DNA of 64,000 nt. It comes from Diadema antillarum (taxonomy: Eukaryota). The notes below the pieces were generated by a model, which was given only the letters and a program-made list of their open reading frames with translations, was not told the origin of the DNA and did not search any database. Position 1 is the first letter of the stretch. Each line of letters starts with the position of its first letter. A program made the position numbers and the translations under genes. Below are positions 1 to 64,000 of this stretch, piece by piece. Where the stretch lies: positions 1 to 64,000 of the forward strand of contig NW_027271005.1 in the NCBI RefSeq assembly GCF_040938485.1, read 5' to 3'.

Positions 1-344
1 TTGCAGTACATAAAATGCCAAGAGACAGTTTCCTTTTCTGTAGCAATTTTGCTAGAAGTATGCTAAAAGCGGACAAATTGTGCCTAGCATATACGTCGAC
101 GACGCTCGCCTCGCTTGCAGTCCCATCCCAACAGTCATGTGCATCACTTCGCACGTTGGAGAGCGCTGGCCCCGGCGCGCACAGCTCCCTGCTGTAATAT
201 GCACACATAGCTGTCTGTGTGTGCATAGAATCACAACACGTGTAGTAGTATATTGTACGATCCTGTTCTTCGTAACGACTGCATAGTAGTAATGTCTGTG
301 AATTTGAACTACTTTAAAAGCTTCAGACTGACAATCCTTCAAGT

Positions 345-3300
345 ATGAAGATGAGAGACGTAATTGGACTCTTCACCAGATCACACTGGGTTATTCACAG
401 ATCTCATCAGCCATCACGTATTGCTTCCTTTAGTTCTTATTTGTTCGGATCTTCCAGCCCTGCAGCAGCGACCACATGCCCACTGTACCCCTGCCATCAC
501 GGCAGGGCTCTGGGTACAACTCTGGTAGCGGTAGGCCTATGTGCATCCACATCGCCAGTTACAAGCGTAGGCATCTCCCATTACGGATTCCGGCAAGGTC
601 TTACTATTGCGATGCATTTCCACCGCTATACTAGCTCGTTTCAATCGACGACGTCGGTATCTTCAGCGATAAAAGAGTTAACTTCAAAATTTGAAGAAAG
701 GGCCATCCCAGAAGCAGACATTTCAGCTCAATATATTGTGGGCCACGTGTTAGGAATAAAACAGGTAGAAAAACTAACCTTAATTGCAAAGCAACTTAAC
801 ATTCCATTTCTAACATTAACAACAACGTTGGGGGGGGGGGGGGGGGGCAGACCAGGAGTTTTCACATTTTTAGAACTGAAATTCAATGATCTAGTGCACA
901 CTTGTGCAAATATAGAAATATTCAATAAAATTTTCAATGGGGTCACTTACTGTCTTGCATGTGATGTGTGCATCTTGTTTGTCTATCATATGCAGGGGTG
1001 GATCTACCTTTTTTTTTCGGGGGGGGGGGGGGAGGGGGGTTGACGCAGAGAGGGTTGACACAATGACAATATATGGTTCATGACAAGCAAAAAAAAAAAA
1101 AGATCTTCAAATTGCCACTTCTCCGTAAATCTCATGTCAAGCAAAAAGAAAAAGAAAAGAAAAACTTGGTACTGTTGAAGACACATTCAAACCCATCCCT
1201 CATCGCCTTCAAAACTGCGCTGAGGTAACTCTGGATAATGTAACTCTTCATCCAGAGATTTTTACTCGCACCTGTAAATATTTTTCACCTGATTTCAAAT
1301 TTCTGTTGCCCCGGTGCGGCGTATGCGCATGTTCTCGCAGTGCGTTCATCCTCGACCATTTGAGGGCAGCACTTTATCGGAAGAAGAAGAAGAAAAAAAA
1401 AAAAGTCTCCAGTGTCATTATTTTTGCTGTCTTTGACTCAGTAATATATTCTATGAAAAGTATGATTGAACAGTACGAGGTAAGTCAAGGACAAACAATG
1501 TCTACTACATCATGGTGTGATTTAAATAGACATACATCTAAGGGATAATCTGCTCAGTATACGGCTAGTCGGGTAAAATTCTATTTGCTATTTTCATCGT
1601 GTTTGTAAGATCCTCTGAAATTCTTTCTGCAGATTGAAAAAGATTTCAGTTATGTGTCTGTAATATCTCTCCCTTACAGTTGTCTGACTTTGAGAGAGTT
1701 GATCATACAAGGCACCTTTCTACAGTGGAGATTGAAAAACTGTCTGAAATGACTGAACAAAAACTCGCCAGGTAAGTCTAAAAATTCTTGAGCTACAATC
1801 TCCCTGTATCAAGTGTTACAAGGTTGAGTCATTTTGCGGAGGGAATTATTACAACAGTGTTTGTGAATATCAGTGATTGAATGGGTCTATCATATCACAA
1901 GAGTGTTCTCTGTTATTACTAATATAGGCAATTTTTAGATCAGTGTAGAAGAATACCTATATGTAGTAGTGCATTAATCTAATTATTTCACAAAAGCAGT
2001 ACAAGTATCACATCATAAAACAACACTGGTAACTTCTGTTGCCAGGCAAAGAAACACCAATCAAATTAATGCTGGTCTAATAAAGTAAAAACATTATTTA
2101 CAGGTAACTTAAATTCAATGTTGATTCCCCTCTAACTGGCCATGATGCCTCCTCCCAACATCTTAGAGTCAAGGTCGGACTGGTCATGATCAAAATCAAA
2201 TGGAATTATAGAGGCATGCAAAGAGTATTCTCTCTGCATTCCAATGTGTGGCAAAAAAAAAATAATAAAACAAAACAAATCATAGGATACAATAAGTAAA
2301 ATGCTTAATTTTTGTGTGAATGATAGCAGTAAATTCTAAAGAGTTTTACAGAAGGTGATGTGTAAGTTTTCATTTTACATAAACCACAAGTATTGTTTCA
2401 TGCTACTAGGATGCCACTGCCATACATCCTCGGTGAGTGGGAGTTCCGGGACATCAGCCTGATGATGAGACAGCCAGTCTTCATTCCTAGACCAGAGACT
2501 GAGGTCAGTCAGAGCTTGGAACCTAAGATTGTTATTTTAAGTTCAATCTCTTAAAAGAAGAAGAAAAAAATACCTCCGATTTGTTGGTGAATTGTACGGG
2601 TAATTAAGGTGTATCTTCACCAGTGAGAAATTATATCTGCAGAACATTAATGCCAGAACTTGTTTCAGTAACATTGTATGAATATTCCACTGGATTAAAA
2701 AGATTATGACTATGCAATACCTTTACTGTGATTCTCAAGGAAAGTTGACCTCAGTACCTCAGAGGTGACATGTTCTTTTGTATAGAGAGTTGTATAAAAA
2801 GTGGCAAAAAAAAAAAAAAAACCAGGCCAGTAAAACTTTTAATGTAACAACACATAAGAGCAAACGATGACTGTTTGAATAGTACTAGTATTGAAATCCT
2901 ACAACATATTTAAAGCATCCTGTGGGAACTGTTTTGTCTGCTGTAGAACAGTGACTGCTATTGCCCATTTCTATTAGTGTGGATACACTAAAAGGACCTT
3001 TAGTTGAAATTGATTAGCTATGATTTTTATGAAGCATATATGTTGCCCCTTTTTTTTTCTTGTTTTTGCTGGGTAAGAACTTCCCTGGCATATCTTCAGC
3101 AGAATCCTGAGGAAACTTTTCCTTAAAACGAAGATTCATGCTTAATGATATTGCATGTTGGAAATCAATACAAGGAGTTTTTTCTTTTGCCTTCAATACA
3201 TAGTCAAGTGACTTGGACAGCTCTGATATTATCCATGTTCAATACAATTTGATATGAATCACTGGCAGTCACATATTATAAACATTCTCTGACCTTTCTA

Positions 3301-6300
3301 TCGTCTCCCAAATCTTCATCTTGAGCTGTACCCTTTCCCCCACAGCTTCTCATTGAGACTAACTTTCTACCTCTGACTTAAATCTTCCTGTTGCTTTCGC
3401 TTCTGCTCATCCTCAGATGCTGATTGATCTGGTTGCAAGTCACTATGACAACACCCGAAAGCTCAAAGTCCTAGAAGTTGGCTGTGGGTCTGGTGCTATT
3501 AGCATAGCCATCCTAAAGGAATTTGAAAAGGTAAAAAAAAAAAGTACCCTTGCAAGCTATTCCTGAATCATTACGTCCTATGATTGTAATGAATCATCTG
3601 AATCTTTAATTTACTCCTTTCTTTTATTATCAATAAATTGGTTTTACAAATCTTGGTCATCCATTTTTACCCTGGATTTTGTTTTTGTTTCTTTTGTCTT
3701 CACTTTTTTCCCCCAAGACAGTCTCTGAAAGTGGTACTCTCAAATCCTTTAGACCAAACATGTTATGTCCAGAAATAGAATGGAAAAAACTGATATATCC
3801 TGATCCATTTGATCAGTTAGAGATATTTTGAATTAGATCTACTGAAAAAGCAAAGAAAGTAATGAAATTAAAATAGGATTTTGATTATATCTTCAAATGT
3901 ATCTCATGTTAAGAAATGAGTGCAGTGTCATGTGATTTTCCTTTTTTTTTTAATTGAACATGACCATCAAAAAAAGAAAAATGAAAATTGCATATACAAT
4001 GTATATTGGTTTTTGCAGTCAAAGTTTTCATATATTCTAATGTTGTTTGTTTTTGTTTTTGAGGTCTTGCGTAGTACTCTGTGAATCATACAAAGTTATA
4101 ACACTCTTAATGTTGTTTATGACAGGCACACGTGACTGCAATAGATGCTTCCCTGGATGCTGTGCAGCTTACAAGGGAGAATGCAGAAATGTGAGTTGAA
4201 AACAACTTTTATCTTTGGCCCAAACTACCTTTCTTAATTTATCATAGCAGTGACAGGAAAATACAAGTAATGGAGGTTACTTTTCATGGTTTATGTGTTG
4301 TTTCCCCTCTTTTTCGAACGAGTGGTATATGGAACAACAATGATAAAGATATGAAATTAATTAGAACAAGAAAGAATCAGTCAAAAGCATGACATGTGCA
4401 GGTAAGTTATGCAAGCATAATTAAGTAAGTGGCAGATTATAGATCACAGATGTTTGTTTTTTTTTTAATCTAAGAAACACAATTGTGTGTTAATTTTGGG
4501 ATGAGAACACTTGGGACGTCCAAATTGTTCGTGATGAGGTCATGTCTGTTTGGTTTTATCCCACCTCTAAAAAAGCCCTGGGTTAAATACCCATGAAATC
4601 TTACAACAGAATCTGCCAAGGAACAATTCTGATATGGAAGTCTTTTAAATGATATGTTTATGAACAGCCAACTGCTTCAAACATGCAGTGTTTGGAGCCT
4701 CAACTTGATTTTAGTGAGGAAAAATATGATTTATGATTAATTTTAGTTATGCCAGTGACAGCCTCCGTTGCAGATAGCTGTTAAGCCTCTGGTCTTAGTC
4801 AAGCGATTTATCATTTCCATTGCAATCCCTCTTTTCCTTCTGTCAAGGTTGGGCTTGGCAGAGCGCCTACATATTCATCACTACTCACTGACGGAGGAAA
4901 CGGTTCCTGTCAGCCTCCTTGGAGAAGGACCCAGATTTGATGCCATTGTCAGTAACCCTCCGTATGTCTTTTCTGGTGATATGGATGACCTGGAACAAGA
5001 AATTCTAAGGTAGACACTAAAAGAGTCTCGTTTGAAAGAATTTCATTATTCAATCCGAAATGAAAAGCAGTCACAACACTCAAATTTTCTCACTTTCAGT
5101 GAAAAGACTCATTGGGAGAAAAAAGAACTTCAAAGGAAGTGTATCTTTTACAGTTTATAACATGCTGTAATACCTCTGTTAAGAAAAAAAACAAACAAAT
5201 TATTGCTGCATAATTCTCATCTTTCCCTTTAGTCTTTAATGGAGGTTTTGTGTGTGTTTTTATGACTCCGCCACGAAGTGATGCTGGAGGCATTATGTTT
5301 TCGGGTTGTCCGTCCGTCCTTCCGTCCATCCGTCCGTCCGTAATGAATTTTGTGGCAAGCGTAACTAAAAAACCTTTTGAGGTATCCTAATGAAACTTGG
5401 CATGTATGTGTATTAGGGGGTGAAGTTGTGCCTATCAAATTTTGGGTGCACATGCTCAAGGTCAAAGGTCAAGGTCAAATACGTAAAATTTCACTATTTC
5501 CTCCATATCTATGCATTGCCTGAAGATATTTTCTTGAAAATTTGTGTATGCATGTATTACCCAATTAAGATTCTCTGGTGAAAGTTTGGGGTCATGAGGT
5601 CAAAGTTCAAAGGTCAAAAGGTCAAGTAGAAATATTAAGATTTCACTTTTTTCTCTGTACCTTGGAAATTGTTCAAGGTATCTTCATGGAACATAGTATA
5701 TATGTACTGACTGACAGTGATTATCTAGAGAATTTAGGTTTCATGGGGTCAAAGGTCAGGGGTCAAAGGTCAAGGGCAACACTTCAAAATTTTACTATTT
5801 CCCTCATATTTATGCAATGCCAGCAGGATTATTTTTTTTTTACTCTTGGTGTATGCATGTATAACCCAATAGAGATTCTCTGTTGAGAGTGTGCTGAACT
5901 AACTGTTTCTTCCTTATCTAGGAAATGGTTCAAGTTATTTTGTAACTTACTACATATTTTTGCATTTTTTGCCTGATGGTGATTATCTTAATATGATTTC
6001 TAGGGTCAAAGGCCAGATGAAAATGGCAACAATTTACTATTCAATACAGAAATTACACTTTTTTTCTCCATACCTTGAAAATTACTCAGTGCATAAACTT
6101 ATGAGTGGATCAAAGTCAAGTTAAAGTTCTTAAATCTCCAAATACATGCTCTCCTATCCATCCAATTAAGCCTAGGTCAAGGAAGGTGAACATTCAACAC
6201 ATTTGTGACAAACTTGTCATTATAATATTTTGCCAATTTTGTGAAAATGTAATCACACGTTATCCACATGTACTATAGACCTATTAAGAGAACCGTGCAT

Positions 6301-7451
6301 TATGGCGGAGGCATACCAGTCGCCATAGCGACATTTCTAGTTGTTTTTGTTTTAAGCAACTCATGTTCATCTCATGCACAGGGTAAACTTTGCATAGAGG
6401 CAATGTGAAGTCATCATGGACAAAATTCACTCAGCAGTGATATTGCAGTATGAACGTTTAGGAGGATATCTCAGCTTTGTTTCAGATTTTGTTTAGATAC
6501 CAAGAATTGATGTCATGTAGGTGTAAAAAATGATGCACTTGTGGTGGATTTTGACCCCTCCCCCCATGCGCCCACATGACCAGAAAATTAGAAGTTAGCT
6601 TTACTTGATTAATGATATTTAACTGTTAATAGAATTGTGTTTGTGAGATGAAAGTCATGCACACTATCCTGTCAATCTCACAATATGTTAGAGGATGACA
6701 TGCCTCAGTTTAGGGAACTGAACAGTTTTATTTTCACATTTGACATCATCAATTATCCTTGCTCATTTAGATATGAAGATTTCAATGCTTTAGAGGCTGG
6801 ACCAGAGGGGATGTCAGTAATCATCACCATCCTCCAGCAAGCCAAGCATCTCCTGAGACCTGGAGGACTTATCTGGTTGGAGACGGATACTAGGCATCAT
6901 CAGATGATCAAGGATTTGCTGGAGAAGAGGCCGGACTTTGGCGTCGTATTTCGAGAGAGCTTCTTGGACTTCACGGACAGGTGAGCATGATACCAGTAGA
7001 AACGAGTCAGAATATTCAAGCACTAATAGCAATGAATGAGTTAAATGTTGAAGCAAAACTTTTCTTGGACATACATTATATCAGTATGCAGCAACATGCA
7101 GGCTCTACCACTGTTGGCAGAAGCCCCGTTTTCTTACCCCACCTCTTAAAATGCTGTAGAAAATTACCATACTGTATCAGAAGGTATTATATACAAGTAA
7201 TCCTGCGATGCAACGCAGAGTAAGCCTTAAATTCAAACACCTGAGCACTCTGAATGGCTTCCTGTTTCCTTCTTGTATTCTCTCATACAACTACAGACCC
7301 ATGTTAAGGTGATGTCTTGTATTAAATCAAGGCATTAAATGATTATCAATGAGTGTTAAATTGAACAAAGTAATGATTGAAGTGATTATATCATCATTTT
7401 TCTTCTCTCTTGTTTAGGCCCAGATTTTGCCAGTTGGAATATGCTCCTTGA
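345..7451 (+). CDS. HEMK1: HemK/PrmC family release-factor glutamine N5-methyltransferase, 8 coding exons: 345-764, 1680-1771, 2410-2503, 3417-3530, 4126-4190, 4848-5009, 6771-6980, 7418-7451
   Basis: All introns are GT..AG with compatible phases. The spliced product has [27 protein letters not shown], the SAM-binding motif [15 protein letters not shown], the catalytic NPPY and [18 protein letters not shown]. The Arg/Ser-rich N-terminus resembles a mitochondrial transit peptide; the exact start codon is uncertain. Confidence 0.95.
5257..6342 (+). mobile_element. Non-autonomous Helentron-associated (DINE-1/HINE-like) element, family A, in HEMK1 intron 6
   Basis: T-run start; 5' subterminal TATGACTCCGCCA (5261-5273) is inverse to 3' TGGCGGAGGCATA (6303-6315); 5' hairpin; (CCGT)n microsatellite 5308-5340; 3' stem-loop GTCGC-cata-GCGAC (6319-6332), then ATTTCTAGTT. 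Confidence 0.8.
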
Positions 7452-8080
7452 GAAATCAACTTCAGCCATCAGTGATAACCGTCTCAACTGCACACCACTG
7501 ACACCAGGCACAGAAAGTCCTTAATGGCATGATGGATTTTTTGTGATGCCAGAGATCCAGGAGGCCCCCAAGCACACTGGACACAGTGATGACCCAAAGA
7601 GCTTTCACCCATTGGTCAAGCACGTGCCATCAAGATCAAGACAGATTAAGTTTGCGTTTTGGTGCTAGTATGTGTTTATGTGTGTGTGAGTGTGACTCAT
7701 GATCTTTGGATCAGATTTTCAAATCCTGCCACAACTCTGAGTTTGTAACAGACTTCCCAATGTCTGCTGTTTAACAGAGCCTCAAAGCCTGTAATGTGAC
7801 CATCCAAGCATGACTGGAACTGACTGAAAGTGAGATACCAACCATTTTGATGGTCCATCTGACTGTAGATGCAGTGCATGTGTAGTGTTAGTGTTACTAC
7901 AAGTACCTGAGGGTATTAGGGTGTTGATAGTGCAGCTATGTTGTCGTGCTAAGCGTCAGTTTTCATACATCTACTACTAGAAGGGGTTGGAATATTATGT
8001 ACTCTCAGTTTCCTGGCTAGCAGATATGATTTGCCCCAAGGATTTTAACAAAGTGGAGGATTATTTTTAGGGTTCACTAT

Positions 8081-8422
8081 TTAGTCCACAGAGTGTAAAG
8101 CATTTTCAAAGTCCATGGTAAACTCTGAGTTTATACACTGTGCCACAGCAGTGAACTCGACTTCATAAGTGGGCAACAAAATACCCTGCTTATTTGTACA
8201 TTCTGTGGAGAGCACACTCCAGTCCATGCTGTTTCTGAGATACTGTTTTCCATCACAGTCAACCACATAACTTCTTGGAAATGAACTCTCTGTTACTATT
8301 GTTGCATCTTTCCACAGTTTATTTAACATTCTCATTTTCACTTCCTCCCCTGCTTGCAGCAGTTGGAGCTCATTTGTTCCACTGTAAAATACTTCTCTCT
8401 GTGTTGATTGTTTCACTTCCAA
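8081..8422 (-). pseudogene. Gypsy-type LTR retrotransposon pol C-terminal fragment
   Basis: WKDATIV...PRSYVVDCDGKQYLRN matches the W.PA.V....PRSY.V...G..YRRN motif at the end of Gypsy pol. Confidence 0.65.
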
Positions 8423-9289
8423 CCTCTCTTTGACACTTCCCCTCCCCCCACAACTGGCATGAGCACCTTGTTAGATGTTGAAAGAGTAGTTCTTGTCCTT
8501 CCATGCAGGAGCAGTTGTGCTGGGCTGACATTTAGCCCATCAATTGGTTTGTAATGTTTGTCCAAAATGGATCTGTCCAATCACTCTTTGCTCTTTTATG
8601 TATTTTTTCTTACAACTCGGTCTGTCTTATATGGAGGCATGAGTGCAAATGACACTCCTGACACCACGTAAGGCCAAAAACAACAACAAAAATGTTTGTT
8701 TGCCCTTATAATTGTCAAAACCCAAGAGGGTCGGCAGGTGTTTTTGTGTTTTGTTTTGGTTTTTTTAGATACCCTTTTTACCCATGCAATTTTGTAACTT
8801 AAAAGTAGGACATCTCATCTCTTAATAAACTCATCCGACAGCACCATATTCACTCAGGCCTTTAATTAGGCTATGCACTAGCACCGTAAAGAAGACAAAA
8901 AAGACTAGAAGACAAGACAAGTTTTGGTCTCTATGATACTTTAATTCAATTTACATTCTCAGATGACGTTTTCTTCTATACACCAATGTATTTAATAAAT
9001 CAAAAGACAACTATAGTCATGAAAAAGTAAGTTAAGGGGGGATCTGTATTTTTTAAACTTGAATTCTGAAAATGCATGTCATCGCTGGGGTGACAAAACC
9101 TTGTATTTCCATTTTTATATAAAGAAAAATTAGATTTTATGTATCTCATAGCTTTGAATGTTTAACCCAGCGTTTTAGGCTGATATACATACCTGCACCA
9201 TGTAGGCCCCATCTGCTTCTGCGTTGCGTTGAGGAAAGTCCAGACCTTTCTTTTCCATCAAATTTATAACCCGATTGTACAGTAGATCT

Positions 9290-10444
9290 CTATCGTTTAA
9301 TACCGGGTCCGCATTTTTTTCTTTTGGGTAGTGTCTGCTGTTTGGTGGACTGCATTAGCACCTCCAGTGCATTTACGGCATGATTTGTTTCTGGCAATTC
9401 TTCAATTTCAAGTTTAAGTTTGAATAGAATATGGCGTAACTTTAATACGCTCAACACTCCAAGCGATTCGTTCAAACTAACGTCTTTCCAGGGCCTGTTG
9501 GGCGAGGCAGAAACACTAACTGACAAACACTTATAAAGGTCTTCTTTGTTGAATTTAGCAAACAGCTCCAAAAAAGAGTACTTTTCAATGAGATGCTGGC
9601 AACTCAACTGCACACAGTTTTGCTGCCATGACAGCTGGTTACGGATACTGCAAAAGTGGCCATCTTAGCAGTCGTGCTGAAACTGTCTCGGACCCAACAC
9701 TGAAAACAGTGTTTCTGTTTTATTCCGTTAAAAAGAATTGGGGGTGGTAGTCTTGTAAGGAACTCTTTCCAGTACTAAGTTACTAGACTAGGTGTAGTGC
9801 CCAACTCTCTGAGTATTAGTGTTACTACTACTAAAAGTACTAGCTAGATTATCTAGAGTAGGAATTCTTCAAAAGTGTTAGTGTTTAATACTTCTTGTTT
9901 AAGTTATATAGCAAGTTTACCTGACTCCGCTCTCTCTTGAGGAAGGCACTGCCACTGCGTTGGCATGTGTTAATATTATCTGTATCTGTAACCATGTCCG
10001 TTGTTGACTTGGCAGCATTGGGTCTGGTAGTGGTACTCTCTCTGACGCTGTCACTGCTAGTGGCATTTTTAGCGCTACCAACAGTAGAATTAGTGGTTCC
10101 AGTAGTACTAGTACCTGCACCGGTATTTGTAACACCGACACTTGTTTGTGATCCACCTTTCCCTGACGGTGCCTTTAGACTGGGGACTGCGTCGGCTTTC
10201 AGCCTGAAGTTGGTCTTGAACCCCAGTCTAGCTTTCAATAGAGAAGTTTGTTCTCGACATCCGTCAAGAAAGTGGGCACTGCAGATATGGCTGCTGTTGG
10301 TGAGCTGGAAATCGGAGCGTGTGTTCCTTACGAACTTAGCCCACTCACAAGATACAACTTGACTTCGCAAAACTTTAAAAAATTAATATTTGTGTTCGCT
10401 TTAGAATTTCTGGTACATCCTCCAACCACGCAGGAACTAGGCAG
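9290..10444 (-). pseudogene. THAP zinc-finger protein remnant (transposon-derived), frameshifted, with a probable intron 9715-9920
   Basis: xPSSCVVGGC (C-x4-C) at 10444, then a frameshift into WAKFVRNTR..SHICSAHF..LKADAVPSL (W, CxxHF and AVP of THAP). A Thr/Ser-rich linker follows, then donor CAG|GTAAA at 9921. Confidence 0.75.
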
Positions 10445-10667
10445 TGTGAAAATTATTATAGAACCTCCTCCAGGACAAACAAACACAAAGAAAAGAAAGT
10501 TAATTCCTTGAAGGCTACTATGGTACATTTTTTTATCTCTATGAGATATTAAATTAGAACTACTCCCCATTATCTGGTAGTTTGCATAATAAGCACTACT
10601 AATACTATGGTACAACATTATATCTTCATAAGATGTCAAACTAGAATATACTCCACATCCCATTATC

Positions 10668-10872
10668 ATTGTGAAATATTCTAAGTTCACTCTTCTCTGA
10701 AAATGTCAAAGTCCTATCACTGTAAAATATTCTTAAATTCAGACTGCTCTGAAAATGTCAAAGTCCTATCACTGTAAAATATTCTTAAGTTCACACTGCT
10801 ATGAAAATGCCAAAGTCTTATCACTGTAAAATATTCTTAAGTTGCCACTTCTGTGAAAATGTCAAAGTCTTG
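10668..10872. repeat. 52-bp minisatellite, about 4 copies
   Basis: TGAAAATGTCAAAGTCCTATCACTGTAAAATATTCTT recurs at 10698, 10750, ~10802 and ~10854. Confidence 0.9.
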
Positions 10873-12379
10873 AAAGCCCCGTAAGAGAGTATAACTGGAC
10901 ACCACTAGAACTAGAAATCTGCAAGTTCCAAACACAAGTTACAATTCTGGGTAGCAACAATCTGGATAACAACAATTAGACTAATCCTATGAGACAGCAT
11001 TCACCACCCTATCCCAGGTTTCCAGACCTTAATATGCATCATCGGCATCTCTCTCTTCAATAAAGAAAATTATGACCTTTCTGAATGACTTTGCCTTAAG
11101 GATTGTGAGCCTTTAACAGAAGAATTTTATTGAATAACTGGTACACAAGTCATAATCCACATTTCTATACATTGCAGCAATATTGAATGTTGCGATTATC
11201 ATATATCATGGTAAATATACAACATACTTGTCCCTACTTTATCTAGAAGCAGCGAATTTATTTTCAGCCTAAGTCAATTAGGGAAAGAAACCCCATCTTC
11301 TCAATAGAATTCACTATTTCCAATTTCTTGAATGGAAAGATCATCAAAAATTTTCCCAATTTATTTGTTTGTAGTCTCATATCTCAGCTTGTAAATTTCT
11401 AAAAGTGTTAACAACAACTGAGGGAATTGAACAATTTTAGATTTCTCTAACCTATAGCCTCAGGATCAGAGAACACTGATCAAAATAGCATGAGGGAACA
11501 TCAATATCAAAAGCATCAAAATCACCATCACCACCAGAGTAAAATTTAAGTTATTTTTAGTTAAATGGAGTTCTGCCTAATTTGGCAATTTTCTCCAATA
11601 AAATCAGCAGTTATGATAACCTATACTATGTAAGTATAATGAAATGTATGTTTTTATTTATATCCATATGTTTATTCAAATATGTAATATGCCTATAAAT
11701 GATTTTATTTGAATACATTATTTTCTTTTAAGGACTCGTGGATTAAAATCTTGTATCTTAGGATAAAGAAAACTGAGAGTATTACGTAGGGAGAGTTAGG
11801 CCTAACTAGAAACGTATTAAAAACATCGAAATAAATGCATCAGGGCTGTCTAGATCGTACTCACAAATTCAGTTCATCATATCTAAATATAATGTTTTAA
11901 TTTACTACAAAAATATAGTGTAATAAAGAAGTAGGGGACTGAAATATGAAAAAAATAAACCCTCTGATTTGTAGTCCTTGCTGCTCAATTCTAAATGTCA
12001 TAATCTAATAATATTTTATTTTCTGAACCAATGTTCATTTCTATTTCGCTTGTAATAAGTAAGAAATAAGTGCTGTGGCTGCCAGAGTATAAATCAGATA
12101 TTTCAGTATATATTCCATAATACTTATTCAATAAAATTGCTACGGAATAAAGTGTAGGCCCTTACACCTCTCTTTATACTGAGTTAAGCATCAATGCTGC
12201 CTAGGTCTAAAATGTTTCGAATATGTATTTCGGAAATCATGAAAAGTGATGCATTTCAACTGTCTGAAATATTATTTTACATTCCAATGTTCCTTCATAG
12301 TCTTCAACTTTTCAGTTGCAACTGTTCATGAAGATTGACTTTTGAGTGTACTCATTTTCACTCATTCACCCTACTGTAG

Positions 12380-14033
12380 AAGTCTGATCATTCTGTCTTG
12401 CTATGGCACGAATCCTGCTGGACTGTTGAAGTATAATTTCATGTACTCCCTCTACTCTACTTCTTTGCTACTATGGTGTCTCTGATTGGTCCTCACACGA
12501 CTTCAGTGTCCTGCATATTGACAGATTCTCTCCACGTGCCTGGGATAGATAGTCATCTTCATTGTCAAGTTGTGCAGTCAGGGTATCTCTTCTCATGAGG
12601 TTGTGAAGGCAGATACAGGTTTTGATGATAAGTCTGACTGTATCTGGACCTTGCATCATTGTGATGAGAAGTACCTTCCACCGCTGGGCCAATATGCCAA
12701 AAACCATTCTCCACCTTCCCTCCCTGGATATTCTGTAGTTGGTGATTAACTCCTCTTCAGTCAGACTTCTGTGGGAGAATGGCTTCATAACGTAAGTTCT
12801 CAGGCCAAAGGCATCATCTCCTAGCAGGAAGTATGGCATGTCTTGGTCGTCATTCGGCATGGGATCTGGATCTGGAAAGTCAATAGTTCCATCTTCCAAA
12901 CACCCTTTCAACTCTGAGGCATTGTAAATCTGTGCATCTGACATCGATCTGTGGCCACCAACGTCAATCCACACAAACTTTCAGTCTGCATCAACCAAAT
13001 GATTCTATAGTTGGTGATTAGCTCCTCTTCAGTCAGACTTTTGTTGGAGAATGGCTTCATTCGGTAGGTTCTCAGGCCAAAGGCATGTCTTGGTCGTCAT
13101 TCAGCATGGGATCTGGATCTGGGAAGCCAATTTTCCCAGCTTCCAAATACCCCTTCAACTTTGATGCATTGTAAATCTGTGCACCTGACATCGATCTGTG
13201 GCCACCAACATCAATCCACACAAACTTGCAGTCTTCATCCACCAAATGATTCTATAGTTGGTGATTATCTCCTCTTCAGTCAGACCTCTGTTCGAAAATG
13301 GCTTCATCAGGTAGGTTCTCAGACCAAAGGCATAGTCTCCTAGCAGGAAGTATGGCATGTCTTGGTCGTCCTTCGGCATGGGATCTGGAAAGTCAATAGT
13401 TCCATCTTCCAAACACCCCTTCAACTCTGATGCATTGTAAATCTGTGCATCTGACATCGATCCGTGGCCATCAACGTCAGTCCACACAAATTTGTAATCA
13501 GCATCCACCAAAGCCATTAGCACTACAGAAAAGAAACCCTTGTAGCTGGAAAACAAGGAACCTGAGCCGGGCGGCTTTCTAATACCGACATGTTTTCCAT
13601 CAATGGAGGCACAGGCATGTGGGACATTCTACCTCTTCAAGAATTCATCAGCAAGTGGACGCCATTTATCTGGTGTTATCGGACTGGCGATTACTTCATC
13701 TTTCAATACATAGAGAATGGCTTGACAGACTTCAGTTATGAAGACGGAACGGGTGTAGCTGGCAACTCTGAAGTCATACTGGAGGGTTGAATACTTGTCA
13801 CCAGATGCTAAGTGGCGTATCATTGTAGTTAGTTTCAGGCTGAGTTCCAGTGATTTCCTGTAGTTAGTGTCTTTTTTGGTTAATATTGGACCACCTCTAT
13901 TAAGGAGTTCATCAAACATGTCAGGAGGCATTCTCAGGAAATTGAGGAATGACTGCTGATCTTTAATTTTTGTGCTGATAGAAGAATCACCTTGAGTAGT
14001 GCAACACAGCATTGTGTAGTATTTAGTAAGCAA
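12380..14033 (-). pseudogene. PIF/Harbinger transposase (DDE_Tnp_4 / HARBI1-like), degenerate, with an internal tandem triplication
   Basis: FFSVVLMALVDADYKFVW.DV.GHGSMSDAQIYN, PYFLLGDDAFGL...MKPF, NYRISR...FGILAQRW, CICLHNLMR and C-terminal YFNSPAG.VP.Q are all present; multiple stops and frameshifts. Confidence 0.9.
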
Positions 14034-14109
14034 CTAGAGCAATTTGACTGCTTTTAAAAAGCTTGAGAGGGTAAGACTAAAGAGGGGATAAAAAGAATAC
14101 AAATCACCA

Positions 14110-14512
14110 AAAGTGATGTTTACAAATAGTCGCAGCTTGATCTTGAGTTTCTGAGGTGGGTGCGTTTGGAATGTGATTGGCGACTCGTGCCTCGGCTTGA
14201 GCTCGCTTCGTCTTCATTGCTATGCAGAACTTCATAACTAGTCCACGATTGTTCCAGATGGTAGAAATACTTGGGAATGCCAATTGCATGCCCATCTTTT
14301 TTTATTTGTTCTCTGTCGAAGTGCTGGGAACACAATCGGGCACGAACCGTGATCTGGAATTCATCCTGTCTTTGAAGTAACTTCTTCCAAGTCGCACACG
14401 CTGTGGAGCACCCGGAAACTTCACCCACGTCTCATATCCTGGCATATTTCTGTAGATTTTTTCGTTTATTGTCGTGAGACCAACAAATGGCAGCTTTGCA
14501 GTGACAACCCAT
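14110..14512 (-). pseudogene. Second THAP-domain remnant (homologous to 21170-21530)
   Basis: MGCHCKAAIC...(frameshift) W.KF...WKKLLQRQDEF...RLCSQHF...PKYF; nucleotide similarity to 21170-21530 is visible by eye. Confidence 0.6.
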
Positions 14513-15289
14513 AGTCATATTTACAGCAATTTCGCTAGAATGTGTCAAGATGAGTTGTGTTTACATAGTGTTGGGAACTTAGCTAGCTTGGGAGGCATGT
14601 TGGAAATACCAGACAGTTACTCCATGGTTGCAAACAGACAGCACTTTATTCAGAACAACTCTCTTGCTCAGCCATGTTCCTTATGGCTATATCAGTCCAT
14701 GTGTATGACAGTGTGTATGTGTGTATTACCATAGCCTGCTATACAATACTTTGCAGTTGCACATTATTACTCATTATGTGAAGGGCTCCACCTGGAGTCA
14801 CATACATTACATCCCCCTTTGTTTGCAAGGAAACATTCTTTGTCAGTAATCTACAAGGATATAGGATTATCTGTAATGGGAGATGCACAATCAATTCTGA
14901 TGTCATTTCTAAATCAAACACCTGTCTCGACAAGCGCTACATGCCTAACCCATCTCAGTAAGTATTGTCTAGCCTTGTACCAAAACAAACATCTGGTTAT
15001 CTAGAGTACCGTAACATCAACTTGATATTGGCTGAATATCTCTGAAGAATGAAACGCTAGTAACAAACATCCTAACACTTGCCTATCAAATACTTTACCG
15101 GTACTTACAACATAAGATCCTGGGGGCTGCACACAAAACCCTTTTTTTTTGTATCTTGCATCAAAACTTTGCATGTAGCAACATCATCTGTAAGGCATCA
15201 ACGTTGAACTGCCTTTCAAACTACCGTACCCTGGCGAATCAAGCATGAATCTATCAATGCTTCAACATATTTTACACTTTATACAGGAA

Positions 15290-15690
15290 TGAGTGACTTT
15301 CTCATAATATCGTATCCTAAGACACAAATGAGTGGCTTTCTCATTTCTAATGTATGACAACATACTGTATCCCATAACACAAATGAGTGAATTTCTCATT
15401 TCCTATGTGTGACAACATACTGTATCGCATAACACAAATGAATGACTTTCTCATTTCTTTTGTATGACAACATATTGTATCGCATAACACAAATGAGTGA
15501 CTTCCTCATTTCTTTTGTATGACAACATATTGTATTGCATAACACAAATGAATGACTTTCTCATTTCTTATGTATGACAACATACTGTATTGCTTAAAAT
15601 GAGTGAATTTTTCATGATTTCACACAATAACATCATTGTAACACTTGTGGTAAATTTAAACACAAATGAGTCACTTTCTCATTTCTTTGA
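15290..15690. repeat. 55-bp minisatellite with an internal hairpin, 5 full copies plus partial copies
   Basis: ACACAAATGA starts at 15322, 15377, 15432, 15487 and 15542 (55-bp period); each unit carries AAATGA..TCATTT inverted arms. Confidence 0.9.
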
Positions 15691-15879
15691 TGGACTATAA
15701 TACTAGTATCTTGAGATTGCCTACTAATAAAACTTGTACTTAACATAATAGTGTGTGTCAGTGGTCCTCCAGATCTGAATTGCTCACTTGTGTTTATCAA
15801 TCAACGTTCATGCTGTGATATATGTTAAGTTTACAATGGTCAAACTGCATTAGAAACCAAGAGTGTACAACGCTCTCTG

Positions 15880-16135
15880 TTTGGTGTGCTCTGAGTCTGA
15901 CGATTTCGATGCACGTGGTCGATGCAGTCAACGGCTTTGGTTTATCATTTTGCGAAAGTTGCGTCATCTGAATGGCACTGTTTTCAGACACTGCACGCAT
16001 ATCAATACAGTTTTGCAATGTCAATTTCTCAGTTTGCAGTAGTTTCTCGCGGAGACCTTGGTCGCAGATTCCGCAAACGATTCGGTCCCGGAGAGGATCG
16101 TTCTCCAGGTCTCCGTACGTAGTTTACGCAGACGT
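15880..16135 (-). pseudogene. Gypsy gag fragment
   Basis: YGDLENDPLRDRIVCGICDQGLREKLLQTEKLTLQNCIDMRAVSE matches the YG.L....RDRIV.GI.D..LRE.LL...LTL gag motif. Confidence 0.75.
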
Positions 16136-16145
16136 AGTTTACGCA

Positions 16146-16470
16146 CAAACGGGAACTTAGAGTAATAATCTGAGATGATGAGGTAGTCATTTCTGTCAAG
16201 GTGAAACAAATCCGTAGCAAGAATCTGCCACGGATGGGTTGGAATGTCGTGGTTTACCAAGGGTTCCCTTGGCTGCGATCGCTGATTTTCCTGGCATATC
16301 TCGCAATTTCGCACCAGATCATCAATATCGCTGTTGATGTTTGCCCAGTACTCGCAATCCTTCGCTTTTAGCTTTGTTTTGGTTGCTCCTTGATGGCCTT
16401 CATGCAGCTTAGACAGCGTGTATGTGTGCATTGCATTCAGTATTATGACACGATTTCCTTTCATGATCAT
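16146..16470 (-). pseudogene. Gypsy integrase zinc-binding (H2C2) domain and start of the core domain
   Basis: LHEGHQG..KTK..A....YW..INSDI..LVRNCEICQ...PLVNHDIPTHPWQILATDLF...YLIISDYYSKFP. Confidence 0.9.
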
Positions 16471-16489
16471 GCCATCTTCGATCGCTTAC

Positions 16490-16900
16490 TCATCACGAAA
16501 TGACCTGTATGGTCCGAGATCGGGTGGTAATTCGCTTCGCTTTTCTATGGGAGAAACGACTTGAGAGGCAACAAAACAGCCAGAAGTTCCCTGTAATTCG
16601 AGGACCGACAGGAAATGGCATAACTCCAGTCGCCCCTCGCGTGTCGATGTCCTAAAACTGCCCCCCATGCGAGGTGTGAGGCATTCGTGATAATCTGGGC
16701 GGATACTGGTCGATGACATATCGACTTGCTGTTTCAAAATTGAACCACATTCTGCCACCAGGTCAAGTCCTCTCGTGTCTCACTATCGAAAAATAAAATC
16801 GTCTCCCAAGTAGATCTCGTCAAGAGTAAGCGATACACTCCATGTAATAACAGTTTCGCAGGATCTACACACCAGGCAATAGAAATGCATTGACCAGCAA
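16490..16900 (-). pseudogene. DIRS-type reverse transcriptase tether / RNase H fragment
   Basis: EDLTWW...ITNASHLAWGAVLG..ARGDW...SNYRELLAVLL.LKSFL..ISDH resembles the DIRS RNase H motif TDAS..GWGA..G.W..IN.LEL.A; contains stops. Confidence 0.7.
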
Positions 16901-17059
16901 TGCAGGCCAATGACCGAGCCGTGATGTATGGTTTAGTCAAGGCGCGGGATTCAACACTTCCGTGTACATCTTGCGTGCGCGAATGTTTTCTATCCTCTGC
17001 ATGCATGCATTGCAGTATACAATTACTGTATATCAGTATAGTTTCTAGTCTCGCTTGCG

Positions 17060-18520
17060 CCATGGCGACGATCCCGAATTATGACTTGTTTCTCTGGCAA
17101 ATAATAATTGTTGTTGTCATCGTACATACTCGCATGACCAGCATACGATTGCTGAACAAGCTATGTTTGCAATTCAGGCAAAAATTAAGGAGAAAGCGGT
17201 TTTTATTCGATTTGGAAACCAGGAGGAATCGCCGTCGCTGTTGGTTATTAACTTCGATCTCCATCACTGACACTGACAGATGAGAGGCTCGTGTGATTAT
17301 TGTCGGGTGCTTGTGCAGCTGCAATTGTTTCTTGGCCTGTTTGGGATGTAGCACTGCCACTGGCACTCCTACTAGTGCCACTGGCACTGGTGGCTGAGGC
17401 TGAGCCCGATGGCGATGCATAGCCAAAGCCAGAGCTAGAACTTACAATGTTTTTAGGTTCTGTGGCGGCTGTTTGTCCCCAGATAGCAAAGCACAGGTCA
17501 TAGAAGTCCATTTCTTGTCGATTTTGGCCACTTGTCTTGTTTGCAAATTTGACTGACATGAACTTTTTTTTTCAGATTTTTGAGTTTGGCTTTCACCTGT
17601 GTGGCCGTTCTTTCGTGGCCTTGCTCATTCAAAAGAACTGATATTTTTTCTAGTGCCGGTGCATCACTGCACTTACCGTTAATCTGTCTGTCAATCTCTT
17701 TGTCACTGCGAATTACCAAAAGTAAGTGTATCTCATCGTTGCTCCAATTTTGACAGTTACCTTGTGTTCTCGGCATACTCTCAAATATATTCTCTGCTGT
17801 TCAGCTATAATAATTATGAATGTAGAATGGATGGATGGATAAATATAAATGTCAGGGAAAACTAAAGGAATAAAGTACAAACTGTTACCGGTACGTAGAT
17901 ATCGAGGTCGATTTGCTGCTGTATAAATGTGCACTTGTGCCTGTGTACGTGTGTTTTATGCGCTCGTTGTATGTAGTAAAATTATGCAGCTCGCAGCGGA
18001 AGTGTTGTGTGCTTGCCCTCGATCAAAAAGGTGAACAGATTTTTAATAGTAAAATTCCTTATGTACTCAATCCAATTACATTTGCACAAGAATAATTATT
18101 TTTATACATACTACCAGTTTTACTCACATTTTTAATCGCATGATACAAATTTTTTTTAAAGTTTTATTCAATATCATATTAGGCAATTTGGCCATCTATT
18201 GTTCAGCAAACGTTGCATGCACGCATGTGAAGCCCTAACAGCAGATCAGCTGAGCTGAGCACTTTGACAATTTGTCGTTCGATGAAAACTTCATTGTTTA
18301 CATTTTCGTGAGCCTGCGTGCATGCGGGAAAGACAGGTGACCTTTTGACTGCACCCCGGCAATTATCCGCATAACTTTGGATTTGCGTTCACAAACTCCA
18401 AATCTGGTCCCGATGCTGCTATTATGCGGATAATAGAAGCGTCGAAAAAAAGCAGATAACTCTTGCCCCGCTCCAAAATTATGCAGATATTATCCGCATA
18501 ATTGAGTTTATGAAAGGGGT
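17060..18520 (-). mobile_element. Internally deleted Harbinger-type element with a Myb/SANT (trihelix) DNA-binding ORF (17248-17776, frameshift in an A-run near 17570)
   Basis: NWSNDEIHLLL.IR..EI..QI.G..A.EKIS..L.EQGHERTATQVKAKLKNLKK, then FM.VK.ANKTSG.NR..MDFYD..AIWG. The right end has repeated ATTATGCGGATAAT motifs and terminates in TTTATGAAAGGGGT; the left terminus was not found. Confidence 0.7.
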
Positions 18521-18523
18521 ATT

Positions 18524-18570
18524 AAATCAACATCCGGGTACTTTTTATGTATTGGCATTAGGGAGAATTC
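18524..18570. repeat. Solo, diverged right terminal inverted repeat of the 20586-21763 family
   Basis: AAATCAACATCCGGGTACTTTTTATGTATTGGCATTAGGGAG|AATT versus AAATCAACATCCGGGTACTTTTTACGTCATTGGCGATAGCGAG|AATT at 21721-21767. Confidence 0.8.
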
Positions 18571-18590
18571 TATTTACCCTTTTACAACAT

Positions 18591-18900
18591 TTACTGCCAA
18601 AGCTCCAGTACATGTAAATCAATGGTGGGAACCTGCTGAATGATATCCAACATGATGTCATAAAAAAAACCAGAGCCATTTGTAAAGCTGCCTGTCATAT
18701 GGAAGGCAACTGTCAGCTTCCAGCAACTTGTGATGCCACCCAACATGAAAACTAGGACATGATCCTTATTCACATTGTGTTCAGGAAGAGTTACATTTGC
18801 TGACAAATCACCACTTGGTAGATCAAATTCTACCCTTGACGTCACCAACCTTTCGTCTGGAGTAAGGCAACACACAAGTTCCTTGCAACTGATTGATAGA
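18591..18900 (-). pseudogene. P-element/THAP9-like transposase fragment
   Basis: CCLTPDE..V..RVEFD..SG..SANVTLP....DHVLVFMLGGITSCWKLTVAFHMTGS matches the C.L.xDEM...HALVFM..G+..RWKQ.VAY motif. Confidence 0.7.
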
Positions 18901-18964
18901 ATGCCCTACATTGTAAATAAGCACTGAATTGATCAGTGTCTTAGTAGAAGCCAATGATAAAAAA

Positions 18965-19045
18965 TCATGGGCATACTGGAGCAGGATTCGAACCTACGAA
19001 ATCCTGATCTCCGGACTGGCGCCATCTCGATGTTGGGCCATCTCG
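18965..19045 (-). mobile_element. tRNA-derived SINE head fragment
   Basis: B-box GGTTCGAATCC on the minus strand; no complete cloverleaf. Confidence 0.4.
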
Positions 19046-19574
19046 ATGTTGGGCAATTTGGCAATCAGTTGCAATGAAAACAACTCAACGGAAGAATTTT
19101 ATGAATTTGAACAGATGTTCCATTTGCATACCTTTCCTTTTTATTCGGAGAAAGTCAAATGCCTGTGCCAGTATGCAGGTTATTTTCTCAAATTCAGGTT
19201 TTGCATTTATCTCGTGAGCCCTGATCACGACATAAATGTACAAGTAAAAAAATACAAAACGCAAACAATCAAACTACAGTAGATGTACTGGCAGACAAAA
19301 GTAAGCTCTTGCAAAATGTTTTATTACAAGGTTCAAGTATTCAAATTGTTTTGTGTACATGTGTCCATCATGAATGATTTTCAAGCGACCTTTATTTGAT
19401 GCAATGACTTCCATGTTATTTTCCTTCCTCTGTATCAGTTTGAAATCACCTGACGGTGAATTGATTGCATGCAGTAATGATCTCCGATTACATTTAGAGG
19501 GGCATTTTCGTGTCTTTGTAGGCCTACACGTTTGCGTTTACTGATATCGGGGGGGGGGGGGGGGGGGGGGACTG

Positions 19575-20030
19575 AAGGTGAAGCCAATCCTGCCCCCTCT
19601 GGATCATCATACTGAAGTTCCAGTTCCAGCATATTAAGGGCACTTGATGGGGAGTGCCCATTCCAGAACAGTTCTTCAAGTTTTTCAGCTGTTGTTGACT
19701 TTACATCTCTGAACTTTAGCGCTGCTGGGATGGAAATGGCATACTGAAGTTCCAGTTCTAGCATATTAAGGGCACTTGATGGGGAGTGCCCACTTCTGAA
19801 CAGTTCTTCAAGTTTTTCACCTGTTGTTGACTTCACATCTCTGATCTTTAGTGCTGCTGGGATGGAAATGGCATACTGAAGTTCCAGTTCCAGCATATTA
19901 AGGGCGCTTGATGGGGAGTGCCCATTCCTGAACAGTTCTTCTAAGTTTTTCAGCTGTTGTTGACTTCACATCTCTGAACTTTAGTGCTGCTGGGATGGAA
20001 ATGGCATGATTGTGATGCCAGACCAATCTC
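19575..20030 (-). pseudogene. MULE/SWIM-associated transposase-like fragment with an in-frame 132-bp triplication
   Basis: VWHHNHAISIPAALKFRDV...GHSPSSAL contains the HNH end of a WRKY/GCM1-like finger; unit starts at 19611, 19743 and 19875. The superfamily call is tentative. Confidence 0.5.
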
Positions 20031-20585
20031 ACCCTAGTGGGATGAGTCCTCAAATGGGGATCAGAGCTTCTATAGTAGTAGAAAATAAATGGGATGAATA
20101 CAAATATATATGTTTATTTTATTCCATAATATATACACTAATAGGGGTCTAAAGGTCCTCAAGGGTAGAAACTGCAACCTAACTAAACAATGTGATAACA
20201 CACAATCCTCGAGTAAATGCTATTCATAAAGCAGTTTGAGGAAAGAAAGGTAAGCACACTAATAATGGAAATTTAACGGAGTTTGATGACAGATATTGCA
20301 TATATTGAATACACAATAATTTTTTTTGCACTTTCACAGAATATTACACTACTAAACAAGACAAATTGCTTAATACCATTCACTTATGTATCAATGAAAT
20401 TTCATTAATTGGAAAAATGCTATCTGCTCATCCTCCCTCGAGACATCGTTGATCTCTGCACAGTAATATGAAGACTGGAGCAGCACCCCATGTCTTTGCT
20501 GTGTCAAGATGTTCCTTCTTTGAGTTTTCTTTGCTGTCCATGATGACATCTGTAGGCCTAGTCTTCTATAAAAGAAATTGTAATT

Positions 20586-21763
20586 CTCGCTATCGCCAAT
20601 GACGTAAAAAGTACCCGGATGTGGCTTTTTCGTCAAGATTTAGTGCACTTGGTAGCAAGGGCACTTCCGGCGCGGGGCATAATTTGCACAACGCTAGCGT
20701 GCGCGTACGTGTACCTTACCTATAGCGCAGCGCCGACCACGGATAGTAGTACAGTAGCTTGTAGGCCGCTGCATGTGTACCGCCCGAGCCAGCGAGTGGC
20801 GCTGGCCAGGCCTGTCATACTCGTACACTGTAGTCCCCGCCGGTGGCCGGCCTTGCATTAGCATGCACCATAGACAGAAAGATCCGTCTGTCCGGAGGAC
20901 TCTTTTATATTTTGCCAGTTGACGGAGGGGATCGGTGAAGCCAGACGCAGTCTCCGCGGAACATTCCCCGACGGACAGATACAGACCGATATTTTGGTCA
21001 ACATGCACCACTGCACGCAGCGCATAAGCTAATTACATTGTACATAACACATACCGGTACGGCGTACTGCTTGATCATGCGATCGATGTGCACATCACAG
21101 ATCAGTCATCTCTGCATACGCTGAAAATATGCTGGAAAATATTCACCCACCTGGATATACAGTATATCGTCATGGAATGCCCATCTTTTTTTTTTCATTT
21201 GTTCTCTGTCGAAATGTCGCGAACACAATCGGGAACGAACAGTGATCTCGAACTTATCCTGTCTCCGAAGCAATTTCTTCCAAGTACTGTAAGTACGTAC
21301 AATGAAGCGTAGGCACTAGGCCTACTACCTAGTGCTACTATAATACATGTACTACCACTACTAGTAAGTCGCGCGTGCACGTACTGCGCTGTGGAGTCAC
21401 CCGCAAACTTCACCCACGCGGCCACGTCACGTCTCGCATGCCAGTAAGGGTCCTATATCTGCAGATTTTTTTCATTTATTGTCGTGCGAACAACACATGG
21501 CAGCTTCGCAGCAACAACCAATAGTCGTATTAACAGCAATTTCTTAAGAATGGAGAAATTTCAAATCATATTAAAGCTGTAATTCAAGTCGAGAAAACCG
21601 GAAGTACACGTAGAATACAGTCGGTTGTGTGTGTAAATAGCATTAGTCACGTATCACGCGCGTACGAACGGAAGTGACTTTGCTACCGGACTATCCCATA
21701 ATGCACCGTAAATGACGCTTAAATCAACATCCGGGTACTTTTTACGTCATTGGCGATAGCGAG
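20586..21763. mobile_element. Non-autonomous TIR element with perfect 37-bp TIRs and AATT flanks (Sola1-like target), carrying a THAP remnant (21170-21530, -)
   Basis: CTCGCTATCGCCAATGACGTAAAAAGTACCCGGATGT (20586-20622) is the exact reverse complement of 21727-21763; AATT lies on both sides. Confidence 0.85.
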
Positions 21764-23352
21764 AATTGGACATCCACATAAACAACATAATGCCTAAATG
21801 GAAGGAGAATGTCTGTCATAAGTACAGAGCTGCAACAACAACAAAAAAAAATAAGCCAAAAGATCTACAATTTTGTTTCTTGTGGGTTAATTGCAAACAT
21901 TATTTTTATTATCATGCTAACACTGAGTTCATTCATTGAGTCAAACTTAGGGGCAAAATGTAAAAATAATTTTGACTACATTATGAAAACCAGATTAATG
22001 TCAGTCTACACTGTATCGTAGTAGATTCAACACGATACCACAACAATGACAGGAAGGATTTTGTTTACTGATGGATGGAATATCAATTGATGCATAGTCA
22101 TCCACTTTTATAATCATGACAGACATTATACCGTGTGTCTCAAAGAAAGGCTATACACTTTTGAAATGCCCACCAAATAGAAAAAAATATACAATTCTGG
22201 CAGAAAGGTTTATATGTATGGATAGCTTATGAAAATTAGGTTGCACAGGAATTAGCCTTCCAATTTTGTGGGAGGTGAGTCCGTTGGAGCTTACAAAACT
22301 GAAGTTGATGTGATAAATTCATGATCAATTTCAATCTGTGGGAGAAGATTTATTTGTAAGGATAGTTACAATATGGTTTTATCTTTCATATGACACCAAA
22401 GTCAGAAAATGTTTCATGCATGGGTGAGCACTGTTCACTTTTGTAATGGATATGGAAATTAGGTTGCACAGGAGTGGGCCTTCCAATTTGTGGGAGGAAA
22501 TTCCTTTCTGAGATTATGGAATTATGATCAACTGTGATGAGTTTGGGTTTGCCGAGTGAAATTTGTGGTTTATGGGATTAACAGTTGATGCATGAGTGAA
22601 CATTAATAAACTTTATTATTGAAGCATTGCAACTTTCCCTTGTAGACTCAGTGTTGTGTCCATGGGGGTCGACAAGATGGGCAGATAGTGGTCAGGAGGA
22701 CAAGTATGCACCCCCCCCCCCCCCTTATTTCACTCTGTCTTCATGAGTGTGCCCGTGCATAATCTTAGCAATACATGTTCTTTGCCCTCCACTCCAAAAT
22801 ATCCGCAGACCACCTTCTCTTATCCCGAGTTCTTCCTACATTTTCCAAATTGGACTGGTTGCTATTACCCACAGATACCTGAAACCAATTCAATCAATCA
22901 GTCAATTTATCAAAACATGAAATCAGACAATAAACATTCAGCTTTCAATCACTTGATCAACAATGCATCACTCAATCAGTTAATCAGCTATCAATCAAGT
23001 ATTCAGTCACCATTCAGCTATTTCAATCAATTAATCATGCATAATCAAACTCATTCAATCACTCAATCAACCAACCCAACAGTCAGTTAAGCAGCTCAGT
23101 TCGCACATTTAATACAGTACAGTGTAACACAAATGTGTAACATGAACATGTATGTCTTTCTTTTCAGTTGATATTTATTTTAATTTTACAACTGTATCAT
23201 CCATCTTGTAAAAAAAAGAAAAAAAAAAGAATCCAAAAATCAAAGTCTGCCAGTTCACTGAGTTCAGTGGTCCACATGTCCACCTCCTCTTTCAATGCAC
23301 AATTGTGCTCTCTTCGTCATGTCCGCACAGCTCTCCTGACCGTTGCTCTGTC

Positions 23353-24217
23353 TCACCTAAGCTCATCCATCTCGTGGGCGATTCTTCTTCTGATTTCGTC
23401 CAAGTTGGCTGGAGGGGTAGTGTACGCCTTTGCCTTCAGATATCCCCACAGGAAAAAATCCAGAGGCGTAAGGTCGGGGGAAGGCGGGGGCCATTCAACA
23501 TCTCGATGCAAAGAGACAACCTGATCACCAAAAAGCTGGTTGAGACGCTCTGTCATTGCTCCCGAACGATGACGAGGAGCTCCAACTTGTGCCCACCATA
23601 CACGCTGAAAGCGACCATTTCGACGACGGCGGTATCTTGGAATCCTGTCAAGGGCAGGGACAACTTCCTCATCTATCATCTGGACATAGGCAGCTCCGGT
23701 AACGTTGATGTCAAAGAAAACAGGTCCGATGATGTCTCCATTCCCTGTGAGGACGGCCTAAACAGTCACCTTAGATCTGCTATCACTGCGTTTGTACTGA
23801 AACTCGTCAGGAGGGTGTCCCTGTTCTTGATATGCCCTCAGGTTGTGGGTATTCACTTGGGCATTCAAGGCAAAGCCAGACTCATCTCCAATGAGGAAGT
23901 CATCTAGGAAGCGGGCAGGTCTTTGAAACAGCCACTGACAAAACCTTAATCGGCGCTGGTGATCACCATGAAGCAGTTCATGCCGCTTGATCATCTGATA
24001 GGGATGAAATGTCAAGTCCAGTCGAGTGATCCTGTTGAAGGTTGCATTTGTCCAGAATCCCTATTCCATTACGACGATTGCTAATGGTTCCATTCTGGTG
24101 ATCTTCAAGAGCTTGGCGTACAGCTGCGATGTTTTCCGCCGATCTTCCAGTTCTTCTGCGCCCAGATCTTCCTTGATTGTGGTTATGACTGGACCCTGTT
24201 TCCTGATATTTCCTCAT
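23353..24217 (-). pseudogene. DD41D (rosa-type) Tc1/mariner transposase, frameshifted
   Basis: IGDESGFALNAQVNTHNLRAY; Q(V)GAPRH (QDGAP with GAT>GTT); WPPPSPDLTPLDFFLWGYLK; 41 residues between the second and third acidic positions. Confidence 0.85.
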
Positions 24218-24530
24218 GTTACTGTAGACTGTTGCGCGTGTTGGGCATCTTACATGCGGAAAGACTTGTCAGAACCTCCGAGGGACAGCAGTGGCACTGT
24301 TAATGCGATGGTATTCTGTTACCATAAAAGAACGCTGCTGCGGTGTGAACTGAGGCCTCTCTATCTTTGGTTGTCAGTCCAAGACTCCAAGATGAATGAG
24401 GACTGAGTAACAACTTACAGCTCTTAATTTATTCTTAATATATCATGACCAAGTGACACACTGTTACACACTTTTAGTTTTTTAACATCATTGACTTTGA
24501 ATAAAAACCTCCACCCCACATTGAACATCT

Positions 24531-24757
24531 CATTGATTTACTTAATACCCAGGTAGGGATTATGTAACATTGAATATTCAATTATGGATCATCAAAAAAA
24601 AAAAAAAAAGAATGTCAGAGATGTCAGCTATTTATTCTTCAGGTCAATGGGTAACCTGAATAATAAGTAGCCAGTAGCTGTGACATTCCTTTTTTAACAA
24701 AATGTATTTGAATAATGAATTTACATTATCCCCATCTGGTTATTAAGTAAATCAATG
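24531..24757. mobile_element. Small MITE nested in the mariner element
   Basis: CATTGATTTACTTAATA (24531-24547) is inverse to TATTAAGTAAATCAATG (24741-24757); similarity extends further inward. Confidence 0.55.
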
Positions 24758-25462
24758 TGCTATTCTACCAGTACTAATCTGAAAATAACTGCAATGTGGG
24801 GCGAAGGTTTTCATTCAAGTCACAGATGTAAGAAATAAGGGTGTGTAACATGGAAATTGCAACATGTACCATCACCTCATCCTGACTCACATGAACACAC
24901 CACTGAGTCTACCAGGGAATTTTGCAATGCTACAATATAATAAATGCAACTGTGGTTTACTCATGCATAAATGTTTGGTTGAATGAACCATAAAATTCAC
25001 TCAGCAAACCCAAACTGATCGCAATTGATCATAAATTTATCATATCAACTTCAGTTTTGTTAGCTCTAATGGACTCGCCTGTCGCAAATTTAAAAGGCTA
25101 ATTCCTGCGAGCAGTGCTCATTCAAGCATTAATTATTTTGAGACTTTTTGGTGTCATATGAAAGTTGAGTCCATAAGCTATCCATACATGTAAACCTTTT
25201 TCTCCAGAATCATATATTTCTTATTCGGCAGCCATTCCAAGAGTGTATAGGGTTTTTTTGAGACACATAGTATATGATCCTATAGACCCCTTTGTATGTC
25301 AGGCTATGTAAAATGGCCCTCTCAGTTGCAGATAAAACTACTGTAGTGGTGGCCAACTCACTCATAAGGTGAAGAAAGAATATGGCAATGATGCTTACCT
25401 GACTGGGAATGATGACACTCCTTGGCTCAGGTAGAATTATCGATCGCCCAGGGCCCAAAGAA

Positions 25463-25617
25463 TGTATGGATCTGGTTCCTTTGGGCGCATAGTTCTTTCT
25501 CCTCGATGTAGAGCATGTGCGCGCCCTCGGAAACCAAGGGCAGTCCGTCGGTCGTCGAGTCGGTCCGAGTCAGTCCAAGTCAGGCCGAAGTCGCTCCCCA
25601 CTACACTCTTCCCCATC
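25463..25617 (-). mobile_element. Candidate polypurine tract plus start of a 3' LTR
   Basis: The minus strand reads ATGGGGAAGAG|TGTAGTGGGG (PPT 25606-25614, TG at 25605), with a possible ..ATACA end at 25463. No partner LTR is present in the window. Confidence 0.4.
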
Positions 25618-25935
25618 GCATCGAAGCTTCCTGGTGGGGATGTGAGTCCCCAAGGTAGGCTCCACCCCGGTAAATGCAACCAAATTGGAAAGAAATAAGG
25701 GGATAGAAAGTCATGAGGGATATCGTCTATATCCCTCAGTCGGAGAGCCTATGCCTATCAAACTAAATAAACCGTCAAAAAATATAAATCTTCAAAATAT
25801 AAATGAGATAATTGACCCCCTATGATCAATTGCCCTAATAAAATAATTGCGTCCTCGATGAGGATATAAAAGTAACCCAAAATAAATTGCAAAAATTAAT
25901 GAATGCATAATAAATGCACTCTATTTCCTCCAACC

Positions 25936-27615
25936 TCACTCCCCCTCCGCGATGCGAAGGGAGTACAGCCGAGCAGCATTCTGAGCTGTGGCTGTACACA
26001 CCTCCCTCACCGTCTGGCCGCGGATCCTCGTGACCAGATTGACCGTCTCACCTAAATAGGCGGACGTGTTCCGCTTTCCCTTTGCCGACGGGGGTGGCAT
26101 GTATGGGGCATCCGTTTCCAGCAGAAGGCGGTTCAAGGGAACTACCTGCAGTCCCCGCTTCTACAGCTCCCCGAAGACTTCTACCATGGCTGTAAAGCCA
26201 AAGTAGGTCTGGGGAAAGTGGCACAACCAGTCCTTCACCACATTTGGACTGGTGGTGGTGCAGTGGACATGGATCCGCTGCGCCTTCCCACAATGTTGCT
26301 GGAAATAGTCCCGGCACATACTGTGGACAGTCAACCCCATGGGGTCATTTCGACTCCCCCGCAGATGTACCACCAACACCTTCTGAGAGATGTGGGGCAG
26401 GGAGAGGATGTTCTGGAGGAGCTCGATCTGATCCTGAATGGTCTAGTCCGACCTCGCTCACTCTGACAACTGCTGGATCTTTAAGCAGTTCCCCGACTTG
26501 ACTGACAGTGGCCTGGGACACCTCTGAGGCATGCTTGGGATGGATGCCCACTGCCACCCGCCAATTTAGACGATCAGGAAAGGCGATGAACTCAAACCGT
26601 GAGGGATCACAATAATTGATGACCCCCTCGGCCACCTCCACACTCACCTGGGGTTTCTGCCCTGTGATGGTCGTAAGGCATTGTAACCCCTTCTGGCCCA
26701 GGCTATGCTCAAGGCGGTCAAGATGGGCATGGGAATCCACCACTCGCAAAGGGGCAGTATTTCCCTTCGCCAAACCCCTCCCGGAACGCTGAGGACTGGA
26801 TTTGCCCTTCAATTGCCTGAGAGGGAGGACCTTGCTGGTCAGCTGGGATCCTTGAGATGGTGAGCTGCCCAGCTGTTTGACCACCTTTTGCAGGATCTGG
26901 CGGGTACGCTCCCTGGCCATGGTAGAGGGAGATGGGACCATGCTGGCGGAAGCTTGCTCGCTGTCCACTGGTCCAGTTCTGGAGGTCAAACGCGAGGATG
27001 TGGGAGGACCCTTGGTCTTAACATCCTCACCTTCCAGTGGGGTTGAGGGTAGAAGAGTAGTGCTCTGGGGCGTGCTCCAGACCACTCTGCTCCTGATTGC
27101 TGGGAGGGGGCAGAGGTCCTGCAGGGACCGTAGGACTTGATAGTGAAGAGATTTCCATTGGCTCTTCTGCAGGCTCTCCCCTTGTGGTCTGGTCCCGAGC
27201 CCCCGGCTGATTTAATGGGCAAACTCCTGAGGTGGCTGTATCCCTCACCCCGTTAGCGGCACCAGGATTGTCAGCCCATGCAGAGGCTGCTGGAAGAGCA
27301 TCCGCCTCCGCTCCGCCCTCTAAGGGAGGGGCACCCTGAGCTGCTGGGACATCCTGTGTGCGGGCTGCAAAGGCTGTCCTTTGGGCAGCTGACAACCTGT
27401 TAAACAGGAATGCCAGGACCCTGGGGTGAAGGAGGCACGCAGGGGAATTGAGTGGCCTGACCGTGAACCGGGGCTTTTCCGGCAAGCCCATATGCGCACA
27501 CACAGCTCGAAACTCCGCCGCCAGCTCCTCCGAGACCGATCCGCATTCTGATCGCCACATTCTGTTGACGAAACGGACCAGCCCATTGATGGTGCCACCC
27601 CACTGCCTTCCCAGA
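25936..27615 (-). pseudogene. Intronless TatD-family nuclease ORF with an N-terminal unknown domain and low-complexity linker (at least two frameshifts, one premature stop)
   Basis: All TatD motifs occur in order: VDSHAHLD, AVGIHP, VSEVGLD, LVVHLR, IHVHC, LNRLLLETDAPY, T.QNAARLY. The segment is visibly more GC-rich than its flanks. Confidence 0.85.
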
Positions 27616-27619
27616 ACAC

Positions 27620-28850
27620 AGCTTCTGTGTCTTTCATTTCAGCTGTTCGTTTTGAACGAAGTGAGGCTATTCTCTTTCTTTCTTTGTCTCTTTCTTTTTC
27701 TTTCATTTCAAGTGTTCGTTCTGCACGGCTAGATGCTCTCCTTGTTCAGTCTTTCTCTGCTTCTGTTTCTTTCATTTCAGCTGTTTGTTTTGATCGAAGC
27801 AAGGCTAGTTCTTTTTCTCTCTTTCTCCTTTTCCATGTCTTTTATTTCTGCAGGCTTCTTTTTCCGAGCTTCCATTTTTCTCAATCTGTCTCTTTCTTTA
27901 ACCGTTTGCTTTTGTTCAAGTGATTGTTTCATGCGATATTCAGCTTTCTTTTGTGTCTCTTTGCTTCTTTCCTCTTCTTTTCTCCTCTTTCTAGCACCTG
28001 ATGGTTCCTCGTCTTCACTCATCTTTCTTCGTCTGAATTCCTCCTTGCGTTTTTTTATGCCTCCGCCACGAAGTGGTGCCGGAGGCATTATTTTCTTCAT
28101 TTTGCTTTTATGACTGGTCTGCAAAATACCCAAATAATAGATTCTTTGGCTGAGTGCGAGTTGAAAGAATGGGTAACAAGGTTGATGGTGTCACCTCGAA
28201 TAAGTCATTGGGAATGCCCAGACTAGTTGCCAATTGTTTGACATGGTTGACTACCTCATGGATCAATAGAAATGAAAGAAGAAGTGCTTTGCCACCTTCG
28301 CTCAACATTCCCTCATCATCCCGACTGTGGCTGTCGAAAATGAAGTACTTTGATGATTTCTGGAAGAGTCCAATCGTGTAGCTTGGTGTATGCATGCCTA
28401 TGGTGATAAATGCTATTTGATGATGGAGCACTCCTTGTACAATGGCATCACGGAGGGTGTATTGCCCGCTGTCTGTATCTGTTTGTGCTGTGTGAATGGT
28501 ACCTGCCATTGGATTCCCTCTTTTTAATCGATAAGTATTCAGATGTGTACTGTTGAATTCTGGCAGTTCAGTGATCATCAAATGTGTCATTGAGCTCTCT
28601 GCTGTTAGTTTACTGTACATCCTGGCTCCATATTGAAGAACATTATTGATGTCTCTGTTTGTCCATGATACAGGATTTTGTTCTTTTGCACGGAGAAGAA
28701 ACTGTAGGAGATTGCATGTGCATTGATTTCCAGCCGCATCACCATAAATGGCATTGCCTTGGTTGTAGTCAGCTCTTGCAACAGTTCTTTTAGTTTGTCT
28801 TGCCACTGTGGCCTGGTGCTTGGAGCTCTCATCTTGTTTTTACTCCTACC
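27620..28850 (-). pseudogene. Helitron-type ORF fragment: viral-tegument-like deubiquitinase (VTD / peptidase C76-like) followed by 23-aa charged (STPR-like) repeats
   Basis: Cys box YNQGNAIYGDAAGNQCTCN and His box YFIFDSHSRD..G...GKA; downstream 69-bp repeats encode EKERDKERKRIASLRSKRTAEMK-type units. Confidence 0.75.
28057..28088 (+). repeat. Solo 5' hairpin of HINE family A
   Basis: ATGCCTCCGCCACGAAGTGGTGCCGGAGGCAT is nearly identical to 5262-5293 and sits between T-runs. Confidence 0.75.
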
Positions 28851-29882
28851 AATCAAAGAAAAACAATGTAAAATAAATTAAATTCATAAGAAAAAAATTT
28901 TTTATCAATACTTGTTTTACAAGACATGTAAAATTTGTATTAAAGTTTTAAAGTAAAAAATATGCTACAGTATTTCACTTAGGTATATTTCTTATTATCA
29001 TACAAAAATAAAGTATTTAATTTTAAATTCAGTATGATGTTTGTATGTTACATTTGTACTGTTCAGCAATTTCAGTCTGGTTTCTGTGAAGTTCTTGTAA
29101 TAATACAGGTTACGCGAGGCATTACTTCACTGAGTTGGGGCTGTGCGTACAGTAAATAAACAAAAAATTGATTATCTTATTTCTTTAAAATATGGAATAA
29201 AACATTTAAATGAATGAAATAAAACATTTATCTAAATCAAAGCTCCACACTTACTTTTTTGGTGATGACCCGTTCGGGCCACCAAATTCATCAAATTGTA
29301 TTTTTTGTGGCCCAAGAGTGGAAAGTGGTGGCCCGGAACAAAGAAAAACCTATAGTTTATGTACATTATTTTAAAAATTTGGGTTGCCTGATCGGGCCAC
29401 CAGATTGACCAGAATCAACATTTTATTCAAATCTGGTGGCTCGAAGCCAAGTTTTGGTTGTCCTGGACCACCGGGACACTGCTATTGTAGAGCCTGTTTT
29501 AATACTTATTTTTAATACATATGAAGTTCACATTAAGATTTAAAGTGAAAAATATTATTTCACTTCAGTATATTTCTCATTCTCATACCAAAATTAAGTA
29601 TTTAATTCTAGATTCAGTATGATGTTTGTATGTTACACAAGGCATTACTTCATGGGGGTATGCAGTATGTTTCAATGATTCTTGTGATACTACATGTACA
29701 TACCTATTACAAGTATTCTGGATTCCTTTTTCTGCCGCTGAAGGAAGCTTGCATGACCTGTAGTTTTCAATCTGTGTTTTCACGACTTGCCATTAAATGT
29801 TCTTTCCCATTTGTAGCATAGCCTAGTCACAAAACAAATGAAATACTGTAATGTAATGTGCTAATTCATGTAACCAGTACAA

Positions 29883-30103
29883 AGGGCTCAAAATTATTTT
29901 TTTTTTCTTGGGGGGGGGGGGGGATAGAAAAAATTTCCAAAAGTGTTCCCATTTTGTTTTGCTCCCCCTAAACAATAAAAGTCATAAAAATGAGAGTTGA
30001 ATTGACTGACCTACTTAGGCCAGTTGACTGACATTGTGGTTGAATCTGGATGTGTGCCTGGCCATTACCTTGGCTAGCCATGGACTTGTTAATTTTGAGC
30101 CCT
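29883..30103. mobile_element. MITE with 14-bp TIRs (hAT-like AGGGCTC termini)
   Basis: AGGGCTCAAAATTA / TAATTTTGAGCCCT; no clear TSD. Confidence 0.55.
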
Positions 30104-30233
30104 TCTTAGACATTATTTTATGGGTTAAACCCATAAAATAATGTTTACATCTATTGCACCTTGATCCTTTAGCCATACTACTGACTACCTAATGATATAC
30201 TGATTTAAGTCATTTTACTTTGAGATAGTAGTA

Positions 30234-30788
30234 CAGTATTCATCGCATAATCGGGACAGGTTGGGAGTAGCAAACACGGCCCCTTTAAGCGAGGTGCCCG
30301 ATTTCGCAATGAGCACTCACCATACAGTAACGGCATACGACATGTACAATTGTACATGTAGTGCACACACACACACACACACATGCATACTGACGTACTG
30401 TGCATGTACACAACCACGCTACCCCTCGGCGCGACCCTCTAGCTCATTCACAACTGAGGAAGATTGTGACGTACGCACAGATCACAGTGTATTGAAAGTT
30501 GAAACACTCAGAGACGAGGAATTTGGACTTTGCCCTCAAAGTGTATGACTGAGATTAAACAACGTTCACACTGTTTGATCACAGCCTGAGTTTTGTGAGC
30601 GAGGCATGTTTTTTAAACACATGTATCAACAAAATCAAAGATCGCTTGAAGAAAAATCATTCCGTTTATCAGAGGTCCCCGCCCGATTATCCAGTGAAAA
30701 TAACGTGCATTGGAAATGTTTCTGGGAAGCGTATGTCACTTAAGCGAGGTTCTTGATTATCATATGCCCGATAATGCGATGAATACTG
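30234..30788. mobile_element. Tc1/mariner-type MITE
   Basis: TA|CAGTATTCATCGCATAATCGGG ... CCCGATAATGCGATGAATACTG|TA. Confidence 0.85.
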
Positions 30789-30974
30789 TAGTATGTTACC
30801 AGCACCACGACGGGGACGCGGATCAAGTTGTCAAGCCATGTGCAACATGCTTTTATCATTTGTTAAGAGCTATTGCACATAGCTTGACAGGTGCCATGTG
30901 TTTTTTTTTTAATATTATTATACATTTCATTCAACGAAACATTCCAGCAAAAAAGTCATACATAAATACAGATA

Positions 30975-31567
30975 CAGTCAAACCTGCCTTAGCGGCCACC
31001 TCTCTATAGCGGCCACCTGTCTATAGCGGCCATTGAAAAATCCCCCCGAGAGAAAAGCCATGTTAAAGACCCTGTGTATAGCGGCCACCTCTCTAACGCG
31101 GCCAGCGGCCACAAATTTTGTTTCCCGCGGTAGATTTTAACCTGTCTATAGCGGCCAAAAACCCGATGGAGCCGTAGCCGAGCCGATAATTCAGCGTGTT
31201 TTTCTGCTTTTTAGCCGTGCCAGTCATTCCCGGGCAACGTTCAGTGATTGCCAAAGCTGCATTCATCACTCATTCAGTCACAGTAATGCACTAGTGTTAA
31301 GCTTTCTTCACGATTATGCACATGCTACATGTACTGTGCACCAATTTCATAAACACCGGCATTGTGTTATGCATGATACACACGTGTGCATACGTACACA
31401 CAATATGATATGTACATTGTATGTAAGTATTTATAGATGTATACAATGATGATACATGCATGTAAGCAATGCACACAAAGTTGGATTACCTGTCTATAGC
31501 GGCCACCTGTCTATAACGGCCACTTTTTACGTATCCCTTGGGTGGCCGCTATAGACAGGTTTGACTG
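30975..31567. mobile_element. Tc1/mariner (pogo/Tigger-like) MITE with repeated TATAGCGGCCAC subterminal motifs
   Basis: TA|CAGTCAAACCTG ... CAGGTTTGACTG|TA. Confidence 0.85.
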
Positions 31568-31920
31568 TATATGCATACTGAAGTTATGAGAAATCTCCTG
31601 ATTGTTTGTGATACTGTCAATACCTTTTTGACATTAGCAAAATTGATTTTGAAACAGGTTGCCCAATATATATAGTAATAGAAATCCATAATATATGTCA
31701 GTATTTGTCAGTTCCCTGATTATTACTTAAGGAGTTCTACAATGCAGGGTTCTTATTCATTTTTTTTTTCAATATGACTGATTTACATGTATTAAGTAAT
31801 AAGTATTAATTTTGCCTTTGTTTGTAGTAGAGATTCCCATAACTCTACATCATTCAAACAGATTTCTGATCTATACCTGGACATTGTATTGAAGTAAATA
31901 TTCCTTTCTGGAAATTGATA

Positions 31921-32405
31921 CAGTGGAGCCCCATTACAACGAGGTTGGATGTATCAAGGCCCTTTTATGATGAGGTACTGTATGAGCTGTTATTTTCGTG
32001 ATGATTTTATTTTCGTGAATTTCGCGAGCATTCTGCTGATCACGAAAATATCATCCCATCATACCACATGTACAAAATGATGACAAAGTGCATTCAAGGC
32101 TGGCCATCCGGCCTGTATGGTATGTAAACATGCATACATTTGCATTGCTAGTAATGACAGTGACCCACTGCTGCGATCACCACTACTCCATGTACTGTTT
32201 CATAGTACTAGTACCCGTGTACCAGTTGCAAATTTAACAACGTGCGAAAATGCCTCTGATACCGGATTCCAAAAAAATAACTGAACACGAAAAGATTGAC
32301 TTATACAGTGTATTGCTGGTCCCTTTTTGTCATTTTCATTTTAACCCTGGTACAATGGGGTCAATACAATTATAAATCAGTCCTTGTTATGATGCAGTTC
32401 CACTG
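31921..32405. mobile_element. Degenerate TA-flanked MITE with a nested second MITE (~31976-32310)
   Basis: TACAGTGGAGCCCCATTACAACGAGG versus CCTTGTTATGATGCAGTTCCACTGTA; the inner element has TTTTCGTGA/CACGAAAA motifs. Confidence 0.5.
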
Positions 32406-32499
32406 TATTGTACATTACATGTACACTGTATACATACACTCAAATATAAAAGCATATATATAAAGTAGGGCTTTGACATACATGATTAACACATAAAAA

Positions 32500-33200
32500 C
32501 TATTATATCCCTCATGTAAAGCTTCTTGCCATAGGATTGTACAGAGCACGAACATGGTGTAGTTTTACTAGCTAGCTACGAGCAGCTGGATGCGGTGCAA
32601 TTGGTTACTAGCCAGCGGGATATAGTACTTTTGGGAATCCACGATTTGCACCCATCGTGATCGTGTGATCGATATCTACATTTCTCACTTAAGAATGTAC
32701 GCAGTGCGCGTAGTAGCGATACTTTTGAGCGACAGTCCTGTGGCTTGTAGCTAGCTAGCTAGCGCTAAGAGAGCGCGCGGTGTGATGTGCGACAGCATTA
32801 CAGAAATCTGTGTGGTGCGATGGCGTGGCCGGTCGGTGTGTAACGTGTGGACGTGTGATACGTGATCAATGCATTCAGCTCAATTGACAAAGTGACTGCT
32901 TCCAGTAACGGAAGAATGATCGCAGGAGGACACCATATCAGGTACGAATTAGGAATAAACTAAAACCGATTTTGAAGATGATCTGGGTAACGAAGCCGCT
33001 TTAGGCCTACTTCTAACGTAGTCCTGGACCTCGATCTTTCGGAGTTTTGCACGCTGTAGTGTAGCTCGTGTGTAGGAATCAACAACAGCGCAGCGGTGTC
33101 GTTCGCTACGCGCTGCACGCACTGCTGCTGCACTGCTACAGCCTAACGTTAGATTTATCGTTCACGAAACCTGCACACTTTTCCAAAAGGGAACCGTCAT
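32500..33200. promoter_or_regulatory. CpG-rich promoter-like region with a candidate first-exon donor CAG|GTACGA at ~32941
   Basis: Marked local CpG enrichment relative to the AT-rich flanks; composition similar to the regions upstream of HEMK1 and kish-B. Confidence 0.4.
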
Positions 33201-33226
33201 TACTCTAGTAAAATGCTCGAGAGGGA

Positions 33227-33399
33227 TATAAAACAAATATCGACTGCTTTCTTTCGGGCCATGGTAAAACTATTTGACCTCGGTGATGTCTCAACAGTGC
33301 CATGTCCCTCGACTTCGTCTCGGGACATAGCACTGTTGAGACATCACCTCGGTGCAAATAGTTTTACCATCTCCCTCTGCAGCAGTCGATATTTGTATA
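33227..33399. mobile_element. Fold-back (palindromic) miniature element
   Basis: CAAATATCGACTGCT / AGCAGTCGATATTTG and ATGGTAAAACTATTTG..GGTGATGTCTCAACAGTGC / GCACTGTTGAGACATCACC..CAAATAGTTTTACCAT. Confidence 0.75.
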
Positions 33400-34430
33400 C
33401 TAATCTATGATGCATGAGAAATAAATGTTGCATTTTAACTAGGTTATAAAAATCTCTTCCATAATAAACCTGACTGTTCACAATTAAGGAATATATTGAT
33501 CCTTTCATGTAAATCATTTTCAAATTAGCACAGAGGATTATTACACAATTTCCATTTGTATACACTATCAATACATGTTAGGTCTTGGGTCATATAAAAA
33601 TCCAAAATTAAATTCTGCAAATTTGTTTTATCTAATTTTGTTTCAGTTAAATATGTCACTTTCCAATTTTTCACTTTGCTCTTTGTTAAAATGTCTTCTC
33701 TTTTGTACCATTCTCTGAGTTTTTATTGTTCAATGGTAGGATATCATGCCATAAAACAGAAGGTTTACCTTGAAAGGGGGGGGGGGGGTCCATTATACTG
33801 GCCCCTACCTTTGCTCTAATAAGGCCTTAAATACCACAGTATTTAATAGAAGAACAAAATGGCTGTGAAAAACATGCGAGTCAAATTAACATGATTATAG
33901 GATATGGAAATTAGACTTCAAGTCTTCTAAAAATCTGTTTTAAATTATCAAAATGTTATCAAAATTGATAACATGAAAAGAAGTGTAGTAAAATCTTGTT
34001 TTATTCGATAGAAACATGGATGACTTTTCCATATAATCTCAATGTGTACACTTATCCATATAGATACTCATTTTTATTTACACCATAGTTTAGAAGGCCT
34101 GTAACTATTTTTTCAGTGCTATTTAGATCTTGATAGGCACAAGTAAAGCAAAACAAAAAGTAACCCCTGGTCTTAGAAGAAATAAATCTGCTTATATAAT
34201 CAGTCCTTGGGGGCATCTTTTTCAACTTCTTCTGTATCACTCCATTCAAAAAGACTCCTTTGGGACGCATTCAGTTCATCCTATACCTCCTTCATTTCAT
34301 TCTCTTTTTCTTTGACTGTGTTCTGCTCTTTCTGCTCTTTACTCAAATTGAAATTTTCCTGCGCAAGGGAACAGTTTTTTCTTCTAAGTTGTTTTATGGC
34401 TGATGTTACCTTCAGGAGTTCGTCCTCCAT

Positions 34431-35293
34431 TTTTATACCCCCGCCAAACAAAGTTTGAAGGGGGTATATAGGAATCAGCGGACGGTCGGGCGGTCGGTCA
34501 GGCGGGCGGTCGGGCGGTCGGTCGGGCGGTCGGGTGGTCGGTCCGTTGCAAATCTTGCGTCGCGAACTACTTCCTCAGTTTTCAACCGATTCCCATAAAA
34601 CTTGGCACAGATGTGTGCCTTGGGTTGTAGATGTGCAAGACATATTTTTTGACAGTACCCAAAAGTACGTTGCCATGGTAACGGCATATTATGGGCAAAA
34701 ATGGGTACAAATCTTGCGTCGCGAACTCCTCCCACAGTTTTTGATCAATTTTTATGAAATTAGGTACAGATGTTCATCTGAATATGTTAATGTGCAAGAC
34801 ACATATTTCCGCAGTGGCAAAAAGTGCGTTGCCATGGTAACGGCATGTTATTGGTAAAATATAGGGCAAAATGCTTCGTGGCAAAACTGCTTCATCAGTG
34901 TTCTTCCAATTCTCATGGAATTCATATTGAATGTTTGTCTTAGGATATAGGTCAGCATGACACATTTCTTGACAGTGTCAAAAAGTATGTTGCCATGGTA
35001 ACAGCTCACATATTATGAGCCAAAATGATGGAAAATTTTGTGTTGCAAACTACTTCCTCAGTTTTTGCCCAATTTCCATGAAACTTGGTACAGATGTGTG
35101 CCTTTGGTTGTAGATGTGCAAGACGCATTTTTCGACAGTACCCGAAAGTACGTTGCCATGGTAACGGCATATTAATGGCAGAAGATCAAGGAAAGATCTT
35201 GCGGATTTAACTACTTCCTCAGTTTTTTGACCAAAGCTTATGAAATGTTGTTTGGCGGGGGTATAACCAGTCGCTGTAGCGACATTTCTAGTT
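34431..35293 (+). mobile_element. DINE-1/HINE-like element, family B, with ~160-bp internal tandem modules
   Basis: Perfect 16-bp subTIRs TATACCCCCGCCAAAC (34434-34449) / GTTTGGCGGGGGTATA (35250-35265); 5' hairpin; (GGTC/GGGC)n microsatellite; 3' stem-loop GTCGC-tgta-GCGAC, then ATTTCTAGTT. Confidence 0.85.
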
Positions 35294-35481
35294 TCCGCTG
35301 CAGTCATCATTGTCTCTACTGCTTCTTGCAGTGTACATCTCCCCCTTGTTAGTTTAGTGCAATTGCCCATAATGCAGACAACCTCTTTCTTCATTTCAGC
35401 CAGGTGCTCCATACTTTCTGCATGTATGAATGACAAAACAAAATCAAAACTTTAATTATAAAGGTATGACTATGGCCTTAA

Positions 35482-35553
35482 CCCGTTCGCTACGAAATTC
35501 TTGTAATTCCCATAGACATTGACAGGGACCATCCATATCCTGTAGCCAACGGG
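35482..35553. mobile_element. 72-bp piggyBac-type MITE
   Basis: TTAA|CCCGTTCGCTAC ... GTAGCCAACGGG|TTAA. Confidence 0.75.
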
Positions 35554-37285
35554 TTAATTTGAAGTGCTGCACACAAGTATGAAATAGGCTTGGGCAAGTT
35601 AGTCAGTTCCTGTCCGTGTCAGTCATGTTCATGTTGCTTCTATAGTCCTAATATCCTATTGTGCCTTGAATGTTATTTATTCCTATGTGGTCCTATCCAA
35701 CAATATGTCTTTTAGGCTTGGAAGTGTGTGTATGCTGATGTATGTGGTTTACTTAATAAGTAGACTATATTTAATGTGTTACCCCTATGTGATCCTACCA
35801 TGTTCTTCTTTTAGCCTGACTTGGTTCTGTTCTGTTGGGAGCAATGGCGACTTACAGCTGTGTCAAGGCCTATGTCTAATGTAGCACCACCTTGCTCCTA
35901 TACTAAGAACCATTTGTATCTATATTCCAATTGTGTATGGCCATGGAATTCTGTATTTGTTCACCCTATTAGGACTGTTGGACGTCAGCCACTGGCTTCG
36001 GCACGAACTAGCCCAGAATTCTTCCTAACAGGCCATATTCACAGGATTATACTTACAAGTCGATCTGCTTGTAGTTGAAATCCAAGGAGTAGAATGAGTT
36101 GCTCTCTATTTCTGATGCAAGGGTAAAATATGGATATGTTGAGAAATTCACCTTTATTTATAGTTGAAATGGATGGGGGTGACAGCATATTTTATGCAAA
36201 TGAGCTCCGTGGGTGAAAACATCATCCAATCAAATTGTGCATCAATTAAATTCCAGAGTTAACAACTTCTAAGTTTAATGAAAGTTCATGAACTTGTTTA
36301 CAGTGAGGTGACTTTCACACTTTAAAGGTACAATGTGAATATTGAACCGAAATATTTCAGTATCATCAATAAGTATCTATGATTATTGATAATTCTGAAA
36401 TATAATACATCATGGATTGGAACTCTCAATTTCAAGGTATTGAAAGAGATATTATGAAGATATCTGTGAATATTCTAAAATGTTAGAAAGTAATATATCA
36501 GCAAATATAGGCTGATATGATTGAGATTTCTGCTGTTTAATTCTACTTCTTACCCATGACATCAATGTGCAGACCAAAATTTCCTAGAGACTGATTTACC
36601 TAAGCTTATGGTTTCCTTTGTTTTGGGCCACCACATTCCAGTCTTGGGCCAACGAGAGATAAAGTTTGTTGAATTTCATTACTGCACTGGGCCCTGCCCA
36701 AAAAGTTACTGTGAAACCTTGTTGCAAGGTAGTATAATGTTACTATAGTCTTAGAATATTCTGAGATTATTAGTAATCATAGTTTTCTGTGTACCTTTAA
36801 ACCTTAAAATGGTGCATTTGTAAACATGTTTACAGATTTTTCACTCTAATATGCTAATTAGGCACCAGATGCTAATGTATGCAAAAATCCCAAAAATCTG
36901 CCTATAGTATAATTGGTGGGAATTTAAAGCCTGTGAATGGTGCTTTAATGAATTTTACTAGATTGACTGGTGCTGTAAACATGTTTACAGATTTTAATAT
37001 GCAAATTATGCACCAGATGCTAATGTATGCAAAAATGTCAAAATTCTGCCCATAATCAATGATCATGGAGGTCATTATGCCGGTGAAAATATATATTTTT
37101 TTAAATACATACATTCTTATCAATTTCAAAGTTGTTATGCAGGTACATGTACATCATAACAGTTCACATATTTGATTATTTTGGGTCAAAACTATTGTGG
37201 TTATTTCAAACAATGATTCAGATTTGTACAGTTATTGATCATGCACTCAGCGGAGGCATATATTTCGACCACGGGTGGTCAAATA

Positions 37286-38066
37286 TCCATCTACTATCTC
37301 CATATCTTGGAAATGGTTCAAGGTATCTTCATGGAATATAGTATACATGCATGTACTGACTGGCAGTGATTATCTAGGGAATTTTGGGTTCATGGGGTCA
37401 AAGGTCAGGGTTAAGGTCAAGGGTAACACTTCAAAATTTTACTATATCCATCATATTTATGCAATACATGCAGGATTATTTTCTTTTTAAACTTGGTGCA
37501 TGCATGTTTAACCCAATAGAGATTCTCTGGGAAGTGTGGGTTTTGTTTTGTTTTGTTTTTTGCCAAAAAGGTCAAAGGTCAAACGGTCAAAGATCAAGTG
37601 AAAGTGCTGAACTTTTCTTCTTCCTCCATATTACGGAAGTGGCTCAAGTTATCTTGAAACTTGGTACATATTTATGTCTGTTCTGCCTGACAATGGTTCT
37701 CTTAATGAATTTTAGGGTCAAAGGTCAAGGGTCAAAGGCCAGATGAAAATGGCAACAATTTACTATTCAATACAGAAATTGCACTTTTTTTCCGTACCTT
37801 GAAAAGCACTCAATGCATAAACTTATGAAGGGGTCAAAGTCAAGAAAAAGTCCTAAAATCCCCAAATACATGCTCTTGCATTCATCCAATTAAACCTAGG
37901 TCAAGGAAGGTGAACATTCCACACATTTGTGACAAACGTGTCATTTTGATATTTTGCCAGTTTTGTGAAAATGTAATCACACATTGTCCACATGTACTAT
38001 ATACCTATTAGGAGAATCATGCATTATGGAAGAGGCATACCAGTTGCCATAGCGACATTTCTAGTT
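37286..38066 (+). mobile_element. 5'-truncated copy of HINE family A
   Basis: Colinear with ~5650-6342 (for example AACCTAGGTCAAGGAAGGTGAACATT) and shares the GCCATAGCGACATTTCTAGTT end. Confidence 0.8.
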
Positions 38067-38300
38067 TGTTTTTTCTGGAACCGCTTTAGTGAAAAGTATA
38101 TTAGGGGTTTGCAAAAAGTGATCAGGTCTATTATACATTATTTGTAGTATTTTGAAATGCTAGGCAAGAAATAGGTCGATACTAAGTTGCTAATTTCATG
38201 AGGATCACCTTTTTGAGAACAGGGGTGACTTCTGCAATTTTGCCACCCTTTACATGACACGTGCAATAAAACCTTTCCGCATGTTTTCTTGAGCATGTCC

Positions 38301-39273
38301 TTTTTATACCCCCGCCACACTTAGTGTGAAGGGGTATAGGAATCACCGTGATGTTGGTCAGGCGGTCGGTCACTCGGTCTGTTGCAAAATCTTTCGTCGC
38401 GAACTCCTTCTACAGTTTTGAAGCAATTTAAATGAAACTTAGGGTAAATGATGATATTGAAGTATAGATGTGCAAGACATGTTTTTTGTGTTTGTCGGAC
38501 AATGCGTTGCCATGGTAACCACAATTTTACCACAACCTTGTGGAGGGCACTACTTCCATAGTATTCAAGCAATCAATTTCAAAATTGATATCTATGATGA
38601 TCTATAGGTGTAGTTATGCAAGACACTCTTTGTGTTTGTACTTGACAAAGCGTTGCCATGGTAACTGCATGTTTTCTTCGAAATCCTGTGGAGTGAACTT
38701 CTTCCACAGTTTTCAAGCAATTGAAACCAAATTTGGTAGGCATTATGGCCCTGAGGTATAGATGTGGAACACATAATTTTTGTGTTTGTCACACAAACCG
38801 TTGCCATGGAACATCAATTTTACCAAAACCTTGCAGATCGAGTAACTTTTCCATCATTCAAGCAATTAAAGTCAAATTTAGTATGTATCATGATCTAGAA
38901 GTGTAGTTTTGCAAGACACCAATGTGTTATGAGGAAAATGTGTTGCCATGGTAACCACTCATTTTTGTATCAAAATAAACCATTCAAGCTATGAAGGTCA
39001 AATTTGGTGTGTATGATGGTCTTTAAGTATAGTTATGCAAAATGTCCCTTGTGTGTGTATCAGACAATGTGTTGCCATGGTAACTACACTTTTTACCCAA
39101 ACCTTGTGGAACTCGGTGTCAACTCTGTAATTGTACAGTAAACTAAAATTATTCTGTTTCCAATTCGACAAGTGCACAAACTTGGTATTAACGTCATTGC
39201 CCTCATGACATCACATACTATAAAGCAACACTAGGGGCGGGGGTATTAATCACCTTCAGTGATAATTCTAGTT
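38301..39273 (+). mobile_element. DINE-1/HINE-like element related to family B, with ~130-148-bp internal modules
   Basis: TTTTTATACCCCCGCC start; GGCGGGGGTAT 3' subTIR (39236-39246); stem-loop ATCAC-cttca-GTGAT; AATTCTAGTT end. Confidence 0.8.
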
Positions 39274-39609
39274 TTGTTTTAATGCCAATAATAACGTACA
39301 TCATTTAGGTCACGGTTGAAATGCACTGTTATCTCATAATGACCTGATGGATATGTTTCGGATATACCAGAAAGAGACCAGTTGAGGCGATACGCATTCT
39401 ACCTGTAAGTGAGGAAAACAAGGGAAATATTTTATACATGTACGTCCTGGTCGTGAAGGAATGCAGTTTTCATTCTGGACAATTTTTGTACATGCTCCAT
39501 TTGCAATAGTTAAGAGATGTTGGGTGGGGGGACGTGTGGGTGGGAGGTTTGGTCCATTCCATTAAAACGCAGAGGGTATCCACAAGAAAAAAAAATGCAG
39601 GAAAGTGTA

Positions 39610-40572
39610 GGGGAGACCGGGGAGAAATGGGGCATTTTGCATCATCATGAAAGATTCCTTGTAACTTTTAAAATATTTTGTCAAGCTAGGTCATGATCAT
39701 AATTATGTACTATATATTCTGAAGTTTATAGTAGAGTATTAAAAAGTGATACCCCTATATATTAGACATTTTTGTGTAATTAATGATTTGTTAAACCCTT
39801 AATTTGGGGGGAAATGGGACACCCCAGGGAGAAATGGGACATCAACCGGGGAGAAATGGGACAACCATGCACAAAAGAATCTGTGAAATTATCACAAAGT
39901 ATAGACTAGTGATAAAACAAACACCTTTTAATTAAGATATAAGACAAAAAGGGAATAATTTGTGAATAGAAGGCATGTATTGGGATAGAATAATAAATTG
40001 TTGAAGATGCCTGTATATTATTTATGACAAAAAATGGTATGGAAATTGAAGGTTTGTTTGTAAATTGATATTTGGGCAATCTTAGTTACCCAAGTGCGCA
40101 ATATAAGAATTTTCTAAGGTGTTCTATTTCACAGCAATAAAATTTGTATTACACAAGTAGGATTTACATGTGCCGCGGGGAGAAATGTAACACTGTCCTC
40201 TTAAATTTCTGCCAGTGGTAACAGAAACAATAGAAAATCCCTGCCAATTTTTCATACCTGCATGTCTGTTATCAAGTTTGCACACTTACTAAGTTACCAA
40301 TTAACAGTGTAAGACCTACCAGATCTATGTAGTAAGTTTGATATTTTACTGGCAAGAAAGTAAGAAACAATGAAAAAGTAACAAAAAGGGGTTATAAAAA
40401 CAATTATTGGTTTTTGTTTCAACTTACCTGTAGAGCTGTATAGTGGCTAATATGTCTATTTTGAGGTGTACCGAGGCTCATCTTTTACTGGTATAATTGG
40501 ATTGTTAATTGTCCGAGCATTTTTCAAGTTACAAGAGTGTCCCATATTTATCCCCTTGTCCCATTTCTCCCC
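39610..40572. mobile_element. TA-flanked non-autonomous DNA element with repeated GGGAGAAATGGGACA motifs
   Basis: TA|GGGGAGACCGGGGAGAAATGGG versus CCCATTTCTCCCC|TA (right TIR partly deleted). Confidence 0.55.
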
Positions 40573-42117
40573 TAATTCTATGTGTTTTCTACCATTAGAT
40601 CTGATTTTGTTCTGCGATCTATGTGGTTTATGACTCTGTCCAGTCTGAGGGAACTTTTGCACTGTATGTGCAACAGGATCATTTGCAGCTTGCATTAACA
40701 TCATCTTGTAACTTTAATTACTTACAAACAATTAAAATGAGCATTCCACAGTTTAAAGATACAAGAAAATTTCTGCCCCCCCCCCCCCCTATTCTAAGAA
40801 GTAATTGGTCATTGGGTCAAAGGTCTGGTTAAGATTTTAAAATAATACTATTTGAATACTGAAATTTCACTAATTTTCTCTGAACCTTGGAAATGATTCT
40901 ATGCACATGCATTACTACACAATGATTCTGTAGTAGTGTCAAAGGTTCAGTGCAAATGTTGTATGTATTGATTGGATTGATCCAGACTCAGAAATATAGC
41001 ATAAAATCTGTGCTTGCCAATACTCTACCATGGCTTAGTGTCTGTCATGTGTGTGGCATACAAATTTTAAGACAATATTTTATCACTCTTATACTCATTG
41101 CTAGAATATATTTTATGAGGATTCTTCAAATAAATATATCATACTTGTAAATTTTGTTGAATGTATTATGATGTTGAGCTTGTCAAAATGTTTGCCTGGA
41201 TAATGTGCCTTGATTCATCTCTATGTGGATGTATGTGTGATTACTATTGTGATTGTTCAAATTCGAATTTAAAAAAAAGTTTTCTTACCTTTGTGATATA
41301 ATATGTGTTCAATTATGTATTATATGAATTAAATTAAATAAAACAAAATTACCAAGAAAAAAAAGTTCATAGTGTGTTTTGTCTATTTTTGTGAATTTCA
41401 TTTCAACATTGACAGGATAACAAGATGAGCAAGTGAATGCTGTTTCACATCAAGGTCTTATAAGATTCAAGTTTATGAATACATGAAGAGATTGTTTGCA
41501 AAAACCAATAAGTCCATTTTTGAAGATTTTGAAGTGCGGTCTCTGTCATAAAGTACAAAATAATACCTTTTAAATGATATATTGGTCACTACATATAAAG
41601 GTACATTTTTGAAGTTATGGTCAAAAGAAACAAACATTTTCTTATTATTCTCTTTATTTTTCTTGACCTTTAATCGCAAATATCTCCATTTCGCAAATAT
41701 GGACTTATCGGTTTTTGCGAACAAACTCTTCACATGTATAAAGTCACATTTCATACGTACAAAAAACGAACAAATAAACAAAGTTTGAAGGAGCAAAACA
41801 CCCAGTTGAAAATAACAAAAAACAATGCAGTTGAAAATGGTTGTATGTAAAATAGTCATTATGACATTGCACACATTCTTGTACTTAGTCCATTCTGCTG
41901 TGAAACTCTTCATATGATATGAGTGAAATATAAACAATGGTTTCCAATTTTGTTCAGGTTTTTGTTTTTAGCATTACATTAACAGAAAATATGGCTTGAT
42001 ATCATCCAATTTGTGTTGCATTCCAACAGAATAGATGTTAAGCCACATGTGAGAGCTATTATGTAAAGGTGTATTAATGAGAGAAAGTAGTTAGTGATCA
42101 ACAAGGGGTACTATATA

Positions 42118-42306
42118 CTGTAAAAGTGGATATTTTGCTCGACGGGGTTAGAAGAGTTTCGTGTCTTTTAATTCTGCGGAATCAAAACGTCAACTACTGG
42201 AACATATGACAAGCAAAAATATTCGCGTGCTTTTATTTTCGCGCTAGTTTCTGGTTGCGCGAAATGCGCGAAAATTTCAACATCGTGAACATTTTCACTT
42301 TTACAG
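42118..42306. mobile_element. Short MITE (CTGTAAAAGT family), copy 1
   Basis: TA|CTGTAAAAGT ... ACTTTTACAG|TA; homologous to 54821-55029. Confidence 0.8.
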
Positions 42307-43149
42307 TAGTTTGTTTTGTTTGGGTTTGTTTTTGGTTTTTGGTTTTTGTTTTGTTTTTGTTTTTTGTTTTTTGAGGGGGGAGGGGTGGGTATTATTCACC
42401 TTGGGCCCTTACCCACATGTATACAGTACCTGTAATTATGTTCCAGTTCATTATTCCAAAGGTTTGTTAATCCTCCAAAAATGAAATAAGGTTTGTTATT
42501 CCCAATATTCATTGATCTGAAAATGAAAGAAGGTTTGTTTATATTCTGAAGATCCGTTAATACAAAAATGAAATCAGGTGCTTTTCATTCTGAAGGTTCA
42601 TTGGTAGGCCTACACACTGTCTTATATATTATATGCGGATTAACCTTTTGAACCATTTCATTTTCAGATTAATGAACTTTATTTCATTTTCAGATGAATT
42701 AATCTTAATTCTTTTTCAGACTAACAGACCTTCGGTATTAAAAGAACCATCGAAGTGACAAATTTTAATAATACCGTCCCGAATGTTTGAAAATAATGAA
42801 CCCTTTTACATTTTTGTTCTAATGAACCTCCATGGTATCCAGTTTTATATGGAATTTACTGCATGTTTTGGAATAACAAATCTTATTTCATTTTTCAGAT
42901 GAAGAAACTTTTGGAACAATGGATATCGATCACACATGTAATGTACGCATGTGAAAGACACACACGCAATTTGAATTATTTTTCATGATGTAAGTTCAAG
43001 GAGCAAGGGTTAAGCAAATACACGTTCCTCAGATCGCCCAAATTTTTAATTACTAGTAAAAATCTTGTTACCCGGTACTGTCACCGAACTAACTGTCCCC
43101 GAACTAACTGTCCCGTCCCTTTTTACTTTTATTTTAGCCTGTATTAAAA

Positions 43150-43422
43150 TCGCCGCAGAGGGAGGCAGGCTGAGTTTCTGTAAATGCGCATCGTTGTTTT
43201 CTTCTGAGCGAGCTGTTCATTACATAGCGCTAGCGTTGGCGAAGCATCGTACTTTTTCGCTAGCTAGCCAGCCCAGCCACGTATGTAAATGCTACGTGTG
43301 AGAAATCGTTGCAGTGCAGCGTAAAGGAGCAAAGAGAACTACTAGTAACATAATTCATTTGTCGCAGACATTGTATCTGTTGGCATTAGTTTTAGCAACA
43401 TGCAAACAGCGATCAGTCAAAG
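43150..43422 (+). promoter_or_regulatory. CpG-rich promoter / 5' UTR of kish-B
   Basis: CpG-rich tract immediately upstream of the ATG-containing first exon. Confidence 0.5.
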
Positions 43423-46400
43423 ATGACGAACGGTAAGAACTTGGTATCATTTGAAACTTAAGTCGTGGTACTGTGACTGTTCATATCCATTCGAAATTCC
43501 GACAGCTGATGATAATAATAGTCCCATTCGTTGATATAAATGATGGGTCGATTACTTTGATTCGGCCACAGTCTGATCCAGGACAGCTTACAGGGTTTCA
43601 ATTTGAATAGTCTCACATTAGGAGACTAGATCACGTCTAGAATTGTCTTGTGTAGACCTAGTAGACTGGATAGAATTCCATGCTCGTGTAGCATAACCTT
43701 GATTGAATTTGAACCTCATTCATCCGAGACCATGGCATTGCCATTGGCAGGCTAACGTTAGATAGCCATTGACCAGTGGCATTGCCAGCACGAGTAAAAA
43801 TAGCAGTGATCAAAGCTCTGTTCTATTTTAAATGTAAATTTAATACCCAATCTAACAAAGTGCCTGACCTTCATTGATTTTAGCATACTCATTTGATGGG
43901 CTCATCATCTTTGGACTGCTGGTGATTTGTACCTGCGCCTACATGAGGAGAGTGCCTCGCCTCAAGAAATGGTTCCTGTCAGAGAAGAAAGGATTCTTTG
44001 GAGTGTTTTACAAAGGTGGGATCTCACTTCCATGTGTGCTTCATGCAATGTATTTGAACATTATTTTTTTTTTCATTTTTGTTGTTCACCATTTGCATGA
44101 GACAAAACAAGTGAATAATAAAAACCAAACACTCAAACAAAATAAGCATAATACATAAATACAAGAAATTTGGCTTCCCCTAATGTACTGCCATAAGTTT
44201 GTGGGCAGGAAAAAAAAGCAATCAAAAATTACTATGCTTCTCGGGCCTTTCCAACCTACAGTCAACCTTACCTAGGTTGAATCTATTTGGACTGAAGAAA
44301 TAGCTTCGACTTAGAAAAAATTAAACTTACTTTAAAGGATTAAAATCAGTAGAATATGTAAAGAACAGGACTTGAAAAAAAGCTTGGACATTGGCAATTA
44401 TTCAACATATACAATTTCGACTTAAGCAAGGTTGACTGTACTTAAAGCACATCAGGGAATAGCTAAAACATTTTGAAAAATAATCATATATTTTATCTCG
44501 TAATGTACGGTAGAGAATTCAGCCATTGGCTGCGCATTAGCCATTGGCTGAATTTGCGTAATATGAGAGGCCGTTCCGCGCGCAATCGCCATCTTCGTTC
44601 CAGCGCAATGTTCGATCGCGAAGCGATTTTTATCTGACCGAAAAATCGGAAAATATCATCGAAATCTGCGGAAATACGGAACTGAATTCGTGCTCTCTTA
44701 CAAGCGTGATTATCGTTCTCAGCATGGATGAACCAGCTGACAAATCGGAGAAGGCAAAAGCCAAAAAAGATACCGAGCTGTGTGAGCCTAAGGCCAGCCC
44801 AGCTCCGGCAGCAAAGAAGAAGGCTGCAGGCAAAACTCTGTCTAGCGGCGGGAGGCCTAAGGCATCCCGCCCCGCGGCTTCGGGGAAGGCACAGCCGAAC
44901 CCGCCCGCACCAGCTGCTACCGCTCCCAACCCGACTGTGACTACAGCGGAAAATAGCACGGAGGTTATGTCCCGCATTGGGAAACTCGAGTCAATGTTCG
45001 AAAAAATGATCGAGACTTTGAGCACTCCTCATCATGGAGAACAACATGCAAATACGCCGCGGGATTGTTTTAGTGAATATGGCGACTGCGACACACAAAG
45101 GGGAAGCAGCTCACCACCCGTCATAGAATTGGCGGATAATCGCAGCGTGGCTGATTTCCTATCGGCAAACCGCGATGACGCGGTCAGCTTGTTTTCGGAC
45201 GTAGGCCTACAGGAGGCAGATAAAGACAAACGGCCAGAATTCAAGATACCACGAATGGCTCAGAAATTCGTGGCTCCGTCCGGGATAGGGGAACCACTAG
45301 ATGAGGATGTCGCGGACACCATTGTGTATATGATGGGACAAAAACTTGACCAGAAATCTCTCGACGAAGCAGCAACTCGCTACCCCTGCCCATCTAACTG
45401 CACATGTCTAGAAACCCCTAAAGTGAACAGCACTATCTGGGAGAACATCTCGACGGGGACGAGACACAGGGATCTGAAACTACAAGTGATCCAATCATCC
45501 CTCTTGAAAGGGATAAACGCGTTTGCTCGTACCCTTCCAGCAACTTTGTCTGAAGCTCAGCAGGATGCTATGGCTTTTCTCTGCGATGCAAACTTCTCCC
45601 TCAACTGCATGAGAAAGGACAGCATAAAGCCTGACATGAACTCAAATTTCCACCACCTGTGCAAGCCCTCTCACAAAGTGACAAAGTACTTGTTTGGAGA
45701 TGACCTGGGGCGTCAAGTGAAAGAGATCCAAGAACAAAGGAAAACAATGTCAGGCATGATGAAATCACGCTTCACACGAGAGCAATCACGGTTCCAGCCG
45801 TACAAGAAACCGGATGTGACATCTCGCCGTCAATACACGTCGACTGGGTTCACCCGCCCGTTGGGGAGGGGTTATGACCGCCGAACATCACATTCCAACC
45901 CCATGGCCGGTTCATCTGCACAGCCTTTTTTAGGGAAGGCTTGGAGGGGGAGACCTCGAGATCCTCCTCACACTTACACACCGACAGCAGCAAGGGAGGG
46001 TGGCAACAAGCAGCCAACCTACCACAGGCAGAGCCAAAGCCAGGGGAGGAAATAGAACAGGTAGGTGACTATGAACACAACATAGATAACGATCTAGTTA
46101 CAACACCAGCTGTCGTCGGAGGTCGTCTGAAGCCATTTTTCCCTGCTTGGGAAAATATCACGAGAGACTCACACATTATTCAAGCAGTTCAAGGCTATAC
46201 AATAGAATTTGACCCAGAAAAATTTCCCCCTTCTCGAGAAAAACCTCTGCGTTCTTACAAGCGGAATGCTGAAGAAACAGCCAAGATTGACCATGAGATT
46301 CTTGTTCTGGAAGAAAAACAGGTCATTGAAAAATGTGCCCATGAAGAAGGGGAATTTATTTCAGAGGTTTTCACGAGACCAAAAAAGAACGGAGGAGTTC

Positions 46401-49400
46401 GATTAATTCTTGACCTGTCCGAACTCAACAAAAGTGTTCAGTACCAACACTTTAAAATGGATAATATTCAATCTGGTATTCTACTCCTCTCAAAAGGGTG
46501 TTATATGGCTTCAGTAGACCTCCGTGATGCATACTACACAATTCCCATTCACTTAGACTCTCGTAAATATCTCCGCTTCGTATGGAGAAACCAATTGTGG
46601 CAGTTCAAAGCTTTGCCAAATGGCTTATCTTCCGCCCCAAGACTGTTCACCAAAATACTGAAACCAGTGCTTGCCTTACTAAGACAACAGGGGCACACAG
46701 TTTTGTCGTACTTGGACGACACACTGATAATTGGGAACAATAAAGCAGACACTCGCTCAGCAGTGCAAACCACCACTGACCTTTTGACTAGTCTAGGGTT
46801 CATTATTCACTCAGAGAAATCGGTACTTGAACCATCCCGTGAGATTGAATTTCTGGGTTTCCATTTAAATACATCTGAAATGAGAATCACCCTTCCAGCC
46901 AGTAAAAGCAATGACATTCAAGATGCATGTCGATCCTTACTTGCTAATAACAAACCTAGTATCCGGGAGGTAGCTAAAGTCATTGGGAAGATTGTGGCTG
47001 CCTTACCAGCATCTCAGTACGGCCCTTTGCATTACAGGCAGCTGGAAAGGGAAAAAATCAGAGCCCTGAGAAAACAGAAAGGACATTTCGATAGACATAT
47101 GAGCCTATCAAATAGAGCCAAGGCGGAACTAGTTTGGTGGTCATCCCATGCACATCTCGTGTCTAAACCCCTGTACCCAGGGAAAGTATCAAAAGAAATA
47201 AGAACAGATGCTAGTGGACAAGGTTGGGGTGCCACAGACCTGCAATCCAAGACAGGGGGTAGATGGAATGCTCAAGAATTAGCAAGAGCAGCAGGTAATG
47301 AAATAAACTATCTGGAAATGCTAGCAGCCGGTTTGGGACTCAAAAGCTTCTGTTCAAATGTCAGAGATGCACATATACTGTTGAGATTAGACAACACCAC
47401 AGCGGTGACATACTTGAATAACATGGGCGGCGTCAAGTCTGAAGCATGTAACGAAATGGCGTTGCAAATTTGGGATTGGTGCAGTAGACGACAAATTTGG
47501 ATAACAGCATCTCACTTAGCAGGCTCTAAGAACACAGAAGCTGATACGATGTCAAGGAAATTCAATGACAATATAGAATGGATGCTAGACAAGACAATAT
47601 TCAATGAGATAGTGCAGAGGTATGGGTTACCAAACGTAGACCTTTTTGCCACCAGACTGAATGCCCAGCTCCCAACATACGTCTCCTGGAGACCAGATCC
47701 AGGGGCATGGGCAGTAGACGCATTCACTATTGACTGGGGACCCCTAGTATTTTATGCGTTTCCCCCATTTAGCTTGGTTGCAAAGTGTCTCCAAAAAATC
47801 AGACAAGATGGCGCTAGGGGAATTTTGATAGTGCCAAATTGGCCAACACAGCCCTGGTATACCGTACTACGTAACATGCTATTGGAGGAGCCCTGGGTAT
47901 TGCGAAAACACCAGTTGTTAACCCAACCCATTACAGGTAGACCACATCCACTTACACATCTCTCCCTCTTATGTTGCAGGGTTGGAGCAAACATTTCATA
48001 GCTCAAGGACTGACGGAGGAGACTGCTGATATAATGGCAGCGTCTTGGAGGAAATCCACCAAGGAGCAGTATATGGTGTATATTAGGAAGTGGCAAAGGT
48101 TTTGTCATGAGCGTCACTTATGTTGGACCCATACGAAGTTGGGAAATTTGTTTGCGTTTTTTAATTCTATGTACAAAAATGGAGCAAGCTACAGCACCTT
48201 GAATACATCAAGGAGCGCACTAGCATCAGTTGTTCTTCTACGGGACGAAAAATACACCATTTCTACACATCCTTGGATTTGCCGGTACTTCAGGGGCATT
48301 TTTAATCTCCGACCACCCACTCCACGATACAGCTTCATATGGGATGTGGGCAAGGTGCTGAGCTACCTCAGACAAGTAACTCCAGCTCATAAGATTTCGC
48401 TGTGTCAACTGACACACAAAGTATGTTTTTTACTAGCGTTGACTTCTGCCCAAAGAGTGCAAACACTTTCATACCTAACCCTTGACAATGTGAAGGCGTC
48501 CAAAGATTGTGTGGAAATAGCAGTGGCTGATTTGATAAAGCAGAGTCAACCTGGGAATGTGGGAGTGAAAGTAACACTGAAAGCCTTTCCCGAGGATAAG
48601 AAACTCTGTGTTGTACACTATGTTAAAGAATACATTAACAGAACAAGCACATTGAGGAAGGAGGTGAATGCACTATTTGTCACCTACAAGCAACCCCATG
48701 GGAAGGCATCAAAGCAAACCATCGCTCGATGGATAAAAACTGTGTTGAGAGCATCAGGTATCGACACCAATCTCTTCAAAGCACATTCAACGAGATCGGC
48801 GGCAACCTCATCTGCCAAGAGGAATCATTTTCCAATAGCAGACATTCTCAAGCATGCTGGGTGGAAAAATGAATCCACGTTCAGGAATTTTTACCTGAAA
48901 CCGGCATCCCAGGCAACATCTTTTGGACAAGCAGTTCTGGGACAACAGACCTCTAGGAAGGGACAAGAGTCAGTCCTGTAAACATAGGTAAAGTTGCCCA
49001 AAAACTTTCTCTGACAGTATATTTCTGTGAAAAATGACTACTGTGAAAATCTTTGAAGTCTCATATTACGCAAATTCAGCCAATGGCTAATGCGCAGCCA
49101 ATGGCTGAATTCTCTACCGTACATTACGAGATAAAATAGAAAATTAAATGAAAAACATTGAAATTTAATTTGTATTTTATGAGTAATGGGAGGATAGAGA
49201 ATTCAGCACCCTCCGCTCCCTCCCTTACTCTGAACAGCCTTAAATGTGGCTTATACAAGATCTATTTTATCTCGAAATATTTTTTCACAGTAGTCATCAG
49301 CTTTTAAAGATGGCGATTGCGCGCGGAACGGCCTCTCATATTACGCAAATTCAGCCAATGGCTAATGCGCAGCCAATGGCTGAATTCTCTATCCTCCCAT

Positions 49401-50343
49401 TACTCATAAAATACAAATTAAATTTCAATGTTTTTCATTTAATTTTCTATCATAACGTACATCAATACGACAGTTGTAATAATTTCAATCATTTTAATAA
49501 CAATGCCAATGTTGTATATTCAACAATGCAAATATAATTTTGATGTTGTAGTATTTAGCTGTGTGAGAGTTTCAATATTGTGAATGAGAAATACAGTCTC
49601 TTGGAACCCGCAGTGTTATTGAGGAGTAGTAGTAAAATGTTGGAGCTGTGGAGATGTACACAAGTGAATACAGCGTTCAAACAGTTTAATGAATGAAAAG
49701 CTTTTGTTGGACATAGTAAGTGTTCTGGCTCAGAGGACAAGACCACAGGCTATCAATCAGGAAGTCACTGGTTCAGGTCTCTTTCTGACTGCAGCTGTTG
49801 TGCCCCAGGCAAGGCACTTTATCCTGATTACCTAGTCCTTCTATTGGAACTGAAAGCCCATTGTTGATTTCTGAATCGGCATTCAGTGCTTGCTTTCCAG
49901 GCATATAAAACTACTCAAGTGATCATAATTTTTCAAATTCATGAAATTCTTCCATCGAGATGTTTTTTATTGCAACTGATTGACAAATTGCCCTACATTG
50001 ACGTAAAGTGCTTATTTATGTCGATTTAGGGCAATTTGTCAATCAGTTGCAATAATCATAATTCTGTTCATATCTTTTTTTTTTAATGCAGTTTGACAAA
50101 TCAAATTGGTACTCTTTATATTGTGCTCCTACTCACATATTTAGTCACTCCCCCACTGTCACCCGTATCCATGAATCAATTAATAAATCTTACAAAAGAA
50201 AGAGCATAACTAGGTTAAACTGTGCTGATCTCTTTTCTCTTTGTGTCTCTGGTGCTGCAGCTTCAATCATTGGGACCAGGCTCCATATATTCACAGCTCT
50301 GAGTTGCATCTTCATGGCAGTCTACATCATGTTCCTGAAATGA
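43423..50343 (+). CDS. TMEM167B: Protein kish-B, 74 aa; exons 43423-43432, 43884-44015, 50261-50343
   Basis: The spliced product [74 protein letters not shown] matches kish-B; GT..AG introns in phase 1. Confidence 0.95.
44706..46055 (+). CDS. DIRS ORF1 (gag-like)
   Basis: 449-codon open frame in the ORF1 position, with CP.NC..L..PKVN..IW and D.KL..IQ..L.KG motifs typical of DIRS ORF1. Confidence 0.85.
   Translation: MIIVLSMDEPADKSEKAKAKKDTELCEPKASPAPAAKKKAAGKTLSSGGRPKASRPAASGKAQPNPPAPAATAPNPTVTTAENSTEVMSRIGKLESMFEKMIETLSTPHHGEQHANTPRDCFSEYGDCDTQRGSSSPPVIELADNRSVADFLSANRDDAVSLFSDVGLQEADKDKRPEFKIPRMAQKFVAPSGIGEPLDEDVADTIVYMMGQKLDQKSLDEAATRYPCPSNCTCLETPKVNSTIWENISTGTRHRDLKLQVIQSSLLKGINAFARTLPATLSEAQQDAMAFLCDANFSLNCMRKDSIKPDMNSNFHHLCKPSHKVTKYLFGDDLGRQVKEIQEQRKTMSGMMKSRFTREQSRFQPYKKPDVTSRRQYTSTGFTRPLGRGYDRRTSHSNPMAGSSAQPFLGKAWRGRPRDPPHTYTPTAAREGGNKQPTYHRQSQSQGRK
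45926..48001 (+). CDS. DIRS ORF2: reverse transcriptase, RNase H and Dam-like methyltransferase domain; in the -1 frame relative to ORF1
   Basis: RT: RLILDL, DLRDAY, LPNGLSSAPRLFTK, YLDD. RNase H: RTDAS.QGWGA, INYLEMLA, LDNTTAV, EADTMSR. Methyltransferase-like: DLFAT..N, YAFPPF, ILIVPNWP. Confidence 0.95.
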   Translation, partial: FFREGLEGETSRSSSHLHTDSSKGGWQQAANLPQAEPKPGEEIEQVGDYEHNIDNDLVTTPAVVGGRLKPFFPAWENITRDSHIIQAVQGYTIEFDPEKFPPSREKPLRSYKRNAEETAKIDHEILVLEEKQVIEKCAHEEGEFISEVFTRPKKNGGVRLILDLSELNKSVQYQHFKMDNIQSGILLLSKGCYMASVDLRDAYYTIPIHLDSRKYLRFVWRNQLWQFKALPNGLSSAPRLFTKILKPVLALLRQQGHTVLSYLDDTLIIGNNKADTRSAVQTTTDLLTSLGFIIHSEKSVLEPSREIEFLGFHLNTSEMRITLPASKSNDIQDACRSLLANNKPSIREVAKVIGKIVAALPASQYGPLHYRQLEREKIRALRKQKGHFDRHMSLSNRAKAELVWWSSHAHLVSKPLYPGKVSKEIRTDASGQGWGATDLQSKTGGRWNAQELARAAGNEINYLEMLAAGLGLKSFCSNVRDAHILLRLDNTTAVTYLNNMGGVKSEACNEMALQIWDWCSRRQIWITASHLAGSKNTEADTMSRKFNDNIEWMLDKTIFNEIVQRYGLPNVDLFATRLNAQLPTYVSWRPDPGAWAVDAFTIDWGPLVFYAFPPFSLVAKCLQKIRQDGARGILIVPNWPTQPWYTVLRNMLLEEPWVLRKHQLLTQPITGRPHPLTHLSLLCCRVGANIS
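47971..48981 (+). CDS. DIRS ORF3 tyrosine recombinase (SAM-like N-domain plus catalytic domain)
   Basis: Catalytic residues in SAQRVQTL (R), AHSTRSA (HxxR), HAGW and TFRNFY (Y). Confidence 0.95.
   Translation: MLQGWSKHFIAQGLTEETADIMAASWRKSTKEQYMVYIRKWQRFCHERHLCWTHTKLGNLFAFFNSMYKNGASYSTLNTSRSALASVVLLRDEKYTISTHPWICRYFRGIFNLRPPTPRYSFIWDVGKVLSYLRQVTPAHKISLCQLTHKVCFLLALTSAQRVQTLSYLTLDNVKASKDCVEIAVADLIKQSQPGNVGVKVTLKAFPEDKKLCVVHYVKEYINRTSTLRKEVNALFVTYKQPHGKASKQTIARWIKTVLRASGIDTNLFKAHSTRSAATSSAKRNHFPIADILKHAGWKNESTFRNFYLKPASQATSFGQAVLGQQTSRKGQESVL
49967..50055. repeat. Hairpin MITE with a perfect 29-bp stem and 31-nt loop
   Basis: TTATTGCAACTGATTGACAAATTGCCCTA / TAGGGCAATTTGTCAATCAGTTGCAATAA; diverged arms of a relative lie at ~18885-18930 and ~19050-19080. 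Confidence 0.8.
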
Positions 50344-53300
50344 TGCCCACAGGAGAGAAATGCCGGCGGATATTGGTGGACTTTCGTGAGATGATGGGCC
50401 GTCATCCTCGCTCTCTGTCTCCCCAGAAAGTGATGCTTTCGTTTGACAGTGGAAAGATGGTGTTACAGAAGACACATATGGATGGAGCATCAAACTTTCC
50501 AGAAAGGACGCATAGTGATGGATCGGAAGGCAGTCTGAAAAGTGGATCAATCAACTGATGCTCACAATCTTTCTTCTTGTGAAGAAGGAATAATTTGGCA
50601 AGAAGAGCTAACGGGCATCCCAGCACAGATGGGCCATCAAAATTTATGTTGTAATTATCGCAGTGACATTTCCAAGAGCTGAGAGAGAGATTTCGCTGCC
50701 AATAGTGAAGGAAAACATTTTATTACTGTGGTCAGACTTGTACATGTATGTATATGAGTTATATGATTACAGAATTCACCTGTTGTTAGGGAAAACACAA
50801 GACCATCTAGTTAGTTGCAGTTTGAATCCAGTGCATGATGCATGTTGAATGGCTTGTACAGTGTTTTGTGATTACTTCACGGGGTTTGCGTGTCAAATCA
50901 AATTAAATGTCATCTCTGAGTGTTTTGGGCAGAAATATATCATGAAAGCTATGTTTGCTGAAGGCGATGTCACTCTATGTTTTTCAAATTGTCTGTTACA
51001 AGGAGCCACCATTCATGAAATATGTCCTTTAATTCTTGATACTCTCACAGAGACTCTAGAATGCAGGGTAGATACAGTAAATCTACGTAGCATGTGAAAT
51101 CTTGAAATTCAGTCTTGTATTGCATTAGTTTGTATGCTCCTTTACATGTGGTATTACAGAGTTAAGTATATTTTGATGTTTAAAAAAAAAATGATGATCA
51201 TTACCAGTATCCACGATCAACCCCTCCTTAAATCTTCTTGCGCTCACACCTTTAGAGCAACAGTAGTCATCTCATGATTTCTCCATTGAAGACAATTATA
51301 TTTAAAAAGAAAAAAATTACATTTCTATTTCTTCCTTTCATTTCAACCTTGCAGCTTCATAGTTTGGGAAATGAGAATTTATACTTATTTTTATAGTTGT
51401 GTTCAGATTCTCTAATCCCAGCCGGCATCCAGTGCATTTGGCAAATTTTTGGACTTGATTACATACCCCACATTTTTAGACGCAGGACAGATATGTGATA
51501 GATTGTGTTCCCCACAAGTGCTTGTGTGTCAGTGAAATGTAAATCTCAGTTTACAGTGTTTGATAATATGCAGGCATATGAAAAAAAAAGAATATTAGGA
51601 GCTGGCTTTCATTATCAATGGGTCTGAGTGTCAGGCTTGCAGTTGCATAGACTTGTCTCTTTTATATTTCAGTGGTATCTGGAATATGAATATGGTATTT
51701 TTTATATTCAAGAATTCAGAATCATAATCTTGAATCGAGAGAAAGGTGTCCAGTGGATGGTTTCACTGTCAGAAGAGTTTCTAACGCCTACATGCTGACG
51801 TGATTATTAAAGAGGACCATTGTCATTTTATGTCAAAATATGAAACTGTATTCTGTTTTGTATTTACATATCATGTCAGTTTAACAAGTTCTTGACTAGC
51901 TTCATAATGTCAAACTATTGCTTTACCAAGTGAATACTTGAAGGATCATATCATATTTGACATTTATTTTTGATATGTACCAAGGGTAAGTATGATCACT
52001 TACCCATGTCTGTGTAATCAGCAACAGGCCAATGTATGTCCATTCATATGAGTTATACCATGTCAGTTACATTCTACTTTTCAAATTAAAAGAAACATAT
52101 ACTGTAGTTGATTTCATATTACAATGTAGTACTGGAAATCCTTTGGCCATTTTGAATGTAAACGTGTACTTAATTCTTTACGCTTTGGAGCAGGGGTATT
52201 GTTCACAAACTCTATGGTAGTCGCCATATCTTGCAGGTAACCAAGCAGGACAGTCTTACCAATTCAGCCTCGAGGCCTTTGTAAACAAGAGTTCCTGAAG
52301 CATTACCTTTTGGAGTAGTGTCCGTCCATTCTTCTGTCCATCCCACTGCTGTTTTCTATTAATTTGTCTGTCTCTTATTTGATTGTTATTGAAAAGTGCT
52401 GATAAGATTTTCAGTAAATGTAGTGAGGGATGATGTGAAGAAGACAAAAATAAAAGACATATATCAGATTTTTTTTTTAACATTCAGCAAAAATTTATAA
52501 TCATACTCCCAACCTCGCATGGGCCCATAGAATAGGTTACCAAGTATGTTTACATTGATCTCCAGTAGCAGTATGACATTGGAATTACTTGTGAAAAACA
52601 ACATCATTTGTCTAGGGTGAACAAAGGTCAATAACATATTCTGAATATCACCTTTATTGCAATGGGCCACCAAATATGTGATATGGCTACACTAAACATG
52701 CATGAATAGTTACAGTTTCACAGGGCAAGCCCATTATTGATTTTGATGCAAAATTGGGCATTCCAAGAATCAGAAGATGTCGTTCAAATTGTGCACTTTT
52801 CAGTGAAAAACAGTGCAGTGTACTGGATGTTGGCTCACAGGTGATATGCTGATATGGTGTGACATGTGAATGAATCCAGTGGCAAAATTTTTGCGGAGCT
52901 TGGTAAATCTGTCAGTTTTCAACTTTGCTCTGTGTATACTCGAATGATCTAGGAAACATTCCTTGCCATATCCTCGAGGACTCTGACTAAAAATTGATAT
53001 GAGCAAAAAAGTGCAATTTTAAAGATGGCAAAATACATGGATGCAAAATTTCACACTAATATGGTGCGAGTTCCTCAGATTTAGCATTGAAGCTGTATTG
53101 CAAAGCAATGGCCTGAATCAAATCTTTGGCATAATATGGGTCCCAGTCAGTGCAGTTCACCTACTCTTTTAGTATATATGAAGATACCAGGGTCATTTTG
53201 GGCGTGGTCTCAGAAGGCACTCCAGGGGACATTTAGATGTTAAATGAAATGCACCCAGATGCCTCCAGTTGTCAGTCAGTGTTTACCATAATCTTCTAAT

Positions 53301-54820
53301 GTCTTTATGTCTCCATTTAAGAAAAATGTATTGTAATGATGATATGAAAAGCAAGTATAAGAAGGGCCATAATTGACAAGAAAATGAACTACTCTTTATG
53401 GAACTGCAGTCTCATTTTCAGATATGTAAAGTTTTACTATTACCTGAATATGTGTACGTTTTTTTCATACATCAGACTTGGTCTGTCACATCATACATAA
53501 TGTGACATACAGGTAGATTTGTTCAATGACCTTCAATCAGCTACACGTTGCCGTCTATAATATATTTTTATAAGAACATGATGCTAAAATCCTCCCAATT
53601 TTCACTAGGAATAGTTCCAAAGAATTGATTACTGAAGAACAATGGTGTTGTTTTGATCATTTTCTCCTCAATTTTTTAAGGTAATTATTTTGATGTGCAT
53701 TGTCAACTTCGAGTATCTTGTCAGCTGACATGTGATTTTAATGCCACAACACCCCAGTTTGTTTAGCTGGATGTAATGGCCAAGAGAACTTTGGGTACTG
53801 TTTGTTGCAAGGCTTCAAATTCATTTTATAGAAATCCCCATCATTTGTTTTGTAATGTAGTTCTGTTATCCCCAAGACAATCAGACTACCAGCAAAAGAA
53901 AAATATTTACACAAGAAAATAAGTATAATGGTATGTACAATGAAATTTATTAACAAAGTTATTATATCCTGCAGTAGCATTAAAGAGAAATGGATTTTTG
54001 AGTCATTTGGATGAACAGGGTACCAATGCAGCAAGATCAATGTCATATACAGAATCAATGAGATTACCATGTGTTAATAAAATCATGCAAGCCCTGTATA
54101 CTAGATTGCTTCAGCTATACGAAGTGGCATTTACTGTATCTTGAACTACAATACTAGCAGCATCGTTTCCATAAATCCACCGTAGAGGAATTCAAAAATG
54201 TGCAAATTGTTGCATAGTGCATGAATGTAAACATACAATAGTTTCTTTCTGTTGACCATTACTTTTATGTATCAGGATATACACCTGTAATGTCATTACA
54301 ATCAAATTATTGAAGATACAGATATGTATGTATTTTACTGATTATTACTTACCATCTTATCTGTGCTGCAAAAGGAGTTTTATGATACATGTATTCCAAA
54401 GTTTCCTAGTGGTTCATGTCAAATGTGTCAATTTTGAACTTTTGTGCGCAGTGTTTGTGAAAAAAAAAAATCTTTGTTGCATTTCCCTGTAGAAATTCAG
54501 TTACCGGTACGTAAGTTGAGATTTATTACGCAGAGATTGTTATATTGAATGGAAGCAGTGATGTTGAAAAATAGGGACCAGTTACCTCTGCAAATTGTCC
54601 TTTGAGGTTGATGGTTTGTTAGACCCATGTGTTTGCATAGTGTGAATTTACAGGCTGACTTTGGTATACTGTTTTCTATGTCTCTGGTCTGACTTGCAAT
54701 AAAAATAGCAGAAATTCCAGCATGCTGTGTTGATTTGTCAGTGTGTGTGTGGTTCTGTGGGTTTATATTACAACTGTATTCCACAATTTGAAAATTGATA
54801 CACCTCATAAGATGTGCACA

Positions 54821-55029
54821 CTGTAAAAGTGGATATTTTTCTGCGACTAATTTTTCACGTTTGGCCATGTAAGAAGAGTTTTACGTGTTTTTAATTCCGC
54901 GGAATCAAGACATCAGCTACTGGAACATGTGGCATGTAAAAATATTTGCATGCTTTTATTTTCGTGTTAGCTTCTGGTTGCGCGAAATGCGCAAAAATTA
55001 CAACACCACAAAAGTTTCTACTTTTACAG
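54821..55029. mobile_element. Short MITE (CTGTAAAAGT family), copy 2
   Basis: CTGTAAAAGTGGATATTTT ... ACTTTTACAG|TA; internal sequence similar to 42118-42306. Confidence 0.8.
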
Positions 55030-58000
55030 TATACAGTTTTTGTAATGAAAATGTTGTTAAGCAGTTCAACTCACATGCGTGCACACACACAAACACACAC
55101 TGGTACATGCAATCACCTACAAATAAGAGAGTCAAGCACAATTTACTCAGAAACAAGAATCTTCACATATTTTTCTTTGAGTGTCAATTCAATTGTATCA
55201 GTTGTTTATTTATCTACTATATAATACAATGTTGTCAAAACCAATATGGTTTCAAACATTTACTACCAAATCTTGCTCTTTTTTTTTCCAATACATACAC
55301 ACCAACAATATAAAACTTCATTTCAAACTCCTCTGCTCATCATATCTTTGTACACTGTGTACATCATTGATCAAGTAGTCATTCCTACGATACAGCAGGC
55401 TCACGTGATAAAAGAGGCAGCAACAGGTTTATTTTCCTTATCAGCAATTTGACAGTGAGGTAAAAAGACCTCCCTTTTCACAACTCATTTCTCTCCCCCC
55501 CCCCCAAAAAAAAAAAAAAAAAAATAATAATAATAATAATACATCTTAAATTCTTTTCTGAGCTCAAGAGAACACAAATTTAAGAATGATACCTGTCTTC
55601 TGTATATTTTGGGTGAGAAATATTTCTGCAGTCATCCTCTACAATGCTAACAGTTCCTTTCTCTCATTCGATTATATGTTCTCTTGCGAGCTTGGGCGAT
55701 TCACTAAAATCACCTTAGTTAATGCTTGAGATTTGGGTTCCAACCTTGTGCTTGTGGCCGCTATGCTTTCAACCATATTACATTTTACAAACTCTTATTT
55801 TTATGCAAAATTTGCTTATGAAAAGAGACTGACAAGGGTAAAAAACAAAAAACAAACAAACAAACAAACATAATGCAAAACAGTGGCAAAACTAACACTG
55901 ACTTTGAAATTGTACTCATCTATGGGAATGCTCAATAACCAGAGAGAACATTCTACCTCACTGCTGGGTCTCATTCTTCTGAAAAAAAAAAAAAAAAATC
56001 ACTAAATCTTCAAAAAGGCCTGAAAAATGACAAAAGTAGACATTTCAGAAGAATGGTCTTTCACAAGTATCACATGTGGCACTAAAAAACAAAAATCACA
56101 TGCAGCTTAGGTACATTGTATATTCCTCTTGGCCTGTGTTAAAATCAAGGCAGCAAATGGCAAATGAGCAGTGGGCACAATAAATCCTTGGCATAGTGAC
56201 TAAGCACAGCCTACAGTCTTGTTCTAGCCAATTATAGAAAGTGCTTCAAGTACTGCAATTTTCTTCCTCCAATTTATAATTGACATGTAATTGTTTATTC
56301 CTTTTACTCACTCCTACATTAGGAATCTCCTTACCATTTTGAAGTGGGCGAAAAAAAAAAGGCCCTATATATATATATGTACGCCAAAAATGCAAACAGA
56401 GCAATCACTTCTAATTCATTCCCCTTCCCGACTAAAAAATTATAATCATAAAAGAGATAACACTCAAATAAAACTGAAGGAATAAAAACATATCAAACGG
56501 CACTGCTCTGTAAAAATGACCAGTAAAAAGCACTGTAGTGCCAATCACAGCAAGTACATGTATTTCTCCTTCTAATGTCAGTCTGATCTGGTTTTGCTGA
56601 GGTAGCACACACAACATGCCAGGTGAGTTCTCCACATTGCTGAATATGAACAGTAAAGTTTGGATGTAATGTCAGATCGACAGCAGTCTTTGACTGAATA
56701 GAATTCAAGCGCCAGTGGACTGAGTTCGCATCAAAAGCACTGCCAATCTTTTATGCACTTTAAAAAATTTGTAAAATGTGAAAAACGAGGGAAAAGTGTA
56801 CAAAGTGTGGGCACCATCAATCAGATGATCGAGTCACATCATATTTAGTTACAAACACTTCATTTCATATTATCCTAAACACTTCATGATGTTAATGGTG
56901 ACACCAATTTCCACTGTTGGTACTCTGTCATTTCGATCTGTTTTCAAAGAGCTGCCTTGCCATTTCAGCAACATCATTTACAGAACACAGCCAATTATCA
57001 CAACGGTCATGATCTTTTTACACACAGAGAGAATGAAAATATTTCTTTGTAAACAATTGGTATGGCACCAGGAAAACCAAACGCAACTATAAATCACATC
57101 ATATCGATTGCTATGTACACACAGAGTAAAAGCTCGACAGACACTACAAAATACCCGGCTCAGATTATCACTTACGCTTACCGGTAAGTTTTCTCAATGG
57201 ATTTGGAAGGGAAATGTACAAGAAATATACAGCTGCAGCACTATCTTGCTTCAAAAATGCCTTTTAAGTCATCTCCTGTGTTTTTAAAGACAGTAATAAT
57301 CAAAATATTCAATCAAAATGCAATTTCATTTGCAGACACAGACATATAGGAGCAAAACCACCTACGAAATGAGCTCTGTACTAAAATGTCCAACCCAAGT
57401 AAAGATGTCATTAGTCTGTAGACAGGCAAACAGCTCCATCCTGTGATTTGATGAGTAAAAGTCTGGTACTCGTGACGAGCACCTTCAAAGTCCACAGAGA
57501 CGCTTAAGATGAGTTTGTCTCTTCACACATGATGACATCGACACTATCAGTCACATCAACAGCTCTGCAATATCCATCTCTTCTTCCCTTTCCATCACTT
57601 TCAAAGCTTTGACGTGCCATCTTGATGTTCAAACTTTATTCAACTAGAATACTGCACACACCTCTGGTTGAATTCTCCAAGCAATACTAACACATGCAGA
57701 GTCCAAACTTCAAGGATGATCTGTACACTGTAATACATAATCTTTCTTCACATAGCACATAATTTCAACCCATCACACTTGATAAAACAACTTCTCTGCA
57801 ATATAAAGAAGACTTAATTAGAAAGAAAAGGGTTCATTAAGACAACAATACTCTTGACAAAATTTGGCATTGAGGACTTATAAAACGAGTGCAGAAAATT
57901 GATGTGCTCTAAGAAAAATATATTTACATTGCTTTATTCCCTGAACAAATGGTATTGCCTTAATAAAAAACATCATAGTGGGGAAAAGCAGAAAATTAGC

Positions 58001-61000
58001 AATTGAGAAAAATGAAAAATCATTAACAGTGTAGGATTTATCTCTGGCAAGAAGAATAAATAGGAGTTTATGCTTGTTTTATCTCTCTGCTCCCCCATCA
58101 CAAGTACAATTTTCAAGGAATTTTGTCATCCAAACAGGTGGACTTTTGATTAACTCTCAAAAAATAGCACAGAATTGCGGCTAATAAAACAGACACACTG
58201 GTTCTGCAAGAGCGAAAGATTTGCTCATTAATATTCAGAACGTATCAAAGGTCAGTAAAGGGTCACACTGCTCACAAATATACCAGTCTCACATGAACAA
58301 TGCTGGTGACGTTATATGAACGTAATTACTACTCTGTGATACATAAAATAATAGCATTATTACTGGTTCTCAAGTTGTTGCTGTTTTTTTTTTCCTCTTC
58401 ATTTATGACATCATCACATGGGATGCATTACATTTCTGCATTTTGTGGTACATGATTTTTCCTGACTTGCTAGGAGATTGGAGGAAAAAAAAAATTGCAT
58501 AATTAGAACACAGATTTCACATTAAAAAAGTTAAAAAGCCTGAATCTTTGCAAACCATTATTTTACAATTTCAACTGATGGGAAAGAAAGTGCAGCTTGA
58601 TAGGGATAATGGCCATTCATTCATTAAAGTCTATTGCTAGTTCACATCAAAATAGGTTCAGTTAGGGTCATTTCCTTTGCTCACATGTCAAATGCAATCA
58701 TTCGGAGGATTTTGGCAGCAGTAGTCTACACTGAATAATACAGACAGGTGCTTAGAATATGTACATGAGGCTTGCCATTTCAAATCATATAACAAAGGCA
58801 CTAGGCTAGCAGGAACTTAATCCTTTGTTTCCGGTATGATAAAAGAAAAGCATATGTCTTACAAAATAATGACCCCCGTAAAGTATAGCGCTTCCTCAAT
58901 ATACTCCAAACAAGTTCGTTATGAATAATTTTCTACTTCATGTACACCATTTTTTATATTTTTGTGGTTACAGGTAGGATTCTCAAAAAAACAATTATAC
59001 AAAGAGCTCTTGTGGCCTTTACAATATTTCCAAGAACATACAGTTAATAATATACCTTGCTCCTCTCTTATTCTTAACCTTGCATATACATATGTCATGA
59101 GAAAAAATACTGGACAGATTACATCGAGTCTTCCTCAAATATGATACAACGATAATCACAAAATATGGAACCTTTACACTTTTTTCTTTCTTTCTTTTTT
59201 TGCACAAGGTCGTCATTAGCTTTCTGGTTGTGCACCAACATTGACAAATTTGTCAGTCATGGAAAAAAGAGAAAAGCAGCATTTTGGCACAGAGAAATGG
59301 ACAGGGAGCATATGGAGTAACTTTTTTTTTGAGCTCTAGAGGTTCTTTCATGATGTCCATAGCTTTTTCACATTTAATGTACCACACCGCATGGTGAACT
59401 ATTCATTACATTACTCACAAGACTGCAAGGAAGTCATCACAATCTGTGTTCCTCCTTTGTGCATATCAACAAACAGGTATAGGTCGAACACAACTGAAAT
59501 CCCATGAATGGATTATTTGGAAAAGATTACCATCCTGTGTTTTGAGTTTATTTTCTTTTTGTCTTTTTTGTTTCCTCTTCTTCATTTAATGTCCACCATA
59601 CGTTAAATTCATCTGGGTGGATGCCGCACATGGCAAGCTTCATAATTAGTGTAGTCGTGATGATTACAGACTACATCGAGATCACTCCAATGCCAGGGGC
59701 CGCAAGATGACTAGTCTACTCCAAAGTCTCACATGCCGTACAAGCACAGGAGAAGGCGCTGTGTTTCCTCACAAGCTTGACCCCAGAAAAAGGAAGAAGA
59801 TTACTTCGGCACGACTTTGGCAAATAAACAGTTAACATCAACACTGGTGAACCATGAGGCATTAACAGTGAGCAAAAAAGTACTTGCAACAAGACCCACC
59901 CCTCCTTCCCCCAAAGCCAAAAGAAAACGTACCTCTCAGTGGCTCCCACACAGTCAAATAATGGTTGTGAAGCATTTGCCCAAACAATCCATGTACACAA
60001 AACAGGCGTTTAACCACTGCAGAAAATATGTCATCACAATTATTTGGCATTACAAAGTCTCCTAAAACTTGACCTGCTGCTCTTCGGAAAACTGTATATG
60101 CCATATATTTTATGAGGCTTTCATTTACATGAATTTTGTGAGTTGGGTGCTACCTGCGAATTTAACAACACACAAAATGATTAACTCCGATCTTGGCATG
60201 AACGCGATATGCCCGTGTACATTTCTCTGTTCATTACTGTACTTCATGATCACAAATTTAACAAATTGCAAAATTGTCAGGGAGTACCAATTCACAAAAA
60301 ACTTGACTCACTAAATATATGGCATAAACAGTATACTGTTCTATATCTAATGTGAACTCAGGATGACAATCTGTAGCAACAGGGAGAAATTGCACACTAA
60401 AGCTAAGCAGACATTTTGCAGAGTAAAGTAGCTCCTGCTAAGATACTGCATGTCCAATGACCACATTGCCAGCCACGGCTGCACTAGAAACAAATCTCTC
60501 AGAATGCAGCTGGATTTGGTACACAGCACAATGTATAAACTCTTACGAATGAATGGATAAGACTACCAGCCTGTCCTTGTGCCAGGATAACTCATTTTCA
60601 GAGATATTTAAACAATGTACGGTAGATCAGTGCCGTATTTATTCTTTCATTCCCACCTAAAAGATCACTTTGAGGAGTATCATCACTATTATTTCATATT
60701 TTTGGATATATGTCATCTACCCTCATCTCAGAACATTCTAGCTGCTTCATTCTCACTGAGACACCTGCATGAATCTGTTCCGTCTCAAAACTACTCCTGC
60801 TTTCTGCTAAATCAAAACAATTCGCATCGACCGAGAAAGACGTCTTGTGTAATACTGCCCTCTCAGACTACCACTGTTCACACTCCGCGAACGAGTACGG
60901 GGAAAATATAATGACAATGTGTCAGTGGCACAGTTCATTGTCATTGGGCGTCTTCATTCGACGTGGAATCCGGTTTCCTGCCAGGATGCATCTTTGTCGA

Positions 61001-61016
61001 CTATCTCTACGAATCG

Positions 61017-62624
61017 CTATTCCTGTTGCGCCGCGAGCTCCTTTTTGCGTCTTTTGGCGAGGAGCGGGTTGGAGGAGAGGTTGACGTCCTTGATACGGAT
61101 CATGTCATAGTCTACTCGCATCGTTGCCAGGGCGTTGGTCATCTCATCCTAAGGAAATGAGAGGGACAAAAATTTTGTTTACTACAAACTTTTTCAAAGG
61201 TATTGTTTACCATTGTAAGTAATGATTTAAAAAATTTTCAAGTTATTTCATTTGATGCATGTGTGTAGGTCAGTTGTATCACAAAACATCCTACCATATG
61301 GAAATTTTGAAATAAAACTAAAATATTAGGAGATATCACTATTTTCTCAATAAACCATAACTGTAGACGATTTATTCTAAAAACAGTTTTATCATAACTA
61401 TTGTTCATATTTTGTATACTTAACATTGATTACACTGATTAACATCTTCGCACTGGTTGTTTCTATCCCTAACTCACATATATCAGAACTACATGTATTT
61501 TGAAGTACCGAAACTGGGTTTTTGTTTCATCTCATCTGCAAATGGTAAATAATAACTTAACATATCTGCAGATCTGCCTTACGCAAGGTCCGCAAAAGTG
61601 TATTGATAATTGCTAGTACCAACAAATAGGCCTGCTTTCCCGTTTTGTTTTTGTTTTGGGGTTTTTATTTTTGTTTTTGTTTTGCTTTTTTTTCAGGTGG
61701 CTCCTGATATATTACTGAGTACTGGATAGATGGCAGAGCTTGAAATACAGATATGCAAATGTTAATCACTCTCTCCTTCTTAATCATTCTCTCCTTCTTA
61801 ATCATTTCTGATCATATTACAGTGTACATTATTTCAGATACATACTGTGAAAGCGGAAATAGTTGTGGTGTGAAAATATTTGCCTTACATGAAACTAGCA
61901 GGACAATTAAAGCATGCAAATTGCTAGCTTGATATAATGTAATACTATTTTATATTTTGATTTGGTGAAATGAATGACACATGAAACTTACTTCACATGG
62001 CCATAATTACTCTCAAGAAAAGTTTCACTATCTCAGTAAATGAAATATAAATTTGAAATATGTATTATCAAACATTTTACTTCCATGACTTCTTGAATTG
62101 CTTTTTAAAATAAAAATGTTTACAGCCATATCATGGTAACACTGACATACATTCTGGAAAATGTTATTTCCATCTCTTGTCACTTGCACTACAAGTCAAG
62201 ATGTACTACAATTTCAAGATGAAAAAAAAAAAATCACTATAAGACAACATCCACAAACATTCTTCTTCAGTTTTAAAGTCATCATTCAATTTTGTTTTTC
62301 CCCATCAATTTGGTCTAAATGTGATTCATTTTCCACCTCCTTCTATTGACAGGTATTGTGGGATGTCTTCTTTCAAAATTGACATATACATGTATAGCAA
62401 CACTGAAACATCTTCTTTTTTGTGCCTGCATTGGACACCCTCCCCCCCCCCCCCTCCCCATTTTTTTTAGAAATATGAAATATGTAATTTACAACTCAGT
62501 CTCATGTTACAGACATTAGTCTCAAACACCCGGAACCCACCTGGATGTCTGCCCATTGGTCTTGGCCTTCCTCCTTCATGACATCACTGGTGTGGAGGGG
62601 TGTGGCAGGTACATTGGTGTATTG
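61017..62624 (-). CDS. MAPKAPK2: MAP kinase-activated protein kinase 2/3, last two coding exons (62624-62541, 61148-61017); the gene continues beyond the window
   Basis: QYTNVPATPLHTSDVMKEEGQDQWADIQ|DEMTNALATMRVDYDMIRIKDVNLSSNPLLAKRRKKELAAQQE* matches the MK2 C-terminus (VPxTPLHTS phosphosite, NES, NPLLxKRRKK NLS/p38 docking); canonical phase-0 splice sites. Confidence 0.92.
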
Positions 62625-62850
62625 CTATGGCAACGAGGGAAGAAACAAACATGAAATAGAAAGTTAAGGAGTCATGTGAATCAATAAAAAAACGATAATG
62701 ATGCATACGAGGGTGACGACAAAACATCATTTTAATATGACAATGAAGATAACAATGTTAAGGACGATGAAACCAGCAAAAATAACAATGGCACTGATCA
62801 TGACAAGATCTAGTAACAATGACACAGCTACAGTGTACATACAATGCTGC

Positions 62851-62852
<2 letters not shown>

Positions 62853-62899
<47 letters not shown>
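62853..62899. repeat. (AC)n microsatellite flanked by degenerate (GAT/GGT)n tracts
   Basis: Visible directly in the sequence. Confidence 0.95.
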
Positions 62900-62901
<2 letters not shown>

Positions 62902-64000
62902 CACATAAATGACATTGACAATGAAAGTGGTGAAAGTGGTGATGGTGGTAGTAATACCAGTGATGATAGTGTTGGTAATGATGGTGATGGTGGTGGTGTC
63001 AGTGCTAGTGATGGTTGTGATTACTGGTGGTGCTACTCACAAATTACCCGCAAGAATGGATCTAATTCTTGGATGGGTACAGAGCAATCATTATCTAGAA
63101 TGTTTTATCAGCAGAGTGCTGCAATGGCTCACATACACTCAAACATGATCACTGCCATGCAATTACATTAATCTGACTAATCCTCCATAATGATATCTAC
63201 CTCTAAACTTATTAATACCACGGGTGAATCACGCAATACCGTAATGAAGACTCACAGACAAATTCCTGCAGTAAAAGCTTGAGAGCTGACTGTAACAACG
63301 CCATCCCTTGTTGAACTCCCCTCTCACCCCCCCCCCCCCCCCCCCCCACTAATCAACATTCCAATACACCAATCTGTTCAGCTCATCAGGAGTGAGCAAG
63401 TCCCCTTCCCCTATTAAAGAAATTTGCCATGCCAGAGCACGCCAATACGAGAGGCAATTAAAAAAATAAAAAGACCTACGACAAGCCTGTGGGGTCTTAT
63501 GACACATGATCTGTCTGCCGCGAGAGTGACCCTGCACCATGTTTGTACTGCGGCTTGTCATATGCCTCTGTCGGTCATCTATCGCAATATATTGCGCGAA
63601 CCCAGCAGTCCACTCTGCAGTAAGGGTAGGGGGAGATTGAGTATGTTGCCCTTGCCCCGTTGGGGGTGTATAAATCATGGGCTGTACTTCCAGCTAGAAG
63701 TGGCAATAATTCTCGATCCCGGCGCATGGCGATGGGCATATAAACGAACAATTTGTAGTGGCCACAGCCATAAACATATCAGATCTCCAAGATTAAAGCA
63801 CAACAACCAAAGAAGACATCAACCAAGTGTATATCTAAGGGACTAGAAGGCACCTAATGCTTTCATATGAATGAAGTATGGCTACAGACGGTGATCTTTC
63901 CACAGTAAGAACATCCATTTTAATCACACAAATCTATTCCATGGCAGGAACCTGTAGTTCTGAACTTGTTACCCAACAGAATGTCACATGCTAAAACACT

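What the first reader, a model, noticed from the sequence alone, without database searches (positions are those of the whole stretch)
8000..28900. Candidate flamenco-like uni-strand piRNA cluster: 13 of 13 transposon coding remnants point the same way
Seen: in ~21 kb directly downstream of HEMK1 every recognisable TE coding remnant is on the minus strand. These are Gypsy pol end 8081, THAP 9290, Harbinger transposase 12380, THAP 14110, Gypsy int/gag 15880, DIRS RT/RH 16490, Myb/SANT 17248, P-like 18591, MULE-like 19575, THAP 21170, mariner 23353, TatD 25936 and VTD-Helitron 27620. The only possible + remnant is a weak transposase-N-terminus-like stretch at 17060-17240, part of the same element as the Myb ORF. 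If orientations were independent and random, the two-sided probability is 2 x (1/2)^13 = 1/4096, and still 1/512 if only 10 are independent. The pieces are short, come from unrelated retro- and DNA-transposon superfamilies, are nested, and are often locally duplicated. Known: Drosophila flamenco is a single-strand transcript through TE fragments oriented antisense to it, lying downstream of a host gene. DNA transposons have no obvious reason to show orientation bias in ordinary DNA. Inference: a + strand transcript (HEMK1 read-through or a nearby promoter) would make this an antisense piRNA source in a non-insect animal.
Basis: partly seen in the sequence, partly recalled or inferred. Interest (0 to 1): 0.88.

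Follow-up and report, generated by a model that had tools for sequence, protein, structure and literature searches.

The report
Co-oriented transposon graveyard, sea-urchin spacer
In a sea urchin (Diadema antillarum), the gap between two housekeeping genes is filled with broken transposons whose readable coding pieces all point the same way, which a piRNA-producing locus would show but which about ten insertions can also show by chance, and sequence alone cannot decide.

Summary
The window is the first 64 kb of Diadema antillarum contig JBFRCO010000117.1. The 8-29 kb block lies between HEMK1 and kish-B/TMEM167B, both on the + strand.

The core observation holds. A symmetric Pfam scan of all ORFs of at least 55 aa found 0 families on + and 11 on - (THAP x3, Harbinger DDE x2, integrase, Myb/SANT, P-like RNase H, TatD, Helitron N-terminal protease).

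"13 of 13" is overstated:
- Several pieces belong to one element.
- Three labels are unsupported.
- About 8-10 insertions are independent, giving p of roughly 0.002-0.008, on boundaries chosen after the fact.

Plus-strand transposons do exist:
- A complete DIRS in the kish-B intron.
- Non-autonomous Helentrons in the HEMK1 intron and at 37 kb.
- Two more Helentrons inside the allelic copy of the block.

The whole-window tally is about 11:3 (p about 0.06).

The block does not meet the flamenco criteria I could test. It is 21 kb against 227-1085 kb, it is mostly DNA transposons, and it shows no poly(A)-signal depletion on +. Small RNAs and transcripts could not be examined.

My verdict is a lineage-specific transposon graveyard. 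Co-orientation is most likely chance (0.45), and a real + strand piRNA source remains possible (about 0.3).

The parts
345..7451 (+). HEMK1 (MTRF1L release factor glutamine methyltransferase-like), the upstream host gene. Its coding sequence ends '...[15 protein letters not shown]' before the block begins.
   Evidence: Called gene and protein P0124; alignment with the allelic and D. setosum orthologues; MTS and PrmC_N Pfam hits.
5262..6340 (+). Non-autonomous Helentron (HINE) in a HEMK1 intron. It is + oriented and absent from the allelic haplotype and from D. setosum.
   Evidence: Empty sites. Sub-terminal inverted repeat of 12-13 bp, 3' stem-loop and T strings at both borders, matching the HINE anatomy in PMC4067079.
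8084..8470 (-). ORF with a motif like the C-terminus of an LTR-retroelement integrase, recognised by eye only. Shared with D. setosum and with the allelic haplotype.
   Evidence: No Pfam hit; no BLASTP match to the allelic Gypsy integrase; conserved in L002 and L007.
8564..9679 (.). Unit that is tandemly amplified in D. setosum (at least 4 copies, period 1854 bp).
9888..10705 (-). THAP-domain remnant: C-terminal part in ORF 9888-10382, likely N-terminal part in ORF 10331-10705 in another frame.
   Evidence: PF05485 E=9.9e-6. The N-terminal part is by eye only.
12474..14033 (-). Nearly full-length PIF/Harbinger transposase with an internal 247-bp tandem duplication (12835-13512).
   Evidence: DDE_Tnp_4 E=1.4e-9 and 1.4e-14; tandem repeat; the allelic copy is annotated as a 128-aa gene on the same strand.
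14123..14542 (-). THAP family copy A, 84% identical to copy B at 21177-21552.
   Evidence: THAP E=0.002; direct repeats D9 and D10; self-BLAST. A haplotype breakpoint at 14052 separates it from the Harbinger.
15800..17078 (-). One LTR-retroelement composite. Reading along the - strand: a pol piece, the integrase zinc finger (16024-16485), then gag (15800-16123). The window haplotype has a 1.7-kb deletion at 16114/16129.
   Evidence: Integrase_H2C2 E=7.8e-12. The allelic haplotype has one 276-aa ORF with Integrase_H2C2 and rve, then the integrase C-terminus, about 700 bp, then gag. The DIRS label is not supported.
17251..17800 (-). Myb/SANT-like ORF, possibly the second gene of the Harbinger element.
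   Evidence: Myb_DNA-bind_4 E=3.1e-9. The link to the Harbinger is an inference.
18594..18905 (-). Fragment of the RNase H-like domain of a P-element/THAP9-type transposase.
   Evidence: TNP-like_RNaseH_N E=3.1e-9.
19438..19965 (-). ORF running over a 132-bp x3 tandem repeat, of unknown origin.
   Evidence: Tandem repeat; no credible Pfam hit.
20553..21796 (-). Short element bounded by 76-nt inverted repeats that carries THAP family copy B (21109-21315).
   Evidence: Inverted repeat I3; THAP E=2.5e-4.
22127..25274 (-). Tc1/mariner-like element with long inverted terminal regions (about 22127-22670 and 24884-25274). Transposase ORFs lie at 23356-24268.
   Evidence: Inverted repeats; weak match to the Sleeping Beauty catalytic domain, E=0.002; no Pfam hit.
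25550..27617 (-). GC-rich piece encoding a complete TatD DNase domain in three frames, plus an upstream unknown region. It is shared with the allelic haplotype, which diverges at 27617. The element type is unknown.
   Evidence: TatD_DNase profile 1-104, 105-178 and 191-253; GC 0.54; L005 1-2089 is 92.5% identical.
28111..28839 (-). N-terminal cysteine-protease domain of a Helitron/Helentron Rep-helicase protein. It is truncated: no Rep or helicase domain is present in the window.
   Evidence: Herpes_teg_N E=2.2e-11. There are 794 relatives. Long relatives have the order Herpes_teg_N, DUF6570, Helitron_like_N, PIF1.
37297..38064 (+).
43423..50343 (+). kish-B/TMEM167B, the downstream host gene.
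   Evidence: DUF1242; cluster members.
44465..49434 (+). Complete DIRS-like retroelement with inverted termini, in sense orientation inside the kish-B intron. It is absent from the allelic haplotype and from D. setosum, so it is a recent insertion.
   Evidence: RVT_1 E=5e-23 and Phage_integrase E=2e-11; inverted termini; absence in L004 and L005.

Best explanation
The block is a transposon graveyard specific to the Diadema lineage. Nested insertions, later deletions and local tandem duplications expanded a HEMK1 to kish-B spacer that is only 5-7 kb in other sea urchins to about 36-43 kb. In the window's haplotype, about 8-10 independent decayed coding fragments happen to lie on the minus strand. 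I think this co-orientation is most probably an unselected outcome. It comes from a small number of events, some of them linked, and from boundaries drawn after the fact around the run. A 1.75-Gb, transposon-rich genome should hold many such runs. What is shown: the anatomy, the orientations, the allelic and cross-species comparisons. What is inferred: that no selective process is needed.
For: - Independence is lower than claimed. TatD is one domain in three frames. The pol, integrase and gag pieces are one structure in the allele. The two THAP copies are one family.
- With 8-10 events, p = 1/128 to 1/512. By rough estimate, thousands of comparable transposon blocks in a 1.75-Gb assembly (size from PMC13511894) would yield many such runs by chance.
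- Plus-strand elements lie just outside the chosen limits, and two lie inside the allelic block. The allelic block tallies about 12:2 (p about 0.013) and the whole window about 11:3 (p about 0.06).
- The insertions that can be dated as recent and polymorphic are all + oriented: the DIRS and three of the four HINE copies.
- Poly(A) hexamers are not depleted on +.
- The spacer is 6.8 kb in S. purpuratus and 5.2 kb in L. variegatus, so the block is a recent expansion and not a conserved locus.
- No protein-coding gene is called in 1-17451 (apart from HEMK1) or in 33423-43422.
Against: - Ten of ten on one strand is still unusual.
- Two extra remnants present only in the allele are also on the minus strand: a gag-like piece and a Gypsy integrase with PHD finger. 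So is the single THAP ORF in the S. purpuratus spacer.
- The fragments come from unrelated superfamilies that share no known orientation preference.
- The genome-wide frequency of such runs was not measured, so 'expected somewhere' is an estimate.
Confidence: 0.45

Rival explanations
1. The block is a unistrand piRNA source. A + strand Pol II transcript, either HEMK1 read-through or one from its own promoter near 7.5-8 kb, would run through the block and be processed into piRNAs antisense to the embedded transposons. Sense insertions would be purged because they disrupt the precursor.
For: - All Pfam-detectable remnants are antisense to the common direction of both flanking genes.
- The extra remnants found only in the allele are also on the - strand.
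- The content is fragmentary, nested and mixed across superfamilies.
- Sea urchins have Piwi (Seawi) and clustered, transposon-matching 28-nt RNAs (PMC13666137, citing Wei 2012).
- CpG o/e at 8-14 kb (0.35-0.39) is as low as in the HEMK1 gene body (0.38). This is compatible with a methylated, transcribed domain, but it says nothing about strand.
Against: - No small-RNA or transcript data were available.
- The block is 10-50 times smaller than flam-like clusters, and only a minority of its units are Gypsy/LTR-type. In Drosophila the bias is driven by Gypsy alone.
- There are 22 AATAAA and 6 ATTAAA hexamers on +.
- Plus-oriented HINE copies sit in the allelic block.
- The base rate is low: piRNA clusters cover 0.27% of a snail genome (PMC6128900).
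- The spacer is short and transposon-poor in other urchins.
Confidence: 0.3
2. The orientation was filtered by ordinary transcription, with no piRNA role. The spacer would be crossed by + strand transcripts, such as a long HEMK1 3' UTR or read-through, or upstream kish-B starts. Sense-oriented transposons carrying splice, poly(A) or promoter signals would be removed by selection, as is known for transposons inside genes.
For: - Both neighbours are + strand housekeeping genes, and their order and orientation are the same in D. antillarum, D. setosum, S. purpuratus and L. variegatus.
- CpG depletion continues from HEMK1 into the block.
- Antisense bias of transposons inside transcription units is established knowledge for mammalian LINE and LTR elements.
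Against: - The known genic bias is moderate (roughly 60:40) and weak for DNA transposons. It would not give 10:0.
- A sense HINE sits in a HEMK1 intron, and a complete sense DIRS sits in the kish-B intron.
- Poly(A) hexamers are not depleted on +.
- The block lies after the HEMK1 stop codon.
Confidence: 0.15
3. The fragments are co-oriented because they were brought or joined together as a unit. Candidates are a decayed Helitron that captured fragments in its own orientation, or a template-switch or tandem LTR-element chimaera.
For: - A Helitron N-terminal fragment sits at the right edge on the same strand.
- TatD looks like an intron-less captured or retro-copied gene.
- The order integrase, about 700 bp, then gag on one strand indicates a tandem or recombinant LTR structure.
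Against: - The allelic haplotype lacks the Helitron fragment next to TatD.
- Breakpoints between haplotypes fall between fragments: at window 14052, 14768, 15146 and 16114 and at 27617. The homology to D. setosum stops at 9679. This fits separate events.
- No Helitron termini bounding the block were found.
- This can explain two or three of the fragments at most.
Confidence: 0.1

Closest known systems
Drosophila flamenco and flam-like unistrand piRNA clusters (PMC10643416)
   Same: The transposon fragments are co-oriented opposite to the presumed direction of transcription. The block lies downstream of a co-oriented host gene. The content is fragmentary and nested and varies between haplotypes and species.
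   Different: - Flam-like clusters span 227-1085 kb; this block is 21 kb.
- Their bias is driven only by Gypsy elements; this block is mainly THAP/P-like, Harbinger, Tc1/mariner and Helitron fragments.
- No small RNAs, promoter or precursor transcript have been shown here.
- The host is an echinoderm, not an insect.
Aedes aegypti unidirectional flam-like cluster (PMC7161354, title and abstract only)
   Same: A single-strand locus outside Drosophila, proposed from co-oriented inserted sequences.
   Different: That locus is supported by transcription and small-RNA data and is rich in endogenous viral elements. Neither property was shown here.
Antisense orientation bias of transposons inside transcription units (established knowledge for mammalian LINE and LTR elements)
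   Same: The retained elements are antisense to the local direction of host transcription.
   Different: The block lies after the HEMK1 stop codon, not in an intron. The bias here is complete and includes DNA transposons. Sense elements sit in the introns of both neighbouring genes.
Ordinary nested-insertion transposon islands in intergenic DNA
   Same: Mixed superfamilies, truncations, internal deletions, tandem duplications, presence/absence differences between haplotypes, and lineage-specific expansion of a spacer.
   Different: Such islands normally show mixed orientations. This one shows 10:0 for coding remnants.

Membership tests
flamenco-like unistrand piRNA cluster | Strong strand bias of transposon fragments, antisense to cluster transcription | tested here: inconclusive
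   Coding remnants are 10:0 on the minus strand. The direction of any transcript is unknown. Plus-oriented HINE copies sit in the allelic block.
flamenco-like unistrand piRNA cluster | Enrichment for Gypsy-type LTR elements, which alone carry the bias (PMC10643416) | tested here: not met
   Only the composite at 15800-17078 and possibly the ORF at 8084-8470 are LTR-type. The remaining units are DNA transposons, a Helitron fragment or the TatD piece of unknown type.
flamenco-like unistrand piRNA cluster | Size of hundreds of kb (227-1085 kb in Drosophila) | tested here: not met
   The block is 21 kb. The whole spacer is 36 kb.
flamenco-like unistrand piRNA cluster | 24-32-nt, 1U-biased small RNAs from one strand only | not testable with these tools
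   No small-RNA data are reachable. [quoted passage not shown]
flamenco-like unistrand piRNA cluster | A discrete Pol II promoter and a long single-strand precursor transcript | not testable with these tools
   No expression data. The only indirect signal is that AATAAA is not depleted on the + strand.
flamenco-like unistrand piRNA cluster | Syntenic conservation of the locus and its bias, with turnover of content | tested here: inconclusive
   D. setosum has a 43-kb spacer. The 20 kb of it that could be reached has no Pfam-recognisable remnant on either strand, and the central 23 kb could not be reached. The S. purpuratus and L. variegatus spacers are 6.8 and 5.2 kb.
Helitron/Helentron (fragment at 28111-28839) | Rep (HUH) and PIF1-type helicase domains | tested here: not met
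   Only the N-terminal protease domain is present. No Helitron_like_N or PIF1 hit was found in the window. Full-length relatives have both. It is a truncated remnant.
HINE (non-autonomous Helentron; 5262-6340 and related copies) | Sub-terminal inverted repeats of about 13 bp, a 3' stem-loop, insertion in TT with T strings at the borders, no target-site duplication, central tandem repeats (PMC4067079) | tested here: met
PIF/Harbinger element (12474-14033, possibly with 17251-17800) | DDE_Tnp_4 transposase plus a Myb/SANT-like second ORF | tested here: met
   That the two ORFs belong to one copy is an inference. Terminal repeats and target-site duplication were not sought.
P element / THAP9-type transposon (18594-18905) | An N-terminal THAP domain joined to a TNP-like RNase H catalytic domain | tested here: inconclusive
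   Both domains occur on the minus strand. However, the nearest THAP (21109-21315) sits in its own element bounded by inverted repeats.

The most novel reading that the evidence does not exclude
The block is the first described echinoderm unistrand piRNA source. It would be a compact (about 20-kb) trap dominated by DNA transposons, transcribed on the + strand as read-through from, or just downstream of, the housekeeping gene HEMK1. It would have been built within the Diadema lineage by expansion of an ancient, short HEMK1 to kish-B spacer.
Probability: 0.3. Interest if true: 0.6.

Novelty: new member of a known kind. Interest (0 to 1): 0.35.

Why it matters
If the block does produce + strand piRNAs, it would extend flamenco-style antisense trapping to a deuterostome invertebrate and to DNA transposons. 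It would also provide a small locus, resolved on two haplotypes, in which to watch a cluster being built. piRNA clusters have hardly been mapped in echinoderms (PMC13666137).

If it does not, the case is a useful caution. A perfect orientation run of coding remnants can arise from about ten events once linked pieces and boundaries chosen after the fact are taken into account.

Either way, the locus documents a roughly six-fold expansion of a conserved gene spacer driven by transposons, with many differences between the two haplotypes.

Tried and rejected
- The search for homologous proteins on the Helitron-protease ORF found nothing, because its relatives are longer than the length filter allows. 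The representative search solved this.
- Exact look-ups of two block ORFs as called genes found nothing on record.
- Last HEMK1 exon lying beyond the block, which would make the block an intron: rejected. The annotated protein ends '...[10 protein letters not shown]' and the gene ends at 7451. My own first guess for that exon, at 7124, did not fit the splice phase.
- The DIRS label for 16489-17078: comparison with the window's own intact DIRS pol gave only a non-significant match at the expected position, E=1.1.
- Integrase label for 8084-8470: no match to the allelic Gypsy integrase.
- Orthology between the S. purpuratus spacer THAP gene and the Diadema THAP remnants: none, E of 3 or worse.
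- Test in the D. setosum lineage: the two reachable 10-kb ends of its spacer have no Pfam hit on either strand. I could not bridge the central 23 kb, nor allelic contig positions 636823-648916, because no gene is called there to anchor a fetch.
- Poly(A)-signal depletion on +: not seen.
- Base-composition skews: explained by the transposons' own coding strand, so not informative.
- Rfam and tRNA scans found nothing.
- A herpesvirus-like endogenous element as the source of the Herpes_teg_N hit: rejected, because long relatives carry Helitron Rep and helicase domains.

Full report
**Origin and context**

An exact look-up of one ORF placed the window on Diadema antillarum (long-spined sea urchin) assembly GCA_040938485.1, contig JBFRCO010000117.1. 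Window coordinates equal contig coordinates, so the window is the first 64 kb of the contig. It contains no N runs. I took no contig for human.

Where a spliced protein was needed, I used database records found by single-exon references: P0001, P0119, P0121, P0123 and P0124. The joined-model step was left out.

Host genes on the + strand:
- HEMK1 lies at 345-7451. Its protein ends '...[15 protein letters not shown]', as in its orthologue.
- kish-B/TMEM167B lies at 43423-50343.
- Apart from HEMK1, no protein-coding gene is called in 1-17451 or in 33423-43422. The gene-call status of 17451-33423 could not be seen.

The block therefore lies in the intergenic spacer, after the HEMK1 stop codon.

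**Checking the observation**

Stop-to-stop ORFs are strand-asymmetric only inside 8000-28900. ORFs of at least 100 aa number 12 on + and 26 on -. ORFs of at least 150 aa number 1 and 8. The flanks are balanced.

I ran a symmetric test by scanning every ORF of at least 55 aa on each strand against Pfam at E<=0.01. The 62 + strand ORFs gave no family. The 68 - strand ORFs gave 11 families.

Per-ORF scans placed these hits, all on the - strand:

| Coordinates | Pfam domain | E-value |
|---|---|---|
| 9888-10382 | THAP | 1e-5 |
| 12474-12980 | DDE_Tnp_4 | 1.4e-9 |
| 13158-13628 | DDE_Tnp_4 | 1.4e-14 |
| 14123-14431 | THAP | 0.002 |
| 16024-16485 | Integrase_H2C2 | 8e-12 |
| 17501-17800 | Myb_DNA-bind_4 | 3e-9 |
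| 18594-18905 | TNP-like_RNaseH_N | 3e-9 |
| 21109-21315 | THAP | 2.5e-4 |
| 25939-27211 | TatD (three ORFs) | best 1.7e-15 |
| 28111-28839 | Herpes_teg_N | 2e-11 |

The long + strand ORFs mostly lie opposite these coding pieces. The core observation is therefore real: every recognisable coding remnant is on the minus strand.

**What the pieces are**

- *Helitron fragment.* The Herpes_teg_N ORF has 794 relatives. Long relatives have the domain order Herpes_teg_N, DUF6570, Helitron_like_N, PIF1. It is the N-terminal protease domain of a Helitron/Helentron Rep-helicase protein, truncated here.
- *TatD.* The three TatD ORFs cover profile positions 1-104, 105-178 and 191-253. They are one intron-less TatD domain with two frameshifts, in a piece with 54% GC.
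- *Mariner.* This call rests on long inverted terminal regions (about 22127-22670 and 24884-25274) and a weak match to the Sleeping Beauty catalytic domain, E=0.002. Pfam found nothing.
- *THAP copies.* The THAP pieces at about 14.3 kb and 21.3 kb are 84% identical copies of one family. The second sits in a 1.24-kb unit bounded by 76-nt inverted repeats.
- *Unsupported labels.* 'THAP 9290' (ORF 9293-9664), 'MULE-like 19575' (an ORF over a 132-bp x3 tandem repeat) and 'DIRS RT/RH 16490' have no support. The 'Gypsy pol end 8081' rests on a motif seen by eye only.

**A second haplotype and three other urchins**

The assembly is incompletely collapsed (PMC13511894). Contig JBFRCO010000079.1 carries an allelic or very recent paralogous copy, 90-97% identical. 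It is collinear with window 1-17550 and 25550-27617, and again from 38069 on.

This copy shows the following:
- The window haplotype has a 1.7-kb deletion at 16114/16129.
It is followed by the integrase C-terminus, about 700 bp, and then gag. The pieces at 15800-17078 are therefore one LTR-retroelement structure.
- Segments present only in the allele carry two further minus-strand remnants. One is gag-like (PNMA, E=0.002). The other is a Gypsy integrase with a PHD finger (E=6e-8).
- The allele diverges from the window at 27617. The TatD piece and the Helitron fragment are therefore separate.

In D. setosum the two genes are 43 kb apart. Homology downstream of HEMK1 runs to window 9679. Beyond that point, D. 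setosum has at least four tandem copies (period 1854 bp) of the unit at 8564-9679. The two reachable 10-kb ends of its spacer have no Pfam-recognisable remnant on either strand. The central 23 kb could not be fetched.

In S. purpuratus the spacer is 6.8 kb and holds one intact 312-aa THAP ORF on the minus strand. That ORF is not detectably orthologous to the Diadema THAP pieces. In L. variegatus the spacer is 5.2 kb with nothing recognisable.

The gene pair and its orientation are therefore ancient. The transposon block is an expansion within the Diadema lineage.

**Plus-strand elements exist**

It has RVT_1 and Phage_integrase domains and inverted termini. It lies in the kish-B intron and is absent from the allele and from D. 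setosum.

A non-coding family has the following anatomy:
- It begins ATGCCTCCGCCA.
- Near its 3' end it carries the inverted copy TGGCGGAGGCAT, followed by a small stem-loop and ...CATTTCTAG.
- It lands in T runs without a target-site duplication.
- It carries internal tandem repeats.

This is the anatomy of non-autonomous Helentrons (HINEs) as described in PMC4067079. All four copies are + oriented:
- window 5262-6340, in a HEMK1 intron, with the site empty in the allele and in D. setosum;
- window about 37297-38064;
- two insertions in the allelic block, at window sites 9052 and 15146.

**Statistics**

I count these independent, orientable units in the window's block:
1. ORF 8084-8470
2. THAP 9888-10705
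3. Harbinger transposase, with or without the Myb ORF
4. THAP copy A
5. the LTR composite
6. the P-like RNase H fragment
7. THAP copy B
8. the mariner-like element
9. the TatD piece
10. the Helitron fragment

That gives 8-10 units, depending on merges.

| Tally | Minus : plus | Two-sided p |
|---|---|---|
| Window block, 8 units | 8:0 | 1/128 |
| Window block, 10 units | 10:0 | 1/512 |
| Allelic block | about 12:2 | about 0.013 |
| Whole window, adding a by-eye LINE RT fragment (-) near 38.1 kb | about 11:3 | about 0.06 |

The block's boundaries were drawn around the run. The genome-wide null was not measurable here.

**Other signals**

- AATAAA occurs 22 times on + and 27 times on - in the block. 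Both counts exceed the composition-based expectation, so there is no depletion on +.
- CpG o/e is 0.38 in HEMK1 and 0.56 in the block. It is 0.35-0.39 at 8-14 kb and peaks near 1.0 at 16-18 and 20-22 kb. This is compatible with a germline-methylated domain but carries no strand information.
- Rfam and tRNA scans found nothing.

**Interpretation**

A flamenco-type reading needs one-strand piRNAs and a precursor transcript, and neither is testable here.

Of the testable criteria taken from Drosophila (PMC10643416), size (227-1085 kb) and Gypsy dominance of the bias are not met. Only the strand bias is met, and only for coding remnants.

For a base rate, piRNA clusters cover 0.27% of a snail genome (PMC6128900). 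In sea urchins, only a testis survey in M. nudus exists.

I weighed a prior of a few per cent for a transposon-dense stretch against a chance probability of 0.002-0.008. I also allowed that many non-Drosophila clusters show little orientation bias. On that basis I put:
- about 0.3 on a real + strand piRNA source;
- about 0.45 on an unselected run;
- about 0.15 on orientation filtering by ordinary + strand transcription;
- about 0.1 on physical linkage (Helitron capture, or a tandem or recombinant LTR structure), which explains only a few of the pieces.

**Verdict**

The interpretation cannot be decided from sequence.

The finding is a reasonable candidate worth one small-RNA mapping experiment. 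It is weaker than '13 of 13, p = 1/4096' suggests. If true, it would be a new member of a known kind of locus rather than something categorically new.

Noticed in passing
window 44465-49434: A complete DIRS-like retroelement (three long ORFs, reverse transcriptase plus tyrosine recombinase, inverted termini) inserted in sense orientation in the kish-B intron. It is absent from the allelic haplotype and from D. setosum, so it is probably recently active.
   Followed up: partly
window 5262-6340 and 37297-38064; allelic contig at window sites 9052 and 15146: A non-autonomous Helentron (HINE) family with presence/absence differences between haplotypes. All four copies share one orientation and sit in T runs.
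   Followed up: yes
L002 17527-24000 (D. setosum OZ188187.1): The unit homologous to window 8564-9679 is amplified into at least four tandem copies of 1854 bp, just downstream of HEMK1 in D. setosum.
   Followed up: partly
L009 5491-6429 (S. purpuratus): The short HEMK1 to kish-B spacer of S. purpuratus holds one intact 312-aa THAP-domain ORF on the minus strand, the same strand as the Diadema THAP remnants. There is no detectable orthology to them.
   Followed up: partly
window 16114-16129: The window haplotype has a 1.7-kb deletion that removed the integrase core, the integrase C-terminus, a putative LTR and the start of gag. All of these are present in the allelic contig.
   Followed up: yes
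window 25550-27617: A GC-rich (54%) piece encodes a full TatD DNase domain with no introns, preceded by about 200 aa of unknown conserved sequence. Whether it is a transposon-encoded gene, a retro-copy or a Helitron capture is unresolved.
   Followed up: no
window 1-345 and L007 7983-9598: The window starts at a contig end. Its first 209 bases are identical to the allelic contig, which then carries 1.4 kb that the window lacks. This is typical of a haplotig break. The HEMK1 model on this contig (P0124) has an 89-aa N-terminal extension absent from the allele and from D. setosum, which is probably an annotation artefact.
   Followed up: partly
window 34430-35292: A repeat with internal GC-rich tandem units is 96.5% identical to a copy lying inside the kish-B gene of the allelic contig (L005 13167-14009). 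It is another mobile element that differs between the haplotypes.
   Followed up: no
window 16001-18000, 20001-22000 and 30001-34000: Local CpG o/e peaks (0.95, 1.01 and 0.74-0.87) in an otherwise CpG-depleted 64 kb. They could be young insertions or unmethylated promoter-like islands.
   Followed up: no

Follow-up and report, generated by a model that had tools for sequence, protein, structure and literature searches.

A conserved slippery heptamer and a spliced joint in the same −1 frame suggest how pol and recombinase may be expressed in a DIRS1-like element of Diadema antillarum

How the second and third genes of a DIRS1-like element are translated is the question raised by a 64,000-nt stretch of Diadema antillarum DNA (contig NW_027271005.1, positions 1 to 64,000; hereafter the window). 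In the portions of the papers on Dictyostelium DIRS-1 used here (PMC3266345, PMC7192593, PMC3950715), one 4.5-kb mRNA with three overlapping ORFs is described, and no route of translation is given for them. The window contains an element of this kind in which gag, pol and tyrosine recombinase are intact (Table 1; Pfam RVT_1, E 5.4e-23; Phage_integrase, E 1.8e-11). ORF2, which measures 707 codons from stop to stop, lies in the −1 frame relative to ORF1 (45878-48001 against the ATG at 44724), and its first ATG, at 46457, is found 114 codons inside RT, where Pfam RVT_1 spans ORF2 residues 168-330. On both of these points a preceding sequence-only reading of the window was correct.

The window element is a member of the DIRS1-like group. 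Inverted terminal repeats and an internal complementary region with a three-base circular junction are present, and the ATT start and AAT junction are the same as in the table of PMC3266345, in the part used here. With Dictyostelium DIRS-1 it shares gag, a pol with RT and probable RNase H and methyltransferase domains, the tyrosine recombinase, and both the inverted termini and the internal complementary region; it departs from the published descriptions of that element in the shortness of the overlap between pol and recombinase, in the conserved slippery site and in the intron. The pieces of the window pol that resemble RT_RNaseH (E 0.01) and Dam (E 0.029) both score below the Pfam cut-offs, and Dam scores above its cut-off in the matching region of a relative (L070, E 6.4e-07). 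Searches with the RNase H/methyltransferase region gave no PHROG match and no clear PDB match. The Gag of ORF1 (443 aa) matched no Pfam family; 27 homologues were found, and an identical protein is labelled Diadema antillarum. The family is young, with at least 25 full-length genomic matches that are 99.5-100% identical over 601 nt among the matches listed. No relative was found in the viral contigs searched.

The Diadema genome holds at least 16 DIRS families, several of which occur in many almost identical copies whose pol frames stay open over long distances, and this points to recent activity of several lineages at once. In one locus (L080, contig C253), a one-base insertion near the pol end fuses pol and recombinase into a single 1034-codon ORF; contig C2109 probably shares this type of fusion, which may be a variant or an assembly error. 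The window has other repeats as well. At 38371-39110 a ~146-nt unit containing GTTGCCATGGTAAC, which we take to be an RFX-box-like motif, is arrayed about five times in diverged form, and positions 42166-42317 and 54889-55040 are 82% identical copies of a MITE-like 152-nt repeat with short inverted arms nearby.

Table 1. Features of the DIRS1-like element, in window coordinates (a slash within a sequence marks the splice point).
Feature	Position	Strand	Basis
DIRS1-like element, whole, ORFs intact	44490..49450	+	ends set by aligning other copies
Left terminus/inverted terminal repeat, starting with ATT	44490..44595	+	inverted pairs I1, I2; copy alignment
ORF1, Gag-like, 443 aa; ATG at 44724, stop at 46053-46055	44724..46055	+	ORF list
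ORF2, pol (RT, RNase H-like, Dam-like methyltransferase); −1 frame; first ATG at 46457	45878..48001	+	
Slippery heptamer U UUU UUA in the gag frame, predicted −1 frameshift site	45926..45932	+	
43 codons of the −1 frame, predicted to be common to Gag-Pol and Gag-recombinase	45932..46060	+	lengths; RNA joint
Possible stimulatory hairpin, unsupported	45943..45967	+	z 0.19, 0.08
5' splice site CAG/GTAGGT, 5 nt past the gag stop, phase 0 in the −1 frame	46058..46066	+	RNA joint
Intron, GT..AG, 1919 nt; its excision takes out RT, RNase H and almost the entire methyltransferase domain	46061..47979	+	RNA reads
Polypyrimidine tract and 3' splice site TTGCAG/G, phase 0 in the recombinase frame	47951..47980	+	RNA joint
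ORF3 exon, tyrosine recombinase, 333 codons	47980..48981	+	Pfam Phage_integrase E 1.8e-11
Internal complementary region; junction AAT at ~49135-49137	49059..49207	+	inverted pairs I2, I3
Right terminus, inverted repeat plus extension	49307..49450	+	inverted pairs; copy alignment

To find how ribosomes might reach pol, we read out the frames around the gag/pol overlap. The gag frame reads CAG CCT TTT TTA GGG AAG, which places T TTT TTA in gag phase as claimed by the sequence-only reading, and the −1 frame, entered by a slip at this site, would read F-F-R-E-G-L and does stay open. In HIV-1, U UUU UUA GGG is followed by AAG, and other retroviruses such as MMTV and HTLV use A AAA AAC as the shift site and gain access to a third ORF by shifting frame a second time. 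A 13-nt match to the HIV-1 site had been pointed out; the match of the heptamer holds, and the longer likeness is a coincidence, since GGG comes next in only 4 of the 22 family representatives with U UUU UUA (U6A) described below. Beyond the heptamer itself, the window element resembles HIV-1 in the phase of the site near the end of gag, in a pol that lies in −1 without a start of its own, and in the G-rich codon that comes next. It differs in having no significant stem, no protease and no DDE integrase, in having relatives that swap the heptamer to A AAA AAC (A6C), and in a recombinase that is reached via an intron that removes pol. The A6C heptamer of the other retroviruses is present in nine related DIRS families, some of which have the gag stop directly behind it; unlike in those viruses, the third ORF of the window element is reached by splicing. 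The HIV-1 gag-pol site is described as U UUU UUA GGG with a stem-loop (PMC4373837, in the part used here), and a frameshifting review (PMC5009743, in the portion used here) ranks A_AAA_AAC with the shiftiest heptamers of eukaryotes and gives U_UUU_UUA as that of HIV. It is very likely that the window element works like the retroviral gag-pol −1 frameshift.

Whether the heptamer is conserved among related DIRS, the check proposed along with the frameshift, was determined in 121 loci. Besides the window, these were 40 stretches from the Diadema genome and, from metagenomes, the best 80 of 171 matches to an RT alignment. One locus had no RT match, and 45 were left out, 11 of them for want of an RT start in one ORF and 34 for want of a recognised gag ORF overlapping pol; the latter are truncated, broken, or of a second architecture with pol in +1. 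The remaining 75 loci formed 37 RT clusters (<80% identity), of which 12 come from the Diadema genome and the other 25 from metagenomes. In RT they are 40-100% identical to the window, and a representative of each was picked by gag score. Pol is in −1 in 71 of the 75 loci and in all 37 representatives, and the four exceptions are broken copies from clusters that are otherwise in −1. Within the gag/pol overlap, 30 of the 37 representatives have U6A (22) or A6C (8) in gag phase, the families being related by descent and their counts therefore not independent. A ninth A6C cluster has the heptamer in its non-representative members. By comparison, the other two phases of the overlap contained 1 and 0 such heptamers, 1000 shuffles gave a mean of 0.38 and a maximum of 3 in phase, and the upstream gag background was 3 in 13,477 codons. 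The −1 frame frequently opens just 3-15 nt upstream of the heptamer.

In a quick RT tree, U6A and A6C are interspersed, with five changes each, at least two of them forced by well-supported branches. This interchange argues that the slippery pattern, and not the peptide, has been kept. Judged from the counts (30/37 against 0.38 in shuffles) and from the interchange, the heptamer appears to be conserved beyond the needs of the peptide. In the window family, heptamer and splice donor are both kept in 29 of 30 copies. The proposal that a Gag-Pol fusion is made by −1 frameshifting at U UUU UUA thus passed its conservation test across 37 families, and we consider it very probably correct. Among the remaining families, two have other heptamers, possibly by chance (C CCA AAC and G GGU UUU), and four have no canonical heptamer in the overlap. 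Five loci (L116, L117, L145, L172 and L130) have pol in −1 and no canonical heptamer; L145 and L130 both have GGG TTT CGC in the gag frame. Fifteen loci fetched later, assigned by eye, gave four new families and one copy of a known family. Three of the new families fit the model fully. The fourth, from the Diadema genome (L185, L186 and L192), has A6C before the gag stop, yet pol is in +1, and a stop follows seven codons into the −1 frame in all three copies seen. The same three loci carry a donor in the −1 frame, and either a shared lesion or an unusual −2 shift may be involved.

A GGAGG/CCTCC stem had also been proposed to stimulate the shift. The hairpin, separated from the heptamer by a 10-nt spacer, does form in the minimum-energy fold (−13.6 kcal/mol); it is missing from the 43-nt centroid fold, and folding was no better than that of shuffles (z = 0.19 and 0.08), which leaves the stem unsupported as a stimulator. 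Across 31 families, the 60 nt downstream of the heptamer gave a mean z of −0.68, with 4 of 31 below −2, a weak shift compared with three control windows (mean z −0.03 to −0.33).

We then looked for a route to the recombinase. A splice just after the gag stop, overlooked by the sequence-only reading, joins the same −1 frame to the recombinase. Both the donor after the gag stop and the acceptor at the recombinase start were predicted by sequence inspection before the reads were examined, and poly(A) reads of run X12 contained the joint 46060/47980 in four reads with three starts. The joint was absent from RNA runs X10 and X11 (49 and 114 reads) and from contig run X4; the reads aligned per RNA run numbered 49, 114 and 384, about 12% of each run was read, and the runs come from individuals other than the assembled one. 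Genomic copies without the intron were not found among the matches listed (42 + 42; 40 of 73 and 40 of 98 candidates scored). As a test for a U2-type intron, the GT..AG joint was found in RNA and not in DNA. The joint connects the −1 frame to the recombinase frame in phase 0 on both sides, and the first ATG of the recombinase (47971) lies inside the intron and is lost on splicing. Read depth shows no fall right after the donor. Since ribosomes in the gag frame stop before the donor, it would be read through by shifted ribosomes only. A spliced mRNA with an AUG for ORF2, which the sequence-only reading had named as the opposing outcome, was not listed among the reads at their low depth.

Putative splice sites of this kind are widespread in the related families. 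By donor and acceptor scores that are crude and self-made, at sites related by descent, the interval from the gag stop to RT contains a strong donor in 34 of 37 families, compared with 2 of 37 for control stretches, the donor is in phase 0 of the −1 frame in 31 of 37, and the best acceptor is in phase 0 in 23 of the 25 families with an intact pol/recombinase overlap. In four of the other six families, a phase-0 GT lies four bases upstream. Tandem donors four bases apart (GTAG GT), the upstream one in phase 0, occur in the window (46061-46066) and in L104, L108, L119 and L132. The recombinase ORF has no Met up to domain residue 25 in 11 of the 25 families.

These sites would fit a scheme in which one promoter gives two RNAs and three proteins. 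Ribosomes would start at AUG 44724, and most would stop at 46053 to give Gag (443 aa) from both RNAs. A minority would slip −1 at the heptamer (F-L-R or F-F-R) and read 43 codons through past the gag stop. On the unspliced RNA, the slipped ribosomes would go on into RT-RNase H-methyltransferase and make a Gag-Pol of ~1092 aa, and on the spliced RNA they would go on into the recombinase and make a Gag-recombinase of ~779 aa. The two fusions would have 43 transframe residues in common, and both enzymes would be kept below Gag in amount and tethered to Gag for packaging. That the same slip also serves the recombinase is likely, and the full model, in which one −1 frameshift yields both Gag-Pol and Gag-recombinase as Gag fusions, is in our judgement probable.

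The frameshift might serve Gag-Pol only, with the recombinase made from the spliced RNA by another route, such as reinitiation at AUG 48034 once ribosomes have ended gag, or an internal promoter. This AUG does lie 54 nt past the joint, and depth in run X12 is ~26-31 over 48017-48370 against ~13-17 over much of gag. However, the higher depth over the recombinase is explicable by poly(A) 3' bias, a Met near the recombinase start is lacking in 11 of 25 families, and reinitiation needs no phase match, yet the donor in 31/37 and the acceptor in 23/25 families match the −1 frame; we regard this explanation as unlikely. Transcriptional slippage, by which RNA polymerase would add a base at T6 or A6 and the transcripts would then be translated normally into pol, is suggested by the six-base homopolymer in both heptamers, by a seventh base in some broken genomic copies (L030, L067 and L078) and by L158, which has gag and pol in one frame. 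Slippage needs no fixed codon phase, whereas the X XXY YYZ phase holds 30 of the sites and the two alternative phases hold 1 and 0. The base behind the homopolymer is also fixed, T6 being followed by A and A6 by C. At a depth of ~16 the reads listed no indel at the heptamer, a result with which a rate of a few percent is still compatible. Taken together, slippage of the polymerase is quite improbable.

The T run with its AG could also be read as a 3' splice acceptor, TTTTTTAG/G, with an upstream exon giving an AUG to pol and recombinase and no frameshift at all. In a crude scan it was the sole acceptor-like match in the element, and AG follows the T run in 21 of the 22 U6A representatives. The nine A AAA AAC families, however, have neither a pyrimidine tract nor an AG, the sequence is TTTTTTAT in 5 of the 6 loci of one U6A family, and the true acceptors combine CAG with a tract in which C and T are mixed. 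The reads listed no joint at 45933/45934, and run X12 shows flat depth across the site (~17 against 16), which is still compatible with a minor junction. Because AG is absent and splicing there is impossible in 10 of 31 families, and because no RNA joint was listed at the site (depth ~16), the acceptor was rejected, and we give this reading very little credence. It is just as hard to believe that ribosomes start pol internally or at a non-AUG codon, or that they enter the recombinase through a second −1 frameshift at the pol end, with the heptamer kept as part of a conserved PFLG peptide. FL is indeed common in Gag tails (114 of 138 homologues against 13 in control stretches), a count that is biased because the search profile was made from FL-bearing proteins and 32 of 170 Gag proteins were omitted. 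In 23 of 25 families, the recombinase frame is −1 to that of pol. Against a peptide, every one of the 22 U6A representatives encodes F-L as TTT TTA preceded by one more T, and K-N takes its place where A6C is used. As for a second frameshift into the recombinase, it was rejected on the finding that only 5 of 25 pol/recombinase overlaps have any heptamer, of four kinds, and the window overlap has none.

The second architecture, with pol in +1, is seen in ten metagenome loci of seven families (L152, L154, L159-L163, L168, L176 and L179). In all ten, a long gag-frame ORF crosses RT, and in the seven loci where it is unbroken (1085-1427 aa) it includes the recombinase. The motif CCC TTT CGN is present inside the overlap in the frame of the long ORF in 10 of 10 loci and in none in the other frames. 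The +1 families form one clade (support 98, quick tree) nested among −1 families and sister to the families in which A6C is followed by the gag stop, and inverted termini were seen in three of the four +1 loci checked. An eleventh locus, L157, is broken and has no CCC TTT CGN motif. UUU_CGN is the +1 frameshift motif of plant amalgaviruses according to the part of PMC5052127 used here, and the sister DIRS clade has the same motif as CCC UUU CGN, with pol in +1. Unlike in amalgaviruses, the DIRS motif sits in retrotransposons with gag and recombinase as one long ORF, and it is not in the window. Each enzyme would be fused to Gag in either layout, and this supports recoding as the general solution. 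We lean slightly towards a broader view, in which a frameshift stands upstream of an alternative splice, the slip setting the enzyme-to-Gag ratio and the splice picking the enzyme (RT or recombinase), while at the shift site U UUU UUA and A AAA AAC would have replaced each other several times, with a single change to +1 CCC UUU CGN as gag and recombinase merged. This would be an expression logic hitherto undescribed for DIRS1-like elements.

A proposal of programmed frameshifting or splicing in DIRS elements was not found in the literature searched; the Goodwin and Poulter papers, the Poulter and Butler 2015 review, the PAT paper and Repbase reports lie outside that search and may mention either. 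Neither is proposed in the portions used here of PMC3266345, PMC6681497, PMC7192593, PMC3950715, PMC4157794, PMC8547959, PMC3783388, PMC12440569 and PMC9341512. The supplement of PMC3266345 does not mention a frameshift, splice or intron, and DIRS is absent from the first 300,000 of the 449,034 characters of the frameshifting review PMC5009743.

If true, the model would explain how the overlapping DIRS genes are expressed, an overlap that DIRS papers, in the portions used here, describe without a route of translation. It can be tested at exact coordinates, which are given for the 7-base site, for the transframe peptide of 43 codons, for the intron and for the three proteins that are predicted. 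Annotation would be corrected as well, because pol and recombinase models begun at internal AUGs would be truncated, and the DIRS families would serve as a ready-made set of shift sites of both the −1 and the +1 type. More broadly, gag-pol frameshifting would be extended to a retrotransposon order that has neither protease nor DDE integrase, and a design with frameshifting and splicing in series would be added.
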